Below, piece after piece: positions 1-64,000 of a DNA stretch of 64,000 nucleotides. The notes under the pieces are model-generated. The model saw only the letters and a list, made by a program, of their open reading frames with translations. It made no database searches and was not told where the DNA came from. The stretch is taken from the IMG/VR virus record IMGVR_UViG_3300035507_000332, one strand, 5' to 3'. The DNA comes from a virus (Duplodnaviria > Caudoviricetes). Positions within the stretch are counted from its first letter, which is position 1. Every line of letters starts with the position of its first letter. The translations under genes and the position numbers were made by a program.

Positions 1-7
1 TTGGTCG

Positions 8-1387
8 TTGAACAATTTTATAGCGATATTGTTTTACCACCCAAGTTCGTTTGTACAATCATTCCTAGAGAAGAACAACATATCAACGGACGACTTCCCA
101 GATGGGAGCGACAACGTGAATGTTTTTCCAGGAAGGCATAAGCCCAAACAAGCGGCCGATGCGGTGACGGATTTTGTCATGGACTACATCCGATGCGGAT
201 ATCCGATAGATTACGTCACCGAAGACCATTTCATTCTTTATGCGCTCAAGGAGAACAAGGCGTTCAGAAAGTACTTTTCTCAATTCATAGAGGTCGATGG
301 GTTCGTCAGTTACTTAGAGTCAGTATCCAAGATTTACGAAGGTGACATCCAAGCAATCACCGACGTCTCCGTCTTCGATGCTATCAATACCGATGGCGAG
401 GACGACGATGATGATTTTGACGAACTCCCCGACGCTCTAAGAGAATATCTATCAAGGCAAAAGGCGCAATCAATGGAAGATCCACTCAACAAGGAAATCA
501 CGGATGAAGACGTATTAGGGTTCTTTACCGACGTCACGGAAGAAGTCTCCGAAATGGACGTATCACCTGCGATTTGCCGAGAACGAGAGATCGACGATTT
601 GATTCACATCCTCAACAAGCGTACCAAGCCAAACTGCATTCTCACAGGCGATGCAGGGGTCGGCAAAACAGCAGTGGTCGAAGGATTGGCTTATAACATC
701 CAAAAGAACATTGGCAATTTAGGACGCCTAAAGGGGTGCAAAATCTTCTCATTGGACATCTGCAAGCTCATGGCAGGTACAGCTTACCGTGGGCAAGCAG
801 AAGAGCGTATGAACAAAGTCATGGAGTACTTCGCCAAAAACGAAAACGTGGTACTCTTTATCGACGAAATTCACATGATTGTAGGCGCAGGTGGCAAGTC
901 ATCCGACGACTCCTGCGATTTAGCAAACGCTCTCAAGCCACACCTCTCACGAGGGAAAATCATTTGCATTGGCGCAACGACTCAACAAGAATACGAACGC
1001 CACATTAAAAAAGACTCTGCGCTAGAACGACGATTCTCCGTCTTGGAAGTCAAAGAGCCAACAGCCGAGCAACTCAACAAAATTATGGATGCCCTCAAAG
1101 TTAAGTTCGAGGCATTCCATGGCGTCGAGTTCGACAAAGACACGCTCGATAACGTCATTTACGTCTGCAAGGAATTGATGCCTAACAGAAAGTTCCCCGA
1201 TAAATCGATCGACGTACTTGACTCTTACGGCTCATACCTTAAGATTAAGGAAGTCAAGCCTTCCAAGGAGAATTTCCTAGACTTCATTGTCTCAAAGGTA
1301 GTTCCACCAGACAACAGCTCAATGGTTGGTTTTGGCGTCAACAGATCCGCTAAAGTTTTAGACCTCATCAAGGACAAGATAAAATGA
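8..1387 (+). CDS. ClpA/ClpB-like AAA+ ATPase, single (D1) nucleotide-binding domain; true start may lie upstream of the window
   Basis: Walker A GDAGVGKT, Walker B VLFIDEIH, AGTAYRGQAEER pore loop, DSALERRF, FPDKSIDVLD; frame is open to the window edge. Confidence 0.9.
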   Translation: MNNFIAILFYHPSSFVQSFLEKNNISTDDFPDGSDNVNVFPGRHKPKQAADAVTDFVMDYIRCGYPIDYVTEDHFILYALKENKAFRKYFSQFIEVDGFVSYLESVSKIYEGDIQAITDVSVFDAINTDGEDDDDDFDELPDALREYLSRQKAQSMEDPLNKEITDEDVLGFFTDVTEEVSEMDVSPAICREREIDDLIHILNKRTKPNCILTGDAGVGKTAVVEGLAYNIQKNIGNLGRLKGCKIFSLDICKLMAGTAYRGQAEERMNKVMEYFAKNENVVLFIDEIHMIVGAGGKSSDDSCDLANALKPHLSRGKIICIGATTQQEYERHIKKDSALERRFSVLEVKEPTAEQLNKIMDALKVKFEAFHGVEFDKDTLDNVIYVCKELMPNRKFPDKSIDVLDSYGSYLKIKEVKPSKENFLDFIVSKVVPPDNSSMVGFGVNRSAKVLDLIKDKIK

Positions 1388-2523
1388 GTGAAGTCGAAGG
1401 AAATCTATATTTGTGGACCCCACCAGAGATTAGTTCCTCAGAGAAGAACGTAGTCAATGACATCATTGACCAAATCAACGCTGGGTCTATTGTAAAGATT
1501 CAATCTGAAGGCGTAGAAGCTTTAGAGTACCATTGGAATTACGACTCTTACAAAGTCCGCACGAAAGAGGACAACCAAGAGTTTGTGATGAAAATTAGCT
1601 TTGGAGACTCTGCATCATTGTCCAAGGAGTACGACGTCCTAAAGAAGCTTGCTAACACAGGAGCAGTTCCTTACGCAATGGCACTTCATCCAGTAAGATT
1701 CTTTTCAGACGATGGTATTGCCACGCTAACGAAGAAGATTGATGGAGTAGATTTGTTCAATCTTGGAATCCACGAAATGTTCTCTCACGACGAAGCTGTG
1801 GAAGAATTTTTCATGGCACTAGGAAAGATTTATGCGACAGATATTTCTTCATTAAAATTCATTCCTAGAGAGACGACAATCACGAGTTGTGTTGGAAATC
1901 TTAGAGGAACTTTTGGAGAAGAAGCGGCCGAGAAATTCAACAAAATCTTCAACGTAAAAAAGTTTGAAGATAGTTTTGAAGAGTTAAGGCTAGAACTAAC
2001 AGCTAAGGCTTCTCAGTACAACTTGGACTGCATTGTTAATAGCGACCTAAATCCATTTAACATCATGGGGTTTGGTGGTGACGATATCAACGCACCAGGT
2101 GTTTACATCAACAATTGGACAGGGTGCTTTGTAGGGAATCCTCTGTACGACTTTTACAACCTGATTATCGAGAACAGGCTGTTTTCAGAAAAGCCTCGCA
2201 TAGAGAAAATTTTCTTTTCAATGATGAAGAAAATGATTCCTGAAGTAGCGAAGGAGATGGAGGAACTTTCTATCGAGTACCTTAACTACTTCCAGGTGCT
2301 TCAGTTTTGGAGATACGTTGAGGAGTACTTATCCTTGTCAATTGAGACTCTGATAGGCAATAATGTTTCTATACGCTCTATGATGCTCAAGCAGAAGATA
2401 GAGTCTATTAGAAGAGGGATTTTTAAGATCTCACCTAAATTTGAGAAAATGTTCTCTGAATTTTGTATCATCTGCGACAAGATAGGAGAACAAAAACAAA
2501 AGAAAGAAGAGAACGATGATTAA
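1384..2523 (+). CDS. APH/choline-kinase-like phosphotransferase fold, degenerate motifs
   Basis: FVMK..E(KEYDVL), NSDLNPFNI in place of HGDxxxxN, NNW in place of DW, GNPLYD. Confidence 0.55.
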   Translation: MSEVEGNLYLWTPPEISSSEKNVVNDIIDQINAGSIVKIQSEGVEALEYHWNYDSYKVRTKEDNQEFVMKISFGDSASLSKEYDVLKKLANTGAVPYAMALHPVRFFSDDGIATLTKKIDGVDLFNLGIHEMFSHDEAVEEFFMALGKIYATDISSLKFIPRETTITSCVGNLRGTFGEEAAEKFNKIFNVKKFEDSFEELRLELTAKASQYNLDCIVNSDLNPFNIMGFGGDDINAPGVYINNWTGCFVGNPLYDFYNLIIENRLFSEKPRIEKIFFSMMKKMIPEVAKEMEELSIEYLNYFQVLQFWRYVEEYLSLSIETLIGNNVSIRSMMLKQKIESIRRGIFKISPKFEKMFSEFCIICDKIGEQKQKKEENDD

Positions 2524-3094
2524 CATATTCAAGCCAAATGGCTCAAACTCTGGACACGCCGCATTTTTCAAGTACCACCCTACAACGGACATGGTATTCT
2601 TGGAAATGATTAAGCAGTCAAACTGGGATTCCGTCAACAAGAAGGGAAGCTTCAAGCAAGACAGAAAAGACCCTGCAAAATTCATTGCAGTAAAGCTAAG
2701 TATGTTCGAGCTTGGCAGTATCATCAACTGCTTTGAACGACGCACAAATTTCAGTACCGTTCACATGGGAACGAACGGTAGCATCGGAATCAACTTAAGC
2801 GTCAAAGACAAGGTAGACCGCAACACCAACCAACCGATTGGCAAGTTCTTTTCCTTGGGTGTGACACGCTCAAAAGAAATCAAATTCTGGATTTCCATCG
2901 AAGAAAACGAAGCAGTCGTGCTGAGAGAGTTCTTCAAATATGTATTGACTTTGCACGCCAAGAAAGTTATAGAGGACCAACAGAAGATGTTTGAATCTTC
3001 CAGAAATCAACCACAACAGTCCTATGCCCAGGAAGCCTACCCAGAAGCCCAAATCCAAGACCAACAAGGCTGGGGATACAACCCAGGATATTGA
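2516..3094 (+). CDS. putative ssDNA-binding protein (Whirly/PC4-like)
   Basis: beta-rich core with Q/acidic low-complexity tail; adjacent to an annealing-protein-like gene; fold is inferred. Confidence 0.4.
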   Translation: MINIFKPNGSNSGHAAFFKYHPTTDMVFLEMIKQSNWDSVNKKGSFKQDRKDPAKFIAVKLSMFELGSIINCFERRTNFSTVHMGTNGSIGINLSVKDKVDRNTNQPIGKFFSLGVTRSKEIKFWISIEENEAVVLREFFKYVLTLHAKKVIEDQQKMFESSRNQPQQSYAQEAYPEAQIQDQQGWGYNPGY

Positions 3095-3974
3095 GAATTT
3101 TACGCTCGAAGGATTTACAGAAGTTGTCATTGAAACTCCTGAGCCTCAACCAGAAGAAGAGGTCGTTCCAGAAGTTGTAGAAGCAACGGAAGAGCCACAA
3201 CCAGAAGAGGAAACTCCTGAAGAAGAACAGCCTCAAGAAGAGAGCCTCGACGCCTCTTGGTTTGTGAAGAGAGAAAGGGAATTGCCTAATTGGCGTTCCC
3301 TTATCAATGAAAAATTTCTGTACATCAACGAAGGGTTTTACAACAAGCGAGGGATTGCAATCCCTGAAAGTGTAAAAGATGCTGAAGACGATGGAGTCGT
3401 CGTTCGCCTGATCGGTCTAAAAGATTTGGCGACACGCCACGGTTACACGTCTATCAGTTACGAAATTCCCTTTACAGATGAGTCTAACTGCGTTGCGAAA
3501 TGTAGTATTCAGTGGAGTCCTACACCTTATAATAACATGTGTGGAACTACAACCGAGGGAGTCGCTTCCTCAAACAAGGATAATACTCACGGCTTCGCTG
3601 TAAGATTCAAAGAAGCAATTGCATCCAACCGAGCTTTTGCACGTGCGGTGCGAGACTACTTCGGAATTTTCTCCGTCTGTGAAGAAGAATTGGATGAATC
3701 ATCGGTAAAGAAAGAAGCCGAGCAGATTCAATCCAAGAGTAAAACCGCCAAAGAAATTCGAGCAAACAAATCTTTAGAAGCCAACGTTTCAAAGATTCTG
3801 CAGGTAGACACTATCGAGGAGTTTTTGAATTGCTGGGTGAAGCCAAGAATCGAGCAATACGGAATCGACGAGAGCGTTCTCTTCGCTACCTCCTATGAAT
3901 CAATCTCGTCGGATATTTGTAGGAAGCTCAATTCGGTCATCCAGAAGGAAGCTAAAGAGAAAGGAGAGGCGTAA
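2991..3974 (+). CDS. putative single-strand annealing protein (Rad52/Sak/ERF-like) with acidic P/E-rich N-terminus; start may be ATG 3024
   Basis: ASNRAFARAVRDYFGI..EEEL resembles the SSAP C-terminal core motif. Confidence 0.4.
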   Translation: MNLPEINHNSPMPRKPTQKPKSKTNKAGDTTQDIENFTLEGFTEVVIETPEPQPEEEVVPEVVEATEEPQPEEETPEEEQPQEESLDASWFVKRERELPNWRSLINEKFLYINEGFYNKRGIAIPESVKDAEDDGVVVRLIGLKDLATRHGYTSISYEIPFTDESNCVAKCSIQWSPTPYNNMCGTTTEGVASSNKDNTHGFAVRFKEAIASNRAFARAVRDYFGIFSVCEEELDESSVKKEAEQIQSKSKTAKEIRANKSLEANVSKILQVDTIEEFLNCWVKPRIEQYGIDESVLFATSYESISSDICRKLNSVIQKEAKEKGEA

Positions 3975-3989
3975 GCCTCTCCTTTTTTT
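3961..3989. terminator. intrinsic terminator between convergent genes
   Basis: AAGGAGAGGC-GTAA-GCCTCTCCTT followed by a T run. Confidence 0.8.
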
Positions 3990-4242
3990 ATTTGTAATAG
4001 ATGGTTCTTTCTAGTTCTCTGAATTCTTTTTCGGAATACCAGATCTCATCAGTCTGCGGAGTGTACTTCCCCTCCTCCGTCTGAATCGTCACTCCCTGTT
4101 GAAGTTTCAGCAAGGTGGGCTGATAGATATTCAAGTCTTTCATTGAGACTGACGATGCGGTTTCTGAGCAACTTGCAAGTATCAGAGCTAGAGCCAGCAT
4201 CACGCAAGCTTTCAAGCTTCGAGATGAGTTCGTATTTTTCAT
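3988..4242 (-). CDS. lipoprotein, putative o-spanin
   Basis: signal peptide with lipobox LILAS-C; starts inside the 4049-4339 gene in another frame. Confidence 0.55.
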   Translation of the reverse strand: MKNTNSSRSLKACVMLALALILASCSETASSVSMKDLNIYQPTLLKLQQGVTIQTEEGKYTPQTDEIWYSEKEFRELERTIYYK

Positions 4243-4339
4243 TTTCGTAAGCGTCGATTTGCGTGTAGAGCGTTGTTTTGTTTTTAAGTCTAAGGTACTC
4301 TAAAGCAACGAGCAAAAGATTATTCAGCAGTTGAATCAT
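4049..4339 (-). CDS. putative i-spanin
   Basis: short hydrophobic N-terminus then coiled coil; overlaps the lipoprotein gene. Confidence 0.4.
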   Translation of the reverse strand: MIQLLNNLLLVALEYLRLKNKTTLYTQIDAYENEKYELISKLESLRDAGSSSDTCKLLRNRIVSLNERLEYLSAHLAETSTGSDDSDGGGEVHSAD

Positions 4340-4544
4340 CTTTCTTTTCTTCTTGCTTTTCCTTGTAACTCTTGACAGCCTTGTCGATAGCTTCGACAGC
4401 TTGTTGAACTTCGTCTACGATCTCATCATCCTTTGTTGTAGTCGTCTTCTTAACAATGATAGAAGCGATGGCGATAAGAACGAGAGCGATTGGAAGAATA
4501 GTAGCTTCCCAGTTCGTAAGGAAGAAATTGATAACGTTTTCCAT
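4320..4544 (-). CDS. small single-TM membrane protein (holin-like)
   Basis: ATILPIALVLIAIASIIV TM helix, charged tail, upstream of the spanin-like pair. Confidence 0.45.
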   Translation of the reverse strand: MENVINFFLTNWEATILPIALVLIAIASIIVKKTTTTKDDEIVDEVQQAVEAIDKAVKSYKEKQEEKKDDSTAE

Positions 4545-4550
4545 ACTCTC

Positions 4551-5348
4551 TTAATTACAGTAAGGAGAGAGAATGTAGTCGGAATCGACTTCGCACCGTT
4601 CGTGGACTTTACGGAAAAAGAGATATCCGTGATTCCTTAATGCTCTGATGTAAGCGTTGCGGATATGGAAATAAGTTCTAGGCTTCAGGCGTGGGACAAG
4701 ATGCTTGTACTTTTCAGGCGTCTCTACCCAAGTGACGTGAGTGGTAGTCTTTCTCTCATACGGTAGAAGAGCTTCCTTCAAGAATGAAATGTAGTAGTGT
4801 TCGTCAGAGAAGAATACCAACCTACATCTTTTTTCTAGTTCTTGGGCGTTAGAAACGAAGAAATGAGCCGTATCTCTATCCATTATCCACCATTGAGAGG
4901 CGAGGGCGAAATTAGCTTTGCTGAAGCCTTTTACAGTTTTGAAATGAGAGCGCATCCAACGGAATTCTAAGTTCTCACGTGCGTTTTCAATCGAGAAAGC
5001 AGGGAGCTTCATCGATTGTAGGATATCAATTGTTTTTGTGATATTGTAGAGAGGGCAGTGAGATTCGCTTAGGAGAACGAAAATTTTATTGTTCTTATTC
5101 TTAAAAGCTTCTTCTAACAGAGCGTTCGTTGCCTTAACTAGAGACAGCTCACTCCAGTCTGTTTCAAAGTGTTTTTCAATTACCCTATTGTCAATCCAGG
5201 GAATGAAAGATTTTTCTTTTTGGTGGACATAGAGATTCCACCGTTCGTCTGATTCGTCAAAGAATTTTCTCCACAAGTTAGGCTTAGTAAACCCACTCGA
5301 AGTTAGTAGCAAGAAAGCAACGGAATCCATTTTGTCATATCTACACAA
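4551..5348 (-). CDS. GT14 / core-2/I-branching beta-1,6-GlcNAc-transferase-like protein
   Basis: AFLLL..LWRKFF..YVH, TDWSELSLVKATNALL, FVLLSESHCPLYN, SQWW, DEHY, FFRKV motifs of the Branch family. Confidence 0.85.
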   Translation of the reverse strand: MCRYDKMDSVAFLLLTSSGFTKPNLWRKFFDESDERWNLYVHQKEKSFIPWIDNRVIEKHFETDWSELSLVKATNALLEEAFKNKNNKIFVLLSESHCPLYNITKTIDILQSMKLPAFSIENARENLEFRWMRSHFKTVKGFSKANFALASQWWIMDRDTAHFFVSNAQELEKRCRLVFFSDEHYYISFLKEALLPYERKTTTHVTWVETPEKYKHLVPRLKPRTYFHIRNAYIRALRNHGYLFFRKVHERCEVDSDYILSPYCN

Positions 5349-5878
5349 CCGACATCTTTGCCTCCTACCTTAAGGTCGTCAATGCCGAGTCTTTTTAAGA
5401 ATCTTAAGTACAAATTTTGTTGGTCTCTTTTAATGAGATCGAAGACTGCGTATTTCACCCCTAGTTCCCTAGAGGCATAAGCCGCTCCTATACGAGTAAA
5501 TTCTAACGTAGCGAAAGGGTCGTCTTTTGAAAAAAACATATACTCTACGTAAATAGAAGGAGTATCTCTGAAAGAAGTCATTCTAAACGGCATAAACCAA
5601 AATTCTTTATTGCCTAGTTCGTCAACAACATCGACTACAACTGTTTTTGTTCTACCGTCATTTTTGAGAGAAGAATCTATAGGGTCGGTAACAGCTGTAA
5701 TTTTTTGCCGAAGAGAAAGGTTCTGGAGGCTTAATTCCATTTTTGAAAACCTATCTATTACAATGGCTTTCATCTTTTCTCCTGCGACAGGGTCGTCTAA
5801 GAAATGAATAGAGGTAACATTATATTTCCCTTTCACAGCAAAAGACATTATATACTTTCTAAAAAAAAGCGAGAACAA
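5303..5878 (-). CDS. hypothetical protein
   Basis: 191-aa ORF overlapping the downstream gene. Confidence 0.6.
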   Translation of the reverse strand: MFSLFFRKYIMSFAVKGKYNVTSIHFLDDPVAGEKMKAIVIDRFSKMELSLQNLSLRQKITAVTDPIDSSLKNDGRTKTVVVDVVDELGNKEFWFMPFRMTSFRDTPSIYVEYMFFSKDDPFATLEFTRIGAAYASRELGVKYAVFDLIKRDQQNLYLRFLKRLGIDDLKVGGKDVGCVDMTKWIPLLSCY

Positions 5879-5953
5879 ATTTGCGATTTTGTAGTCTATA
5901 TAGTATCACCACCTAATATATCTTAGCGAGGTGGTCGCCAACAACAACACAAA

Positions 5954-6199
5954 ATGCACAACATGAACAGACTAGAGAAAGAAGCTTGTGACGAAATTTG
6001 GGAAGCCATTCGCTTAATTAGTCAAGCTTATGGACGCCTAGACGATATTGTCGAGAAAGCTGAGGAAGACGGCATTGATTCTTGCGAACTCTTTGTATCT
6101 GTGGAAGATCTAAGAGATGAGATTGGATGCCTCTTTGAAGACTCGATTGCCGAGTTAGAAGAAGACCTTCGAGACGCTTTATACGACGAAAGCTTCTGA
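5954..6199 (+). CDS. acidic hypothetical protein
   Basis: 81-aa ORF followed by a terminator hairpin at about 6209-6244. Confidence 0.65.
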   Translation: MHNMNRLEKEACDEIWEAIRLISQAYGRLDDIVEKAEEDGIDSCELFVSVEDLRDEIGCLFEDSIAELEEDLRDALYDESF

Positions 6200-6292
6200 T
6201 TGTGGACTCACCCTCTAGGAAAATTTCTTAGGGGGTGTTTTTTTCTTGAGTGCCTCTCTGTAAAAAGTGTACCGTGTGTAAGACTATTAGAG

Positions 6293-7453
6293 ATGGCGAT
6301 TCAAAGATATGTACCAGAAACTGTAGGAGACGACCCCTCCGAGTTCCTACAGGGGTATCACGACAATTTTACGGAGTTGATGTCCTTTGAGCCGTCGGCG
6401 ATTATTACTCTGTACACTTTGTCCTACGGAGAAACAACTTATAGATTCTTTCCTGGAAACGTCGAACAGGCAAAAGATGGCAAGCTAACAGGCTTTCCCT
6501 TCTCGAAAGAGCTTATTTACGATGGGGAATATTACTTCCCTATTCCTTGCGAAGACGAAGGATTTGAAGCGAGTATTGGCAACAAATTCCCCAGACCTAA
6601 ATTCCGAATTTCTAACGTCGTCAACAAATTCAGAAATCCCAACGAAGGAGAAGAAGGAACAGGGTATCTTTCCTACCACCGATTTATCTCTACAATCATG
6701 CGCTCCTATAACGACTTGAAGGACGCACGACTTAGAAGAAAGAGAGTCTTTTTGCGATTCCTTGACGGAGAGAATTTTGCAGGAGGAGAAAACCCATTCG
6801 GCATCCCAAACCCATTTGCTCTCATTGAAGACTCTGCGTGGGTTATTTATCAGAAGACGTCAGAAAACAAGTACTATGTAGAGTTCGAGCTTTCCTCTGT
6901 ATTCGACGTAGAAACAGCATACACTCCTGCTAGAAGATTGTCTTGCAAGTTTTGCTCGTTCGATTATCGAGGCGATGGTTGTAGGTACTCTGGATTACCG
7001 ATTTCAGACAAAAACGGAGATTGGTTTCAGTATAAAAATTCTAAATCGAAAACCTACTACGATGTAAAACTAAGAGTTTCTAGCCCTGTTGCTATCCTAG
7101 AATACGATCCGACTTCTTCCTATAAGATCGGAGATTGCTGTTACGTATCATCAGAGAAGACTTATTGCGAGACTCTGACTAATAGCGAGCCAGAATACGT
7201 AATTGATGGAGCAAACACCGATATGGTTGCGCTAAGGACTTACTATGTTTGCATCAAAGCGAACAACGCTTTAAACGTTAGAGAGCCAGGAAAGAACACA
7301 GATTATTGGCTTACTGACTGTTGCGGAAAAACGTTAGACGATTGTAGAAAAAGATTCGGGAACACAGAAGCAGAACTATATTCTGACAAGCAAATCAATT
7401 ACCCCTTGCCTTTTGGTGGATTCCCAGGTATTAACGGAACTAAATACGCATAA
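6293..7453 (+). CDS. lambda gpL-like minor tail tip protein
   Basis: CSFDYRGDGCRYSG, DCCGKTLDDCRKRFG, LPFGGFPG; start reassigned to ATG 6293. Confidence 0.85.
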   Translation: MAIQRYVPETVGDDPSEFLQGYHDNFTELMSFEPSAIITLYTLSYGETTYRFFPGNVEQAKDGKLTGFPFSKELIYDGEYYFPIPCEDEGFEASIGNKFPRPKFRISNVVNKFRNPNEGEEGTGYLSYHRFISTIMRSYNDLKDARLRRKRVFLRFLDGENFAGGENPFGIPNPFALIEDSAWVIYQKTSENKYYVEFELSSVFDVETAYTPARRLSCKFCSFDYRGDGCRYSGLPISDKNGDWFQYKNSKSKTYYDVKLRVSSPVAILEYDPTSSYKIGDCCYVSSEKTYCETLTNSEPEYVIDGANTDMVALRTYYVCIKANNALNVREPGKNTDYWLTDCCGKTLDDCRKRFGNTEAELYSDKQINYPLPFGGFPGINGTKYA

Positions 7454-7872
7454 TGAAGATCTTTAGTTTTTGCGATACGATAGAAGAGGCTTTGGCTGAA
7501 GTAAAAGACTTTTGCAAAGATTTGGCGGTTTTAGAAAGTTGTGGGTTCTTAGGATACTCTCCTAAAGAAAAAGCTTTTGTCATGGCAGGATGCGACAACA
7601 AAAGCGACAAGCCAGAGGAGAGCTTTCTCATCAACCCTTACGACCATATCGAGTTTATCTCGAAGTATAAAATTATTGCTATTTTCCATAGCCACCCTCA
7701 AACAGAAGAGCCTTCAGATAACGACAGAGCAGCTTGTAAAAACAGTTGCTTGCCGTTCTTGATTTACGGCGTTCATTCCGACGATTTTTCCCTTCTTGCT
7801 CCTAAAACTGTAGACAAGAAGTACATTTATCTAAAAGGATTAAAAGAACTAAAAGAACATTTAAGTAAATGA
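7453..7872 (+). CDS. JAB/MPN domain tail assembly protein (lambda gpK-like)
   Basis: ESCGF, FHSHP..PS..D JAMM motif; position after gpL-like gene. Confidence 0.85.
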   Translation: MKIFSFCDTIEEALAEVKDFCKDLAVLESCGFLGYSPKEKAFVMAGCDNKSDKPEESFLINPYDHIEFISKYKIIAIFHSHPQTEEPSDNDRAACKNSCLPFLIYGVHSDDFSLLAPKTVDKKYIYLKGLKELKEHLSK

Positions 7873-8444
7873 TTATTGAGATAGATGGAATGCTTGGCAA
7901 AGAATTTGGGGACCAAGAGACGCATTTTCACGAAGCAAAAGACATTCTAAAAGAGCTTTGCTCTAAACTAAGAGGATTTAAGGAAACTGTAATTACCTTG
8001 TCTGAAAAAGGCATGGACTATATCTTAGTTAAGGATAAAGGGAAATACAAAATTCTACCTATACTTTGTGGTGCAAAGAGTTTCTGGAGTAAATTTTTCA
8101 CAATTCTAGGCGTAGTAGCTTTAGCTGTGAGTGTTGCAGGGATAATTGCTGATACGGCAATTCTTGGCGTTACCTCTGGAACATGGGGGCTTATTGGTGC
8201 GTCTCTCTTGACTATTGGGTCGTTGCTAGCAAAACCAAGTGCGCAAAGCGTTGATACAAGTTCTCCTACCTCTGCAGGTTCTGCGTCAACAAATTTGGGA
8301 GGAGAAAACCCAGATGCTAACGGCACACCTATTCCTATTGGGTATGGGAAGTGCTTAGTTTCTCCTGTGTCTATCTTTCAATGCCTTGATTCTATTAGAG
8401 GTAACGCTGATATTACTTCGCACCTTAACCTTTCTGGTAGATGA
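7869..8444 (+). CDS. lambda gpI-like tail assembly protein
   Basis: GMLGKEFG, hydrophobic segment, GTPIPIGYG; synteny L-K-I-J. Confidence 0.75.
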   Translation: MIIEIDGMLGKEFGDQETHFHEAKDILKELCSKLRGFKETVITLSEKGMDYILVKDKGKYKILPILCGAKSFWSKFFTILGVVALAVSVAGIIADTAILGVTSGTWGLIGASLLTIGSLLAKPSAQSVDTSSPTSAGSASTNLGGENPDANGTPIPIGYGKCLVSPVSIFQCLDSIRGNADITSHLNLSGR

Positions 8445-11362
8445 AGCATTTTGAATTTAAATCTCTTATTCGAGGAAGCAAGGGTAAAGGTGGCAGTAGT
8501 GGTACTGTTGACCCTGCTTATTTGACGCCTCCTAGCGTTACTTCTGGAGACGCAATTATCAACAATATGACGTTCCAGTCTCTGGACCTCATATCCGAAG
8601 GACCTATTCAAGGATTTGTCGACGAGCAAGGATATCAGACTTACGTGTCAGATGGCTCTTTTTTCAAGTCTGTTTATTTGGATGAAAGCCCGATTAGAAA
8701 CGGCAATGGCAGCTACAATTACCAACGAGTAAAAGCCGATGCTAGGTTAGGGTATTCCGATCAGTCGTATATTTCTACGATTAACCGTCCGTCGATGGAA
8801 TATTCTATTAGCAAGACCTTATATGGACCTTATGTCTATAACACAGGAGAAAACTTAGCGAAATACGGCAAAAGCTCTGTAGACAACCGTCCTGCTGTAA
8901 AACTTGCTAACTCTACATCAAAGGGGACTAACTATTCTTATTGGGCGGACGAATCCGTTTCTCATTCTGGATTAGAGGCCCTTTGGGAAACATATACAAT
9001 TAAAGACAAGAGTTGTAGATATTTTTCATTCACTCTTGGCGTTAGTTCTCTTTATGATACGGCGTGCGTAGATACAGAACACGGTTACCAGGATGGGCCT
9101 GTTTTTGAAACAGACTGGTGGTCTGGGAAGTTACACGTAACATCCAGCGATTCTGTTTACAAAGCAGGTGAAACTTACGGGACTATTGTAGAATTTACGG
9201 TTGAATGGGGAAGATTAACTACAAGTGGCGTTGAACAACTCCGAGGCTCTAAGAATTTTACTATTTGGGGGTATGCTCAATCGACATCTTACATCGACTT
9301 CGGCTTAAACAACTACAACACGAATCCAAGTAAAACGTTCTATGGTGTTTTACAAGGGAACATGCAGACGTTTGATTTCCCTAGTGGATGGGATGGGAGC
9401 GATACTGAATACAAATTTATCCGATTCAAGAGAAAGACGCCAGAAACTTATTCAACGCTCATCAAGAGAAACATTGGTATTTCTAAGGTTACAGAGTACA
9501 CGCCTGTTTTCGTCAAGTATCCGTTGTGTGCATTAGGAGCTATCAAGGGCGACTCTAAGATTTTCACTCAAGTACCTAAGAGAAACTACCACGTTCGGTT
9601 GATGAAGGTGTTTACACCTAACAATTATCGACCTCTTATCACCTCTGGGGGCAAGATCTACGACAGAAGACGATATAAGGTAGCAGCGAACAAACCAAAG
9701 ACAATTGAAACTCTGACGGTCTATAAAGACACGTGGGATTACAAGACTCTCATCAAGCAATGGACGGACAACCCAGTTTGGATTGCGCTTGACTTGCTTA
9801 CTAGCCCTCGATACGGGCTAGGGGCTTACATTACGATGGAAGACATTGACATGTTCTCATTCTACGAAGCGGCTAGGTATTGTGACGACGTAGATGATGA
9901 TGGACTGTTCGTAGGAGCTTCTGATGGATACGGAGGGCTAGAGCCTTTGTATCATTGCTCTGTTCATATCAAGGAGCGCATGAACACATTGGAAGTTTTG
10001 AATTCAGTGCTCAGCTTGTTTGACGGCTCTCTTTACTGGGAGAGTGGGAAGATTTCCATTACCTACACAGCTGCCGCCTCACGAGTTCGAGCGATGTTCA
10101 ACAATCGAAACGTCATTGACGGCGTATTTTCCTATACATCAACCAAGCGAGATTCTCGATTCAACGTCGTTGAAGTTACCTATCAGGACCAGACAGACTT
10201 ATATAGAACTTCTATCGAGTACCGAACAAACGAACAAGACGTCAAGCAAAATGGTCCGATTAAAAATGCGATGAATGCTTGGGGCTGTACGTCTAAAGGA
10301 ATGGCGAGACGTATTGGAGATAGGTACTTAACGGCGAACAACCGAGATATTCAATCTGTATCTTTTGCGGTTGGCTACGAAGGCTTATTGTTGCAACTCA
10401 ACGACATCATTGTCATTGACGATGACTTAATGAATCTTACTGACAACTACGGTAGGTTGGTGAATGTAGAATACGTCGAAGACTTGATTAGACCAGGGAA
10501 TCCAGACGCCTACGAAGATGAAGACAAGGAAGACATCTACGACAAGTATTGCGTGCTAACAGTAGATACAGTCATCGACAACGAGAGATACGACGAAATT
10601 CTCAACATCTCAGTCTACCGCTCTAACCCTAACATTAAGAAAACAAGCGCAGGGGCATTCAGCCCTGAAACGATTTATTCTTATACAATTTCAAAGTGGT
10701 GGGTTGACGAAGAGAAGGGATACACCTACTTCAAAATCGACAAGAAGTACATCGGCGAAGAAGTGGGAGGGTTTATGATAGGCACAACCGTCTCTATCCA
10801 GACAAAGGATTACGCCTCACAAATCTTCCGTATTGCCACTGTAACCGACAACAACAACGGTACGTTTAACATTACAGCTACATACGTTTCTCACGAGGAA
10901 TACGCAGAGATTGCCGAGAAGCTTGCTAACCACTATTTGACAGTTGCAGAACTAAACGGATTGCCTATCATTTCCAACAATGGTTCTATTCTGAATCCAG
11001 ACGCTGATGACGAAGAAGACTATTCCGACGCACGAATGGAACAAATTAACAGCGAATACGACAAGATGATGGGTATTCTCAAAGCTCCTGACAAATTTGA
11101 TGTAACTGGATACATCGACGACACTCGACCTGTTAATGGGGTCTACATGGGAGATCTTTTCTTAAATTGGGAACTTGTAGATAACGCTTCTGGATATCAG
11201 ATCAAGGTAAAGAATTCATCAAACAAGGTTGTTTATAATGCTACTGTAGATGACCCAGTTGGTTCTGCTAATTCTCGACTTGAAAGTGCTACTTCGGATT
11301 ACAATGCAGCGAAAGCGGCTTTGGATGCCTTTTACGAAGAGAATCCAAGATACAAAGTCTAA
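8441..11362 (+). CDS. lambda gpJ-like tip attachment / central tail fibre protein
   Basis: LDLISEGPIQG, WTDNPVWIALDLLTSPRYGLG, YCDD, GCTSKGMARRIG. Confidence 0.9.
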   Translation: MKHFEFKSLIRGSKGKGGSSGTVDPAYLTPPSVTSGDAIINNMTFQSLDLISEGPIQGFVDEQGYQTYVSDGSFFKSVYLDESPIRNGNGSYNYQRVKADARLGYSDQSYISTINRPSMEYSISKTLYGPYVYNTGENLAKYGKSSVDNRPAVKLANSTSKGTNYSYWADESVSHSGLEALWETYTIKDKSCRYFSFTLGVSSLYDTACVDTEHGYQDGPVFETDWWSGKLHVTSSDSVYKAGETYGTIVEFTVEWGRLTTSGVEQLRGSKNFTIWGYAQSTSYIDFGLNNYNTNPSKTFYGVLQGNMQTFDFPSGWDGSDTEYKFIRFKRKTPETYSTLIKRNIGISKVTEYTPVFVKYPLCALGAIKGDSKIFTQVPKRNYHVRLMKVFTPNNYRPLITSGGKIYDRRRYKVAANKPKTIETLTVYKDTWDYKTLIKQWTDNPVWIALDLLTSPRYGLGAYITMEDIDMFSFYEAARYCDDVDDDGLFVGASDGYGGLEPLYHCSVHIKERMNTLEVLNSVLSLFDGSLYWESGKISITYTAAASRVRAMFNNRNVIDGVFSYTSTKRDSRFNVVEVTYQDQTDLYRTSIEYRTNEQDVKQNGPIKNAMNAWGCTSKGMARRIGDRYLTANNRDIQSVSFAVGYEGLLLQLNDIIVIDDDLMNLTDNYGRLVNVEYVEDLIRPGNPDAYEDEDKEDIYDKYCVLTVDTVIDNERYDEILNISVYRSNPNIKKTSAGAFSPETIYSYTISKWWVDEEKGYTYFKIDKKYIGEEVGGFMIGTTVSIQTKDYASQIFRIATVTDNNNGTFNITATYVSHEEYAEIAEKLANHYLTVAELNGLPIISNNGSILNPDADDEEDYSDARMEQINSEYDKMMGILKAPDKFDVTGYIDDTRPVNGVYMGDLFLNWELVDNASGYQIKVKNSSNKVVYNATVDDPVGSANSRLESATSDYNAAKAALDAFYEENPRYKV

Positions 11363-11392
11363 AGACATCCTCAACAAATACAAATAAAACAA

Positions 11393-11713
11393 ATGAGTAT
11401 TTCATCTAACATTCTTAATTCTGCTTTAGCGGCTACAAGCAAATACGACAAATTGACTCTTCTCGAACAAGCTGTGGAAGAAGCGAGAGCAGAGCTTCAA
11501 GAAGCAACTAGTGAATATCAAGCGGTTAAGGACACAGAGAGTTCGTCCTTGACTATTGAGCTATCCTCTGATTTGTATAGCGTTTCAATTTGGACGGTGA
11601 ACGCAGGGAATTTACCTAGCCGTTACCCAAATACGGTTCAATACTATTTGGTCGATGAAGGCTTAAAACTTAGAAGTCCAGAAATTACAGATATTACTGT
11701 AGAAGGAAATTAA
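11393..11713 (+). CDS. in-frame C-terminal continuation of the gpJ-like protein (coiled coil plus second half of an FN3 domain)
   Basis: same frame as 8441-11362, separated by one TAA and 10 sense codons; YSVSIWTVN FN3-like strand. Confidence 0.6.
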   Translation: MSISSNILNSALAATSKYDKLTLLEQAVEEARAELQEATSEYQAVKDTESSSLTIELSSDLYSVSIWTVNAGNLPSRYPNTVQYYLVDEGLKLRSPEITDITVEGN

Positions 11714-11714
11714 A

Positions 11715-14549
11715 ATGGCTGACGAAGAAGAAGTAACAGAAATAACGCTTGGTAGTTCCGCAGAAATCGGAAGCCTTAAAGTGTTCAGCTATTCTATAAG
11801 CGGAAGACCTTGTATTTATATTGAAGGAGAAGATAGAGCGCACAACATCTTAACTTCCCAAGGCGACTATCAAACTTCTGTTTTTCAGCCGTTTCTTCAG
11901 ATTTGGCGAGGGTATGGTACAGAAGAGGGGCAATACGACAAAACTGCCTACTATCTTCTGGACGAGTATAGGACAAACCCCATATATGAATTCGATGCAG
12001 AGCTGAATGTTAGAAAGTATAGGTTTTTGATTCGCCTATACGACAAAATGCCGTTGGAAGACGAGTATACGAATTTTGACCAAGCAATTGTAGATGTAAC
12101 GATTTCTGCTCCTTTCTTTCAATACGTCGCTGTCCAAGACTGTAGAGAAAGAGCTAGTGATTCAGACTCTCCTGAAGAGTACGAATTTGAGTCTATTGAA
12201 GGAAAAGCTTCTGTTTTCGCCTACATGAAGGCAGGTACTAGCATTGAAAGAATTGAAGTATATGCTTCTACTGAAGGTGAAGACTTCGAGCCAAGTGCGG
12301 ACAATTATATTAAGACGATCTACCCTAACGCCAACGAGTACAACTTAGGACAATCGTATAATAAAGTACAGTTCGATATTACCAACGAAATCGAGTGGTA
12401 CCAAGATTATTATATCAAGCTTATCCCTTATGATAATATTGGGCCAGGTGCTACATATACTACGTATGGTTATATTTGCGGATCTACAGGAGGAGATTCC
12501 TGCTTGATGGTAAAATGTATTGACTTTATTGTTGACGAAGGATACGGAGGAGGAACTTCGTACATCGAAGAGAATACGGTCTTTTACAAGTACGTTAATG
12601 AGTGTCCATACCCGATAGATTCTTTCTATACGACAGACTGGAATACAGCTTATTACGAACTATCTGCGTCCTCTTATTATGGGACGTATTATAGAGAGTA
12701 CATGTTCGTAGCAAACCCTTATGGGGATTATGCAGAGAGTTCGGTTGGGGGAACTCACCTCGAAGTTTTTAACTCTGTGTTGGACATGAATGTTAGGCAC
12801 TACATCATTGGCAAGGCAGCGGCTTTGGTAATTGATGTGAATGGTCCAGAATACGCAGACACTAGACGAGAGATAGAATTCGACGCTTGCGATTGGGGTA
12901 CTGTGCAAAACACAATCCAAGAATATAATTGCCAGGAAAAGAAAGACTCAGATAAAGAAAAGGCAAAAGAGTATTACCTACAATATTTAGAAGATTGGGA
13001 TAATGGGCGAAAGAGTTTGATTCAAGTCTGGTTCAATATTGGCAACAAAGATATTTTCCAAGCTTATTCAGAGATAACAGCGTTTTCTATCTATTCTATC
13101 TATAACGAAGAAGGCCTGAACGCCTTAAAAGATACTCGAATAGCTATTGGTTATCAGTGGCAGAGCGCAAACGGAGAGTATGTTTTTATTCCTCTCATTT
13201 TTTCAGAGCCAGTAGAACAAAGATTCTCCGAAGAGTACGACACGTCAGAATATAACAGCACTTACAAGGATATCATCCCAACGAGAAGAATTGTAGAGAA
13301 TAGATATACGTTCTCTCAGTACCCAGAAAACTTCTTCGGAGAGGACAATGCAGATAAGCAGGTTGTTTTCAGAAAGACTGTTGTTTCTGGGCAAGGAGGA
13401 CTTTCTTCTGAGTATTTTTCTAAAGTTACAAAGGATAGGTATTACGTTTATTTCTATAGAGCAAAGCCAGCAGAGGATGGAAGTTATGTTCGTTTAGCGG
13501 AAGAGCCGAAATTCTGGTATGGTCTAATGGCTAATACTACTACTTACTCTAATATAACAAACACTGCTACATATCCTACCACAAACAAAGAGAATTTGTT
13601 ATACGGAAGGTTTAAGTTCTTTTACGAGTCTTCCTTTACAGGAGAAATTTCCGAAAGAATTTTCAATATGCCTATTGCGAGTTCTATAGAAGCGACAACA
13701 CAAGGCCAAGTTTGTACGACATATGCTTTTCCTGCACGAGGGGTTAGGCAACCTCAATATTCTTACAAGTCAAAATACGAGGGGGAATTACTAGACGCTG
13801 AAAAAACGGAATACATCTTCGATTATGGGTGGCTCATGATTGGGGACGTTAATGGAGAAGACGTCTCAAAAATCAAGACAATGAGCTTTATTGTTCCTAA
13901 CGAAGAAATCCAAGGCGATATTGTAGCGAGAAGAGTTAGATTGGAATTTCACTACCGATCGGATGATTATGAAACTTGCTATTGGAGTACTTCTGGAGAG
14001 GCTCAAGAGGATACCTATGAAGTAGATGGTATTACGTATTATGGGGTAAAATTCTCAAGCATTGATATTCCCTACTACAAAGATTCTAAAACAGGGTGGA
14101 AGGTCTATGCTATCGAGCAGGATGATACAATCTTGCCAAGGAGTTTCCCTGTTTGCGTTTCCAACGGAATCATTACTGTAAAGCATGTTTACAACAACAG
14201 TAACCACAGGTACACGAAAGACTATAACGACAAAAAGAAAGAAATGCTTCAAAACGGTTCTGCAATAGATGAGATCGTGAAACTTACTTATAGCTATCCA
14301 GATTTGCCTCCGAGCGAGCCAGAGCATACACGGAATCTTCTTATTGTAGGTGAGTGGTTTGGGCTGTTTTCTACAAACGAATCAAAAGAGTGCAATATCA
14401 CGTACAACAAGAGAAAATACGGCGTTACAAGACCGATTGTTACAGATTGCTTCTTTAACGCCAACCGAGTTGGTATGTACATGGAACTTGAGCCTTACTG
14501 GACGTTTGATAACCCTGTTAAGGTGAAGGGATTCCGCAAGACTTACTAA
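11715..14549 (+). CDS. large Tyr-rich putative virion/tail protein
   Basis: 944-aa ORF directly after the tail-tip operon. Confidence 0.6.
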   Translation: MADEEEVTEITLGSSAEIGSLKVFSYSISGRPCIYIEGEDRAHNILTSQGDYQTSVFQPFLQIWRGYGTEEGQYDKTAYYLLDEYRTNPIYEFDAELNVRKYRFLIRLYDKMPLEDEYTNFDQAIVDVTISAPFFQYVAVQDCRERASDSDSPEEYEFESIEGKASVFAYMKAGTSIERIEVYASTEGEDFEPSADNYIKTIYPNANEYNLGQSYNKVQFDITNEIEWYQDYYIKLIPYDNIGPGATYTTYGYICGSTGGDSCLMVKCIDFIVDEGYGGGTSYIEENTVFYKYVNECPYPIDSFYTTDWNTAYYELSASSYYGTYYREYMFVANPYGDYAESSVGGTHLEVFNSVLDMNVRHYIIGKAAALVIDVNGPEYADTRREIEFDACDWGTVQNTIQEYNCQEKKDSDKEKAKEYYLQYLEDWDNGRKSLIQVWFNIGNKDIFQAYSEITAFSIYSIYNEEGLNALKDTRIAIGYQWQSANGEYVFIPLIFSEPVEQRFSEEYDTSEYNSTYKDIIPTRRIVENRYTFSQYPENFFGEDNADKQVVFRKTVVSGQGGLSSEYFSKVTKDRYYVYFYRAKPAEDGSYVRLAEEPKFWYGLMANTTTYSNITNTATYPTTNKENLLYGRFKFFYESSFTGEISERIFNMPIASSIEATTQGQVCTTYAFPARGVRQPQYSYKSKYEGELLDAEKTEYIFDYGWLMIGDVNGEDVSKIKTMSFIVPNEEIQGDIVARRVRLEFHYRSDDYETCYWSTSGEAQEDTYEVDGITYYGVKFSSIDIPYYKDSKTGWKVYAIEQDDTILPRSFPVCVSNGIITVKHVYNNSNHRYTKDYNDKKKEMLQNGSAIDEIVKLTYSYPDLPPSEPEHTRNLLIVGEWFGLFSTNESKECNITYNKRKYGVTRPIVTDCFFNANRVGMYMELEPYWTFDNPVKVKGFRKTY

Positions 14550-14554
14550 CAAAG

Positions 14555-14593
14555 AAAAACCGCTAGGTTGCCCTAGCGGTTTTTTCTTTTTCT
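14555..14593. terminator. bidirectional intrinsic terminator
   Basis: AAAAACCGCTAGG-TTGC-CCTAGCGGTTTTTT between convergent genes. Confidence 0.8.
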
Positions 14594-15952
14594 TTGGTTA
14601 TTCCTCATAGAGAGGCAGACGCCACCACAATCCCAGATTCTGTTCATCTTAGCTCTTGAAGATCGGCGGAGGCGTTTGTTAGCGAACGCTTGAGAATACC
14701 GCTTATTGTCGATGGTATAGAAGAATTCAGGGTGAGACGGAGGCTTCATCGAAAAGCCAGCAGAGGCAAGCTCTTTACCATTATCCCACCGACGATTCAA
14801 GCGAGCATAGACATCACCCTTGTAGCGACGGAAGAATTCATCCATGATAACCTTCCAGCAATCTTTGATATCAAAGTTAGGCAAATGACAATACCGCTCT
14901 AAAATCCATTCTGAGGGCACAGATTGCGTCTTCTCGTGCTTAGAGAACGTCATTAGGGCAATTAGTCTATCTCCGTCATAAAGGCCCATTCTGACGTAAC
15001 TAGGAGACGGTCCTTCGAGATGATACCGCTTTAGGAATTTTTTAGCATCGGCAGTGAGGACAAGTTTGACAGTACAGAGGTTCGCATCAATGACATGTTC
15101 GTTACGTCCGAGAACGTCCTTCAGCATAGCAGTGACGATAGAACGTTTATTACGCCACTCATCCTCGAAGATATGGATAAGGCGAACTCCGTGGGATTCA
15201 GCATCCTTCGTTTTAGAAACGTGGTAAAACTTATCCTTGCCACGTTCTTCGGTATGCCAGTAGAGACCGTCACATTCAATGCCAAGCTTCTTATTGGGGA
15301 TGTAGATATCGATTTCTCTATCACCAAGAATTCTCTTAGTATTGGGGACAATGGTAAAGTCCAACGTAGCGATATACTCAATGACTTCCTTCTCAAATTG
15401 AGAATTGGTAGAGCTATGGCACTTAGGGCAAGTAAGGAATTTGTCTAATTGGGTAGACAGCACCGAGAACGTTTCATCACAAGAGAGGCAGTGGATTTTG
15501 AATTTCTCACGGCAAGCCTTGCCCTTGTACTCCTCCTTCGTAAAAAGAGGCTCTAAACCATTAGCGTGAAGTCTTTCAGCCAAACGGTTATAACTATTAG
15601 CCAGAGCAGCAGGACGCCTTTTCCCACGGTAGATTTCAGACTTGCGCCAACAAGCTTTGCAACAGTAGTCGCTTGTTGTTTTTACCACCTTCGAGTAAGG
15701 AATGAAATTTCCACAGGTGAGGCATCTTCTCAACTCAATACCCTTGATACAGCTATGAAACCACTTAAACGGCGATTCATAAGCTTTATTGCTATAGAAC
15801 TTAGACCTACAAAATTTCCTAAGTCTCTTATCTCTTTTAAAGCACTCTCGGAGTTCAGCTAATGATAGACCAGCATAATATTCTTTGAGGCTTTCTACAG
15901 TGAGGTTTTTATCTTCGGGGAAGAGAGGTCTGGGGTTCCAGCGGTTGGACAT
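14573..15952 (-). CDS. free-standing putative homing endonuclease (Vsr/DUF559-like, Hef-type) with zinc fingers
   Basis: CxxC pairs, SQFEKEV, EIDIYIPNKKLGIECDGLYWH, LIHIFEDEW, RIWDCG. Confidence 0.75.
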   Translation of the reverse strand: MSNRWNPRPLFPEDKNLTVESLKEYYAGLSLAELRECFKRDKRLRKFCRSKFYSNKAYESPFKWFHSCIKGIELRRCLTCGNFIPYSKVVKTTSDYCCKACWRKSEIYRGKRRPAALANSYNRLAERLHANGLEPLFTKEEYKGKACREKFKIHCLSCDETFSVLSTQLDKFLTCPKCHSSTNSQFEKEVIEYIATLDFTIVPNTKRILGDREIDIYIPNKKLGIECDGLYWHTEERGKDKFYHVSKTKDAESHGVRLIHIFEDEWRNKRSIVTAMLKDVLGRNEHVIDANLCTVKLVLTADAKKFLKRYHLEGPSPSYVRMGLYDGDRLIALMTFSKHEKTQSVPSEWILERYCHLPNFDIKDCWKVIMDEFFRRYKGDVYARLNRRWDNGKELASAGFSMKPPSHPEFFYTIDNKRYSQAFANKRLRRSSRAKMNRIWDCGGVCLSMRNNQRKRKNR

Positions 15953-15955
15953 AAA

Positions 15956-16663
15956 TTAGTTTTTGGAATCTTCTTTAGCTTCTTGAAGAGCGGAGAGTTT
16001 TTCCACAGAGAGGATTCTGTAAATTTTACTTGGTACTTTAGTCATAGCATCAACATCTTCAGAAGACAAGATAGTTTTGCGAAGATAATGAATACAAATG
16101 AAACCTATAGTAATTCCTTCTTCCGAATTTATAGGTAGAGTGTAAACAGTTTCAGTACCACTGTTAGCAAGTATTTGAGTGAGATAGGGGTCGTATTCTT
16201 CGCTATCAATATCCGATTGAAAAATGTAAGGTTCGGTAGGAGAGCCAACCTTCCAACGACGGAAAATGACATAGGGAAGATTTAAAAACCAAGGGGAAAC
16301 ACTACAAACGCCTTGGTCTAACGATTCAAAAGCGCAGGATACTTTTAACAGGTGGTTGCCATTCGCAAAAACCTCCCCATTATGGTAAAGAAAAACAAGC
16401 ACCCTATCTGCGCTAAAGCGTTGTCTTGTATCTGCAAGGAAAGTTTGGATGATTCTATTTTTGCTTATTGTATCTCCAACAGTTTTTTGGCTTTTTTTAA
16501 CACAATTTTCATTGACAGGTTCTTGTTTTTTATCCACTCTTTTCAAGAAGTGATAACCTGTTCCACCGACGCAAGCGGCAGCGATATAGCCAACAAGATT
16601 GGTTATCGAGATAATCGAGTCGTGAACGTTGGAGTCCGCCAGTAAATCTATAAATTCTAACAT
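15956..16663 (-). CDS. N-terminal TM plus GAF-like domain protein (possible T4 gpT-type holin)
   Basis: hydrophobic N-terminal segment; ADRVLVFLYHNG and LPI...IGFICIHY are GAF-like. Confidence 0.5.
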   Translation of the reverse strand: MLEFIDLLADSNVHDSIISITNLVGYIAAACVGGTGYHFLKRVDKKQEPVNENCVKKSQKTVGDTISKNRIIQTFLADTRQRFSADRVLVFLYHNGEVFANGNHLLKVSCAFESLDQGVCSVSPWFLNLPYVIFRRWKVGSPTEPYIFQSDIDSEEYDPYLTQILANSGTETVYTLPINSEEGITIGFICIHYLRKTILSSEDVDAMTKVPSKIYRILSVEKLSALQEAKEDSKN

Positions 16664-16693
16664 TTTATAACCTCACCGCATAAAGATTTAACA

Positions 16694-17491
16694 ATGGGGA
16701 CAGTTTTTTCTATTATTTACACCGAGGATGAACGGTTACCGTGGTTCTCGGCAGAATCTTTTAGAACAAAGGTAGAAAAGCACGTCAGAGAAGTGTATCC
16801 AGGTAGAGACGTAGAATTTGAAGTGCTACCTAAAAGCAAAGGTACACAAGAATCATTCAATGCTCTGAAATTCCGCCACACAAACAAACAAGGCGTGGCT
16901 CTCATAGATACGGATTTTCGCTTTGTGACGTTCGATGGTTGGGCATTGTGCATTGAGAAATTCATGCAAGGCTTTTCAGTAGACCTACCATTCTTCAAGG
17001 CGGTACAACAGAACAGCAAAGCAAAAGCATTCCTAGACGACCAGTTCGACTGCTTAGAAAAGAGCGTGGACTTCTCCTTACTCAAAGACGAGTCATTGGA
17101 AATGCTACGCAAGCGAGGGAATGCCGAAGGCAAGTTGTACATTTACGAATTTTTCTTCACGTGGGAATACCCCTACTACAGAAAAGTTAGGTCTACAGAA
17201 ATTATTGCCAAGGGATATACGGAAGTCCGTAGAATCTACTGGATGGAAAATCCACGGATGAGAGAAATCTTGACTAACGAACTCAAGAAAGAGTTGGCAG
17301 AGTTCGCCTTGGCAGATGCACGAGAGTCTACAGATACAACAAACTTCAAGACTCTCATCATATTCAGAAGCCTAGGGGCAGACGCTCAAGAGGTAGAGAT
17401 CGACTTGAGCAACAGAGGTTCTCTCATTTGCCGAGAAGCATGGGGAGAAGCGGTATTTGGTTCAGAAGACTATGTTTTGAAGAATTTATGA
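16694..17491 (+). CDS. hypothetical protein
   Basis: 265-aa ORF, first of an overlapping operon. Confidence 0.65.
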   Translation: MGTVFSIIYTEDERLPWFSAESFRTKVEKHVREVYPGRDVEFEVLPKSKGTQESFNALKFRHTNKQGVALIDTDFRFVTFDGWALCIEKFMQGFSVDLPFFKAVQQNSKAKAFLDDQFDCLEKSVDFSLLKDESLEMLRKRGNAEGKLYIYEFFFTWEYPYYRKVRSTEIIAKGYTEVRRIYWMENPRMREILTNELKKELAEFALADARESTDTTNFKTLIIFRSLGADAQEVEIDLSNRGSLICREAWGEAVFGSEDYVLKNL

Positions 17492-17940
17492 AGATAGACT
17501 TGGTTTGCGTATTTGTTCCTAAGCATAGTCCGTATTTTGCAGACGATGCAAAGCTAAAAGAATTTCGGGTATGGCTACAGAGATATCACCCTGAAGCCGA
17601 CATCATATACATGTGCGGAGATTGGAACAGAAGTCAGCAGATAAACGAATTCATCGACTGCGAATTCACCCCAGAAAAGAAGGACAGCTTCCTTGCTAAC
17701 GTCATCCGCAACACCCTCTACGAAATCCACAGGAGAGGTATAGACAACGTAAGGCACGTTTATTTGCTCTTAGATGTAAAACCATTCTACGAGAAAGAGT
17801 TGATTACAGACCTAAAGGTAGAAGTAGACGACCACGTGCTATACGGAGAAGTCCTAGACGTAGATGTTCTACTAAGCATGACGCTTGGGCGTGAGCCAGA
17901 GAAGCATGTAAATTTCAAAGCAAAATCATTCAAGCTGTGA
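17488..17940 (+). CDS. hypothetical protein
   Basis: ATGA-coupled start (MKIDLV) within ORF 17428-17940. Confidence 0.6.
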   Translation: MKIDLVCVFVPKHSPYFADDAKLKEFRVWLQRYHPEADIIYMCGDWNRSQQINEFIDCEFTPEKKDSFLANVIRNTLYEIHRRGIDNVRHVYLLLDVKPFYEKELITDLKVEVDDHVLYGEVLDVDVLLSMTLGREPEKHVNFKAKSFKL

Positions 17941-18512
17941 TTCTTCAACTGATTGACGATGGCAAAGCCACGAGGCAACAAATCGAGGATGCGCTTAAAG
18001 CGATTGAGGCAAAGATAGACGACATACAGAGATTCTACTTTGCCTTTGAGGACAGCGGATTTAACTTCAGCGATGGCGGAGTCTACTACCGATTCCACGA
18101 CTACATCAGAATTCCCAACGATATTGACGAGATAAAATTCTCACTCAACAAAAAGAATTTCGAGCGGAATTTTGACGTATTCTTTTCATTCTTCGGCAAG
18201 ACAAACCAAGATATCGAAGCTACGTACGACAACGAAAGTTGCCTAAACGGCGTCATCTTAGAGTTGTTTTTGAAAGCGTGGGATGAGAAGATGTACCCAC
18301 TAGAGCCACTGTACCTACCAACGTCAGAGACTCTTCATATTATCAGAGAAGGAGAAGATTCTTTCTTTCAGCTTGAAAAAGCAAAGTTGACTCCACCTAA
18401 TGGGGTTATTTCCTTACCAGAAGGACCGAACGCATGTGTAGGCGAGAGAATGACTTACATCTATTGGCGTGATACCGTCTGGAAGGTAGAAACAAATAGA
18501 ATATTTTTATGA
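17937..18512 (+). CDS. hypothetical protein
   Basis: 191-aa ORF, 4-bp overlaps at both ends. Confidence 0.6.
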   Translation: MILQLIDDGKATRQQIEDALKAIEAKIDDIQRFYFAFEDSGFNFSDGGVYYRFHDYIRIPNDIDEIKFSLNKKNFERNFDVFFSFFGKTNQDIEATYDNESCLNGVILELFLKAWDEKMYPLEPLYLPTSETLHIIREGEDSFFQLEKAKLTPPNGVISLPEGPNACVGERMTYIYWRDTVWKVETNRIFL

Positions 18513-19228
18513 ATGGGCGTTTTAAAAAGATGTGTCCAAAAGTCTACGTAGTCTCATTGCCTACAGACATCAGGAGACGTGCGCACACAGAGGACATACT
18601 CAAACCTTACGCTATTGAGCCAGAATTTATCGACGGCGTAATTGTCGAAGATATAGGCGAGGATATGTTCAAGCACCCAGGGTTCTACAAAGATATTGGG
18701 GATGCTACAGAGGAAGAAGTTCTCACGTACAGAAAGAGAATTTGTGGGGTGACTCAGGCGCATTTGCACGCACTAAAGAAAGGCATAGAAAATGCGGAAG
18801 AAGAGAACTCTCTGATATTCCTCATTCTGGAAGACGACATCGAACTTTGCGAAGACTTCGACGAAGCAGTTATCAACCTTTACGACAAGCTCGAATCCGA
18901 CAACAGAAATTGGATAGCGTGCAACCTACAGGTGCGCATGTATAGCTCAATGGCAGGCAAAAACAAGAAAGACCAGATAGCCAACGATACCTACTACAAA
19001 GGCACGACATGGGGACACCAAGGCTACATGTACAATTGCCGTGAATTGCCTAGGCTCAAGGACTTTTACCACGTCCTCAAGTACGGATGCCAAGAAGAAA
19101 TTGACAACTTCTACACACGCTTAGTCAATCACTTCAACCTTTATGGGTCTATTATTCCGATTGTTGCCCAGAAGGACGACTTCGTATCCAACATTTCCAC
19201 TAGAAACGACTACATCAACAACATATGA
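18509..19228 (+). CDS. GT25 glycosyltransferase
   Basis: YVVSL...RR, FIDGV, G..xAHL, LILEDD. Confidence 0.8.
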   Translation: MNGRFKKMCPKVYVVSLPTDIRRRAHTEDILKPYAIEPEFIDGVIVEDIGEDMFKHPGFYKDIGDATEEEVLTYRKRICGVTQAHLHALKKGIENAEEENSLIFLILEDDIELCEDFDEAVINLYDKLESDNRNWIACNLQVRMYSSMAGKNKKDQIANDTYYKGTTWGHQGYMYNCRELPRLKDFYHVLKYGCQEEIDNFYTRLVNHFNLYGSIIPIVAQKDDFVSNISTRNDYINNI

Positions 19229-19539
19229 CCCCTATCTACGGCAAACCAGATTTTGAGAAAATTGTTGAACGAGGCAAGGGAATTATTGTCGTCAAATTTT
19301 GGCGAGAGAATTGTCCGCCATGCCAGAGAGTATCACAGCTCCTTCACGATTGGGAAGACCTGGAAGAAGTACCTGCGACCTACTATTCAGTGAATCCAAA
19401 GGACAGAGGCAATTGGAACATCTGTAGGAAGTACAAGGTACAATTCTTCCCCACTGTATTGACATTCAAAGACGGAGTCCTTATAAATACATGCGAAGGC
19501 TCATTACCAAGTAAAAAAATGGTTTTGGGGCTGGATTAA
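19225..19539 (+). CDS. thioredoxin
   Basis: VKFW..CPPC, PTVLTFKDG. Confidence 0.85.
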   Translation: MTPIYGKPDFEKIVERGKGIIVVKFWRENCPPCQRVSQLLHDWEDLEEVPATYYSVNPKDRGNWNICRKYKVQFFPTVLTFKDGVLINTCEGSLPSKKMVLGLD

Positions 19540-19563
19540 GTGTAATTATAAATTCATTATCCG

Positions 19564-20076
19564 ATGGCAACCAAGCACATAACATTACTCGAAGCATTAG
19601 TGGCGATAAAGCGGCTTCACTCAATGAGATTTGAATTGCGCAAGAAGCTAGAGCGACTAAACGTCCACGCACCTAAAAATTCTTCTTTAGTATCTTCCAT
19701 ATTCTCCAAGTACATCTTGGTGAGCAGAGCGATGCCCGATCTTCAAGGAAAGATTTGGGACGCCAACCACGGAACGAACACAATCCTAGCTCACATCAAG
19801 CACGCAAAGGAAGAGATCGACTTTTACAACAAGTTGATGGAAGAAAATTCTCAAGAAGAACAATCAACGGTTAATGGCAAACAGGGTAAGTTACAGTGCT
19901 TGCTAACCTTCTCTGAAATTGAAGTGGTTATAGAAAATTTGCAAGCTAAAGTTTTCGAGTGGGAAAACAAGTTAGCTCAGCACAATTTTGAGCAAACCAT
20001 TGAAGTAGAAGAAGAGTATCTGAGTCTCATTGGTCCGTACAGCCAAGCGACAAAGCAATACTCAACGGATAACTAA
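19564..20076 (+). CDS. coiled-coil hypothetical protein
   Basis: 170-aa helical ORF. Confidence 0.65.
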   Translation: MATKHITLLEALVAIKRLHSMRFELRKKLERLNVHAPKNSSLVSSIFSKYILVSRAMPDLQGKIWDANHGTNTILAHIKHAKEEIDFYNKLMEENSQEEQSTVNGKQGKLQCLLTFSEIEVVIENLQAKVFEWENKLAQHNFEQTIEVEEEYLSLIGPYSQATKQYSTDN

Positions 20077-20167
20077 GGCGGAGACATCCCCCATTTTTAG
20101 AAAAACAACTACAAAGAAAAAGAATTTTCACTAACAACTTTTATAGGGGAAATTTCTTGTAACGCCT

Positions 20168-20205
20168 TGAGCCTGTGGTTTAGCTAACTGCAGGCTCATT
20201 TTTTT
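20168..20205 (+). terminator. intrinsic terminator
   Basis: TGAGCCTGTGGTT..AACTGCAGGCTCA plus T run. Confidence 0.7.
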
Positions 20206-20248
20206 ATTTCACAAAGATTAAAATTTTCCTTGCCTAAAGTGTAAATTT

Positions 20249-21121
20249 ATGTTGCAGACTTCAACAGTCTGCCAACAACAAACACACGAGGAAAAGAAAA
20301 TGTACAACATGTTTGGGGGAGGAAGTCCCTATGTGGCAACTATGCCGATGGAGCCAGCAGGCACAGCAAAGTCAGACAACTCTTGGGGAGCAAACAATCC
20401 GTTTGTGTACCTGATTTGGATGTGGGCATTTGCGATGTTCGGTGGTGGCTGGGGTAATGGCTTTGGACGCAACGGAAGCGGTTTAGGCCAAGGTTTAGGA
20501 ATGGCAGAAGGGTTTACCGCTTCACAGGTAGACGACATCCGCACGAAGGTAGGGGAGATAGCCTCCTCGATTGAATGTGGCAATAGTGGTCTAATGTCAG
20601 CAGCAAACCAGATTGCCGACCAAGCTCGACTTAACGGAATGCAAATTTCCGACGTCAAGTCGTCATTGCTCAACGCTTGTTGCGAATTGCAACACAATCT
20701 TTCCACTCAAGGATTGCAGTTTGCAAACCAGATGCAACAGTGTTGTTGCGCACTTGAAAACAAGATCGGTGAAGTAGGTTGTGGAATGGAAAAGGGTCTG
20801 TTGAATCAAACGATTCAGCTCAACAACAACCATTCTAACACAATGCAAGCTTTCGCCAACATCTCTGCTCAAATTGATAGACAGACATGTGCGATCAGCG
20901 ATGGCTTGTGTACGACACAGCGATTGATTTCAGCAGAAGCACAGACGACACGCCAACTAGTTCAAGACTTGCACATGCAAGATATTCTTGCGCTTAAGGA
21001 TGCCGAGATTGCAGCATTGCGAGACAAGGTCCAACTAACTCAAAGCGAAAATATTGCGACCGTCGCTTCAATGACGGCGGCAGACAAGATTATTGCAGCG
21101 TTGAAGACAACCTCTGCGTGA
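20249..21121 (+). CDS. Gly-rich TM plus Cys-rich (CC/CCC) coiled-coil protein of a type common in gut phages
   Basis: NNPFVYLIWMWAF..GGGWGNGFG, NACCEL, QQCCC; start may be ATG 20300. Confidence 0.7.
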   Translation: MLQTSTVCQQQTHEEKKMYNMFGGGSPYVATMPMEPAGTAKSDNSWGANNPFVYLIWMWAFAMFGGGWGNGFGRNGSGLGQGLGMAEGFTASQVDDIRTKVGEIASSIECGNSGLMSAANQIADQARLNGMQISDVKSSLLNACCELQHNLSTQGLQFANQMQQCCCALENKIGEVGCGMEKGLLNQTIQLNNNHSNTMQAFANISAQIDRQTCAISDGLCTTQRLISAEAQTTRQLVQDLHMQDILALKDAEIAALRDKVQLTQSENIATVASMTAADKIIAALKTTSA

Positions 21122-21158
21122 GAAGAAATAGAACTACCTAACCAAGAAGGAGGTTCAA

Positions 21159-21734
21159 ATGTTCCCGACAGGAGGATTCAACCCGATGCAGATGGCAGGC
21201 TTGAGCGGATTACCAAATCCGTTTGCAAGCGGAGGGTACAGCAACGAACATCAGCTTCAGCACCACAACAAGGAAATGATGAAGTGGTTCGAGAAGTGCC
21301 TAGTAACAATAGTGGAAGAAGGCGAAGGCGAATTCCTGGAAGCTCTGAACAAAAAGATAGGGCAGATGGAAGAAGCCGAGCAATCATGGATGAGACGACA
21401 CGCTAGAGAAGTCTACGAAGTCGATTACCCAGACCACCACAAGAAGCACCACAAAAAGAAGCACTACTACGAGGAGGAAGACGAGGACGAAGACATCAGT
21501 CAATTTTGGCTCGAGCTAGAAGAGCTAGAAACAAAGTCCAAGAAAATTCCAGGGTTCAACATTCGTGCGCACCTAAAGAATGAGTACAGCAATTTGAACG
21601 ACGAGGAGTTACGAGTAGTCACGCACCTTTTTGACAAGGGTGGGTTACATAAGCTTGCGAAGGAAGCAGGTATGTCCACTAGAGAATTCTTAGAGATTAT
21701 CTCCGAGGCAGCAGAAAAAATCGACTGCGATTAG
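21159..21734 (+). CDS. hypothetical protein with His/Lys and acidic tracts
   Basis: HHKKHHKKKHYYEEEDEDED. Confidence 0.7.
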   Translation: MFPTGGFNPMQMAGLSGLPNPFASGGYSNEHQLQHHNKEMMKWFEKCLVTIVEEGEGEFLEALNKKIGQMEEAEQSWMRRHAREVYEVDYPDHHKKHHKKKHYYEEEDEDEDISQFWLELEELETKSKKIPGFNIRAHLKNEYSNLNDEELRVVTHLFDKGGLHKLAKEAGMSTREFLEIISEAAEKIDCD

Positions 21735-21737
21735 TCA

Positions 21738-21773
21738 CAAAAAAAAGGAGTCATCTTTGCGGATGACTCCTTT
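21738..21773. terminator. bidirectional intrinsic terminator
   Basis: A-run-GGAGTCATC-loop-GATGACTCC-TTT between convergent genes. Confidence 0.75.
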
Positions 21774-21795
21774 AATTATTTTTTAGAATTGATGA

Positions 21796-23052
21796 TTAGA
21801 TATCTTCGTCGTCACCATCAACCGTAGCGGCGGCAGTATTAGTAGCCTTAGCTTCGATTTCAGAGTAACAGAACACACCGTTTTCAGTATCGGTACGGCT
21901 ACCGATCTGAGTTTCAAGCGTAAGAGAAGCCGTGGTGTTCTGACCGATAGAAGAGTTAAAGGACTGTTCAGAGATGGTGCAGTTCTTAACCTTGTATTCG
22001 AGAGCGACCTTGGTCTTGTCCTTTGGATTCTTCACGGAGATGATAACATCAACCTTGGGGTTCTCTTCCAAGATTTCAGAGAGAGACGTGCCAGAGTTGA
22101 TGCCGTTCATGATAGCTTCGATCTGAACAGAAACCGTCAGAGGGAAGGTAATAGAACGAGCGTAGAAGAAACGAGTACCAAGCTTTTGCAAACCTTCACG
22201 AGACATAGGAATCGAGATGTTTGCGCTCTGGATGTACGAGCCAGTATCCTTCAGCTGAGCGAAGTCGATAAGGGTAGCTTCTTGTTCATCGGTCGTGCCG
22301 TGCTTCAAAAGCTTAACCGTAACGTCGCCAGGACGAAGGGCAGAAATTTCAGGGCTTTCCGTATCATAGTACTTTTGGAAAGTGTTAAGCTGAATTTCCG
22401 TAGTGTTAGGTTCGCCAGTAGCCAAGTCAACGTCAGGCATGGTGGTCTTGACTTCGACTTCGTCGTCGCCAGCTTCGATAAGAACGGCGTTGGTATTAGA
22501 GCCTTCAAAAGAAACAGATGCGGTTGGGAATTCACCCACAGCAAAGTTCATAGAGAAGTCAGTAATGTTCATACCACCGTAACCGAGGACAGCCACGTTA
22601 CTAGTAGAGCCAGCAGCCAAGCTCCAAGGCTTAACGTCGGCAAACTTAAATTGGTTCGTATCTTCACCTTCTTCAGCGATAGCAGAGAAGATGTCGAGGC
22701 CAGTGGAAGTATCTTCCAAGTGGCCACCAAGGAAAGAGTCATTCTTGTCCCAAGTACCGTCTTCACCCTTAGTACCACGGTTTACAACGAAGTTAAGAGC
22801 TTCTTCGTTAAAACCTTCAGAGAGGTAGTATTCAGTAGAAGCGGAGACCGTAGGAGCTTCCAAGTTAATACGGTCGATAGCAGCGAGCTGACCGAATTCG
22901 TTAATATCTTGGAAGGAAATGCTGTTCGTCGATTGGAAAGACTGAACACGATAGAGCTGTTGAAGAGCTTCTTCTGGATTTTCTGCGGAAGCAGGAACAA
23001 CCTGAAGCCCGATGCTCTGATAAATCAAACGATTACGCTTGTGTTTTGCCAT
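21796..23052 (-). CDS. putative major tail tube protein
   Basis: beta-rich, strongly biased codon usage; RNRLIYQS / RVQS / INEFGQLAAIDR / SIGQN motifs resemble phage tube proteins (from memory). Confidence 0.6.
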   Translation of the reverse strand: MAKHKRNRLIYQSIGLQVVPASAENPEEALQQLYRVQSFQSTNSISFQDINEFGQLAAIDRINLEAPTVSASTEYYLSEGFNEEALNFVVNRGTKGEDGTWDKNDSFLGGHLEDTSTGLDIFSAIAEEGEDTNQFKFADVKPWSLAAGSTSNVAVLGYGGMNITDFSMNFAVGEFPTASVSFEGSNTNAVLIEAGDDEVEVKTTMPDVDLATGEPNTTEIQLNTFQKYYDTESPEISALRPGDVTVKLLKHGTTDEQEATLIDFAQLKDTGSYIQSANISIPMSREGLQKLGTRFFYARSITFPLTVSVQIEAIMNGINSGTSLSEILEENPKVDVIISVKNPKDKTKVALEYKVKNCTISEQSFNSSIGQNTTASLTLETQIGSRTDTENGVFCYSEIEAKATNTAAATVDGDDEDI

Positions 23053-23163
23053 GGCTTAGAAAAAAAGCAGGATTGATTTGTGAGAAATTCCTCTTTCATG
23101 GTTTACACAAAATCCGCTATGATGTGTAATCCTCATATAGGAAACACACCTCAGACACCGCTC

Positions 23164-24129
23164 ATGTCAGACAAAAAGATTGAAAATATCGGGATTGTCA
23201 TCCCTGCTTACAAACGCCCCATTGAGACACGCCAAGCTATTTTTTCAGCACTTCACCAAAGCTATAAGTGCAAGGTATTTGTCTCAGTAAAGGGATACTC
23301 AGAAGACAGTTACAAGCGATTCTTCCTAGAAGAATTTGCCAAGGAAATTGAAGCAGGAGACTTAGTTCTTAGCTTCTCGACTAACAAAGGGCAAATTTCC
23401 AACACGCTCGACTGTATCCGAGATGCAGACATCAGCGATATTGACTACTTCGTAAAGATGGACAACGACGACGTCTATCTTAAACAGTACGTGGCAAACG
23501 TTGTAGACTTCTTACAGTACGAAGCCGAAAGCGAATTCTACCCCGATGTAGTTGGTACGTTCTCTTGCAATATGGTTTACCGCAATGCACGTGGTGACTT
23601 TTTTGCACCTAAGCGAGAAGGCTACCTCCTTGGACCGACAATTTGTTTCTCAAAGAAGGTGGTAGACATTCTCTTCAAGGTTGAGCAAGGCGACTACAGC
23701 GACCTTGAAGAAATTGGTCTTGACATCACGCAGTTCAACAACATTTCCGACGACCGATTCGTCTTTGAACTTGGCAAGAAGCTTGGCGGAGCAGTTGACT
23801 ATGGCAAAACCGACTACTTGTATATCAACGAAATCACACCTTCCTGTTGGCGAGGCTCTGACTATATTTCAGCAGCGAACAAATCCGCAACGCTCGAAGG
23901 TAGTTTTGGCTTAGAAGAAGAACAAGTATTGCACGTCTTCCACCCAGGTTGGAGCGGATACCTCATCATCCAAGGAGAACGATTCACAAGAGAAAACGGA
24001 GACCCAGGAGACGTCCTAGAATTCGACAGCGAAGGTATTTGGGTTAAGTGGGACAAATGGGGCAAGGAATACTTCCGTCTCAACCCCAACAAAAACTACT
24101 ATATCTACGAAGGCGAGTCTAAGTTGTGA
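23164..24129 (+). CDS. GT2-like glycosyltransferase with C-terminal beta module
   Basis: IVIPAYKRP..AIFSALHQSY, KMDNDD; start reassigned to ATG 23164. Confidence 0.8.
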   Translation: MSDKKIENIGIVIPAYKRPIETRQAIFSALHQSYKCKVFVSVKGYSEDSYKRFFLEEFAKEIEAGDLVLSFSTNKGQISNTLDCIRDADISDIDYFVKMDNDDVYLKQYVANVVDFLQYEAESEFYPDVVGTFSCNMVYRNARGDFFAPKREGYLLGPTICFSKKVVDILFKVEQGDYSDLEEIGLDITQFNNISDDRFVFELGKKLGGAVDYGKTDYLYINEITPSCWRGSDYISAANKSATLEGSFGLEEEQVLHVFHPGWSGYLIIQGERFTRENGDPGDVLEFDSEGIWVKWDKWGKEYFRLNPNKNYYIYEGESKL

Positions 24130-25103
24130 ACAGAGACTTTAGATTTGCGCTCCTCCTAACCACCTACAAGCGGTTATGCGAGGGGCAACTTCAGATATTC
24201 AAGATGCTCAACCAGAGCTACGAGAATTTCCATTTATTCGTAGCTGTGAAGGGGTGCTCTGAATACGTATTCAACAAGAGTTGGCTTCCCTACTTTCAAA
24301 AGCACATCGACGAAGGGAAGCTAACTCTGCGTCGATTCCCTAACAAAAACCAAATGAGCAATTTGGTCGATTGCGTGCGAGGACTAAACTTGCGAGGGTA
24401 CGACTACTTTTGCAAGATCGACGACGACGATTTCTACGACGTCAACTACCTCAAGCGATGCAACGAAGCAGCCAACGAGAGCAACGGCAAAAACTTATTT
24501 TGGATGGACAGGTCGTGCCGTCTAGTTGTCAACAGGCACGACGATTTTTACCGCTTCAAAAAGAACACCCAGTGGAATTCTTACTGGGGGCCAACGCTTT
24601 GCGCAACAAGGTTTGTATGGCAGGAATACATGAACTTGGAAAATGGAGAGGAAGACTTGCCCACATACATTGGCAAGAACAACCTACCAGCGATGCCAAG
24701 GCATAAAGACTGCGGATTCCACGAAGACAAACTGCTCTACTCAATGATGAGAGCTTTTGGTGGGGTCTACAATATTCGCAAGAATGGTATTCCCTACGTA
24801 ATGTTCAACGAGAGCAATGCGTCAGTTACACGAGGGGGGTTTGTCAACGGTTGGTTCCAGACAGAAAACTTTGACGTAACTAAGTCCGAGCTAGCCGAAG
24901 AACAAATTTTTTATTGCAAGACCCCCGATTTTGAAGACGACGTACGAGTATTTATGGGGTACGCCTGGGGAGTAGCAAGCGGAGCAACAGGCAAGGTAAT
25001 TAGTCTCACAGACACCGAGCTAGAAATCGACTGGGATAAATTCCTACCACAAAAATACATCCGACAAGAAGACGGTTCTTGGTGGTCTGACGACCCGATT
25101 TAA
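24126..25103 (+). CDS. GT2-like glycosyltransferase (paralog)
   Basis: TTYKR..MLNQSYENF, KIDDDD, GPT, HED. Confidence 0.8.
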   Translation: MNRDFRFALLLTTYKRLCEGQLQIFKMLNQSYENFHLFVAVKGCSEYVFNKSWLPYFQKHIDEGKLTLRRFPNKNQMSNLVDCVRGLNLRGYDYFCKIDDDDFYDVNYLKRCNEAANESNGKNLFWMDRSCRLVVNRHDDFYRFKKNTQWNSYWGPTLCATRFVWQEYMNLENGEEDLPTYIGKNNLPAMPRHKDCGFHEDKLLYSMMRAFGGVYNIRKNGIPYVMFNESNASVTRGGFVNGWFQTENFDVTKSELAEEQIFYCKTPDFEDDVRVFMGYAWGVASGATGKVISLTDTELEIDWDKFLPQKYIRQEDGSWWSDDPI

Positions 25104-25124
25104 CAATCCTCGGTGTAAACTAAG

Positions 25125-25340
25125 ATGATGCACCGTAATTACAAGAAAGAGTTCCAGAGCCACATCCGAGGCCGCCTCACCAAAGACCAACGCAAAACCC
25201 TAATGCTCAGCAGAGAAGCAGATGCCGTGACGGCATTTGCCAAATTGTCTATTGCCGAGCAAACACAAGTTGTTAGAGACTTAAAAGCCAAGGGTTTTGT
25301 GGCTCAAGCGGAATTCTTAGAGAAGAGAATCGGTGAGTAG
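25125..25340 (+). CDS. hypothetical protein
   Basis: 71-aa ORF preceded by the GTGTAA motif. Confidence 0.55.
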   Translation: MMHRNYKKEFQSHIRGRLTKDQRKTLMLSREADAVTAFAKLSIAEQTQVVRDLKAKGFVAQAEFLEKRIGE

Positions 25341-25362
25341 CAATCCAACAGGTTAGAGAAAG

Positions 25363-28300
25363 ATGTCGGAGTTTTCTTCAGTATATTATGTTGTACACCC
25401 ATCCAAAGGGCTGATTCCGTTTTACGGAGATTTTGCGTCCAAGAAAGATATTCTTGACGCAATTGGTCAACTTGGAGGGACGTTTAAGCCACTTGTCGTA
25501 TCATCGTTGCCTGATGCAGGGGAGGATGGGTTCATTTATTTTGTACCTAATGGGGTAGATGCAGGGGACAACCAACATAACGAGTACTTATATTTCAATG
25601 GGCGATGGGAGCTTATTGGGTCAACAGGAATCGACCTAACAGGCTTTGCCACTGAAGAAGCTCTGAACACGCATACGAGCAACTCATCCATTCACGTCAC
25701 AGCAACCGACAGGAATAGATGGGACTCGAAACAAGACGCAGGGGACTACGCTACAAACACCGATCTAACGACAGGGCTTGCTTCAAAGCAGGACGCAGGA
25801 GACTACGCCACCAACACGGCACTAACGACTGGGTTAGCTAAGAAGCAAGACGTCGGCGATTACGCCACAAATACTGCTCTAAAAGAAGGTCTAGCCACCA
25901 AACAAGACGTCGGAGACTACGCCACAAATTCCGATCTCACCAGTGGGCTTGCGACGAAGGTAAACACAGCGGAATTTTCCACTCACACAAACAACGGAGA
26001 TATCCACGTTACCCTCGACGACAAGAGCGTATGGAATTCCGCACCAACCAACTTAAAGCTACACACTGGAGATTCTGACATCCACGTTACAGCGAAGGAC
26101 AAAGCAAAGTGGAATGCGAAACAAGACGCAGGTGACTACGCCACCAACACCGCTCTAACCGAAGGATTAGCCACAAAGCAAGACGTCGGCGATTACGCCA
26201 CGAATACGGCACTTACCGAAGGACTCGCCACGAAACAAGCTGTAGGAGACTACGCAACGAATACAGCTTTAACAGAAGGGCTAGCCACCAAGCAAGACGT
26301 TGGCGATTATGCAACCAACGAAGCTTTGGCGACAGGTCTAGCCACGAAGCAAGATGCAGGTGATTACGCCACAACCGACGAACTGACTACCCACACAGGC
26401 AACACGGTTATTCACGTCACACAAGAAGACCGAGACCGATGGGACGCAGGTTCAAATGAAGGAGTCGAAGCCTCAATTGCAGAAGTCTCAGCCAACCTAA
26501 CCACACATACAGGTAATTCCGACATCCATGTCACAGCAGAAGACAAGGAAAAGTGGAATTCTTTGCCCACCCAGTTAGATGTAACTAACTCTGTTAATGA
26601 CGCCAAAGCTTCTCTTCAGTCCGACTTGCTCACCCACACAGGGAACGCAGCGATTCACGTCACCACAGAAGACAAAGCAATTTGGAACGCCAAGCAAGAT
26701 GCAGGTGACTACGCCACGAACGACGCATTGACGGCAGGACTGGCTACCAAACAGGATGCAGGGAGCTATGCTACAACCGATGAATTGGCAAGCCATACAA
26801 GCGACACAGAAATCCACGTCACAGCAGAAGACAAAGCCCGATGGGACGCAGGCTCAAACGAAGGCGTAGAAGCGTCTATAAGCGAGGTCAAGGACTTTCT
26901 TGGCACTCACGTAGGCGACACGTCTATTCACGTCACCACGGACGAGAAAGACGCCTGGAACGCCAAGCAGGGAGCAATCTCAACCGTCAACGTATCCAAG
27001 AGCGATGACGCTTCATCAATTGCCGATGGAGCATTGAACGTCAACTTACCTACGGATTGGTTCACTCAAGCTGAGATCGACACAAGCGACTTCGTCACCT
27101 TAAGCGGAGACCAAACTATTACAGGGAACAAATTCCTCAAGGGTGGCGTTGCCGCTTATTCCGCTGTAATGTTCGTCAATTCCACGAGTTCAGGAGACGA
27201 AACGATTGGCAGTATTTATCCAAGCTCAACGTCATACCCATTTGTATTCCTCAAGCCTGCATACTTCAGTGGCACGCAAAACGTATTCAAGAACAACGTC
27301 ATTGTCGGTGGGCAAGTAACAGCAGGAGCTGCTTCTATAGGAAACCTTGCCACAACAGGGTACGCCAAAATTGGTACAGACTTGACAGTAGATGGCCACG
27401 CTACAATCAATGGGTTGGTCACTACCATCAATAGCCAAGACCTCTATCTTGACGGACATATTCACTTGTCAAGTTCTGGCGGTAAATTTATTGATGGACA
27501 CTCTCTTTTCCGAGGCAGGGCTGAATTTTCAGGCTCGGTAGATATTGTCTCCGACACCAAGGTAAACGTCGATAGTAGCTCTATCCTTACGGTTGCCAAG
27601 ATGCAAACCGACACGGCGAAATTTACCTCAGATGAAATTTCCAACCAGGTAACCACCAAGAAGTACGTCGATAGCAAGATCGACTATGAAGTAAACACTC
27701 CTAGGCAATTTGTTATTTCCAGAGCAGAGTCTTGGAGTTCAGTCGCAGGTTGGTATTCTCAAGGAGAAGGCTTTTTGAGTATTCCTGGAATCGACACAAT
27801 CGACTGCTCCTTATACTCTTGCTCATCATGGGACGAAGCGTCGTTCTCCTTTACAACTCAGGGGAATTCCTCAATGTTGAGTTTGACGATTCCTGTGGGT
27901 ACGAATTCTTCAGGGAGCACGAACAACGGCACGGTAACTTCAGGCAATTATGTAACGCTTGACACCGACCAGAATATTTCAGGGAACAAATTCTTTGATG
28001 GGCATGTTACTTTCCAAGGACCGTTCGTGGTTTTTGATGTAGACGACATTTCTTTCTCAGGGAGCGTATCAGTTCGAGACCTTGAAGTTAGAGGCTCTTC
28101 TAACTTCTACAGCCAAGCGAATTTTTCTGGAGATGTCAATATCCAAAGCACTGGAAGCTTAAAGAATTCTGGGAGTACATACCTCAATGGTTACAACAAA
28201 GTAAACGGTTGGACATACCTTAATAGCTACAACAGCGTAAACGGTTGGACTGACTTTTATTCAGCAGCTTCTTTTCATAACGTAGCTCTTTTTGGTAGCG

Positions 28301-29658
28301 ATGGGCATATTCAAGTAGATTCTAGGTGGGTGGGAATTTCCTCTCCTAACGTCGATTTCTACACGGTCAGTGACGGTCACGCTCAAAAAATTACCCTTGG
28401 AAACAACAGTATCCTAACCGTTGCCCAGGTACAGACAGACTCATCTAAGTTCTCTAGCGACGAACTTAGAAACCAAGTCGTGCCTAAATGGTACGTCGAT
28501 CAGTTGATTGACGGACACTTTGATGGGCATACTTCTACATCTGGGCGGTATGTAGATCTAACATCCAACCAAGAAATTGATGGTTACAAAACATTTAACA
28601 ACATCACTTACTTCAAGTCCGACATCAGTGTAGATGGGCATATTTGGCTACAAGACATGTTTTGGGCTAATAACGATGCTTGGTTCTATAGCAATGTTTA
28701 TTTTCAAGGCGTCCCAACTTTCTATAGCGATGTAAATCTTACAACTACGTCAAAGCTTACCTCTAATGGTGTAGCTAAGTTTAATGGAGTTGCTACTTTT
28801 AGTTCTTCAGCTTCTTTCAAAGGTGTAACTTCGTTCGCTGATTCCGTCTATTTCAATGGAGGGAGTAGCGGAGCAAAGACAATGTTCAATACGTCGGTAA
28901 CCTTTAGCGGAACAAGTCTTTACATCGGAACAGACGAAACGAGCATTGGTGGGAGCGTAAAATTTATCGCTGGAGATGTTGCGTTTAACAATCAAAGCGT
29001 AGGATTCAACACGCCTGTTACGTTCGACAAGCTTCATAGTACGACTTTCAACGGTAGCACTTCTTTCAACAAAGACGTCTCTTTCAATGGAGATCTTTCC
29101 TTTGGTGGTGAAACAACAACCTTTGCGTCGAGCCTAAGTAAGTTTACAGGAAGCCTAGCGAGCTTCCAGAGCGATGCGCTATTTGCTTCACAGGTAGACA
29201 TGAACAGCACGGTAAACAACCGAGGCAAGGTGAATGTTTATGGAGGTATGTACATTGGCAGAGAAGAAGACTGGAGTGCACTTGACATTGCTCAAGAGCA
29301 AAAACCAGAAGTAACTCAATTCCGGCCTTCTTTAAGAAGCGTCAATGGACAACTCATTGAATTCCCAAGGCTTGGTTGCGCAGATGGGACTCAAGAAAGT
29401 TGGTTCGTGGACAACACGACAAGAGTAACTACTGTCTTCCCATGGTGGCCGACTTCTGGTTATGAATCTGACAGCTTCTCTGACGAGAATTTGGAATATT
29501 CCAACTATCAGAATAACCTTTACCTTTGCAATGCAGGTATGGTCAAGTACCTAGTAAAATCAGCTTTGGAACTCATGGGGTACGACGTTTCAGTACTTAA
29601 GCCCGAATACTTCACTAAGGCAGTAGACGAATACTACAACAAATACGGAGAATACTAA
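25363..29658 (+). CDS. long repeat-rich tail fibre/adhesin
   Basis: 19-aa KQDxGDYATNTALTEGLAT repeats, HTxNxxIHVT repeats, VTLxxDQxIxGNK motifs, beta-solenoid C-terminal half. Confidence 0.8.
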   Translation: MSEFSSVYYVVHPSKGLIPFYGDFASKKDILDAIGQLGGTFKPLVVSSLPDAGEDGFIYFVPNGVDAGDNQHNEYLYFNGRWELIGSTGIDLTGFATEEALNTHTSNSSIHVTATDRNRWDSKQDAGDYATNTDLTTGLASKQDAGDYATNTALTTGLAKKQDVGDYATNTALKEGLATKQDVGDYATNSDLTSGLATKVNTAEFSTHTNNGDIHVTLDDKSVWNSAPTNLKLHTGDSDIHVTAKDKAKWNAKQDAGDYATNTALTEGLATKQDVGDYATNTALTEGLATKQAVGDYATNTALTEGLATKQDVGDYATNEALATGLATKQDAGDYATTDELTTHTGNTVIHVTQEDRDRWDAGSNEGVEASIAEVSANLTTHTGNSDIHVTAEDKEKWNSLPTQLDVTNSVNDAKASLQSDLLTHTGNAAIHVTTEDKAIWNAKQDAGDYATNDALTAGLATKQDAGSYATTDELASHTSDTEIHVTAEDKARWDAGSNEGVEASISEVKDFLGTHVGDTSIHVTTDEKDAWNAKQGAISTVNVSKSDDASSIADGALNVNLPTDWFTQAEIDTSDFVTLSGDQTITGNKFLKGGVAAYSAVMFVNSTSSGDETIGSIYPSSTSYPFVFLKPAYFSGTQNVFKNNVIVGGQVTAGAASIGNLATTGYAKIGTDLTVDGHATINGLVTTINSQDLYLDGHIHLSSSGGKFIDGHSLFRGRAEFSGSVDIVSDTKVNVDSSSILTVAKMQTDTAKFTSDEISNQVTTKKYVDSKIDYEVNTPRQFVISRAESWSSVAGWYSQGEGFLSIPGIDTIDCSLYSCSSWDEASFSFTTQGNSSMLSLTIPVGTNSSGSTNNGTVTSGNYVTLDTDQNISGNKFFDGHVTFQGPFVVFDVDDISFSGSVSVRDLEVRGSSNFYSQANFSGDVNIQSTGSLKNSGSTYLNGYNKVNGWTYLNSYNSVNGWTDFYSAASFHNVALFGSDGHIQVDSRWVGISSPNVDFYTVSDGHAQKITLGNNSILTVAQVQTDSSKFSSDELRNQVVPKWYVDQLIDGHFDGHTSTSGRYVDLTSNQEIDGYKTFNNITYFKSDISVDGHIWLQDMFWANNDAWFYSNVYFQGVPTFYSDVNLTTTSKLTSNGVAKFNGVATFSSSASFKGVTSFADSVYFNGGSSGAKTMFNTSVTFSGTSLYIGTDETSIGGSVKFIAGDVAFNNQSVGFNTPVTFDKLHSTTFNGSTSFNKDVSFNGDLSFGGETTTFASSLSKFTGSLASFQSDALFASQVDMNSTVNNRGKVNVYGGMYIGREEDWSALDIAQEQKPEVTQFRPSLRSVNGQLIEFPRLGCADGTQESWFVDNTTRVTTVFPWWPTSGYESDSFSDENLEYSNYQNNLYLCNAGMVKYLVKSALELMGYDVSVLKPEYFTKAVDEYYNKYGEY
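25729..26380 (+). repeat. coding tandem repeats with a 57-bp unit in the fibre gene
   Basis: repeated AAGCAAGACGxxGGxGAxTACGCCACxAA encoding KQDxGDYAT. Confidence 0.85.
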
Positions 29659-29663
29659 GAAAA

Positions 29664-30512
29664 ATGACGCAGCACCCTACATTTTGTTGGTTTAGTTTTC
29701 GCCGAGACGCTAGCCACCTGTTATACAGCGTGGCTAGCATACGGCGGTTATATCCAGAGTCGCAGAAATTTGTTTTTGACGACGGAAGTTATCCACTACC
29801 CAAGCGAGCCAAGAGAGTTTTGACGAACTGGGGAGTCAACGTCATCACGACAACATTTCCCCGAAAAGGGAATTTGCGAGGATGGACATGTGCCTACAAG
29901 ATAGCCGAATGCTACACATGGCTAGCGAACATCACAGGGAGTGAGATCGTCGTCAAGGTAGACTCAGACACCATATGGTTAAAGAAAGGGTGGCTAGAGA
30001 AATTTGCCGAAAGCGGATGTGTACTAGGCGGAATGCGGAGCAAATGCCGACGAGGAGTATGTGGCGTCTCCTACGCACTCAAGCGAGAAGGAATCGACCT
30101 TCTCATGGAGAGCTACAAAAACGAGCTAGAATCCCCATATTCCACCGAGGAAGACTTTGAAGTATGCAACCGCATATCCAAAGCCAAAGGAGGGAATGGA
30201 GACGACATCATCTACAAAGCACCCTACAGCCTATGGGGGATACATCCAGAATGCCCCGATGCAGTAGGCGTGGCGGTAGACTGGGGACAAAACTGCGCCC
30301 AGTTCATAGCCGACACAATGGAAGTAGTTGTTTTTGCCTACGACCCACCCAACCCACCAGGGTGTAAAACAGATGAAAAAGGCCAACCAGTAGCAACCAA
30401 AGCAGGAACACCGCTTTGGCTACGAGCAAGACTTTTAAGAGCCTCTTCAATGAGAAACATCTTAAAGCGTGTAATTCAAAATCAGGACAAAAGATGGCAG
30501 ACGAACGATTAA
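29664..30512 (+). CDS. putative GT-A fold glycosyltransferase
   Basis: FVFDD, VVKVDSD (DxD), GVSYAL, EED. Confidence 0.55.
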   Translation: MTQHPTFCWFSFRRDASHLLYSVASIRRLYPESQKFVFDDGSYPLPKRAKRVLTNWGVNVITTTFPRKGNLRGWTCAYKIAECYTWLANITGSEIVVKVDSDTIWLKKGWLEKFAESGCVLGGMRSKCRRGVCGVSYALKREGIDLLMESYKNELESPYSTEEDFEVCNRISKAKGGNGDDIIYKAPYSLWGIHPECPDAVGVAVDWGQNCAQFIADTMEVVVFAYDPPNPPGCKTDEKGQPVATKAGTPLWLRARLLRASSMRNILKRVIQNQDKRWQTND

Positions 30513-30913
30513 CACTACGTTTCCACGGAAACGACTGGGATAAATTTGACATGCAGATTAGTTGGGTAGATGCGGATGGATTTTCCATGCTAGCAGACAC
30601 AACAAGCGAAAGCTTGACAGAAGACCAACTCAAGGTAGTAGCGGCGATTGCAGGCCCATTAGTTGCGTTAAAAGCAGACTGGATGGCCAAGCAAGTCATT
30701 GTGACGAAATTCCGAGACAGCCTCAACCTAATTGTCATTGCCGAAAAAGAAAAGAACGGACAAGTGGCGACCAAGGTATTTACCGAAAACGACCTCGAAG
30801 AACTGCGCATTACCGACGAAGCGTCAATTGCATTGTTCGACGGCATTGTAGCCTCCGTACGTACGGAAGAAACGACCGAAGAAACAGCAGACACCGAAGA
30901 AGTTTCCGAATAA
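30494..30913 (+). CDS. hypothetical protein
   Basis: start reassigned to ATG 30494; followed by a terminator at 30937-30965. Confidence 0.65.
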   Translation: MADERLTLRFHGNDWDKFDMQISWVDADGFSMLADTTSESLTEDQLKVVAAIAGPLVALKADWMAKQVIVTKFRDSLNLIVIAEKEKNGQVATKVFTENDLEELRITDEASIALFDGIVASVRTEETTEETADTEEVSE

Positions 30914-30994
30914 CCAACGCCAAAACATCTTACCAAGAGAGGGGCGAGCAACCCCTCTCTTTTTTGTCCCTAGGTGTAAGTATATGAGTAGAAT

Positions 30995-31531
30995 ATGAGC
31001 ATGAGGATAGCACTTGACATTGGACACGCAAATGGGACAGGCGCACGAGGAAACGGACTAGAAGAACATGCAGTTGCAAAGACAATCGTATGTGCTTTAG
31101 CGTCAAAGTTATCCGCAATGGGGCACGACGTAACCGTCATCGACTTCCCCGAAATGAGCAACCGAGACGACCTAAACGCCACGGTAAAAGCAGCGAATTC
31201 AGGGAACTACAACCTAGGCATCTCAATCCACTGCGACTGTTCAGACAGTTCAGCTGCAAGAGGGGGACACGTATGCTACTTCCCTTCATCGAAGAAGGGC
31301 AAGGCGTTAGCAGAAGCAATAGCAAAGCCACTTTCAACCTTACTACCTGGAAGAGCTAATACGACGGTAGAGCGAGGAAATTTGGCAGTATTAAAACAAA
31401 CCAACCCAGTATGGGTATTGTGCGAATGTGGGTTTATTAGCAACGAAGGAGACGCACAAGTAATGAAGGACAATCCTGGAGCAATTGCAGAAGCCATTGC
31501 GCAAGGGATTAAAGTTTACCTCGAATCATGA
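30995..31531 (+). CDS. N-acetylmuramoyl-L-alanine amidase (Amidase_3), endolysin
   Basis: LDIGH..G..E, ISIHCD, NLAVL, VLCECGFISN. Confidence 0.92.
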   Translation: MSMRIALDIGHANGTGARGNGLEEHAVAKTIVCALASKLSAMGHDVTVIDFPEMSNRDDLNATVKAANSGNYNLGISIHCDCSDSSAARGGHVCYFPSSKKGKALAEAIAKPLSTLLPGRANTTVERGNLAVLKQTNPVWVLCECGFISNEGDAQVMKDNPGAIAEAIAQGIKVYLES

Positions 31532-31749
31532 ATACTATAGAATTAGAACTCGGTGAAAAAATTCTTCGAGAACATAGCTCTGAGCGCACTCGGTGTACTG
31601 TTTACACTCGGGTCATGGGCTACCATCGCCCTGTTGAGACGTTTAATAAGGGCAAGCAAGGAGAATTCGAAGACCGCACACACTTCATTGAGCCTACCCA
31701 CGACAATGAGCCGAGCAATCTGCATCATCCCAGCGAAGAAAAACTCTGA
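31528..31749 (+). CDS. stand-alone NrdD C-terminal glycyl-radical domain
   Basis: CTVYTRVMGYHRPVETFNKGKQGEFEDR. Confidence 0.85.
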   Translation: MNTIELELGEKILREHSSERTRCTVYTRVMGYHRPVETFNKGKQGEFEDRTHFIEPTHDNEPSNLHHPSEEKL

Positions 31750-32347
31750 GAGACTACCTCAGAAGAATTTCTTACCTCTAGGGGGCGTTCCATTGTGGAT
31801 ACACACAGTGGAACATGCCCTCAAGGAAGACTTTGAATTTGTAGTCAGTACCGACAGCCAAGAAATCATCGACGAATGCAAGAAAAAAGGTTGGCGATAC
31901 TTTGAAGAAACGGTTGACGACTCAGACATGAGCAACTGCGTACGCCAAGTCCTCACCGAGTACGAAGACTACGACTACTACATCATTCTACAGCCGACCT
32001 CACCCTTCCGAGAATACGGCATCTTGAAGTACGTCAAGACGGTACTAGATACCAACCCCGAACTAGACATCGTATACACAGCCCAGAAGGTAAAGCCTAT
32101 TGGATTGTGCATTCACAGTGGCAAGGAAAAGTTCATCATCAACAAGCGAGAGCAAGATTCCAAGAGTTTCTTGTTCCAGTACGACGGCAACACCTTGGCA
32201 GGGCGAGTAGACGTATTCAAGCGAGAACAGCAAATCTTTTTCAAGGGTATGAAGTCGAAATTCGTCATCGACGCCTACCCATTTTCCATCCAAATTGACA
32301 CCCTAGAAGAGTATTTATTTTTGTCGAAAATCTATTTCACTCTATAG
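31706..32347 (+). CDS. CMP-N-acetylneuraminate/nonulosonate synthetase (NeuA-like cytidylyltransferase)
   Basis: IIPAKKNSERLPQKN, VVSTDS, ILQPTSPFR, IQIDT. Confidence 0.88.
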   Translation: MSRAICIIPAKKNSERLPQKNFLPLGGVPLWIHTVEHALKEDFEFVVSTDSQEIIDECKKKGWRYFEETVDDSDMSNCVRQVLTEYEDYDYYIILQPTSPFREYGILKYVKTVLDTNPELDIVYTAQKVKPIGLCIHSGKEKFIINKREQDSKSFLFQYDGNTLAGRVDVFKREQQIFFKGMKSKFVIDAYPFSIQIDTLEEYLFLSKIYFTL

Positions 32348-32881
32348 GTGATGAACATAGCATTGGTGGGAAACAAGCAAGTAAATCTGCGAAACAACAG
32401 CAAGCTCATAGACTCCTGCGACTTAGTTGTACGAGTGAACAAAATGTGCAACTTAGACACAGGTCTAACAGGCAAGCGCACGGATTGGTTATTCAACGTT
32501 ATAAACCCCCACTACTGGACATGTTCGTTTGAGCGAAGGCACGGATTTTTGATACCGCAAATTTCCAAGGTTTGGGTGAATGGGTATTGGTACAAAATGG
32601 CAAGCATCAGAGCCAAGCAAGAAATGCAAGCGTGGAACTTTGAATTTATACCAGGCTATGTATTTTCAGACTCAGGGAGGTGGACAACCGCCGCCCATTG
32701 CTTGAAATTTGTGCATATGTCATTTCCCGAAGCCCATATCTACTTTGCAGGGCAAGCATCACCGACGACCTGGAGAAGAGAAAGACACGAAGGCACGTGG
32801 CACACAGGAAGCGAAATGCCATTTTACCGAAGATTAGAGCGAGAGGGCATCGTAGAATTTCTTGACGGAGAAGACGTATGA
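32348..32881 (+). CDS. GT29 sialyltransferase-like protein 1
   Basis: sialylmotif-L-like ALVGN..IDSCDLVVRVN..GKRTD; TTA; H...E. Confidence 0.75.
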   Translation: MMNIALVGNKQVNLRNNSKLIDSCDLVVRVNKMCNLDTGLTGKRTDWLFNVINPHYWTCSFERRHGFLIPQISKVWVNGYWYKMASIRAKQEMQAWNFEFIPGYVFSDSGRWTTAAHCLKFVHMSFPEAHIYFAGQASPTTWRRERHEGTWHTGSEMPFYRRLEREGIVEFLDGEDV

Positions 32882-33411
32882 ACATTGCCCTCATAGGCAA
32901 CAAAACCATCAACTTGCGAAACAATGGGCGACTTATAGATTCTTGCGACTTAGTGGTTAGGGTGAACAAGATGTGCAACTTAGACACCCACCTTACAGGC
33001 AGGAGGACAGACTGGCTAGTAACCACAATTACCTACAATTTGTGGTGCCACACAAGAGAAGAGAGGCACGCCGATTTAATACCCACCATTGACAAAGTAT
33101 TCATCGACGCAAGAGAATACCCCTTCTTGGATATCAAGCACAAAGCAGAGGTAGACACCTGGAACGCAATAGCATTACCCTTTTCTACCTACGACAGATT
33201 TCCGAAATGGACAACCGCCGCAATAGCATTACGACTATTGCACGAAACCTACCCCGAAGCCCACATCTATTTTGCAGGGCAAGACAGCCACACGACGTGG
33301 CTAAAGAACAGAGACCTCATCACCAAACACGAAGACGGACAAGAACTACCCTACTACAAGTACTTGGAAGACAAAGGCGTAGTAGAATTCTTGGACGCCG
33401 AAATCTTCTAG
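32878..33411 (+). CDS. GT29 sialyltransferase-like protein 2
   Basis: paralog with the same motifs. Confidence 0.75.
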   Translation: MNIALIGNKTINLRNNGRLIDSCDLVVRVNKMCNLDTHLTGRRTDWLVTTITYNLWCHTREERHADLIPTIDKVFIDAREYPFLDIKHKAEVDTWNAIALPFSTYDRFPKWTTAAIALRLLHETYPEAHIYFAGQDSHTTWLKNRDLITKHEDGQELPYYKYLEDKGVVEFLDAEIF

Positions 33412-33412
33412 C

Positions 33413-33943
33413 ATGAACATTGCGCTCATAGGCAACAAAGAGACAGGCTTAAGAAACAACAGCCGACTGATAGACTCATGCGACTTGGTTGTCAGAGTCA
33501 ACAAGATGTGCAACCTAGACACAGGATTGACAGGAAAGCGCACAGATTGGCTTATAACCACCCTATACAGAGACTTGTGGACACACAGTAGGGAAAGACG
33601 CCACGCCGATCTCATACCCAAATTAGACAGGGTATTTGTAGACATGACTCGGTTTAACGAATTACGCCCAGAAGAGAGAGCCGAAGTACTTTCCTGGAAA
33701 CCGCTCGGAATTCCCACCGAGATGAGGAAGAAATGTTTTTGCTGGACAACCTCAGCGTTAGGGCTTTACATGTTGTATTCACTCTTCCCACATGCCCACA
33801 TCTACTTTGCAGGACAAGACGCACCGAACACGTGGTTACAGACAAGAAACGCATCAGCCATGCAAAAAGGCTACGAATTACCATTTTTCAAGGCACTTGA
33901 AGCTCAAGGAGTTGTAGAATTTTTGGATGAAGATCAATTTTGA
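33413..33943 (+). CDS. GT29 sialyltransferase-like protein 3
   Basis: paralog; motif-VS His not evident. Confidence 0.72.
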   Translation: MNIALIGNKETGLRNNSRLIDSCDLVVRVNKMCNLDTGLTGKRTDWLITTLYRDLWTHSRERRHADLIPKLDRVFVDMTRFNELRPEERAEVLSWKPLGIPTEMRKKCFCWTTSALGLYMLYSLFPHAHIYFAGQDAPNTWLQTRNASAMQKGYELPFFKALEAQGVVEFLDEDQF

Positions 33944-33945
33944 TA

Positions 33946-33974
33946 TTGACTAAATTCCATATCACATGTATAAT
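33946..33974 (+). promoter_or_regulatory. sigma70 promoter for a near-leaderless gene
   Basis: TTGACT-17-TATAAT, ATG at 33982. Confidence 0.8.
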
Positions 33975-33981
33975 CTGGGGC

Positions 33982-34362
33982 ATGGAAAGCATCCAAAAAC
34001 CAAATAGTATTATCGGCTACATCTCCACCGAAAACGGCAAGGACCTAGTAGAAGCAATCATCAAGCGATTCCCACGCCAGACAAACTCAAGTACAGTTAT
34101 CCAAGTGAATGTTGTGCATTCAAGTTTTGGTTTAGCCCTCTTGAGCATCGAAAGTGAGCAATCGTCTGGACTGAGCGTCATTGGTTATGCAGTAGTACCA
34201 ACAGTACGATTAGCATCCACCTTTGATTTAGTCAAGAACACCGCATCTTTGCGATTCTTCTCAACGGTATACGACCAAGCAGAATTCTTTGAAGACTTCA
34301 ACAAAGCAACACGCTTTTATCAAGAAGAAGCTGCAAAGAAGAATTTGCTACTCGACAAGTAA
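33982..34362 (+). CDS. hypothetical protein
   Basis: start reassigned to the ATG after the promoter. Confidence 0.6.
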   Translation: MESIQKPNSIIGYISTENGKDLVEAIIKRFPRQTNSSTVIQVNVVHSSFGLALLSIESEQSSGLSVIGYAVVPTVRLASTFDLVKNTASLRFFSTVYDQAEFFEDFNKATRFYQEEAAKKNLLLDK

Positions 34363-34383
34363 CCCATAACCCTATCCCTTTGT

Positions 34384-34974
34384 ATGGACGAAAACGCCCC
34401 AGGATACGCAGGATACATGCAAACCATGCAGGAGGTTGAAGAAAATCTGCAAGCCAAGCTTGTTAAGAAATTTGAAGACCAGATTGCATCCGACGATTCA
34501 AACAGCGACGAGTGGCAACCGAAGACAAAATTCTACAACGAGCTACTCAGCCTGTACAACATTCTACAAACGTTCATCCTTGACGACGAGCCTTATCTAG
34601 GAGCGAACGCCAGAGAAATTGTACACAACATCGACCGTCCTCACCTCGACGAAGAAGATCGAAGCAACGAACAGATGATTGAGCTAACAAGTCGGCTCAA
34701 GTCCATTAACCGAGCGTTCAGAACACTCCTCCTGGAATATAACGTGCGGTTAATGTGGGAAAAGTGCGACAGATTCACCTTCAACTACCTACTCTTAGGT
34801 ACAGAAGACTATAAAGCCATAACCATCTGCAAGTACGCCGACCACCTTGATAACCCAGACTTTATGATACTCTGGGAAGTCAAGCCCAACCCAGAAAAAC
34901 ACACCCACTACCGATTGAAAATTTCCGATCGAGCCACTATCGACGAGAAAATGCCCAGAGAACTAGAATTTTAA
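34384..34974 (+). CDS. hypothetical protein
   Basis: 196-aa ORF. Confidence 0.65.
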   Translation: MDENAPGYAGYMQTMQEVEENLQAKLVKKFEDQIASDDSNSDEWQPKTKFYNELLSLYNILQTFILDDEPYLGANAREIVHNIDRPHLDEEDRSNEQMIELTSRLKSINRAFRTLLLEYNVRLMWEKCDRFTFNYLLLGTEDYKAITICKYADHLDNPDFMILWEVKPNPEKHTHYRLKISDRATIDEKMPRELEF

Positions 34975-34979
34975 TTCCC

Positions 34980-35384
34980 ATGAAAAAAAGAAAGAAGCTC
35001 TCGATTCCCCCACAGCCGAACGACTTGATATTCTACAGCCAGTTCACAGAAACCTACATCTTAGCCACGCTCAAGAAAAGTTTCTACGGTACAGCCAGGT
35101 TGTACTCACCTATCACAGAAGAAGAAATTCTCTTCAACTATGGTGAGTGGGCAAGCAGGGAATTCGAGAACTTCTTCCCTTACTTCCGAGGGCAAGGGGA
35201 AACAATAAGTTGGTTTACCGAATGTTTCCTCATTGCCGACGACGACCACCTGAAAATTCAGGCATTCTTCGATCGAGTCAACGAACAACTCTACGGACCA
35301 AAAGAACGTTGGACGCCTCTCGAAATGCAAATTTTGACAAGAGAGATGTTCGAGGATAGAGTCGGAATGCCAAACGTCGAGTGA
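34980..35384 (+). CDS. hypothetical protein
   Basis: 134-aa ORF. Confidence 0.6.
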   Translation: MKKRKKLSIPPQPNDLIFYSQFTETYILATLKKSFYGTARLYSPITEEEILFNYGEWASREFENFFPYFRGQGETISWFTECFLIADDDHLKIQAFFDRVNEQLYGPKERWTPLEMQILTREMFEDRVGMPNVE

Positions 35385-36220
35385 AAAACTACCACTACTT
35401 TCTCGCCTCAACAGAATTTGCCAAAGCAAAGCGCATAGAAGAGGCTGTAATACGCTACTACCAGAGCCTTGGACATCACGTCAGGTCTGCTAGAAAAGAC
35501 GAGGAATACACCGACATAGACGTCATTGTCGAAGACTTCCTCACCATTAGCGTAAAAAACCAACAGGCCGCATTGCGCACAGGTAACCTAGCCTTTGAAG
35601 TCTCTGATAACAACAAAGACTCATGGTTTATCACAGGAAAACCCAGAGTTTACGCAATCTGTTGGGGTGAGAAGGTACGTTTTTTCGACGCCTTTCAGCT
35701 CAAACAACTTGTCTATCTTTTAGAAAGCAAAGGTCTAACTCAAAGAAAAAGAATATCCTGCCAGCAAAACCGCAAAAATTACATCCCACGCAAAACAATT
35801 AACTTAATTGTTGCAATTTCACACCTGCAGGGTATAATCTTAAACGAAATTGATATAAAAAACTACTTACCGCATATGAGACAAGGCTTTCTTTTTGAAG
35901 ATTTTGATAATGCCCCAGAAGAAACGTTGCCCATTCAAGATGAATGGTATAAGTTAATGCAACGAGACGACGGAACTTTCTACTTGCGCACCCAAAAAGG
36001 CAAAGAATTGCCCATGAATTGCGCAGGAAAAGCTCTCAACGAACTCAAAAAAGAAATCCGTTGGTACGACGAAATCATCTCCGATACCGACGAGGACGAA
36101 GAATGGGTGCGCATCCGTGAAGAACTCCAACAACAAGCTAGTTTTCTTGTCCAGGCAATCCGCCTCTACAGAGAATTCTCTTCACAAAAAGAAGATGGTG
36201 CTAACGACGAAGACTTATGA
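35381..36220 (+). CDS. PD-(D/E)xK nuclease-like N-terminal domain plus acidic C-terminal domain
   Basis: E....Y, DIDV..ISVKNQ..TGNLAFE. Confidence 0.5.
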   Translation: MKNYHYFLASTEFAKAKRIEEAVIRYYQSLGHHVRSARKDEEYTDIDVIVEDFLTISVKNQQAALRTGNLAFEVSDNNKDSWFITGKPRVYAICWGEKVRFFDAFQLKQLVYLLESKGLTQRKRISCQQNRKNYIPRKTINLIVAISHLQGIILNEIDIKNYLPHMRQGFLFEDFDNAPEETLPIQDEWYKLMQRDDGTFYLRTQKGKELPMNCAGKALNELKKEIRWYDEIISDTDEDEEWVRIREELQQQASFLVQAIRLYREFSSQKEDGANDEDL

Positions 36221-36546
36221 AAGACTCTCTTTTTGAGGAGGAAGACCGTATTATCTTCCTCCTACAGAATAATAAAGGTGCGTTCTATGCCACAACCACC
36301 GACGATAGGTACGCTGAATCTAGGGAATTACGTCTCGCCAAAATTTACACGTCCCTCGAAGCCGTAAAGAACGACCAGTACCTCCTAAAACGATTCTCAA
36401 AAGCCGAGTGGCACATCCGACCACTCGGCTTTGGAACGTATTGTGAAAAGCTCTTTGAAGAAGCCTACCATACCGTTTTTGGCAAGGACGTCAAAGCCGA
36501 TGAGGTAGACGAAATTCTCAATGAGCTGGACGATTTGTTTTTATGA
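36217..36546 (+). CDS. hypothetical protein
   Basis: 109-aa ORF. Confidence 0.6.
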   Translation: MKDSLFEEEDRIIFLLQNNKGAFYATTTDDRYAESRELRLAKIYTSLEAVKNDQYLLKRFSKAEWHIRPLGFGTYCEKLFEEAYHTVFGKDVKADEVDEILNELDDLFL

Positions 36547-38468
36547 TTCTTCGCTTTCTTCTTCTTCATCATCCTTAGGGATGGTGGGGGTGTATGGCTC
36601 GGTTGTTTTCTCAATGACGGCATTGTAGCTGAGTGCTTCCATACAACGAAGGAATTCGTCTCCGTCGCCTGAATAAAACTGATTGTTCTCAATAATGATT
36701 GTGCCAGATTTGAAGAGGATACTAGCGAAATTGTTGTAATTCCAGTACAGGTACGGACGACCATACGAAGGATTGTTTTTAAATTCTGCAATCTTAGCGA
36801 AAGTCTTTTTGGTCTTAGGGTCGAAAGAGTCTGTGTAAACGTGGATATTCCTGTCGCTATCTAGGACGAGGTAAATGTTACTGAATCCGTTTCTTCTGTA
36901 TTGGTTTATAGTATCTGTCGTCCAGTAAGTTCCTGTTCTCATGCTTACAATGTTCGTATCTAGAAAGAGTGGGTAGTCTCCATTTTCTCTTTCTCCAGAT
37001 CTTCTTACATAAACTACGACTTTTTTTGGATTTGTCATTCCTTCGCTTTTGTCGGGGTCTATAAGGGTAGGATATAGAACTATATCAATTAGGCAACCGC
37101 CTGAAAATTTTAGATACCATGTAGATGCGCCGTCTGCGCTTATGGGGACATAGGGAAAATCGGTGGTTATGTCTTTTACTTTAGAAAAAAAAGAGGTCCC
37201 AGAACATCCAGAACCATATGAAAAGCAAATGCGGTAAGGGTCGTTGTCGTCTCTTATGGTTATGGGGATGATTGCAAAAACAGAATTCTCTTCTCTTATA
37301 GGGTAAATGTTTTTAGAGTAGTAGCTACTATTCACAGATACGTATTTAATGGCGTCAGCGTCTACACCAGACTTTGCACCCCAGGAGTATTTCATGCCTT
37401 TGGCTATTTCATAATATGTACACGTGTCGTTGTTGCTACCTCCAACATAAGTTTTCCCCACAAGGTTGATAGGATTCATCAAAGTAGCAAGCTTAAAAGA
37501 AGCTGCCTCCTGAGACAAAGGAACTCCTGTATTGTTAAGAATAACAGGAGCTTCAAAAGTTTTTTGGCCAGTGATGGTTTGGTCGGACTCAACGTCGATG
37601 TAATTGCCAGCGATTTGTTTAGCGTTCCAAGCGTCGATTTGTTCCTGGGTTAGGTGAATGGACGAGTTGGTTGTGTGGGCTTCAATCTTGGCATCAGTGG
37701 TAGCAATAGCTTCCTTTGCTTCATCAACCTTAGCATCCGTACTAGCTACAGCATCCTTTAGTTCATCAGAGGTGGCGTAGTCGCCTTTTTCTTGGAAATT
37801 AGCCTCGATATAAGACTTGGGCAGGACTTGGTTGGCTAATTGGTCTTCTGTGTAGCTATCTGTATCTGTTTGAACTTGCTCGACCGTGAGAATGGAATTT
37901 TTTTCAACGTTGGCACGTGCGCCTCTAAAGTTAAACCAACCATTGAGCCAACTTGTCTGATAACCGCAAAGGTGTGCGCCTGTTCCAACCAGAGCAAGCT
38001 CTCTGCAAAAGTATTTAGCGGCGTTGATTCTTTGGTAATTAGTTGTCGTATCGACATAATCACCTGCGTCTTGTTTGGCATCCCAAGTAGTTTTTTGTTG
38101 TGCGGTAACGTGGATATCGGAATTTTCCGTGTGTTCAGCGACGGACTTAGAGAGTTCAGCGGTTTGTTCAGTAGTTGTGTAGTCACTGAGATCGACGCTG
38201 GTATGCCCGATAAGTTCAAAGCGACCATTAACCCAAACATACTCATCACAATAGTCGTTTAACCCATTACCGCTCGACGCATTAGAGACGAAGTAAATCA
38301 CCCCGATCTCGCCAGAGTCAGGGAGCTTATCAACGACGACAGGCTTCAAAGCCGAGTCCAGAGTCGCCAGAGCGTCCCGAACTTCCTGCTTAGTAGCGAA
38401 GTCGCTCACGAAAGGAATCAACCCCTTAGAGGGTGAATGACATAGTAAGTTGTATTGTTAGTTTCCAT
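36541..38468 (-). CDS. second fibre-like protein, paralog of 25363-29658, with a frameshift after codon 13
   Basis: ATG 38468 gives METNNTTYYVIHP, then SKGLIPF.. continues in another frame, matching the paralog YYVVHPSKGLIPF. Confidence 0.75.
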
Positions 38469-38553
38469 ACCCACAAAATTTATGTACGAATGTGAAAGAA
38501 TTTACACTCTTTGTTTTTACCTAGAATTCCCAGAATTGTGTAATCATTAGCGT

Positions 38554-38817
38554 ATGCAAAAGTGGGCACTCGATAAAAAGCTTGCCGAAATCCTCGCCAT
38601 TTTTGAATTCGAATTCGGTGTGGAAGGGCAGAGCTACAAAGAACTGAAAGCACTCGCCGATAAGTTAAAGACCGACGAAGTAGTAGACAAGAAAGCCACT
38701 ACCGTTGCCAGCCCAACGGTAGAAGAAACTACCCCTGCGACGCAAGAAGAGACCGTTGTAGAAGTAGCCACAGAAGAAGCACAAGAAGAGACAACCGTGC
38801 GTCGCCGACGCAAGTAA
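38554..38817 (+). CDS. small T/E-rich hypothetical protein
   Basis: 87-aa ORF after GTGTAA; terminator at about 38846-38883. Confidence 0.6.
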   Translation: MQKWALDKKLAEILAIFEFEFGVEGQSYKELKALADKLKTDEVVDKKATTVASPTVEETTPATQEETVVEVATEEAQEETTVRRRRK

Positions 38818-38922
38818 GAGACAACACTTTCTCCACCGCAATTCGCCCTCTCCTGGATTTTTTCTGGGGGAGGGAATTTTTTTCTTGACGCCTCGGAATC
38901 TTCACGTAAAATAATAACCGAC

Positions 38923-40275
38923 ATGAAGAAAAAGAAACAAAAGACGGCGCAACTGCCGCAAGTGTTCGATACAGAAGACGGCAAGAGATTATTACAAGCC
39001 TTCAGAGCAGGTAAAAACATCTTCTTGACAGGGTGTGGCGGTACAGGCAAGTCCTACCTCACCCGAAAACTCATCACCCATTGTGAGCCAGATACGTACG
39101 CAATCTCTGCCTCAACAGGGATTGCCGCAGTAAACATTGATGGGAAGACCTTGCACAAAACGCTAGGCATAGGCATTGGTCCGAAGAAAGACGAGACCTT
39201 CGAGAAATTTGAAGAATGGCTAGAAACTGGACCGATGAAGCGACGTCACTTGGCAGTCGTCAAGAGATTCAAGCACAGGCACATATTGTTTATCGACGAA
39301 ATTTCCATGGTAGACGAACGACTGTTCGACTTTGTGGAATTCCGCTTGCGAAAGATAAAAGGCAACGACCTACCCTTTGGAGGGATTCAGCTAGTAGTCA
39401 TTGGCGACTTCCTACAACTTGAGCCAGTAGAAAAGAATCTCCTAGAGCCAAGATTTGCTTTTGAATCTCAGGCGTGGAAGAAGGCAAACTTCGAGACCAT
39501 TTACCTGAAGAAAGTTTTCCGCCAAGAAGACAAAGCTTTTGTCGAACTCCTCGCACGAGTACGCACAGGCGAACAGACGCCACAAGACATCGAGAAACTC
39601 TCCTCACGGATAAAAGACGCCAAAGACGCCTCAGTAACACGAGTATTGACTCACAACGAAATGGTCAACCGTTACAACAAGGCACAGCTAGAGAAAATCG
39701 ACAAGCCCATTAAAACCTTCACAGCGGACATCGTAGGAGGTACAGAAGACCAACGCAACGAACTCATCCGCAACGTCCTTTCTCCCGACGTTCTGACACT
39801 CAAAGAAGGTGCAAAGGTAATGTTCACAGCCAACTCCCCGAAAGACAAATTCTTCAACGGAGAAATTGGCTACATCGAGTCAATGAAAGACTCAGAAACG
39901 ACAGGTCTACTAGAAGAAACAGCTGTATTGGTGAGACGAGAAGGAGATAAAAATCCAGTACGAGTTGAGCCTTACACATGGTACGCCGACAGAGAAGATC
40001 CACGAGCCGCCAGAATGACTCAAATTCCGCTTCGTTTAGCCTATGCGGTAACAGTCCACAAGAGCCAAGGAGTCACCCTCAAAGAAGCCCACGTAGACAT
40101 TTCCCGATGCTTTGCCAGAGGACAAGCTTACGTAGCCTTATCACGAGTCACAGGACTTGACGGATTGACGCTAGAAGAGTTCAGTCCGAACGTCATCCGC
40201 ACCCACAGAAAGTGCGTAGAATTCTACAAAACATTGGACGCTCAGTACTCCAGACCACAAGATGTGGTAGCATGA
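38923..40275 (+). CDS. PIF1-family SF1B DNA helicase
   Basis: GCGGTGKS, IDEISM, FGGIQLVVIGDFLQL, FRQED, TVHKSQG, GQAYVALSR. Confidence 0.93.
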   Translation: MKKKKQKTAQLPQVFDTEDGKRLLQAFRAGKNIFLTGCGGTGKSYLTRKLITHCEPDTYAISASTGIAAVNIDGKTLHKTLGIGIGPKKDETFEKFEEWLETGPMKRRHLAVVKRFKHRHILFIDEISMVDERLFDFVEFRLRKIKGNDLPFGGIQLVVIGDFLQLEPVEKNLLEPRFAFESQAWKKANFETIYLKKVFRQEDKAFVELLARVRTGEQTPQDIEKLSSRIKDAKDASVTRVLTHNEMVNRYNKAQLEKIDKPIKTFTADIVGGTEDQRNELIRNVLSPDVLTLKEGAKVMFTANSPKDKFFNGEIGYIESMKDSETTGLLEETAVLVRREGDKNPVRVEPYTWYADREDPRAARMTQIPLRLAYAVTVHKSQGVTLKEAHVDISRCFARGQAYVALSRVTGLDGLTLEEFSPNVIRTHRKCVEFYKTLDAQYSRPQDVVA

Positions 40276-40294
40276 AAATTTTTTTAGAAAAAAG

Positions 40295-40323
40295 TTGACG
40301 TTTCAAGGCGGATGTCATATAAT
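40295..40323 (+). promoter_or_regulatory. sigma70 promoter with 5' leader hairpin
   Basis: TTGACG-17-TATAAT followed by AGGGA-AAGCA-TCCCT. Confidence 0.8.
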
Positions 40324-40386
40324 ACGCAACGTTGACAGGGAAAGCATCCCTTGAAACAAATCGTCCAAATCAAACCAAGTCCTACC

Positions 40387-41085
40387 ATGATGACTGCCTC
40401 CGAAAGAGAAAAGTACCTCGCCGATAAGCTCGCAACCGCTATCTCCCTCGACCCAAGCGTTAAAGAAGCTTACGACTACATTGAATCCCGAAAGGAACTT
40501 CGCCGCGAAAACCCAGAAGACTCCTACCTTGCACGAGAAGAGCAAGAATTCCAGAACATCACCGACAAGGTGCTCAGTGGCTTCTCCCTCTACGACGAAC
40601 CTGCAAAATTCGGAGAATACTACAAGTTGGCCGCCTACATCCGAGAACGCATCGCCGCTTGCATCTGGCGTCACGGAATCACCAGTGGATATACCATGGT
40701 TGTCCGTGGCGAAATCGCCAAACACCTCATCGAGCTTGGCTACGACACAGCCGAGAACGACTTCTACGACATGGGGCTAGTTGGAATCCCAACCGACGCC
40801 GAAGAATTCTCTCTCTGCAACGTATGCCGAGGAGTGGAACTCCACGAAGACCACACCCGAGCAGCAAGACACGCTGTTGAAGTCATGAAGCCATGGAACA
40901 GGAACGTTCCAGACTTTACCGATAAGCTCTACACGCTCGCCAAGCTTGAAATGATGAACGGCATCCGCAATCATAAGAACCGTGCGCTCGCCGAACTCGA
41001 AGTCCAGGGCAAGATTGTCGAAATCGCCCAGGAGTTAGCACCTGCGGACGCCTTCGACGGAGACCTTGTTTTCAAGAAAGCCTAA
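40387..41085 (+). CDS. hypothetical protein
   Basis: start reassigned to ATG 40387. Confidence 0.7.
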   Translation: MMTASEREKYLADKLATAISLDPSVKEAYDYIESRKELRRENPEDSYLAREEQEFQNITDKVLSGFSLYDEPAKFGEYYKLAAYIRERIAACIWRHGITSGYTMVVRGEIAKHLIELGYDTAENDFYDMGLVGIPTDAEEFSLCNVCRGVELHEDHTRAARHAVEVMKPWNRNVPDFTDKLYTLAKLEMMNGIRNHKNRALAELEVQGKIVEIAQELAPADAFDGDLVFKKA

Positions 41086-41133
41086 CCAACCTAACGAGAG
41101 GGGAGCAATCCCCTCTCGCAACCAAACTCAACT

Positions 41134-41481
41134 ATGGAACTCCCACAAGTCACAAAAGAAGAAGTCCTCGCCCTATTAGCCACCAAGTCACGAGATGAAA
41201 TGTTTCAAGAAACAACATTGATTCTCCAGGAGGCATTCCAGAATCTGTACGTATCCTACAAGTACGCCTACGAACGCATCCGAGCAATGAACTCACTAGG
41301 CACGGAAAAGGCATTTGTAGTCGATTCTGCAACCGTCCTCATGAGCTTAGAGAAGCCGATGAACGACTTGTACGACTTCCTCACCAAGTACAAAGAAGAA
41401 ATCAACACAGTCAACAACTCATTCTACGGAAACCGCATCAAAGAAAAGAAGGCTAAGACGCCACGAAAACGAAAGAATTAA
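41134..41481 (+). CDS. hypothetical protein
   Basis: 115-aa ORF. Confidence 0.65.
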   Translation: MELPQVTKEEVLALLATKSRDEMFQETTLILQEAFQNLYVSYKYAYERIRAMNSLGTEKAFVVDSATVLMSLEKPMNDLYDFLTKYKEEINTVNNSFYGNRIKEKKAKTPRKRKN

Positions 41482-41484
41482 ACT

Positions 41485-42387
41485 ATGGACATCCAACGAT
41501 ACATCAGCATCCTAGAATCGACGGCAGACGCCTTAAATCTCGCCTACAGGACTCTCAGCGCAAACAAGTTCATCAAGCATGGGAACTACGTCTTAACTGC
41601 CGATACAGAAAGCTCCAGGTGGCAACTATTGCGCTCATTGATAGAGACAATGCGCCTGTGCGAAAATCAACGCCTTTGCGTCATCCAAGAATGGTTTGAA
41701 GAAGAGTTTGAAGCCGAACGCCAAAAGCGCAAAGAAATCTACGCCAAAGAAGCCAAGCAAGGCACAGAGCACGTAAGAATTACCGAAGACGTCATTCCAC
41801 GCTCAGAAGTCAAGGAGATGAGAGCAATCACCATTGAATTGCAGAATCTCCGAAATCGAATCTCCGACATGCGCAAAAACGACACCAAGAAGATTCAGCT
41901 CCTTAGTGAGCAAGAACACGAACTCTCCGTCAAGGAATGGGAAGCGCAGAAAGCACTAGTCATCAAGGCATTGGACAAAGTAGGCAAGACACGCTTTTAT
42001 GCCGAAGAATCCACCGACGAAGTAGTGGAAATGAAAACGCTCATCAAGAGTGACTTCAGTTCGCTACTAGGGTTTGACGACTACCGAGACGAAAACGGAC
42101 GCAACCTAGCAACCTGCGCAGTTTGCGTATTATCAGCAGGTTGGGGGCTATTGCTGAATGGTGAACTCAAGCACTACCGAGACGAAACTCTCTTTGAAAC
42201 CAAAGATGGTGCAAGAGAATGGCTCATCCACTACAACTACCTGAAGAAAAAACAGCAGGAAGTCGAGGAAGCCAAGTCCAACATTTGCGAAGAACTCCAC
42301 CGACGACTCTTTGAAGAGCCAGGCGAATCATATCCCTACCGCCAAGAAGCAGATCGAGTCCAAAATTCAGACAAGGAAGGAGATTAG
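41485..42387 (+). CDS. coiled-coil hypothetical protein (paralog A)
   Basis: YIS..EST.DALNLAY shared with the next gene. Confidence 0.7.
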   Translation: MDIQRYISILESTADALNLAYRTLSANKFIKHGNYVLTADTESSRWQLLRSLIETMRLCENQRLCVIQEWFEEEFEAERQKRKEIYAKEAKQGTEHVRITEDVIPRSEVKEMRAITIELQNLRNRISDMRKNDTKKIQLLSEQEHELSVKEWEAQKALVIKALDKVGKTRFYAEESTDEVVEMKTLIKSDFSSLLGFDDYRDENGRNLATCAVCVLSAGWGLLLNGELKHYRDETLFETKDGAREWLIHYNYLKKKQQEVEEAKSNICEELHRRLFEEPGESYPYRQEADRVQNSDKEGD

Positions 42388-42389
42388 AT

Positions 42390-43238
42390 ATGAACTCAGA
42401 CAAGTACCTACATACAATTAGCAGCACGATCGACGCACTCAACCTAGCGTACGCCGAGATAAACAAGTTCGAGACGCTAAAGCACGAATTTTTCGATTTA
42501 ACGAGGGATACGAGTGAATCCAGACAATTAGCCCTGAAAAAGCTAAAACGAGCTTCTGGGGCATGCGAGAGGCTTAGAATCGCATTTATGAAGGACATGC
42601 TCCAAGAAGCCGAGGCTGAAGACAGAAAATCACGAGCCGAGCAATACATCGCCAACCAGGCACGTATTATCAAAAACGTCTCAGACATTACAGACGCCGA
42701 GAAAGTCTCCGAGCTAAAGCAAATTTCCGAAGAGCTGAACAATCTCTCGCAAAAGATAGGAGACATGCGCAAGAATTTCTCCAAGAAAATCGACCCACTG
42801 GAACAAGAAATTAGAGACCTACAAGCCAAAGCAGGAATTCTCAAAGACGAAATCCTCCGAGAAGTTCTTGAGCAACATGGTCAAGAAGTCTACTGTGTAG
42901 ATGCTGACACAAGAAACGTCATCCCACTGAAGATTTTGCCAAAGACGATGTTCCATGGGCCGAGACCCTTGCCCGATCCGCTAGTAGACTTCCTGTACAT
43001 AGCAGTTAGCCACGTAGGATTGACAAGAGACGGTCAAATTAAAAACTACCACGAAGACTTGACGTACGACTCCGAGGAGAAAGCCAAGGAATACGCCAAG
43101 CGACAAGAATACCTCAAAGAAAAACAACAAGAGATCGACAACGGACTAACAACCATCGACGAAGAATTCGCACGCAGGTTGCACCATCCCGAAGAGATTT
43201 ACCGTAAATCACAAACAACCGACGATATATATGATTAA
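42390..43238 (+). CDS. coiled-coil hypothetical protein (paralog B)
   Basis: shares DALNLAY, DMRKN and GL..G..K.Y motifs with the previous gene. Confidence 0.7.
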   Translation: MNSDKYLHTISSTIDALNLAYAEINKFETLKHEFFDLTRDTSESRQLALKKLKRASGACERLRIAFMKDMLQEAEAEDRKSRAEQYIANQARIIKNVSDITDAEKVSELKQISEELNNLSQKIGDMRKNFSKKIDPLEQEIRDLQAKAGILKDEILREVLEQHGQEVYCVDADTRNVIPLKILPKTMFHGPRPLPDPLVDFLYIAVSHVGLTRDGQIKNYHEDLTYDSEEKAKEYAKRQEYLKEKQQEIDNGLTTIDEEFARRLHHPEEIYRKSQTTDDIYD

Positions 43239-43899
43239 GCTTATTCCTCAATCCGTGCAAATCCTCACTTCTAAAGAAGAATTAGAAAATGGGGTAAAAA
43301 GAATAGAGACAATGGGTAGAATTTGTTGGCAATCCGAGCCGAAGTACGAAGATTCCACGATTCCGTTCGTCAAGATGCTGATTGGACGACACCACGAAAG
43401 CGTCTTGGAACACGCCACGTTGTCCGTAATACTGGAAACAGATCGAGCAACCGCCAACCAGTTGGTACGCCACAGACTCTGCTCATTCTCACAAGAGAGC
43501 CAGAGATATTGTTGCTATACGAACGCCAAGTTTGCAAGTTGCCTGACTGTTATTAAGCCTCAAAATTGGGATACCGTGAGCAACGAGTACCACGAAAAAT
43601 TCGAGAGCGTATGTGACAACGCCTTCCTAGCCTACCAAGAAGCATTGATGCAGAAGGTAAAGCCAGAGGAAGCTCGACGATTGTTGCCTAATGCCACCAA
43701 GACACAAATTGGCGTAACGGCAAATATCCGAGAATGGCGTCACGTATTCAAGGAACGACTTTGTTCCGCAGCCGAGCCACAGACGAGGGCATTGATTTTT
43801 GGTGTGTACAATTGGCTTAAGGGCAACGGTTTTGAGTACCTCATCGAGGACATTGAAACCTCCGACAAGGGTATTAACGAATACCCAGTCATCAAGTAA
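43231..43899 (+). CDS. thyX: FAD-dependent thymidylate synthase
   Basis: HESVLEH, QLVRHR..SFSQESQRY, EEARRLLPNA, NIREWRH. Confidence 0.95.
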   Translation: MIKLIPQSVQILTSKEELENGVKRIETMGRICWQSEPKYEDSTIPFVKMLIGRHHESVLEHATLSVILETDRATANQLVRHRLCSFSQESQRYCCYTNAKFASCLTVIKPQNWDTVSNEYHEKFESVCDNAFLAYQEALMQKVKPEEARRLLPNATKTQIGVTANIREWRHVFKERLCSAAEPQTRALIFGVYNWLKGNGFEYLIEDIETSDKGINEYPVIK

Positions 43900-43908
43900 C
43901 CACCATAA

Positions 43909-44712
43909 ATGAAGATAGCACTAGTTCAACTAGCTTTAGGAGAATTCTACTACCAGAGTTGGGACAGCTTCCACTCACTCACAAAGCAGAATTTCTTGCC
44001 AAACCACGATGTAACCATTCATCTGTTCACAGATGCCGAAAAAGTAGCGGTGAGGAAAGGGGTTGAGCTACACAAAATATCTTCCAGAAAATGGCCAGAG
44101 CCAACGTTTCTGAAGTACAGCTGTGTTTTACAGGCAATCAAGGATAATGAATACGATTACGTCTACTACCTAGATTCCGACAACGTTTGTGAAGCACCTG
44201 TACCAGAAGCGTTGGCGAAGGACGACTTCTCAATCATCTCACCAACCTCCTGGGGAGCTAAGTATGCAGGAGCATTTTTTGGAGGCAAAACCAAGTTTGT
44301 GACAAAGTTTTGCAAGTTAGTCCAAAAAGAAGTAGATAAAATTTTCCGAGGTGAGAAGTTCCCCGACCGAGAAAATGACGAGGAACTTATGTGTAAATGT
44401 GAAGTGTTGGGGTGTAACGTTACCACGTACCCACTCAACGACGTCTTCTGTTGGTACATCCATGGGAACGACCATAGTAATTTTTGGATATCACAAGCCG
44501 AAAAAGACTTCGTAAAGTCCCACGGATACGACATGTATGTAGACTTTGGATTCCTTAAGGGTGAAGCTCTTATTAACGAGAATCTGAAGCTTATTTGCGT
44601 GCTGGACTACAAGTCCTATTCAACGTACGGACGACTTGAGCAGATTGCGCCGAAAAGATATCGGATTACGTGGCAGGACACAGATCTTGGAATTAGCTAC
44701 TTGGATGTATGA
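43909..44712 (+). CDS. GT6 glycosyltransferase 1 (ABO/alpha-1,3-Gal-like)
   Basis: FTD, WPEPTFLKY, YYLDSD, YAGAFFGG, NDEE. Confidence 0.8.
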   Translation: MKIALVQLALGEFYYQSWDSFHSLTKQNFLPNHDVTIHLFTDAEKVAVRKGVELHKISSRKWPEPTFLKYSCVLQAIKDNEYDYVYYLDSDNVCEAPVPEALAKDDFSIISPTSWGAKYAGAFFGGKTKFVTKFCKLVQKEVDKIFRGEKFPDRENDEELMCKCEVLGCNVTTYPLNDVFCWYIHGNDHSNFWISQAEKDFVKSHGYDMYVDFGFLKGEALINENLKLICVLDYKSYSTYGRLEQIAPKRYRITWQDTDLGISYLDV

Positions 44713-45509
44713 AAATAGCCGTCGTGCAACTAGGCGTCAATAGGATGTACTATGATTTGTGCGACTCCTATTATTCCACGAATAAAGAGAATTTCTTCCC
44801 TGACGAAGAGGTCGATTTTTACATTTTCACCAACGTAAAGCCGACAGTTGCCAGAAGAGGGCAATATGTTTTTGTCAAAGATTACGAAGGTGTATGGCCA
44901 GAGCCGACCTTTAGGAAGTTTGAGTGTATCCTAGAGGCCATAGAGCGTAAGGAATACGACCGAGTTTTCTACTTAGATGCTGACAATTGTTTTTTGAGAA
45001 GAGCTTTGCTCCGAAAGGAATTCCTAGAGAACGATTTTTCTATTATCTCTCCTACTAGGTGGGGAGTAAAATACGGAGGGATGTTCTGGGGAGGCAAAAC
45101 CAAGTACGTAAAACAGTTTTGTGAGTATGTAAAAAGACGATGCGACAGAATCTTAGAAGCCAAAGAACTCCCTCTTAGAAATAACGACGAAGAATATTTC
45201 TATTGGCTAGACAGCGCAGGATTCAAAGTGACGAAATATTCTTACGACGAAGTTTTTGACGAAGGAGGCAAGAAATGGCTCTACCAGATTCCGAAGGATT
45301 TTCAGCAAGCCCACAGTCATAGAATATACATCGACTATGGCTTTGTGAGAGGATACGCAGCAATCAACTATTCAATGAAGCTGATATCAGTCCACGAGAC
45401 GCATTCTCTTTCTATTTACGGCCGTCTTGAAAATTTAGCAGAAGGGGTATATTCAATTACATGGCAGAATCCACAATTTCCTAACAGCTTATTAGACTTG
45501 AGGAAATGA
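44709..45509 (+). CDS. GT6 glycosyltransferase 2
   Basis: WPEPTFRKF, FYLDAD, YGGMFWGG, NDEE. Confidence 0.8.
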   Translation: MKIAVVQLGVNRMYYDLCDSYYSTNKENFFPDEEVDFYIFTNVKPTVARRGQYVFVKDYEGVWPEPTFRKFECILEAIERKEYDRVFYLDADNCFLRRALLRKEFLENDFSIISPTRWGVKYGGMFWGGKTKYVKQFCEYVKRRCDRILEAKELPLRNNDEEYFYWLDSAGFKVTKYSYDEVFDEGGKKWLYQIPKDFQQAHSHRIYIDYGFVRGYAAINYSMKLISVHETHSLSIYGRLENLAEGVYSITWQNPQFPNSLLDLRK

Positions 45510-46336
45510 AAATTGCGCTTATACGAGTAGCCACTGGAGAAAAGTATTGGAGCTTTTACGACCACTTCTACGAAATCACGAGGGAAAACTTCTTCCCTGA
45601 ACATGAGTTGCACACTCATGTATTCACAGATTGCGACAGAGTTACGCCAAGGAAGAATCAGATAGTGCATAAAGTATCATCTGATATCCGATGGCCAGAG
45701 CCATGCTTCAGGCGTTACGAATGGACGCTAGAGGCAATGGAGAGCGACGACTACGACTACGTTTACATGATGGACGTTGACAATTTTGTAGACGTTCGAC
45801 CACCAGAAGCTCTGATACAAGAACCATTCTGCATTGTTAGTCCCACAGAATGGCGTGTATTGTATGGCGGAGGATTCTGGGGAGGATTAACGGAGTTTGT
45901 CAGGAGATTTTGCCTGAAGATGAAAGCCGACATCGACGAAATCTTCAACTTCAACAGGCTACCAAGCGATGCCAACGACGAAGAGTTTCTGTATCATTGC
46001 GAGGAGCTAGGATGCAAAGTAAAGAAATTCCATTGGTCAGTTATACACAGAGACCTAAAATGGTCGCCTTGCTCTCAGAAATGGATGATACAAGTTGGCA
46101 AAGACATGCTAGTCGATAGAAAGTTCCAACATAAGGAAGATTGCGACTTTGGATTCTTCAAAGGGCCAGTTCTGATAAACGAACGAATGAGGGTTGTTTT
46201 ATGCTTTGAAAAGCGAAGCTTCAACCACTACGGAAGGTACGAAGAAATCGAGCCAGGCAAGCTCAAAATCACTTGGCAGGAAGAGCAGTATGGGGTAAGC
46301 TACCTAGACCTAAATGCAACAAAAGATAATAATTAG
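45506..46336 (+). CDS. GT6 glycosyltransferase 3
   Basis: VATGEKY, VFTD, MDVD, YGGGFWGG, NDEE. Confidence 0.85.
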   Translation: MKIALIRVATGEKYWSFYDHFYEITRENFFPEHELHTHVFTDCDRVTPRKNQIVHKVSSDIRWPEPCFRRYEWTLEAMESDDYDYVYMMDVDNFVDVRPPEALIQEPFCIVSPTEWRVLYGGGFWGGLTEFVRRFCLKMKADIDEIFNFNRLPSDANDEEFLYHCEELGCKVKKFHWSVIHRDLKWSPCSQKWMIQVGKDMLVDRKFQHKEDCDFGFFKGPVLINERMRVVLCFEKRSFNHYGRYEEIEPGKLKITWQEEQYGVSYLDLNATKDNN

Positions 46337-47780
46337 AGGGACGGAATACACAACAGTAGCCGAAGCGGCAAAAGCTACAGGAGTAGCACGGACTGCAATG
46401 GACAAATTCTTCCGTCGGCAGGGAGGATTTGCGTACGAAGATGCGGTAGCGAGAGGAGACATCAAGTTAATTGTCAATGGTGAGCAAGTAGACACGATGC
46501 TATTTCTTCCCGAACTTACCGACCGAACGAGAGAATCAGCCAACAAAGAGGTTGTACTCAAAGCTTCCAACCTAGAAAACGGCAAAGGAGAAATCCACAT
46601 CGACACAATTTGGTGCGACAAAAAGAAGTTCAGAAGCTACCGCCAGTTGATGAAGTATCTAAACGCCGACAGCAGGAGGACACAAACAATTTGCCAAGTG
46701 ATAAAGCTGTACGGCAAAAAGCTCACCACAAAGAAGTACCGAGAGGCTATCGACAAAAAAGGGTACGCACTCATTGACGGAGAACTTCTTAGCTACGAAG
46801 AAGCCTACGAGAGGTACGGCATGACAGAAAAGAAATTCTTTACGAGCTATGGGACAATTGTATTTCACAAAGGTAAACCAGGGAGCAAGATGAAAGACAT
46901 CACGCTCAATGGCAAAAAAGTTTGGGGAAGACAGATAGCCAGAGACTACGGAATTCCCTACTCACGAGTTCTCAAGTATGTAGACAAGCGAGGAATCACC
47001 AACATTACAGACGAAGACATCGAGAAGCTCAAACGCCTTAAGCATTGCAAGAGAATAGAGGTAGAGTTCAAGGGCATGAGCTTCTGTTCCATGAAAGAAT
47101 TCACGAAGGTGTTTCCGTCAAAGAACGTCTACAAAAAGCTCAAGAAATTCATCTGCGATGGCGAGGAAGTCTCCTACGGAAGTTTGCCATTCAACTACAA
47201 AGGCCAAACCTACACATTCTCAAAGGGTCAAGACCCCGATACCGTCGAGGAAATGAGAGCGGTAATTGACAGTATCGACCACGTGAGGTACGTACCATTT
47301 GAAGAAGTAGAGCGAAGAGTCCGACATCTCTACCTATGCGACTCGAATTTCTACTCTGCATTGTCAAAGTACAAGCACCCGAAGGTGAGGCTATTTGACA
47401 TCGAATCCTTGCTACAGTACAAACCCATACAAAAGCACGAAGGTATGTGCAGTTTATACTCAGCAAGTAAAATCCGAGCAGGTGAAATTAAAGAAAAGCT
47501 GGGAATCGACGAGCCACAGATTTTTTCACTGTATGCGAACTTAATTTTTGGCAAGCGACTAAAGCGAGAGAAGCCCATCTGCGTTAAACGAGGCACGCAA
47601 AAAGCAATTTTGTACCCACAAGAGGCAATCCTGGAGTTTATAGATGAAATCCTGGAGAGCTACACAGGCGAAGAATTCAAGGAAATTGCGCTAAGAGAAA
47701 CCAGTAGGCGCAAGAACAAGATAATTTTTGATTCAGAATTTCCATCTTATAAAGTTCTTGCCGAGGGAGAGCTATATTAA
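46314..47780 (+). CDS. basic protein with repeated small DNA-binding-like modules
   Basis: GTEYTTVAEAAKATG and similar repeats; K-rich. Confidence 0.5.
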   Translation: MQQKIIIRGTEYTTVAEAAKATGVARTAMDKFFRRQGGFAYEDAVARGDIKLIVNGEQVDTMLFLPELTDRTRESANKEVVLKASNLENGKGEIHIDTIWCDKKKFRSYRQLMKYLNADSRRTQTICQVIKLYGKKLTTKKYREAIDKKGYALIDGELLSYEEAYERYGMTEKKFFTSYGTIVFHKGKPGSKMKDITLNGKKVWGRQIARDYGIPYSRVLKYVDKRGITNITDEDIEKLKRLKHCKRIEVEFKGMSFCSMKEFTKVFPSKNVYKKLKKFICDGEEVSYGSLPFNYKGQTYTFSKGQDPDTVEEMRAVIDSIDHVRYVPFEEVERRVRHLYLCDSNFYSALSKYKHPKVRLFDIESLLQYKPIQKHEGMCSLYSASKIRAGEIKEKLGIDEPQIFSLYANLIFGKRLKREKPICVKRGTQKAILYPQEAILEFIDEILESYTGEEFKEIALRETSRRKNKIIFDSEFPSYKVLAEGELY

Positions 47781-47821
47781 GTTGACAAACCGCCAAGGAG
47801 AATGATAAACTCCTTGACGAA

Positions 47822-48124
47822 ATGTTTCTAGAGGTTAAACCAACCAAGTTAAAGAGTTTGCAGAAGTACGACTTCCGTAAACTTGGATTGTACCCTAGTG
47901 ACAACTACTGCGATTTGGAGACCTTTTGTTTGTATGCAGAAGTCGAGGCTAAAGACTTGTATTTGGCAATTGAGCAGGGAAAGTTGCCCACGTGGGGAAT
48001 TAGGTATTATCGAGAAGAAGTGGACAACAGCTACAGAATTGAGATGAACGAGTCAATTTGTGAGTTCATTCTTGAGAACGTATGCCAGAGAGACTTCTCA
48101 CTCAAAATTTGGCTAGGGATTTGA
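47822..48124 (+). CDS. hypothetical protein
   Basis: 100-aa ORF. Confidence 0.55.
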   Translation: MFLEVKPTKLKSLQKYDFRKLGLYPSDNYCDLETFCLYAEVEAKDLYLAIEQGKLPTWGIRYYREEVDNSYRIEMNESICEFILENVCQRDFSLKIWLGI

Positions 48125-48128
48125 AGGC

Positions 48129-48482
48129 ATGGAATACAACTGGAGAATAGAGTACGAAGATTCAGCAGGAAAGCACGTAGCTTTTGCCGTAACGAAGGAG
48201 AAAGCCAACGAGATAGCTAGACTCCTACGCAAGCAAGAAACCGTCAGGAGAGCAAAGGTACTCCGTAATTTTCAAAATTCCCATACGCACAACGAGCCAG
48301 ACCCATTGTCTATTTCCAAGCGAAAGGTTTGGGTAGTCTACTTTGTGAGGAGGGTAGAAGGTGAAACCAAGACGTCAATTGAGCTGTACGAGGACTTCCG
48401 AGACGCTGAAGAAGAAGCTCAGAAACTCAAAGACTTATGCCGATCTGGGAGGGTTTTTCTCTTCGACAAGGAAATAAATTGA
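48129..48482 (+). CDS. hypothetical protein
   Basis: 117-aa ORF. Confidence 0.55.
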   Translation: MEYNWRIEYEDSAGKHVAFAVTKEKANEIARLLRKQETVRRAKVLRNFQNSHTHNEPDPLSISKRKVWVVYFVRRVEGETKTSIELYEDFRDAEEEAQKLKDLCRSGRVFLFDKEIN

Positions 48483-48502
48483 GAGAAAATTCTAAAAAAT
48501 TA

Positions 48503-48531
48503 TTGACTTTGTAAGAGACCTCCCTTATAAT
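48503..48531 (+). promoter_or_regulatory. sigma70 promoter for a leaderless gene
   Basis: TTGACT-17-TATAAT, 6 nt before ATG 48538. Confidence 0.85.
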
Positions 48532-48537
48532 ACGTCC

Positions 48538-49596
48538 ATGTCCTACAACCAAGACCCACAATCCGCAGTCGCTTCCTTCAAGTTCACCACAGCTAAAAAC
48601 CCTGTGTACCGCAAGAAGTTTGAAAGCGACATTCCAGAAGAACTTGAAACCCCACTTGTAAACGAAGGCCTCGTCCTTGGCGACAAGATGAAGGCATTCA
48701 AGCCTAAGAGCAAGAAGCTTGAAGAAATCCTCTTGCCTTGTTCGTTCGCAATGAGCTACACCCCACATGGTACGCACTTTCCTTTTGGCGCATGTGAAGA
48801 CTATCTCCTTGTAACGAACGGAATGGCTGTTATGTACATCAAGAAGAGTCTCATCAACGACCCCGAAGGGAAGTACAACAGCGGAATTTTCTATCCTGCT
48901 ACCGATAGTACCAAGGTTAAGTTCTACGACGACGAACAAGGAGCAACCAACGTCATCAACAACGCCTACAAAATGGCTAAGAACTGCCTGTTCTGGGGAG
49001 ATATCCCTTCAAGAGTCATGCACAAGACGACTATTGGCGTTGAAGATATCCCTACTCTCTCGAAGGGTGCTGAAATGTGGTACAGACAAACTAAGGCACG
49101 TGGTGGCAGAATCGTCAGCTTGGGCTTAAAGCTCGATGATAGCGTAACTATTCTCCTTAGTTCCTACATGGAAATGGTCAAGGCTCTCTTCTCACTCATT
49201 GGTGACAAGGATTTGCGTCTTGAATCTTCTCACTACATCCGCCCAGGAGACGAAGACAAGAAAGTTGGTTTAGTCTCATTCCGTGGGGTTGGCTATAGCG
49301 AAGGAGATTTTGGCATCTTTGGTATGTGCGACCTCAAGCCAGGCAACCACATTTGCGTACGTCTCGATGGCAAGGGACAACAAGCAGGTGACTACCTCAA
49401 GAAGAACACTAGAGACTACGTAAAGCCTGTTGTAGTAGCCAAGGTTGAGAATAGCTTTGTGACGGTACTTTCAACAGCAGCTCCTAGTTGTAACTACGAC
49501 CCGAAGACACGCCAGTTGTATCCATGGGAAATCAACATTGACGAAGCAACAGCTCGAGTCCTCTACGAAGAACTTAAATACCGCTTTGAAAAGTGA
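48538..49596 (+). CDS. hypothetical protein
   Basis: 352-aa ORF. Confidence 0.7.
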   Translation: MSYNQDPQSAVASFKFTTAKNPVYRKKFESDIPEELETPLVNEGLVLGDKMKAFKPKSKKLEEILLPCSFAMSYTPHGTHFPFGACEDYLLVTNGMAVMYIKKSLINDPEGKYNSGIFYPATDSTKVKFYDDEQGATNVINNAYKMAKNCLFWGDIPSRVMHKTTIGVEDIPTLSKGAEMWYRQTKARGGRIVSLGLKLDDSVTILLSSYMEMVKALFSLIGDKDLRLESSHYIRPGDEDKKVGLVSFRGVGYSEGDFGIFGMCDLKPGNHICVRLDGKGQQAGDYLKKNTRDYVKPVVVAKVENSFVTVLSTAAPSCNYDPKTRQLYPWEINIDEATARVLYEELKYRFEK

Positions 49597-49859
49597 ATAA
49601 AACCGTGACTTTGATAGCGACCTGCCGTTCCTGCGGCAGGTCAGAAAGGGTAAATGTAACAGAGAAAGATTGGTTGTTCGTCAAAAAACGTGGACAATCG
49701 CCTCTAAATGCCTTTCCTTACCTCTCTGAGGACGTTCGCTATAGATTAGCCCATGGGCTATGCCTAACGTGTTCTAGGGGCAATTCTGAGCCAAGAAATG
49801 AAAACCGTGATAATATGTCCTCCGAACAAGAATCCACTAGCAAGCACCCGACTAACTAA
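49593..49859 (+). CDS. small zinc-finger protein
   Basis: CRSC...CLTC. Confidence 0.5.
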   Translation: MNKTVTLIATCRSCGRSERVNVTEKDWLFVKKRGQSPLNAFPYLSEDVRYRLAHGLCLTCSRGNSEPRNENRDNMSSEQESTSKHPTN

Positions 49860-50433
49860 GTTGGGGTATGAGTGGGAGACTTTTTGGAGCAATGACATTG
49901 AGTTATCGGACACTCGCCAGTCTGAATGCCTAACCTTTATGCGTGGGCGAAGTCTAGAAAACCTAGAGCAACGCCCACATGTAAGGCATCTACGTAACAA
50001 TTGGCAGAAGATTCTCGTCAATTATGCCGATTCTGACGAGAAAGTGCTATTTCTTGAGGAGGACGCATGTCCCCAGATTACAGCAGAAGACTTAGAAGAA
50101 GCAGTTGATAGGGAATTATCCAGCTACAAGGTCGATATCCTGCGCCTGTTCCAGACGTTGGTAAACAGCAATGGAGGAAGGCATCTGTTCAGCAAGAATT
50201 CTGAATTTGAGTGGTTTAGAGATTCAAGTTTGTGCCAGTATACCGACTACCACTATGGGTCACATGCCTATTTTATACCAAAAAGGTCAAGAATTGCCAT
50301 GGCACGTATCTTCAGTTCGTACCGACTACCAACAGACACAGCAGTAGAAATGGCCTGTGCCAAGGGAGACTTGGTAATGAGAGTTTCAAGAGACAATCTT
50401 TTCACGCAAGGAGTACATGGAAGCACGCTCTGA
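49798..50433 (+). CDS. GT25-like glycosyltransferase
   Basis: VLFLEEDA, YGSHAYFI, PTD. Confidence 0.6.
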   Translation: MKTVIICPPNKNPLASTRLTKLGYEWETFWSNDIELSDTRQSECLTFMRGRSLENLEQRPHVRHLRNNWQKILVNYADSDEKVLFLEEDACPQITAEDLEEAVDRELSSYKVDILRLFQTLVNSNGGRHLFSKNSEFEWFRDSSLCQYTDYHYGSHAYFIPKRSRIAMARIFSSYRLPTDTAVEMACAKGDLVMRVSRDNLFTQGVHGSTL

Positions 50434-51103
50434 TAAATCAACGTACTATTGCAAGCACTGCGACTGGAGTGGCAATGTAGAATTCTACAACGACGGAAAC
50501 TTCTACTCTGTAGGAAGGGAAAGTGGAAAATTCTATGTCACTAACGGTTGTATTCTCACATTAGCGTGGGATAGTTGGCCAGCAGAACAGGTCTACTTGA
50601 AAAATTCTAAGTGGATAGGCTCAAGGATGGTACTAACCAAGTTCGACGGACAAACAGACGTCGTTAATCTTAACCAAAATACTCAAGTTTCCAGTATCAA
50701 AGTTGTAGTCTCCGACTGCAATCAGTACAAAGAAGGATATTTCAACGCTGGGCTACCAAACTTCGACTGTAGAGACCGATTGCCATTTGCCGACAACTCA
50801 CTTAGCGAACTAGTAATGGAGGAGGGTATTTTCAAAATACTGACGCCTAGCCAGATGTACCTATTTTGTGAGGATGCACTTAGAATGTTACAGCAGGATG
50901 GCAAGCTAGAGCTTCAATTCTCCTCTATCGAAGAACTAACCGCCAAGAAGTCCAACCAAGATGCTGTAAAAGCTCTAAAGGACTACATGCTAGCAGGGAA
51001 TCACAAGAATTTTCCTAGCAAAACAGGGTACGTACAGATGCTATCAATTTTAGGCTTTACTGTAAAAGAGAGCGTAGGAAAAATCACAGCGGTAAAGCAA
51101 TAA
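50417..51103 (+). CDS. beta module plus degenerate SAM-methyltransferase-like domain
   Basis: LPFADNS..RMLQQDGKL; N-terminal HxxW..WDxW module. Confidence 0.45.
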   Translation: MEARSDKSTYYCKHCDWSGNVEFYNDGNFYSVGRESGKFYVTNGCILTLAWDSWPAEQVYLKNSKWIGSRMVLTKFDGQTDVVNLNQNTQVSSIKVVVSDCNQYKEGYFNAGLPNFDCRDRLPFADNSLSELVMEEGIFKILTPSQMYLFCEDALRMLQQDGKLELQFSSIEELTAKKSNQDAVKALKDYMLAGNHKNFPSKTGYVQMLSILGFTVKESVGKITAVKQ

Positions 51104-51104
51104 A

Positions 51105-51863
51105 ATGGACGAACAAAAACCTATCATAGCTCTAGTATTCAACAATCTGGACCAAGACTACTCTAAGACAATCGACAACAACGTCGATTTGGTGGCACGC
51201 TTCAATATGTTCCCCACTGGGGGCAAGTACGGCACGAAAACCGATATGGTATTTGCCTACATGCCAGACATCGTGGATGAATTATTTGAAGCCGATCTTC
51301 CAGGAGTCGATTACTACATGGTAGGAGAGGTGTACAAAGACTCTACAGACGCCTGCAAGAAAAGATTCCCTAATATCAAAAACCACAAGATGCCTATCGC
51401 CAACTGGAGAAGCTTGGCAAAGTCATCAATTCGTGCGTGGGCATTGAATTTTTTATTGTATAAGTACCAAGACTATGATATAGGAGTCCTCGGTGACTTA
51501 CCAAGCAATGCCAGTGAACAAGAGCAGTGGTTTGTAGACAACCTAAAGTCTAGTGGCTTAGTTGGTCAATGGACGAGAGCTTATGGAGGAGCGCAAGTAT
51601 TCTCTAAAGTGAACGACCCAGACCGCCAACCACCTCTCTACACGTCGGTCTATTGTGAGACTCCCTATTGGACTGACGACATCATTGTCATTGGTTACCG
51701 TACCTATCGAAACCAAGCTCCACAGGAAACCGCCATGCTTGTTGAGTATGTACCCAACGAGAAGCTCGTTATCCAGTGGGACGGTTATGGAGTCCAAGAA
51801 TTCAGGATGCACGAAGATGGTCAACGCTTCATCTCTGGACGAGAATTCTACTTCGACTGGTAA
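51105..51863 (+). CDS. divergent GT29-like protein with C-terminal beta module
   Basis: IDNNVDLVARFN..YGTKTD; C-terminal QWDGYG. Confidence 0.5.
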   Translation: MDEQKPIIALVFNNLDQDYSKTIDNNVDLVARFNMFPTGGKYGTKTDMVFAYMPDIVDELFEADLPGVDYYMVGEVYKDSTDACKKRFPNIKNHKMPIANWRSLAKSSIRAWALNFLLYKYQDYDIGVLGDLPSNASEQEQWFVDNLKSSGLVGQWTRAYGGAQVFSKVNDPDRQPPLYTSVYCETPYWTDDIIVIGYRTYRNQAPQETAMLVEYVPNEKLVIQWDGYGVQEFRMHEDGQRFISGREFYFDW

Positions 51864-51895
51864 AAAGCCAGTCCAACAAACAATCAAATACTACT

Positions 51896-52219
51896 ATGGC
51901 AACTAGCCCCAAATCTATATTTCCGCAATACCACTACGTGCAAGTAAGCAAAACTTCATTCTCCTGTGATACCCACCACTTGCAAAAGAACGGCAAAACC
52001 TGGTGGATGAAAGTACCTTTTCTTGACAAAGAAACTCAAGAAAGGCAAGAAGTTCGATTTTCTCTAAAGACCCCAGACGTCGAAAAAGCCAAGGAACTTC
52101 GGGACAAAATGCTCGCTTCTTTGGAAGAACAGTTCGAGGTCGTACAGTACGTACACGGTAAATTGGTCAAAGGCACGTTGGTAGATCCAACAAAAACGAC
52201 GCCTGTTACATACTTCTGA
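51896..52219 (+). CDS. small DNA-binding protein (integrase arm-binding-like)
   Basis: HHLQKNGKTWW..RFSLKTPDVEKAKELRD. Confidence 0.5.
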   Translation: MATSPKSIFPQYHYVQVSKTSFSCDTHHLQKNGKTWWMKVPFLDKETQERQEVRFSLKTPDVEKAKELRDKMLASLEEQFEVVQYVHGKLVKGTLVDPTKTTPVTYF

Positions 52220-52259
52220 TGGTACATCCCACAAGTTGGGAACTTGGTTAATTAGGACG

Positions 52260-52304
52260 AACTCCTGCAGGAAGCCAAAACTTCTTGCAGGAGTATTTTT
52301 TTAT
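52260..52304 (+). terminator. intrinsic terminator ending the + strand gene block
   Basis: ACTCCTGCAGGAAG-loop-CTTCTTGCAGGAGT plus T run. Confidence 0.85.
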
Positions 52305-53145
52305 TCTTGTTAAAATACCTCAGAAATTATTTTTTCCATATATTATTCTATACCTATAGAGGGAATAAAAGAGGGTTTTTAAGGGTATTTATCGCACTGC
52401 ACAGTATTGTGAAAATATTTGAGAGGTCGGCGGATATGGCTAGCCAGACTTTACTGAGAGTTGCTGATATTCAAAGAGTTATGGCTATAGATGCTAAGAT
52501 GCTACGCACTGGATGGTTGGTAATTGTTTCTTCTTTCAATACTCTATAAAACAAGCGACTGTCTTTCCACTATACCGTAGCTAAGAATTCTACCCTCGAA
52601 CTTAGTTGCTCAATTTGTTACTTACCACCTCGGAATTCTACCCACCCTTTTATCAATTCTAACCACGAATTCTCCTTTATTACCTCGGAATTCTAACTGT
52701 CCCAAATTTCTGATACACTTGTATACACAGTCGAATACGGAATTCTACCTCGGTTGTACCAAAAATTCTAGGCAGTTTGACTCCTTCCAGCTTACCCAAA
52801 TTCATACGTAACTCATTGCATTATCAATGCTTTACAGATGCCTTACCTTCGCCTTTGCCCTGCCTTCGCCTCCCCATAGGGTAGCCTTTCTTTTATCTAT
52901 ATTATACTAATACTACGTAGCCCACGAAGTGGTTATCGCTCATTCTAACCTCGCAGAATCGAATATCGAGTGGTGTGATGAGCTAGCGAAATCCGCCCAA
53001 ATAAGCGCTATTTTGCTAAATTTGACCTTGTTAGGGGTACAGGGCACTCGGCGGAAACATTGAATATCAACGAGTTACGAAGACGCTTTCTGAGAGGGTC
53101 GAGAACAGCCGAGGAAAGAGGGTAGTATCAAGGGGTAAGGATACA

Positions 53146-53174
53146 ATTGTACCACATAACGAACAGAAAGTCAA
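53146..53174 (-). promoter_or_regulatory. leftward sigma70 promoter into non-coding DNA
   Basis: TTGACT-17-TACAAT with extended -10 TG. Confidence 0.55.
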
Positions 53175-53289
53175 GCACTTAGATGTGAATTTTTCACTTT
53201 TTAGAATTTTATACAAATTCGCTTGACAAAAGGGAGGCGAAGTGCATCGAGGGACAGCCGAAGCACAGGATGAGGGAGGAGTCAAGCCA

Positions 53290-53370
53290 TTTATGTGTTT
53301 ATGTGTTTATGTGGTGTTTACTGTTTACTGTTTACTGTTTACTGTTTACTGTTTACTGTTTACTGTTTAC
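53290..53370. repeat. (TTTATGTG)3 then (TGTTTAC)8 tandem repeats
   Basis: read directly; two more TGTTTAC at 53447-53460. Confidence 0.95.
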
Positions 53371-53463
53371 AAAATGCACAAAAAGATAGGTTGTCAAGCC
53401 TTTTTCAGGCATAGAAGCAGAAAATAGTTGCGCAGGAAGTTCCTACTGTTTACTGTTTACAGC

Positions 53464-54207
53464 ATGTCAAAAGCAAATTATCCAGATCAGGCGAAGTTGT
53501 TCAAGATGTGTTACTACAATCCAGAGAATCCTTCTCTACCATTAGTTCGCAGGAAGACAGGCAAGCCTATTGGAGGAGTCTATTATCCAGAAGGTAGAAG
53601 GGCAGTCACCTACTATCGTCACTACTATAGAGGGACGTTGCAGATTTGCAGATTGGTTTGGGTATATTGGTGCGGAGTGAATCCCGATCAGAGAATTCTC
53701 CGAGAAGACAAGAATCCATTGAACAATCTAATGGAGAATCTATATGTACTCTATCACGGCAAGAAATACTTCCTGAGAGATATCGTCGAGATGCAGAGAG
53801 TGGAGGGAGGGAATTCTGAAAATCAACAGAACAATTATGTGCAACAGAATTCTCCTGCCGAAGAAGAAATTTCCGACCCTGAAGATAGATACGTCAGTCG
53901 CCCAGTGACGAGGGAAGAGATAGAAGAAGCGGAGAGAGAAGTAGCCGAGGCGAATGCCGAAGCCGAGCGAGAAGAGAGAGAAGCACGAGAACAATCGTTG
54001 AGAGCAACTTCCGAGATGGACGAAGAAGTGTACCGTCAATTTGGCAAGAGAAATATTCTTGACGTAACAGACGACGAGATACAGGAAATCCGAGAAAGAG
54101 AAGTGCGCTCAAAATTCTTGAAGTACCGCAATCAGACACAGCTGATGAAAGAGTTATTAGGAGTGAACGTACGAGTGGACGAAGACGACGATGCAATACC
54201 ATTATGA
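53464..54207 (+). CDS. degenerate HNH-domain protein with acidic coiled-coil tail
   Basis: CRLVW...REDKNPLNNLMENL; the HNH His positions are not His. Confidence 0.55.
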   Translation: MSKANYPDQAKLFKMCYYNPENPSLPLVRRKTGKPIGGVYYPEGRRAVTYYRHYYRGTLQICRLVWVYWCGVNPDQRILREDKNPLNNLMENLYVLYHGKKYFLRDIVEMQRVEGGNSENQQNNYVQQNSPAEEEISDPEDRYVSRPVTREEIEEAEREVAEANAEAEREEREAREQSLRATSEMDEEVYRQFGKRNILDVTDDEIQEIREREVRSKFLKYRNQTQLMKELLGVNVRVDEDDDAIPL

Positions 54208-54953
54208 GGGGTCAACCCACCCATTTTGCAAAAAGAGAATTTTGCGCAATTTTGACGACTTCGACCCCCGAAAAGGTGAAATTTTCCTTGCAAAACCGAG
54301 ATTTTGTGCGCTTTAGGGTAGCAGGGGTATTTTTGAATTTTCTTGACAATTGGGCGTAGCTGTGCGTGGGCTACCCTATTTTTGAATTTTGCATAAAACC
54401 AAATTGCCCATTGGGCTGCACTTTAGACGCCCCGATTATTGAAACTTCAGAGCGCAGGAAGTACACCCTGATTATTGAAAGTGGGCAGAGAATTTTTCTT
54501 GACAGGGAAGTTTGGCACGACCCCCTCATTTTTGAAAACGCACAGCCCCATTATTGAAAACCGAGGTTAGAAAATCTTGCCACCGATTTTTGAAACGCTG
54601 GGGAATATATATGGGCGACGAGTCGACCCACCCATTATTGAAATTTCGCAGGGTATTTTGCAGGGTGAGAATTCAGACTTCCCTATATATATATAGTGTG
54701 GTACAGTAGAGAGGTGATTGCATTACTAGAACTCAACGGTTGGTTAGTGCCATCGGCGGACGAATTGCCGATAGTCTTTTGGTACAGCTTCAAGCAATTT
54801 GTGCTATACGGAATTCTCCTGCTACTGGTGTGTGAGGTACAGAAGATAGCTACAGGCAACATGAACGTAGTTCCAGGCAACAAAATTCTGTGTGTGGTCA
54901 AGACGTTAGTGACGATAGGAATGACGAGCCACTTATTTTCTTCACTAATATGC

Positions 54954-55138
54954 TTGACGTACTTGGGCGTTTTGGGTATAATTGCGGCGTTGTGAGAATC
55001 TCTCACAGATGCGTCATAGGAAACTGTGTTGTGCAACCGCATCCGTCTGGAGTTATCATAATCTAACAAAGGGAAACATATTAGGTAAAAGTTCAACCGT
55101 CGGACCTAGAGTTTAGGTTCGGCGGTTGTTCTTTATTT
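54954..55138 (+). ncRNA. putative structured sRNA 1 (about 54989-55135), coordinates include its promoter
   Basis: TTGACG-17-TATAAT, nested stems with a GAAA tetraloop, 15-bp terminator. Confidence 0.55.
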
Positions 55139-55214
55139 AAGCCTACTACTATATATATAGTGTGTGCAAAAAACTATCTTGCGCCCGAGTACGGTTTTGC
55201 TGTAAAATTTAATT

Positions 55215-55877
55215 ATGAGTACCGCATACTTCGTCGGTTCGCTCGACCCGACCAACCTTACGCCATCAACTGGAATTCTCATCCACGAAAGCTTCATTGA
55301 CTACTACAGGGAAGGCAAGAAGATCGCCCAGGTACACATCGGACGTTCTTGCAATCACTACCCTTGGTTGAATACCGACAAACGAACTGATATCGTCAAG
55401 TGGGCGCATGTCGGCGAGTTATATTCTTCCAGAGTCTGGAGAGCTTGCCGTAATGGTGAACTCAACCTGATCGACTTCTTGAGCAATGACCGATTCTGGG
55501 TGGACGAATCTCTGGTGGCTAACAAGAAGAACGCCTCGCCTGAAGATGTCAAGCAAAAGCGTCTGCTCAAAAAAAAGAAAAACAAACAAAATAAAAAGCT
55601 TGACAAACTCGCAGCTAAAGAGGAATTCTCCGACATGGACTCTCCATCTTGTCAAGAAATTTCTAACCAGGACGACTTCACCCACGACCTCCTCGATGAT
55701 GATTCTCTCGGCGTCCTCGCTGTCTGTCAGACTATCGACTTCCTCGACGACTCGCCCACCGACTACGCCAAGAAACTGAACGAAGCTCTCTCCAACTCCT
55801 CGCCCACTTCAACTTCTGTCCTCACCGACGATTTCATCATTGAAGATTTTTTCACTCCTGAGCAAAAAAATTGTTGA
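55215..55877 (+). CDS. hypothetical protein (leaderless; basic linker, acidic tail)
   Basis: TTGCGC-18-TAAAAT 6 nt before the ATG; 220 aa. Confidence 0.65.
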   Translation: MSTAYFVGSLDPTNLTPSTGILIHESFIDYYREGKKIAQVHIGRSCNHYPWLNTDKRTDIVKWAHVGELYSSRVWRACRNGELNLIDFLSNDRFWVDESLVANKKNASPEDVKQKRLLKKKKNKQNKKLDKLAAKEEFSDMDSPSCQEISNQDDFTHDLLDDDSLGVLAVCQTIDFLDDSPTDYAKKLNEALSNSSPTSTSVLTDDFIIEDFFTPEQKNC

Positions 55878-56157
55878 CTCCTGCGCCCGACTGCGCTATA
55901 ATTCCGTCGTTCCAAATAGGAATGAGTTGAGGTCAACCCCAACGGTTTGCCTTTTCGTTCATAGTTCGTCTTTCCGTTGTCGGCTGAACTCCTCATTCTA
56001 ATTAGCGAACGGTCTGTCGTCGAGAGACGGTGGTATCCATGATTGAATTGAGTTAAAGCAGGTCTCTTGCTTCTCGCTCGGATTCTCTGAAGGTTTTTAT
56101 TGTTGTTTCTTTTCCCTTCTGTGAGTTCGGCTGAAGTAGGAGGCCTGTTTTATTTTT
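55874..56157 (+). ncRNA. putative structured sRNA 2 (about 55909-56157), coordinates include its promoter
   Basis: TTGACT-17-TATAAT, two long G.U-containing hairpins with pyrimidine-rich loops, terminal T run, no sizeable + strand ORF. Confidence 0.72.
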
Positions 56158-56161
56158 CGCT

Positions 56162-56598
56162 AAAAACCCCTGGGAATTTTTGAAAGCCCTAAATAATGCG
56201 TGCGCTCCGCTGCTCGCTCGATTTTTCGGAGGTGCGTACTACTACAGTTGGTAAATTCCCCTGCTGTTGGACAAATTCCCCTGCGAATTTTTTGTCGCCT
56301 AAATAATAGACCTCGCCCATTTTCTCAAAATTCCCCTGGACTTTTTTCGCTTCCCTAAATATACTTCCCTGTGCAAAATTTCTGCGCCTAAATAATGTAG
56401 GTGCGTATTCGACAAAATTCCCCCGAGATTTTCGTGCGCCCTAAATAATACGTCTTCGCTGAAGGCTCAAAATTCCCTGCGAATTTTTTAACGCCTAAAT
56501 AATGAGCCGAGCCTCGGCTCGGTGCTCGTAAAGGGAGGTGCGTGTTATACATAAAAACCCCTGGGAATTTTTGAAAGGCCCAAATAATATACGTGCGC
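56162..56598. repeat. degenerate 35-55 bp repeats ending in CCTAAATAAT
   Basis: 7 copies at 56188, 56298, 56354, 56387, 56440, 56494 and 56579 (variant). Confidence 0.8.
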
Positions 56599-56955
56599 AC
56601 GTGCGTGCGTGATGAAAAGGGAGGTGCGTATAGGTATGGGGGTGCGATAAAAATTTTATATGCCGAGGCATAAAATTTTATACAGCTTGGAATTCTTGAC
56701 TGCGCAATACATTATTTCTGGGGTCAAGTTTAGAAGCTGATCAGGTACGGTTGAGGACTGAACAGACGATTGAACAGATCTCCCCACGGATGGGCTAGAA
56801 ATAGGCTTAAAACTAGCCCTTGCTGTACGGATGGGCAGTTGTTCCACTCCGTACCCTAAGGCGGTTTCTAGGCTATTCTAGGAGCTTCTGTAGAAACTAG
56901 CCACTTCATCAGGGCACAAAAAAACCCCACCCCCGAAGGGGTGGGGCTGAGAGCT

Positions 56956-57270
56956 TCAGAGTTGGTTCTTGATGATGAACTTGATTCCGTTCTTCAGTTC
57001 GTAAGTTTTGAAGTGCGGATTCTCTCCCCACGCAAGGCAATCAACCATGATTCGAGAGACTGAACGCTTGGGATTGCGGACATTAAGGACTGCGTCCTTG
57101 CAGTTACCGTTGTAAACTCGGATAGTGAATCCGCTTGCTTCTTGGCGCATGGTGATGCGTTCTCCGTACTCACCCCAGAACATCTGAGAGTTGATGTAGT
57201 CCAGAATTGCTTCCTTGACTCTAGCGACTGCTTCAGCGTCGCTCCGTACTTGTTGTTCTTTTTCAGTCAT
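56956..57270 (-). CDS. early cassette hypothetical protein
   Basis: own promoter and terminator. Confidence 0.75.
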   Translation of the reverse strand: MTEKEQQVRSDAEAVARVKEAILDYINSQMFWGEYGERITMRQEASGFTIRVYNGNCKDAVLNVRNPKRSVSRIMVDCLAWGENPHFKTYELKNGIKFIIKNQL

Positions 57271-57519
57271 AGCGATGATTGAACTTGTGGTTCAGGCGAA
57301 GGGAAAAACCGCTCTCCCTTGCAACTGCGCATATTATAGCCGAACTCTGAACTAAGGTCAAGAACTTTTGAGAATTTTATTCAATATTTATTTTACAGCA
57401 GGAGGAACTTTTCCCTTGACAAAAAAACTTCTTGACAGTGGTTCAGAATTCCAGAGCTTTTGAGCTGATCAACCACGGCACAAAAAAACCCCTTGACAGA
57501 AGCCAAGGGGTTGAGTGGT

Positions 57520-58005
57520 TTAGAAGCTTTCGTCTTTTGGATACTTACTCGCTCGCTCCTTCACTAAACGGTTGATGCTTTTGATGAGCTTGTAGTATTT
57601 CTTCCAAGTGACTTGAGTTTCATCATTGATGAAGTCGAACTTGGCAACCGTGCGGAATCCGAACTTGTCGTTCTTTTGGACTTTGCCAAGCATTGCGTAT
57701 CCCTTGGTCACTTGGTGCTTGCCGTCTTGAGAAAGATTGAAGCTGAACTGAAAGAGTAGTTCCACAAAGCGGAAGTCCAGATAGTCCATATTGAAAAGCT
57801 TTTCCAAGTGGGACAAGTATTCAAAAACGATTGACTTGACGTCTTGACGGCTGAGATTCAGCTTGGGAAGAACGGCTTCTGTTCTCTCTGCCACATCCAA
57901 GAATTCAAGGAGGCGGTTGAGGTGATAGCGAGTGATGAGCAGGTTTCCCTTCTCATCGGTGATTCCCTGAAGTGGGAAACGGCGGATATTTCTAGGGTCT
58001 TCCAT
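57520..58005 (-). CDS. early cassette hypothetical protein
   Basis: own promoter and terminator. Confidence 0.75.
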   Translation of the reverse strand: MEDPRNIRRFPLQGITDEKGNLLITRYHLNRLLEFLDVAERTEAVLPKLNLSRQDVKSIVFEYLSHLEKLFNMDYLDFRFVELLFQFSFNLSQDGKHQVTKGYAMLGKVQKNDKFGFRTVAKFDFINDETQVTWKKYYKLIKSINRLVKERASKYPKDESF

Positions 58006-58228
58006 GATAGGAGAATGATTTGAGTTGATTGCAAGGGAAAGCGTATCCCTTGCGAACTGACGGCATTATACAGCAGAAGCTTGTGGCAGTCAAGAATTTT
58101 TTTAGAATAGAATTCAATTTTTTTGATCAGCGGAAGGAAAGATTTTCCTTGACAGGTACTAACAAAAAACCGCACCCCCGAAGGGATGCGGTTGGCTAGT
58201 AGTTGGCGGTTGTCAAGTAGAAAGTGAA

Positions 58229-58597
58229 TTATTCTACAGTGTAATTTTTTTGCCCAACTGGAAGGATTTGGCTTGACACGTGAGCATATTCACGAAGGGC
58301 GCAGTATCGGCAGAAGTTTTCCAGAAGCAGGTTGTTACCGTCAAAATCTGGTGCGTTCAGAGTAGCTTGAAAGTACTCATCCCAATCTGCCACGGAGTGG
58401 CATTCATCACCAATCAGGAGAAACGATTCTTTCCAGTCTTGGCGGTTGGTTTCCACGACTCGCATTTCAACAGAAACTGTTCTTTGGTCATTGATGCCGA
58501 AGATGCGGAAGTCATGAATTTTCTTGACATTTGGAATCATGCTAGGATAGGTAGCTTCTGCCGTCATCATTGCGGAATTTGTGATAGTTTGAATCAT
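58229..58597 (-). CDS. early cassette hypothetical protein
   Basis: own promoter and terminator. Confidence 0.75.
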   Translation of the reverse strand: MIQTITNSAMMTAEATYPSMIPNVKKIHDFRIFGINDQRTVSVEMRVVETNRQDWKESFLLIGDECHSVADWDEYFQATLNAPDFDGNNLLLENFCRYCALREYAHVSSQILPVGQKNYTVE

Positions 58598-58666
58598 AGG
58601 ATTGAACTTGAGGTTGACCCCACCCCCGAAGGGGTGGGAAGTGCGGTTATTATACAGAAAAGCGGT

Positions 58667-58945
58667 TTAGTCGTCAAGTAAAAATTCAGTGCCTGGAAGC
58701 ATACCGTAAACAGTGTGACAATTACAGAACATACGCTTCAAGTAGTTTACTTGTTCTTGCGTTGAGGGATGCCCGAAGTAGTGAGAAATTTTCATGGCGT
58801 ACCATTCAGGGATAACCATTGCTTGAGGGAATTTCTTGAGTATCTTAGAAGCAACAGTTTCTGTTGTGATAATAACCGCTTCATTGAACTTTTGGTGAGT
58901 TCTGGAATCATAGATAGGAGCAAGAACGAAGGTCTCTATTTTCAT
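58667..58945 (-). CDS. early cassette hypothetical protein
   Basis: start reassigned to ATG 58945 (MKIETF), after the intercistronic hairpin. Confidence 0.65.
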   Translation of the reverse strand: MKIETFVLAPIYDSRTHQKFNEAVIITTETVASKILKKFPQAMVIPEWYAMKISHYFGHPSTQEQVNYLKRMFCNCHTVYGMLPGTEFLLDD

Positions 58946-59013
58946 TTCTAGGAGGGGTTTAGATGCTAAGTGGGGAAGAGTTGCCCACCCCCGAAGGGGT
59001 GGGCTTGTAGGCT

Positions 59014-59679
59014 TTAGTATGAGCCAGGAACTGAGTTGCAGTGCGTATGCCCTTCTGTGTACTTGCTGAGGTGATAACGTCCGTTGATTGCACCACTGAA
59101 GCAAGCCTTGCCATTGCAACCACGGTATACCGTGAGGCGGATCTTCTGAGGTTCACCCACAATGCGTGAGGGGTCAGGGATGATTTCTTCATACATGCGG
59201 TCAGAGGAAACAACCTTGTGCCCAATTTCCACGATTTCAGCGGTCATACCCTTGACGGAAAGCACCTTGTAGAAGTCGGTAAGGGTGCAGTCATAACCGT
59301 ATTGAGAAACAAGGATTGCGCCTGCCTTGAAGTACCCACGAGCGTTTGGTTCTGAGTTGGCAAGGGCTTCTTCCTTGAGGGCTTGACGTTCTGCCTTGGC
59401 TTGGTCACGCTTGGCTTGCTTCTTGGCTTCCTTGCGTGCGAAGTAGGCTTGCACATCAGAGATTGTTGAGTTGGTGAAGCACTTGGCGTTGGAAGTGCAC
59501 CACTTAGACATGAGCTTGGAAACGTTCATGCTGTAGACGTCTGAGCCAATAGCAAGGAGGACTTCTGAGCCGTTGGCGGTGAATGCGGTTTCAACTTCAG
59601 CAGGGATTTCCACGTAGTGGCGAGCGAGGAAAATCTTGGCTTCAGTGACGATATCGGAGGTTGCGAACTTGTGGTTCAT
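59014..59679 (-). CDS. early cassette hypothetical protein
   Basis: own promoter; GAILVSQYGYDCTLTDFYKV. Confidence 0.8.
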   Translation of the reverse strand: MNHKFATSDIVTEAKIFLARHYVEIPAEVETAFTANGSEVLLAIGSDVYSMNVSKLMSKWCTSNAKCFTNSTISDVQAYFARKEAKKQAKRDQAKAERQALKEEALANSEPNARGYFKAGAILVSQYGYDCTLTDFYKVLSVKGMTAEIVEIGHKVVSSDRMYEEIIPDPSRIVGEPQKIRLTVYRGCNGKACFSGAINGRYHLSKYTEGHTHCNSVPGSY

Positions 59680-60250
59680 GGTAATCTAGGAATTGAGTTT
59701 GTGTATCAGGTGACCATCACCTTCAACGCCGTTTATTATATCCGAAGTTGACGAGAGAGTCAAGAAGTTTTGAGAAAATAATTCAATATTTTTTCAGCAC
59801 CCAAAAAACAGGGGTAGATCATGGAACAGCCGAAGTTGGTTTGACGTGTCAAGTGAAATTTTGTCAAGCAGAAAATTCATCTGAGCAGATCAACCCCACG
59901 CTATCGAAGAAGCTGTTCTGCCGTTGGTCTGTCAAGAGAAAAGTTCAGTGGCAAAAGTGAGGGGTTCAGCAAAAGCCTGTCAAGAGAAATTTTCAAGGGG
60001 TAGATCAACGGTATAGTTCAATTCCCTAGTTCAACTACAGAGTTCAACTAGGCGGTTGAAGTTGGTAGATCAACCTTGGTGACATCGGATGCTATTTCTT
60101 GGCGTTGGTACGTACCAACGGAAGGCGTCAAATTGCCCTTCTTAGGCGTTGGTACGGTCAAGGGGTAGATCAGCTAGCGAGATCTCACCAAGGCTATTTC
60201 TAGGCACAAAAAAACCCACCCCCGAAGGGGTGGGCTGAATGGTGGGCGGT

Positions 60251-60634
60251 TTACTTAGTTTGGAACTTTTCAACGAACTCCAGAACACAAGGTCTGCCGA
60301 CTCTCAAAAGCCAATAGATAGCGTCTTCATAGTTGCGTGCCCTCTCCAGGCGCATGTCGTAGTAGGCTTCCCAAACGTTCATTGTTTCAGTTTCCAGAAC
60401 GTAAGCCTTGAAGCGTACCAACTCCATGTCTCCATCCTTGAAGGTGAACAGTTCCACGGGTTCAGAGATAGGCAGGAACTGTCTTTCGTCAAACTCAAGT
60501 TCAACGATACCTTGGCAAGCAAGGAAGAACTTGAGGCGGTCAAGCTCAACCGTCTGGTTGGCAACGGATGTGAACTGACTCCAAGGGAACGTACCGTCGG
60601 CGAACTCTGCGCCGTTGTTAACTAGTGAACTCAT
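60251..60634 (-). CDS. early cassette hypothetical protein
   Basis: own promoter and terminator. Confidence 0.75.
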   Translation of the reverse strand: MSSLVNNGAEFADGTFPWSQFTSVANQTVELDRLKFFLACQGIVELEFDERQFLPISEPVELFTFKDGDMELVRFKAYVLETETMNVWEAYYDMRLERARNYEDAIYWLLRVGRPCVLEFVEKFQTK

Positions 60635-61010
60635 AATCTCTAAGGGATGAGGTTGGCGTTGAGGTGAAACCTTATCACCTGCAACGTGCCCATATTATAA
60701 CCGAACTTGCCTCCAAGGTCAAGAACTTTTGAGAAAAAAATTGAATATTTATTTTCACGGCATGGAAAAGTTTTCCTTGACAAGGGTTCAGAAAATCAGC
60801 TGATCAGCTACAGGCGCAGGCGTAAAAAAACACTTGACAGGGGTTCAGAATTTTTCACAAATTGCGACGATCGACTACAGGCGCAGGTTAATTTTTCACT
60901 TGACAAGCTTCTTGAATTTCAGCGAATCGACTACAGGCGCAGGCGAACTTTTCACTTGACAAGGGCACAAAAAAAGCCCACCCCCGAAGGGGTGGGCTGA
61001 GTTGGTCACC

Positions 61011-61370
61011 TTAGGCGATATAGAATTCCGTGCTCATGTAGCTGAGCGTATTGCGGAAGGAATCAACCTCCCAACAGAATGTCTTTTCAGGGTAATGAGT
61101 CCCAAAGATGATTTGGCGGAGATCGTCAAGGAGTTCGTCCAGGACAAGGGCTTCAGCCTTCTTTTCTTCACTGTAGCGAACTTCAGCGGAGACTTCATAG
61201 TAGGTGCGGTTATCGTCTTGAATCTCGATGAGGTCAAGGCGTGAATCGGAGTCAAGCAAGTCCTTCACAATGGCGGAGTCAAGCTTGATTGAGGCTTCCT
61301 TTACCAAGGCTTGAATTGCTTCAAATTGCTTGGCGGAGACGGCAACGGCGGTATCGGCGATATCTAACAT
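61011..61370 (-). CDS. early cassette hypothetical protein
   Basis: start reassigned to ATG 61370 downstream of the promoter. Confidence 0.7.
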   Translation of the reverse strand: MLDIADTAVAVSAKQFEAIQALVKEASIKLDSAIVKDLLDSDSRLDLIEIQDDNRTYYEVSAEVRYSEEKKAEALVLDELLDDLRQIIFGTHYPEKTFCWEVDSFRNTLSYMSTEFYIA

Positions 61371-61672
61371 AATCGTGCGGAATTGAGGTTCGTTGTAGAT
61401 CCAACGTCTTGTTGGTCTCACAACAGGGCGTATTATATCCGAAGTTGAAACTAGAGTCAAGAACTTTTGAGAATTTTCTCTAATATTTTTTTGATCAGGG
61501 CAAAGAAACTTTTCTCTTGACAGGCTTTTGAAAATTGAGCTGATCAGCTACAGGCGAGCGCAAAAAATTCTCTTGACAGGGGTTCAGAAAATCGACTGTT
61601 CAGCGATGAAACTTTTCACTTGACAAGGTACAAAAAAACCCACCCCCGAAGGGGTGGGCTGAGCTTTGGGGT

Positions 61673-62071
61673 TTAGGCGTGAAACTTAGCCTTGGTGGGA
61701 ATCCATTCTTCAGTGTAGATTTTCATCTCCTTGTGGACTCGTTCCAGTAGCTCGATGAATTGCTCAACCTCGTCCAGGTTGTGGAGGATGTATCCCTTCT
61801 CGTCCTTGGTCCAGGTCATGACGCATTCATCCATCACATAGCCGAATCCAGAACTTAGAACTTCAAGGGAAGTGCGGAACTTTTCATATGTGAAGTTGAA
61901 CATTTCCAAGAGGTCAAGCGAGCAGGTGGCGAAGCTGAGCGTTATCTCAAAATCACGTTGGCTTCTTTTGCCGTTGCGGACTTCTTCAAGGCGAGTGCGA
62001 AGCGTCTTTGCGGACTTCTTCAACCAAGTTGAGACATAGGAGCGAGAGTAGTTTTTGGGCAACTTGCGCAT
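61673..62071 (-). CDS. early cassette hypothetical protein
   Basis: own promoter and terminator. Confidence 0.75.
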   Translation of the reverse strand: MRKLPKNYSRSYVSTWLKKSAKTLRTRLEEVRNGKRSQRDFEITLSFATCSLDLLEMFNFTYEKFRTSLEVLSSGFGYVMDECVMTWTKDEKGYILHNLDEVEQFIELLERVHKEMKIYTEEWIPTKAKFHA

Positions 62072-62343
62072 AATGGTGTATGATTTGAATTGAGGCGTTG
62101 AGGTGAAACCTTATCATCTCGAACGTGCCCATATTATACAGCAGGAAAGAACGAACGTCAAGAACTTTTGAGAATTTTGTGCAAATTAAGCTGATCAGCC
62201 ACGGCAAAACTTTTCACTTGACAAGGGGTCACAATTTAGGCGGATCAGCTATCAGCAGGAGCTTAAAAAACACTTGACAAGGGTTCAAAAAACCCCCACT
62301 TCTGATGAAGTGAGGGCTGAGATCGTCGCTTGGTGAGAAGGGT

Positions 62344-62643
62344 TCAGATTGCGCCTATAACTTGGGATTGCCATCTTGTGCCGTCTTCACTAGGCTTGAA
62401 GTTCAAGGCTATTCCTAGGAGCTTCTGAGCTGATTGTTGAAGCGTACAGATGAACTTTTCAACGTTTGGATACTGGTTCGTTCTGTCGTTGATGAGGACT
62501 TGGAAGCCTGTTTCTTCAGCGGATACTAGCTCACAATAGATAGAGCCGAATCTCTTTCCTTGGCGACTAGCAGAATCATTTGTCGAGTCAAGAAGGTTGG
62601 CGAGATCGTAGATAGTGGCAAGTTGGGTGTAGTAGGTAATCAT
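62344..62643 (-). CDS. early cassette hypothetical protein
   Basis: start reassigned to ATG 62643 after the intercistronic hairpin. Confidence 0.65.
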   Translation of the reverse strand: MITYYTQLATIYDLANLLDSTNDSASRQGKRFGSIYCELVSAEETGFQVLINDRTNQYPNVEKFICTLQQSAQKLLGIALNFKPSEDGTRWQSQVIGAI

Positions 62644-62700
62644 AGTTTTTTGAGGGTAAAGGTTACCCCTTGGCTTGGTAGCCAAGGGGTGAGGGTTGAT

Positions 62701-63105
62701 TTACTTGGTGCGGTCAAGGAGTCCAAGCTCATCAAGGAACTGAACTTGTGTGGTGATTGCTTCCTTGAGTTCGTTGTAGAAGGTGCGGAAGCGTTCAATT
62801 TGAGCTTGGGAAGGCTTCCCATCCTTGGCGAGCTTGAGGAGCTTGTAGGAGAAGGAGGACTTGCAAAGCCCTGTTGCAATGTCGGCAACGTGAACGGTTA
62901 CGTTCAGCTTTTCAGCGGAGAGTGCGGAGATCTCAAACTGAATGCCAAGGGCAGGAACTTTTGCCGTGCGGATAGCGAGCAGGCGGATAATCTTTGCCAT
63001 GTTTTCGCTTGAAAGGTCAAGGAAGTAGTAGGCGATGTGCTTATCTACAATCTTGAGGGAGTCGCAGATGACGATGAGGGCGTAGGCAGAAGCGGATGCG
63101 GTCAT
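62701..63105 (-). CDS. early cassette hypothetical protein
   Basis: start reassigned to ATG 63105 downstream of the promoter. Confidence 0.7.
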   Translation of the reverse strand: MTASASAYALIVICDSLKIVDKHIAYYFLDLSSENMAKIIRLLAIRTAKVPALGIQFEISALSAEKLNVTVHVADIATGLCKSSFSYKLLKLAKDGKPSQAQIERFRTFYNELKEAITTQVQFLDELGLLDRTK

Positions 63106-63395
63106 AGTAATGAATGATTGAATTGATTGCTGAGGTGAAACCTTATCACCTTCAACGCCGTCAATTATAACCGAACTTGTGGGCAGAGTCAAGAACTTTT
63201 GAGAATAAAATTGAATATTTTTTCAGAGAGTAGATCAACCGCCTAAAAATAGATCAACTGTAGAGTTCAATTCCAGAGTTCAACTAAGCAGTTCAACTAG
63301 GCGGTTAACTTGTGTGAATAACTTTTCCCTTGACAAGTGGGCACAAAAAACCCCTTGACATGAGCCAAGGGGTTGGGCGGTTCAGTTGTTAGGGT

Positions 63396-63833
63396 TTAGA
63401 TTCTAAGTCCTTGGTGACGGACTCTGTTTTCTGTATCCCTGACAAGATAGAAGTCTGAGCGGATAGAATTGAAGCCGAACTCGTCTTCTTGCCCTACTCT
63501 GTAGCCGAACTCAAAGTTCTCTGGAACTTCACCTTCAAGCTTGCTGAGCAGGAACTTTTCAATCGTTGCCGTCAAGTCTGCCATGAATGGTTCAAAGATT
63601 GGGAGGTCGTCTGAGCCGTTGGTCAAGAACAGATGAACAAAGCCTTCAACGTTGGTGAGATCAGCCTTGCCGTTGGCGGTACACTTAAGCAGGTTGAATG
63701 CTGAGGTGTAGGAGCGGACAATCTTTTCAATGCCTTTATACGTTTCATAGGAAACGTAGATTCTGTTGTTGTCGGCGTCGAATTGAACAGGAGCGACTGG
63801 ATTGACTGATTGAGTTGTCTTTGCGTTTGACAT
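63396..63833 (-). CDS. early cassette hypothetical protein (leaderless)
   Basis: ATG 6 nt after TATAAT. Confidence 0.75.
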   Translation of the reverse strand: MSNAKTTQSVNPVAPVQFDADNNRIYVSYETYKGIEKIVRSYTSAFNLLKCTANGKADLTNVEGFVHLFLTNGSDDLPIFEPFMADLTATIEKFLLSKLEGEVPENFEFGYRVGQEDEFGFNSIRSDFYLVRDTENRVRHQGLRI

Positions 63834-64000
63834 GCCCATATTATACAGCAGGTTGTTTCTAAGGTCAAGAATTTTTTAGCATAAAATACAATATTTTCGT
63901 GAGGGTAGAATCTGCCGTTGGTGCGAACAGTGAGGAGATCAGCCAAGATTGTTTCTTGGCGTCTAGAATCGACTGTAGCAGGGGTTCAGGGGTTGAGGGG

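Follow-up and report, generated by a model that had tools for sequence, protein, structure and literature searches.

What would a tailed phage glycosylate with a large set of glycosyltransferases of its own, and do these enzymes work together? The question is raised by a 64,000-nucleotide stretch of DNA (the window) from an uncultured tailed phage with a genome of at least 142 kb and a GC content of 44%. A first-pass annotation had counted about 13 glycosyltransferase-like genes here, plus a CMP-sugar synthetase, and likened them to the families that build mammalian mucin O-glycans. Profile searches (Pfam, PHROG, NCBIfam), paralogy and predicted folds together supported eleven glycosyltransferase-like genes: one GT14, one GT25, two GT2, three GT6-like and four short GT29-like. 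The other two, at 29664–30512 and 49798–50433, remained unproven. All candidates were predicted to be soluble (0 transmembrane helices) and would therefore act inside the cytoplasm. Two other phages serve for comparison: G001, a complete, syntenic 173-kb relative (GC 33% vs. 44% here; protein identity 30–65%), and G002, a 31-kb Akkermansia-associated phage contig in which homologues of the set are fused or packed just upstream of the major capsid gene.

The GT14, GT2a and one GT25 scored above the Pfam cut-offs. The GT14-like gene (Core-2/I-branching family; 4551–5348, minus strand), which is divergent from the tail L gene, matched Pfam Branch with E = 3.9e-22 (79.5 bits; cut-off 23.4) over positions 1–237 of 250. 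The GT25 gene (18509–19228, plus strand, as are all genes below unless stated) matched Glyco_transf_25 with 30.2 bits (cut-off 24) and PHROG 2835, ‘glucosyltransferase’. GT2a (23080–24129, its real start possibly being the ATG at 23164) reached 26.9 bits with Glycos_transf_2 (cut-off 23.3), and GT2b (24126–25103) is its paralogue (blastp 7e-25). The further DxD GT-A enzyme proposed at 29664–30512, which begins 6 nt past the end of a large fibre gene, is an unconfirmed candidate recognized by its DDGS and DSD motifs only. It had no match in Pfam, PHROG, NCBIfam or PDB; its nearest clusters in the protein Atlas were unnamed viral and Verrucomicrobiota proteins (one cluster being 13% GT2), and there was one weak homologue in G003. 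The second GT25, by our guess the gene at 49798–50433, was not borne out: in hhalign its profile did not match that of the GT25 gene. Its product is a conserved cassette protein, possibly GT-A-like, with 37–39% identity to G001 and to residues 1–206 of G002 ORF3, the N-terminus of a tri-domain transferase. The AF2 model was of low confidence (pLDDT 56) and gave only weak GT-A matches, the best in Foldseek being Mimivirus R655 (E = 0.024).

Three tandem GT6-like genes (43909–44712, 44709–45509 and 45506–46336), with DSD, DAD and DVD motifs, encode proteins of 36–42% mutual identity. Their profile matched NCBIfam Gltr_6 at 2.8e-14, PHROG 3317 at ~1e-13, a solved Bacteroides GT6 at 1.5e-7 (the best PDB match) and human ABO transferases at ~1e-6, and they are homologous to the GT6 domain (itself Pfam-positive at 2.1e-32) of an Akkermansia-associated fusion protein. 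The kinship to GT6 enzymes claimed for them was thus recovered, but it is limited to the N-terminal ~100 residues, and the proteins fall under the Pfam GT6 cut-off.

The CMP-sugar (Kdo or nonulosonate) synthetase (31706–32347) was confirmed by Pfam CTP_transf_3 (E = 3.8e-16); its best NCBIfam match was PseF (6.3e-15, full length, far under the cut-off). The open frame reaches upstream to a GTG at 31553, with an in-frame hydrophobic leader, and the homologues in G001 and G003 begin at the position corresponding to 31706. The synthetase gene is followed by three short GT29-like genes in tandem (32348–32881, 32878–33411 and 33413–33943), which encode proteins of 176–177 aa, assigned by paralogy, fold and fusions. 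Their mutual identity is 51–56%, with 85–89% in the first 47 residues and 36–46% in the remainder. Reading frames are intact and motifs conserved throughout the paralogue sets, although one GT29-like paralogue lacks a near-C-terminal histidine present in the other two. A fourth short GT29-like domain, found by alignment with the triplet, is encoded at 51105–51863. The claim of three to four GT29 enzymes can be kept for four GT29-like proteins on the basis of predicted fold and synthetase fusions, but not of family profiles, since the sequence matches were weak (Pfam GT29, E = 0.2; ST3Gal1 motif L, E = 1.5). The AF2 model (pLDDT 73) matched ST8SiaIII, ST6GalNAc2 and ST3Gal1 with Z scores of 9.6–10.8, and also the glycosyltransferase Maf (Z = 9.6); the predicted fold is equally near Maf, MptE and thiamin pyrophosphokinase. 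Maf attaches nonulosonic acids to flagellin, and by this analogy protein acceptors are plausible for the GT29-like fold. Of 41 longer proteins homologous to the short GT29-like protein, 26 carry a fused CTP_transf_3 domain, and in an unrelated 147-kb phage contig a synthetase gene adjoins three tandem short GT29-like genes. No NeuB-type synthase was found in the related phages, and the acid sugar must therefore come from outside the phage genome.

A previously unnoticed domain of ~70 residues (the X domain), detected with a local HMM, is common to four window proteins of three catalytic types. It is C-terminal in GT2a (23908–24126), GT2b (24888–25100) and the fourth GT29-like protein (51627–51854), the last having the same domain order as residues 573–827 of G002 ORF4. 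In the fourth carrier (50417–51103) it is N-terminal (50420–50632) and precedes a methyltransferase-like region; this protein is 30% identical to residues 216–399 of G002 ORF2, a stretch with a weak Methyltransf_11 match. The X-domain fold also occurs on giant-virus (Nucleocytoviricota) glycosyltransferases. Its presence on four enzymes would probably dock them onto a common acceptor or each other.

The genes of the set are spread over seven loci and two transcription regimes. Pfam and PHROG bear out the observation that several of them adjoin tail and fibre genes: tail-tip genes (L, K-like, I-like and J) and a 944-aa fibre-like protein occupy 6200–14549 (Phage_tail_L; PHROGs 30, 32 and 31), and a 1431-aa tail fibre (25363–29658; PHROG tail-protein matches) separates the GT2 pair from the DxD candidate, with a fibre-like paralogue at 36541–38421 (minus strand; blastp 1.7e-33). 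The putative late motif, GTGTAA(A/T), does precede the GT2 pair, as well as several structural genes, but it is unenriched over the whole window (13 found vs. 9.6 expected). The endolysin gene (Amidase_3; 30995–31531; Pfam E = 1.2e-28) opens a transcription unit that also covers the synthetase gene and the GT29-like triplet. A terminator lies at 30935–30961 and the next strong sigma-70-type promoter at 33946, and this region is poor in such promoters (15 observed vs. 25.5 ± 5 expected). The GT6-like triplet comes directly after ThyX inside the replication-gene unit; it shares strong sigma-70-type promoters and replication genes with the trio at 49798–51863. These genes may be made early, which also fits host-surface remodelling.

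The gene families, their conservation, and their fusion and clustering in other phages are direct observations. G001 keeps the GT14, the GT25, both GT2 genes, one GT6-like gene, one short GT29-like gene, a synthetase homologue and the 49798/50417 pair, with the GT14, GT25 and GT2 genes at the same place in the gene order. The orthologues are kept at 30–50% identity (GT14, at the same position, 50%; GT25, 42%; GT2a, 44.5%; GT6-like, 46%). That the set persists in phages so far diverged suggests that its role is intrinsic to the phage and that these are not host-specific add-on genes. The Akkermansia-associated cassette has homologues of seven window genes alongside GT11, GT10 and GT31 domains. 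In G002, three fusion genes stand in a row with GT4 and CgtA-like genes. The 787-aa ORF3 joins a 49798-like domain, a GT2 (homologous to GT2a, and 35.5% identical to GT2b over 321 aa) and a GT6; the second fusion joins GT10, CMP-synthetase, short GT29 and X domain, and the third GT31, X domain/methyltransferase-like and GT11. The cassette is co-directional with the major capsid gene and runs straight into it, within the structural gene string and not beside an integrase; this capsid adjacency is seen in G002 only, the head genes of the source phage being outside the window. From this gene order we infer that the product of the Akkermansia-associated cassette is on the virion. With its domains shuffled, the cassette recurs in 10 MAG contigs, 8 of which are named Akkermansia, Akkermansiaceae or Verrucomicrobiales.

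Because the homologues are fused and clustered in other phages, the set is conserved and the X domain is shared, the enzymes appear to form one concerted glycan pathway; its acceptor, sugars and biological purpose we infer from these patterns. Tentatively, and with somewhat less than even confidence, we place its target on virion proteins. The soluble GT14-like, GT25, two GT2 and three GT6-like transferases would draw on host nucleotide sugars to elongate and branch a heteroglycan in the cytoplasm. The phage synthetase would activate a host-supplied 2-keto-3-deoxy acid sugar, with Kdo and acids of the sialic, pseudaminic or legionaminic type as candidates, and the four short GT29-like transferases would add it to differing acceptors, while the methyltransferase-like protein may modify the product. 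The likeliest acceptors would be the phage’s own tail fibres or other structural proteins, which would receive the glycan while virions are assembled in the cytoplasm, and the resulting coat on the particle would probably be a complex acidic sugar chain. The G002 cassette order, the tail and fibre genes flanked by glycosyltransferases in the window, and the unit that the synthetase and GT29-like genes share with the endolysin all argue for this target. A scan of the ORFs identified no enzyme known to start a protein-linked glycan, and no Ser/Thr-rich acceptor tract or repeat in the window’s structural proteins.

It is less likely, and on balance doubtful, that the set instead remodels host-envelope glycans (LPS/LOS outer core, O-unit or capsule) in the infected cell. 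The enzymes would then act on lipid-linked acceptors at the inner membrane face, masking receptors to shut out other phages and to prevent the loss of progeny to debris; with temperate relatives, the lysogen would gain a new, possibly host-mimicking surface. GT25, GT14-like, GT6, GT29/42-like and CMP-sugar synthetase genes do resemble bacterial LOS/O-antigen toolkits, as known from Haemophilus, Neisseria, Campylobacter and E. coli O86. Together with CgtA-like enzymes, these transferases are the classic LOS outer-core toolkit, soluble or peripheral, and the LOS-type enzymes likewise have no transmembrane helices. Half of the genes lie in the sigma-70-driven early/middle unit, the synthetase is preceded by the hydrophobic leader, and the Akkermansia-binned contigs with cassette homologues could be prophages. 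However, the synthetase homologues lack that leader, the G002 cassette sits in a structural string and not next to an integrase, and the synthetase/GT29-like operon shares its transcript with the endolysin, which would be too late for a useful surface change. The set is also kept among phages of 33%, 44% and 52% GC, whose hosts’ surface glycans would be expected to differ, and the ORF scan gave no flippase, polymerase, ligase, GtrA/B-type or phosphoglycosyl-transferase gene.

Scatter over seven loci and two regimes, scores far under curated family cut-offs for several genes, and the histidine missing from one GT29-like paralogue would also be expected of unrelated acquisitions with separate or no current function, the ‘set’ being a by-product of a large genome made up of independent auxiliary genes or decaying paralogues. 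We consider this improbable, given that the same domains are found fused and clustered in other phages, that G001 has kept orthologues, that all paralogues have intact frames and conserved motifs, and that several catalytic types have an accessory domain in common. Most improbable of all is a role for some or all of the transferases in glycosylating the bases of phage DNA against restriction, in the manner of the T-even glucosyltransferases and the GT-A enzymes of Pyle et al. The main candidates would be the GT6-like triplet, by virtue of its place right after ThyX and by a helicase in the replication-gene unit. Phage GT-A enzymes add diverse glycans to 5hmC, and a weak APH-like kinase match at 1384–2523 recalls the accessory enzymes described there (bioRxiv 10.1101/2023.12.21.572611). 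But G001, which is complete, lacks a ThyA-family hydroxymethylase and yielded no Tet/JBP dioxygenase (in a search without a positive control), and it keeps a GT6-like gene yet has no ThyX. Furthermore, the GT6 domain is fused to GT2 in the capsid-adjacent cassette of the Akkermansia-associated contigs, and the window’s own ThyX indicates ordinary dTMP supply.

The proposal of a glycan on the virion or infected cell, rather than on DNA, therefore stands as our leading reading, but its mucin O-glycan specificity was not supported: no GT27 initiator, GT31 core-1 enzyme or fucosyltransferase was found among the window ORFs scanned, nor a Ser/Thr-rich repeat acceptor. GT14, GT25, GT6 and GT29/42-type enzymes also build bacterial lipo-oligosaccharides, and CAZy family membership does not determine the product. 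For the Akkermansia-associated cassette (GT11, GT6, GT10, GT31 and sialyltransferase-like), a blood-group/Lewis-like product is possible from its domain content, as is the idea of a mucin-foraging host; Akkermansia is a gut mucin-eater.

In giant viruses, multi-domain transferases of the chlorovirus PBCV-1 A064R type and Mimivirus R655/R699-type enzymes glycosylate capsid and fibrils. They share with the present set a virus-encoded, cytoplasmic, multi-domain or multi-gene organization that makes a complex virion-protein glycan without host glycosylation machinery, but they have eukaryotic hosts, other catalytic families and sugars, and no sequence-level orthology save the accessory fold. Haemophilus and Neisseria sialylate LOS with a CMP-NeuAc synthetase and a sialyltransferase, without sialic acid synthesis genes. 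As in such precursor scavenging, only the activating enzyme and transferases are encoded here, whereas theirs is a cellular system for LOS and the present one is phage-encoded with four transferase paralogues.

Bacteroides ovatus BoGT6a (PDB 4ayj/4cj8) is a bacterial blood-group-antigen GT6 (PMC3516806, PMC3961637) with a short, stem-less catalytic domain of ~250 aa, like the phage triplet, and its YxGxxxGG block aligns with the triplet. The phage proteins differ in being triplicated, detectably similar in the N-terminal half only and under the Pfam and NCBIfam cut-offs, and in having Asp-x-Asp where the metal-independent Bacteroides enzymes have Asn-x-Asn. The short GT29-like proteins share the variant GT-A fold with bacterial GT29 (Petit et al. 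2018, PMC5811610) and GT42 CstI/CstII, with a motif-L-like N-terminus and a CMP-sugar synthetase link, and, as in bacterial GT29, they lack a transmembrane anchor and the motif cysteines (PMC5811610). They are shorter (~177 aa vs. ~270 for the GT29 catalytic domain) and do not reach Pfam GT29, and, unlike in GT29 and GT42, most longer homologues are naturally fused to the synthetase. The T4 alpha/beta-glucosyltransferases and the 5mYOX-/ThyS-linked GT-A/GT-B enzymes are likewise soluble phage transferases, some by nucleotide-metabolism genes (bioRxiv 10.1101/2023.12.21.572611), but the families differ, no hydroxymethylase or dioxygenase partner was found in G001, and elsewhere the domains lie in a capsid-adjacent cassette.

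The mycobacteriophages Che8, Corndog and Myrna glycosylate their virions (Freeman et al. 2023, Cell Host Microbe, as cited in PMC12619734). There, as here, soluble glycosyltransferases, in some phages with a methyltransferase, are encoded among or near structural genes; in the mycobacteriophages it is capsid and tail proteins that receive the glycans, and for the present set such a location is predicted from its genes. The mycobacteriophages, which are Actinobacteria phages, have ~2–4 enzymes of other families, against ~11–13 genes here, among them GT6-like, GT14, GT25 and GT29-like transferases, a CMP-sugar synthetase and a shared docking-type domain.

Eleven transferase-like genes and a CMP-sugar synthetase in the window were supported by database tools, and two more genes (29664–30512 and 49798–50433) stayed at the level of candidates, where the first-pass annotation had counted about 13 transferases. 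Four genes passed their own Pfam cut-offs. The GT14 gene (4551–5348, minus strand) scored 79.5 bits with the Branch profile (PF02485; cut-off 23.4), over profile positions 1–237 of 250; the GT25 gene (PF01755; 18509–19228) reached 30.2 bits against 24; GT2a, the first of a GT2 pair (PF00535; 23080–24129), 26.9 bits against 23.3; and the synthetase, starting at 31553 or 31706 and ending at 32347, 60 bits against the 22.6 of CTP_transf_3 (PF02348). The second member of the pair, GT2b (24126–25103), is a paralogue of GT2a by blastp (7e-25), and the acidic motifs MDNDD and IDDDD could be read directly from the two sequences. The earlier calls of a GT14 enzyme, a GT2 pair and a synthetase thus stood, and of the two GT25 genes claimed, that at 18509–19228 did. 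The other, presumed to be 49798–50433, found no support as a second GT25, with an hhalign probability of 0.2% against the GT25 gene; it had no match among Pfam, NCBIfam or PDB sequences, and its low-confidence model gave weak GT-A matches, including Mimivirus R655 and a beta-1,4-galactosyltransferase. The gene at 29664–30512, which lies after a fibre gene and had been read as a further DxD-containing GT-A enzyme, has DDGS and DSD motifs but no database match. No transferase candidate contained a transmembrane helix.

The surrounding genes are those of a tailed phage, with lambda-type tail-tip genes (L, K-like, I-like and J) at 6200–11362, large fibre-like genes at 11715–14549, 25363–29658 and 36541–38421 (minus strand), an Amidase_3 endolysin at 30995–31531, a PIF1 helicase and ThyX within 38923–43899, and small early-gene cassettes beyond ≈52 kb. 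One window protein is encoded on a 141,971-bp contig. A near-identity DNA search of 50,697 phage records gave no match to the window, nor did IMG/VR scans using the J protein and a GT6-like profile. By tblastn, the GT6-like protein had a single weak cyanophage match among cultured phages, and P0162 and the ORF at 21796–23052 had none. The phage therefore appears to have no cultured relative. Its tail L and J proteins are 25–34% identical to counterparts in proteobacterial siphophages, with nothing closer. A Shine-Dalgarno-like motif precedes only 11 of 66 ORFs and TAG is the rarest stop codon, a weak hint as to the translation signals of the host.

Searching with one homologue led to G001, a complete IMG/VR contig of 173,439 bp with a GC content of 33%. 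G001 is a true relative, with 30–65% protein identity and a common gene order that runs from an AAA ATPase past the tail genes as far as the helicase. Its GT14 gene occupies the same place beside tail gene L (50% identity to the window copy), and it also encodes GT25 (42%), GT2a and GT2b (44% and 38%), a single GT6-like protein (46%), a single short GT29-like protein (31–34%), a synthetase homologue (26%) and counterparts of the adjacent genes 49798–50433 and 50417–51103 (39% and 29%). ThyX and the DxD candidate are absent from it. Several other features are held in common. A minus-strand pair at 14573–16663 separates the GT25 block from the tail genes, and both members are kept in G001; one carries a Zn-ribbon and an MTES_1575-type restriction-endonuclease-like domain, with three paralogous matches in G003, a second phage contig, and the other is a GAF-domain protein. 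A thioredoxin gene (19225–19539), which shares 4 nt with the end of the GT25 gene, has the same position in G001. The 379-aa ORF at 1384–2523, after the AAA ATPase, is likewise kept and has a weak APH/kinase-like Pfam match (E 0.003); kinase-like enzymes go with some sugar and DNA hypermodification pathways. The 418-aa product of the minus-strand ORF 21796–23052, which has a GTGTAAA motif 5′ and a bidirectional terminator 3′, matched no family and is among the most conserved proteins in common (63% identity). Its G001 copies are not syntenic; they lie at 25405–26595 and 146845–148035 in inverted terminal repeats of at least ≈26 kb, which also hold the synthetase homologue (11273–11899 and 161541–162167). 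The repeats either reflect genome ends of an unusual kind or arose as an artefact of assembly.

The triplet at 43909–46336, previously called as three GT6 genes, consists of tandem paralogues of 266–276 aa. Over residues 1–114, a profile of the triplet matched the solved Bacteroides ovatus enzyme BoGT6a (1.5e-7) and, at ≈1e-6, dozens of entries for human ABO transferases, and the DSD, DAD and DVD of the three proteins fell at the aligned DxD/NxN position, where Bacteroides enzymes of the BoGT6a type have Asn-x-Asn instead. Further matches were to PHROG 3317 (≈1e-13), to NCBIfam Gltr_6 (2.8e-14, but 53 bits against a cut-off of 250) and, at 6e-14, to the GT6 domain of G002, a phage contig whose domain is itself well above threshold (Pfam GT6, 2.1e-32). 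The matches to BoGT6a, the ABO entries, PHROG 3317 and Gltr_6 were confined to the first ≈100–150 residues, and the Pfam GT6 (PF03414) cut-off of 25 was missed, with 13 bits (E 0.045) for one paralogue and no match for the other two. An invariant N-D-E-E block in all three paralogues, outside every tool alignment, resembles the WHDESHLNKY of the G002 domain and is a putative counterpart of the C-terminal catalytic “HDES”-type glutamate block of GT6. The triplet is thus significantly similar to a solved GT6 enzyme with an aligned DxD, but stays below both family cut-offs. Directly 5′ of ThyX, at 41485–43238, are two tandem paralogues (30% identical) that have many charged residues, are apparently coiled-coil, and matched no family.

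The GT29 assignment, made originally for three or four genes, drew support from the predicted fold. The genes at 32348–33943 are three tandem paralogues of 176–177 aa, compared to ≈270 aa for the GT29 family, with a diverged fourth copy at 51105–51863. Of the sialyl motifs L, S, III and VS, the Pfam GT29 profile (PF00777) aligned to motif L only (E 0.2, 11.4 bits against a cut-off of 23), as did the PDB sequence of ST3Gal1 (E 1.5), and a single distant homologue scored 4.7e-4 in Pfam GT29; the sequence evidence for membership is suggestive. The AlphaFold model (pLDDT 73), however, is predicted to adopt a variant GT-A sialyltransferase fold. Its top Foldseek matches were human ST8SiaIII (E 1.2e-4), ST6GalNAc2 (TM 0.62), ST3Gal1 and ST6Gal1 and Campylobacter Cst-I, and an exhaustive structural scan with VIA-align ranked ST6GalNAc2 (Z 10.8), ST3Gal1 (10.3) and ST8SiaIII (9.6). 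Since SteA, MptE, the Maf glycosyltransferase and thiamin pyrophosphokinases reached the same Z tier, the fold by itself is not diagnostic of GT29. In a viral structure library, the nearest annotated proteins were GT29 proteins of giant viruses, herpesviruses, poxviruses and an “uncultured Caudovirales phage”.

In a word-index protein search, neither the GT6-like nor the GT29-like triplet had matches beyond the lineage of the phage itself. When 1.84 billion representatives were searched exhaustively with HMMER, 164 clusters of the short GT29-like family were recovered at E ≤ 1e-3, 58 of them at ≤ 1e-10. Many homologues stand alone (≈170 aa), and in many others the domain occupies about residues 220–400 of a longer protein; 26 of 41 such longer homologues have an N-terminal CTP_transf_3 domain, and isolated ones have GT10, GT31/Fringe or Gb3-synthase domains. 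The synthetase and the first GT29-like gene of the window share one reading frame, separated by a lone TAG followed by GTG-ATG (32345–32350), and from its sequence this pair is best described as a split form of the fusion seen elsewhere. The junction may reflect a recent fission or termination–reinitiation coupling. Recoding of the TAG to join the two genes was not borne out, as TAG ends 6 of the 66 ORFs and there was no other sign of recoding.

On genomic grounds, from the adjoining or fused CTP_transf_3 domain, the GT29-like enzymes may use a CMP-activated acid sugar as donor. The triplet paralogues are 85–89% identical over residues 1–47 and 36–46% identical over the remainder. This pattern fits one donor and several acceptors, with the motif-L-like first 47 residues presumably binding the donor. 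The synthetase matched PseF from end to end (55 bits, cut-off 206), and its N-terminal half matched KdsB models (28–49 bits, cut-offs 155–281); with both so far below their cut-offs, the profiles do not fix the sugar. A NeuB-type synthase was absent from the three related phage records, and the acid sugar therefore probably comes from the host. Directly past the endolysin stop, 51 in-frame codons (31553–31705) precede the probable start ATG at 31706. They encode a hydrophobic, transmembrane-like stretch with basic residues at both sides, missing in the G001 and G003 homologues, which may either tether the enzyme to the membrane or result from a wrongly assigned start.

A domain of ≈70 residues, here called the X domain, recurs on four window proteins: at the C-termini of GT2a (23908–24126), GT2b (24888–25100) and the fourth GT29-like protein (51627–51854), and at the N-terminus of the methyltransferase-like protein 50417–51103 (50420–50632). 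Its consensus is H-P-x-W ... G ... L-x-L-x-W-D-x-W-G-x-E-x-F ... D-G. A local HMM made from seven copies detected further ones in G001, on the orthologues of GT2a (7e-17) and 50417–51103 (6e-11), and on a 685-aa G003 protein (1e-6). It detected none at the C-termini of the GT6-like triplet, where one had been suspected by eye. PDB sequences gave nothing significant, and in the protein Atlas the same predicted fold was found on Verrucomicrobiota proteins with GT6, GT31 or CTP_transf_3 domains and on Nucleocytoviricota transferases. Because it is present on three catalytic types in one pathway, the X domain would most simply be a common docking or acceptor-binding module.

Two other contigs carry homologues of these genes. 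G003 (146,645 bp, GC 36%) lacks synteny with the window; on it, a synthetase adjoins three tandem short GT29-like genes. G002 (31.2 kb, GC 52%) has a compact one-strand string of six genes: a GT4 gene; a 751-aa fusion of GT31, an X domain/methyltransferase-like segment resembling 50417–51103, and GT11; a 787-aa fusion of a 49798-like segment, GT2 and the GT6 domain; a 1076-aa fusion of a GT10 fucosyltransferase, CTP_transf_3, a short GT29-like domain and an X domain; a weakly CgtA-like protein; and the major capsid gene (Phage_capsid_2, 1.3e-36). Relatives of the 787-aa protein were found on ten MAG contigs (43–89% identity), eight of them named Akkermansia muciniphila, Akkermansia sp., Akkermansiaceae or Verrucomicrobiales; the domain order varies among the ten, and the GT6 domain is sometimes missing. 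Seven genes that are scattered in the window thus have fused or adjacent counterparts elsewhere, which is the main argument that the window transferases work together. That they are a collection of genes without a common function we regard as distinctly unlikely.

The predicted expression signals divide the transferase genes into two classes, with a clear early/late partition between 16000–35900 and 38400–52400. Near-consensus TTGAC-17-TATAAT promoters at 33946, 38885, 40295, 47782 and 48503 head units. The last four are strong sigma-70-type promoters of a unit that includes the GT6-like triplet and the three genes at 49798–51863 and is closed by a strong terminator (52261). Across the tail, fibre and lysis genes (16000–35900), 15 sigma-70-type promoters were counted where 25.5 ± 5 would be expected. 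This stretch contains the endolysin, the synthetase and the GT29-like triplet, which are bounded by a terminator at 30935 on one side and the following promoter, at 33946, on the other; the depletion suggests that they are expressed late. As noted in the first-pass annotation, transferase genes stand beside tail and fibre genes: one fibre gene has the GT2 pair on one side and the DxD candidate on the other. The motif GTGTAAA, considered as a late promoter, is suggestively placed but not enriched across the window.

The products of this pathway may be aimed at virion proteins, a reading that we favour tentatively, at somewhat short of even odds. It fits the late operon, the fibre-flanking genes, the capsid adjacency in G002, the lineage-wide conservation and the parallels in giant viruses. 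The structural likeness of the GT29-like model to Maf means that the fold occurs in another glycosyltransferase, and Maf attaches nonulosonic acids directly to a protein. Remodeling of the host envelope is a somewhat unlikely alternative to a virion target. The family set is the classic toolkit for LOS and O-antigen, whose enzymes are likewise soluble, and strong sigma-70-type promoters drive the GT6-like triplet and the 49798–51863 trio; however, the scanned ORFs contained no flippase, polymerase or priming transferase, the set is kept across phages with GC contents of 33%, 44% and 52%, and the synthetase and GT29-like genes share the promoter-poor, apparently late interval of the endolysin.

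Glycosylation of the phage DNA would fit the position of ThyX directly before the GT6-like triplet, and 5hmC can serve as a substrate for phage GT-A enzymes (bioRxiv 10.1101/2023.12.21.572611). Against this, a ThyA-type hydroxymethylase was not found in the complete G001 genome, and neither a ThyA-type nor a 5mYOX/TET partner was found in G001, G002 or G003, the Tet/JBP search having been run without a positive control. The GT6-like gene is, moreover, kept in G001 despite the absence of ThyX, and in the Akkermansia-associated contigs the GT6 domain is part of a capsid-adjacent fusion cassette. We consider a DNA target very unlikely.

The proposal that the set builds mucin-like O-glycans gained no support in the window. 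Among the 50 window ORFs scanned with Pfam there was no GT27 initiator, no core-1 GT31 and no fucosyltransferase, GT11 included, no window ORF contained a Ser/Thr-rich repeat tract (Pro/Thr/Ser-rich acceptor), and the families that had been named are not mucin-specific. The Akkermansia-associated cassette, by comparison, unites GT11, GT6, GT10 and GT31 with a sialyltransferase-like domain, the family set required for ABH, Lewis and sialylated epitopes, and the likely host of the phages that carry it is Akkermansia, the archetypal mucin forager. On these two grounds an animal-like glycan coat is still conceivable. The full proposal, that gut phages of both the Akkermansia-associated and the window lineage coat their virions with animal-like ABH/Lewis epitopes and sialic-like caps, using a scavenged sugar and a docking-domain cassette, strikes us as improbable. 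If true, such a coat would aid persistence in mucus, immune escape, or capture by the glycan-harvesting machinery of mucin foragers.

The window thus appears to encode a conserved pathway of 11–13 genes that includes enzymes of the ABO and sialyltransferase types together with one of its own for sugar activation. In phage contigs linked to Akkermansia, the mucin specialist of the human gut, its counterpart is fused into a cassette adjoining the capsid gene. Our search of the literature found no description of a phage GT29, a phage GT6 or an Akkermansia phage transferase cassette. Newly defined here are a very short GT29-like family with natural fusions to CMP-sugar synthetases and an accessory domain common to transferases of phages, Verrucomicrobiota and giant viruses. 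To our knowledge, glycosylation of tailed-phage virions has been shown experimentally in mycobacteriophages alone. If the virion is indeed the target, virus-directed glycosylation would extend to gut phages, with consequences for how phages interact with mucus and with the immune system and perhaps for the way they locate mucin-foraging hosts. In phage virion-glycosylation systems, the transferase genes lie among virion or late genes or are co-transcribed with them, and the same placement is seen in both the window and G002.

Follow-up and report, generated by a model that had tools for sequence, protein, structure and literature searches.

An ORF-less structured RNA gene of an uncultured phage and its candidate role as an antisense RNA against the leaders of early mRNAs

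The c4 RNA of phages P1 and P7, the sar RNA of P22, the OOP RNA of lambda and the CI RNA of P4 are phage antisense RNAs that act in trans by blocking a translation start or leader. The c4 and CI RNAs have more than one target site, and all four are regulators of immunity or lysogeny in temperate elements, where they act on one operon. To our knowledge, the regulatory RNAs of lytic phages are little known, and documented phage antisense RNAs mostly control a single operon of a temperate element.

Here we describe a locus of an uncultured phage at which a consensus promoter of the host type (55874-55902) is followed by about 250 nt without a usable ORF, comprising three hairpins and a U-run that extend to about 56160. 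All positions refer to the window, by which we mean the whole stretch of 64,000 nt that was analysed (IMG/VR virus record IMGVR_UViG_3300035507_000332). Like the c4, sar, OOP and CI RNAs, the product of this locus would be a small structured RNA with its own promoter and terminator, and we propose that it pairs with phage mRNA leaders or starts. Unlike those RNAs, it would face at least eight separate early cassettes that carry one leader motif, in a large phage, and it has no sequence or Rfam similarity to them, the C4 family included.

Two further systems invite comparison. In phage T4, the RegB endoribonuclease inactivates early mRNAs by way of a motif common to early translation-initiation regions, cleaving GGAG in Shine-Dalgarno sequences with the assistance of S1 (PMC9409239). 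Our proposal shares with RegB an early product that recognizes a short motif of early leaders, inactivates their translation jointly and eases the transition from early to later expression. In contrast to RegB, the recognizing agent here would be an RNA and the motif belongs to leaders that lack a Shine-Dalgarno sequence; the analogy is functional only. Phage lambda encodes the small RNA LPR1/PreS, which acts on the host gene dnaN (bioRxiv 10.1101/2024.10.31.621285). The RNA described here would likewise be a phage-encoded, base-pairing small RNA that supports the lytic cycle, with pairing that is predicted. PreS targets host mRNAs, whereas only complementarity to phage mRNAs is statistically supported for the present RNA.

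A non-coding RNA gene between convergent gene blocks

The phage has a genome of about 142 kb, and 141,971 nt is the length of the longest contig that encodes the protein upstream of the RNA gene. Its gene content in the window includes the lambda-type tail genes L and J, a PIF1 helicase and numerous orphan genes, and no lysogeny genes were seen there. Searches with tail proteins returned only remote relatives (identity of 33% or less), and DNA searches of isolate phages and of IMG/VR gave no match. Genes on the + strand extend to 55877 and small genes on the - strand begin at about 56917, with the RNA locus at the point of convergence. On the 3′ side of the locus is a repeat array (56161-56600) containing six to seven copies of a 37-nt quasi-palindromic unit.

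The upstream neighbour of the RNA gene is an orphan gene for a 220-aa protein (55215..55877, + strand), and its stop codon is overlapped by the promoter of the RNA gene. This promoter is of the sigma-70 type (TTGACT, 17 nt, TATAAT; 55874..55902, + strand), matches the consensus at 11 of 12 positions and has an A-tract immediately on its 5′ side. The same element had been proposed in an earlier interpretation made from the letters of this DNA, hereafter the sequence-only reading. It was recovered here with both hexamers unchanged in all relatives, and the variation among the 8 sequence variants of the locus is confined to the spacer. The promoter and a Rho-independent terminator bound a short transcript, as judged from the DNA, with ends that are predicted. 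Since there is no terminator between the 220-aa gene and the RNA gene, read-through transcripts would bear the RNA as a 3′ extension.

Two further features were observed on the upstream side. The region 54954-55139, just upstream of the 220-aa gene, holds a second promoter (TTGACG, 17 nt, TATAAT) with a 16-bp terminator hairpin about 110 nt further on, which might represent either an independent small RNA or a leader through which a terminator controls the 220-aa gene. Within the gene, the 71 nt of the A-rich segment 55545-55615, which encodes the lysine-rich linker of the protein, contain a single variable column against an expectation of about 8, the synonymous sites being frozen. This segment ends in a CTTGACA box and is similar to the loop-3 region of the RNA when the latter is reverse-complemented (74% over 43 nt).

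The + strand of the locus folds at -86.8 kcal/mol with a z-score of -4.95 against 200 shuffles, versus -3.3 for the - strand. Folding recovered all three hairpins that had been anticipated, namely hairpin 1 with its 28-nt loop, the GAGA hairpin and hairpin 3. Hairpin 1 is long and irregular and is closed by a helix that pairs the predicted 5′ end (about 55909). Hairpin and closing helix constitute a 5′ domain (55909..56010, + strand) with 30 pairs, 99% paired across the variants, and the pyrimidine-rich, 28-nt loop 1 (55946..55973, + strand) is invariant and accessible. Hairpin 2 (56015..56032, + strand) has a 7-bp stem and a GAGA tetraloop and is likewise invariant. A linker (56033..56057, + strand) then leads into hairpin 3, which together with the U-run that follows it gives the transcript a 3′ end resembling an intrinsic terminator (56055..56161, + strand). 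The full hairpin 3 has about 35 pairs, six of them G.U. Its basal stem, with four G.U pairs, and its U-rich loop of 21 nt (56093-56113) are as previously described, the stem now being counted at 20 bp.

Hairpin 3 is the sole structurally unambiguous hairpin of the RNA. For the 5′ half, an alternative consensus fold based on the alignment pairs the linker with 55993-56005 and thereby sequesters it. Both large loops are the most accessible parts of the RNA as measured by opening energy (0.2-0.8 kcal/mol, with 0.8 for loop 1); the corresponding value for the linker is 3.4 kcal/mol, and a segment in the 5′ arm of hairpin 1 that is discussed below requires 13 kcal/mol.

Hairpin 3 and its U-run close the + strand gene block in the manner of an ordinary intrinsic terminator. 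In contrast to the terminators elsewhere in this phage, which have GC stems of 8-11 bp with tetraloops, hairpin 3 has about 35 pairs and an invariant loop of 21 nt, and upstream of it lie a dedicated promoter and 150 non-coding nucleotides that are conserved. A plain intrinsic terminator was considered and rejected: the U-run is present, but the length of the stem, the size of the loop and the consensus promoter upstream do not fit such an element.

A search of Rfam 15 gave no match at gathering thresholds and only noise up to E 10, the best score (22 bits) being to a plant miRNA model whose threshold is 117. The families without a match include C4 antisense RNA, 6S RNA, phi29 pRNA, GOLLD/ROOL and HEARO. 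The sequence-only reading had staked itself on the RNA lying outside the known Rfam families, and on this point it stands. Neither a tRNA nor a tmRNA was found.

Clustered at 90% identity, 5.8 billion proteins gave one cluster for the 220-aa protein, and the seven members of this cluster led to 19 contigs from 19 metagenome samples. All 19 contigs contain the RNA, which occurs as 8 sequence variants. Divergence from the window is 0.8-3.9% for the RNA, versus 3-7% for the neighbouring gene, 11-24% for the four-fold sites of that gene and 7-15% for the repeat array. Variable columns number 13 of 252 in the RNA and 77 of 663 in the gene (p 0.003). The linker lies within 56000-56055, the longest block of the RNA that is free of changes. 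Both large loops and hairpin 2 are invariant in the 8 variants and changes fall in stems and linkers, although loop invariance by itself is not significant (p 0.08).

The pattern of change in the stems bears on which strand is functional. Ten of the 80 pairs vary; six of these keep pairing, in every case via G.U, and for the other four, pairing is lost in a single sequence in each case. The helices show no compensatory double substitutions among these variants, which are just 1-4% apart. G.U intermediates in stems correspond to A.C mismatches on the opposite strand, and therefore such changes fit the + strand only. The earlier suggestion that G.U pairs signal a + strand RNA is thus borne out, if weakly: all six of the retained varying pairs go through G.U, and these G.U-type changes (p about 0.02-0.08) are weak positive evidence for the + strand. 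Taken together with the six G.U pairs of hairpin 3, the U-run and the promoter, they indicate that the + strand is the functional strand.

The frames that open with ATG on the + strand after the promoter have at most 5 codons, which confirms that no longer ATG-initiated ORF exists there. These comparisons support an RNA under purifying selection that appears to be structured, non-coding and read on the + strand from promoter to terminator. We conclude that the locus is very probably a gene for a functional non-coding RNA, read on the + strand.

Complementarity to the early leaders

Eight early cassettes on the - strand (57268-63140) have a common design and mostly end in a GC-rich terminator. 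In each, a UP-like A/T tract is followed by TTGAC, 17 nt, TATAAT, a 5′ hairpin that starts with GTT 6-8 nt further on, and a leader. The promoter, spacing and 5′ hairpin of the RNA gene follow the design of these cassettes. The early leaders are C/A/U-rich, lack a Shine-Dalgarno sequence and share, in the eight first genes, a common motif about 9-25 nt before the start codon. One example of a predicted target is 57268..57298 (- strand), where the first gene of the early cassettes (56956-57270) has its leader and start. The remaining leaders end at start codons 58005, 58597, 59679, 60634, 61370, 62071 and 63105.

Several late genes on the + strand have AGGAG-type sites, unlike the early leaders, and the early genes may use a distinct initiation signal. 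In one cassette on the - strand (63830-63860), the start ATG is within about 7 nt of TATAAT, such that the mRNA would be leaderless or nearly so.

The linker is the exact antisense of the consensus of the early-leader motif, which makes it a candidate seed. Its predicted duplex with 63126-63114 has an uninterrupted run of 13 base pairs, those with six other leaders have 14-18 pairs, and the duplexes span about -25 to +3 relative to the start codons. Its mean duplex energy with early leaders is -13.5 kcal/mol, and controls give -6.5 to -8.1 kcal/mol (p about 1e-5). For the 5′ arm of hairpin 1 (55914-55941), the energy reaches -33 kcal/mol with the leader of the gene that starts at 58597. A profile along the RNA has two leader-specific peaks only, at 55909-55940 and 56029-56062, and in both the linker and the 5′ arm the complementarity to early leaders exceeds that to other translation starts and to random windows (p 1e-5 to 2e-3).

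When 5,173 + strand windows were ranked by leader-specific complementarity, the linker (56035-56056) came first, 5.9 standard deviations from the mean, and the 5′ arm (55914-55941) second, with 4.6. The chance that both top-ranked windows would fall in this RNA is about 2e-5. Similarly, the best match of an HMM of the eight leaders outside its training sequences is the - strand of the linker. Judged as a conserved and accessible seed, the linker (56036-56055) matches target initiation regions beyond chance.

Because the eight leaders share one motif, the targets are not independent and the p-values overstate the evidence; the anti-leader signal effectively counts as one or two independent matches, and the linker test as one. 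Part of the signal of the 5′ segment may reflect the hairpin design that the cassettes share. When the whole RNA served as the query, its duplex energies with early leaders were no better than those of random windows, the signal being lost in the noise of long-loop duplexes, and exact complementary k-mers of the whole RNA occur in the window in roughly chance numbers. One leader has lost a base within the motif in relatives whose RNA is identical, and the 5′ anti-leader segment is buried in a stable stem.

The sequence-only reading had proposed an antisense RNA and had found no target for it in the window. Of its two proposals the antisense mode is the better served, being the one best supported here, although the significant complementarity resides in the linker and the 5′ arm of hairpin 1 and not in the loops. 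Correspondingly, no class of target in the window is enriched for the loops, but the linker and 5′ arm are complementary to the phage's own early leaders.

Alternative readings of the locus

The two large loops could instead be guides that pair with translation starts of host mRNAs, such as those of defence genes, on a conserved scaffold. The invariance of both loops, their low opening energies and the fact that the complement of loop 1 reads as a leader with a start codon are what this idea would lead one to expect, but we consider it unlikely. The loops are constant in the 8 variants while the stems change, and thus the notion of a scaffold with variable loops, as originally put forward, fails its own test. 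The constancy of the loops taken alone reaches only p 0.08. In the window, no class of translation start is enriched among their partners, and the pairing of either loop with translation starts is no better than that obtained with shuffled loops or with random windows. The A-rich segment 55574-55615 in the 220-aa gene resembles, as its reverse complement, loop 3 and its flanks (E 0.016, A/U low-complexity sequence); this segment is not among the 12 sites of best energy for loop 3.

A scan of 596 Gb of genome sequence with a 20-mer of the loop-1 complement returned one match, which equals the chance expectation. At this site (L027:982-1006, - strand; JAIORR010000164.1), 24 of 25 positions match, and the ATG of the match coincides in register with the start codon of a ComEA-like gene that has a Shine-Dalgarno sequence upstream, in a MAG of the Cloacimonadota. 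The gene encodes 199 aa with two helix-hairpin-helix repeats and is divergent from the adjacent secA gene. However, 231 other genomes of Cloacimonadota lack the site, nothing else in common was found between the MAG and 60 kb of the window, and the GC content of the MAG is 36% versus 44% for the phage. We regard the ComEA-like start as a lead of low prior rather than as support. A sugar-nucleotide synthetase gene, used as a clue to the host, found no genome relative. The only complementarity with statistical support is predicted to be directed at the phage's own early leaders, and not at host mRNAs.

The RNA might alternatively bind protein, serving as a decoy or scaffold for Hfq, ribosomal protein S1 or the K-rich 220-aa neighbour by way of its U-rich loops and long helices. 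We judge this improbable. The loops are indeed U-rich, exposed and invariant, and hairpin 3 is much more elaborate than termination requires, yet no partner protein is identifiable. In the 220-aa orphan, an invariant N-domain (residues 1-105) is succeeded by a K-rich linker and an acidic tail; the protein has no Pfam or PHROG match, and the AlphaFold model of its N-domain is poor (pLDDT 58). Protein binding also leaves unexplained why the anti-leader segments occupy ranks 1 and 2.

A further point in favour of such a partnership comes from distant relatives. A profile search of 1.8 billion proteins yielded two homologues of the N-domain, of 107-108 aa and about 30% identical, which stand alone (L020:4331-4654 and L021:5072-5398) and precede a non-coding stretch, so that a gene of the 220-aa family, a promoter and a non-coding stretch follow one another here as well. 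In L021 the gene is followed by a TTGACT/TATAGT promoter, a stretch of about 400 nt that contains no ORF (z -3.3), three repeat units and convergent - strand genes, and the order in L020 begins in the same way before the contig edge is reached. The non-coding stretches of L020 and L021 are alike but are not alignable to the RNA of the window, and neither nhmmer nor blastn found a paralogue or homologue of the RNA in these two contigs or in the rest of the window. The early genes of L021 have ordinary Shine-Dalgarno sequences, and its non-coding stretch is without an anti-leader peak. The gene order indicates that the module of promoter, non-coding RNA and repeat array at a boundary is old. Given unalignable RNAs and no anti-leader peak in L021, either the anti-leader content is clade-specific or the RNAs are not homologous.

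This shared order also bears on the possibility of a cis-acting boundary, to which we assign a similarly low probability. In such a role the hairpin would shield the repeat array and the convergent early block from transcription of the + strand, or the transcript would serve the array, which would be an origin or packaging region. The locus is positioned exactly where + and - strand genes converge, directly before the 6-7 copies of the 37-nt unit, and promoter, non-coding stretch and repeat unit are ordered likewise in L021 beside a flanking protein that is about 30% identical. The unit consists of an A-tract, a CCCC..GGG core, a T-tract and a TAAATAAT-like box, and the array includes four or five GGAGGTGCGT motifs in addition. 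A clearly homologous unit occurs three times at L021:5855-5990, which suggests that the array is a conserved protein-binding array, for example an origin, packaging or boundary site. Metagenome scans with the protein pattern gave no match, and those with the repeat-unit pattern gave five chance matches. Nevertheless, a terminator stands between the RNA and the array, and the array diverges 3-9 times faster than the RNA. Moreover, an insulator needs neither a strong promoter of its own nor 250 nt that diverge at about a tenth to a fifth of the level of four-fold sites.

The anti-leader segments could also be explained at the level of DNA, with the motif as an operator that every early-type cassette contains for a DNA-binding regulator, or the region as an inverted remnant of the 5′ UTR of an early cassette. 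Indeed, the - strand of 56037-56057 resembles an early leader followed by ATG, and the 5′ UTR of the gene at 58597 shares 81% identity with 55916-55941 read on the - strand. We find this explanation quite improbable. A decaying remnant would not show strong purifying selection, the U-run and the G.U-mediated stem changes fit an RNA of the + strand, and the - strand frame after that ATG has 12 codons. An origin of the anti-leader segments by inverted duplication is, on the other hand, compatible with antisense action.

Finally, we rejected a small protein as having next to no likelihood, since the one available frame (24 codons from a TTG at 55927, with AGGA five bases upstream) is interrupted by a stop (TGT to TGA) in five relatives (L001, L013, L015, L018 and L019) and two of the three remaining changes in it are non-synonymous, such that the constraint is not on a peptide.

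None of these alternatives accounts as well as antisense action for the conservation of the locus together with its two top-ranked anti-leader segments. On the present comparisons, antisense action appears to be the best-supported reading of the RNA.

A possible RNA-based control of early genes

In the mechanism that we favour, to which we assign a probability of roughly 45%, the locus is an early cassette devoid of any ORF, and its product is an antisense RNA with multiple targets among the early mRNAs of the phage itself. The host-type promoter would start the transcript at about 55909, and the 5′ end would be paired, as it is in the 5′ hairpins of the early mRNAs. Folding would give a long 5′ hairpin, the small hairpin with the GAGA loop and a terminator hairpin of great length, and the transcript would end at the U-run near 56160. 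The invariant and moderately accessible linker (56036-56055) would then pair with the leader motif common to the early mRNAs that lack a Shine-Dalgarno sequence, and the 5′ arm (55914-55941) might pair as well once its stem opens. Because the predicted duplexes cover about -25 to +3, they would block binding of the 30S subunit or create a double-stranded site for an RNase. As the stable RNA accumulates, the whole early battery would be damped or shut off together. The promoter looks early, and the RNA would consequently be made alongside its supposed targets, which counts against this mechanism. The invariant U-rich loops might add a second activity, for example against a host target or in the capture of S1 or Hfq.

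We propose more tentatively that the locus represents an RNA-based early shut-off of a lytic phage, wherein a leader without a Shine-Dalgarno sequence serves as the ‘address’ and its antisense is carried on the invariant linker of an RNA from an ORF-less cassette. The prediction is specific, consisting of a seed of 13-16 nt and eight named leaders. Even if the mechanism is wrong, the locus remains a strongly constrained phage RNA gene that belongs to no family. If it is right, a single RNA would time or cap the whole early battery, doing as an RNA what the protein RegB does in T4. It would also point to an initiation signal for translation that is specific to early genes and independent of a Shine-Dalgarno sequence. 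One trans-acting RNA directed against a motif of many independent early cassettes would then constitute a new organization of the switch from early to later gene expression.
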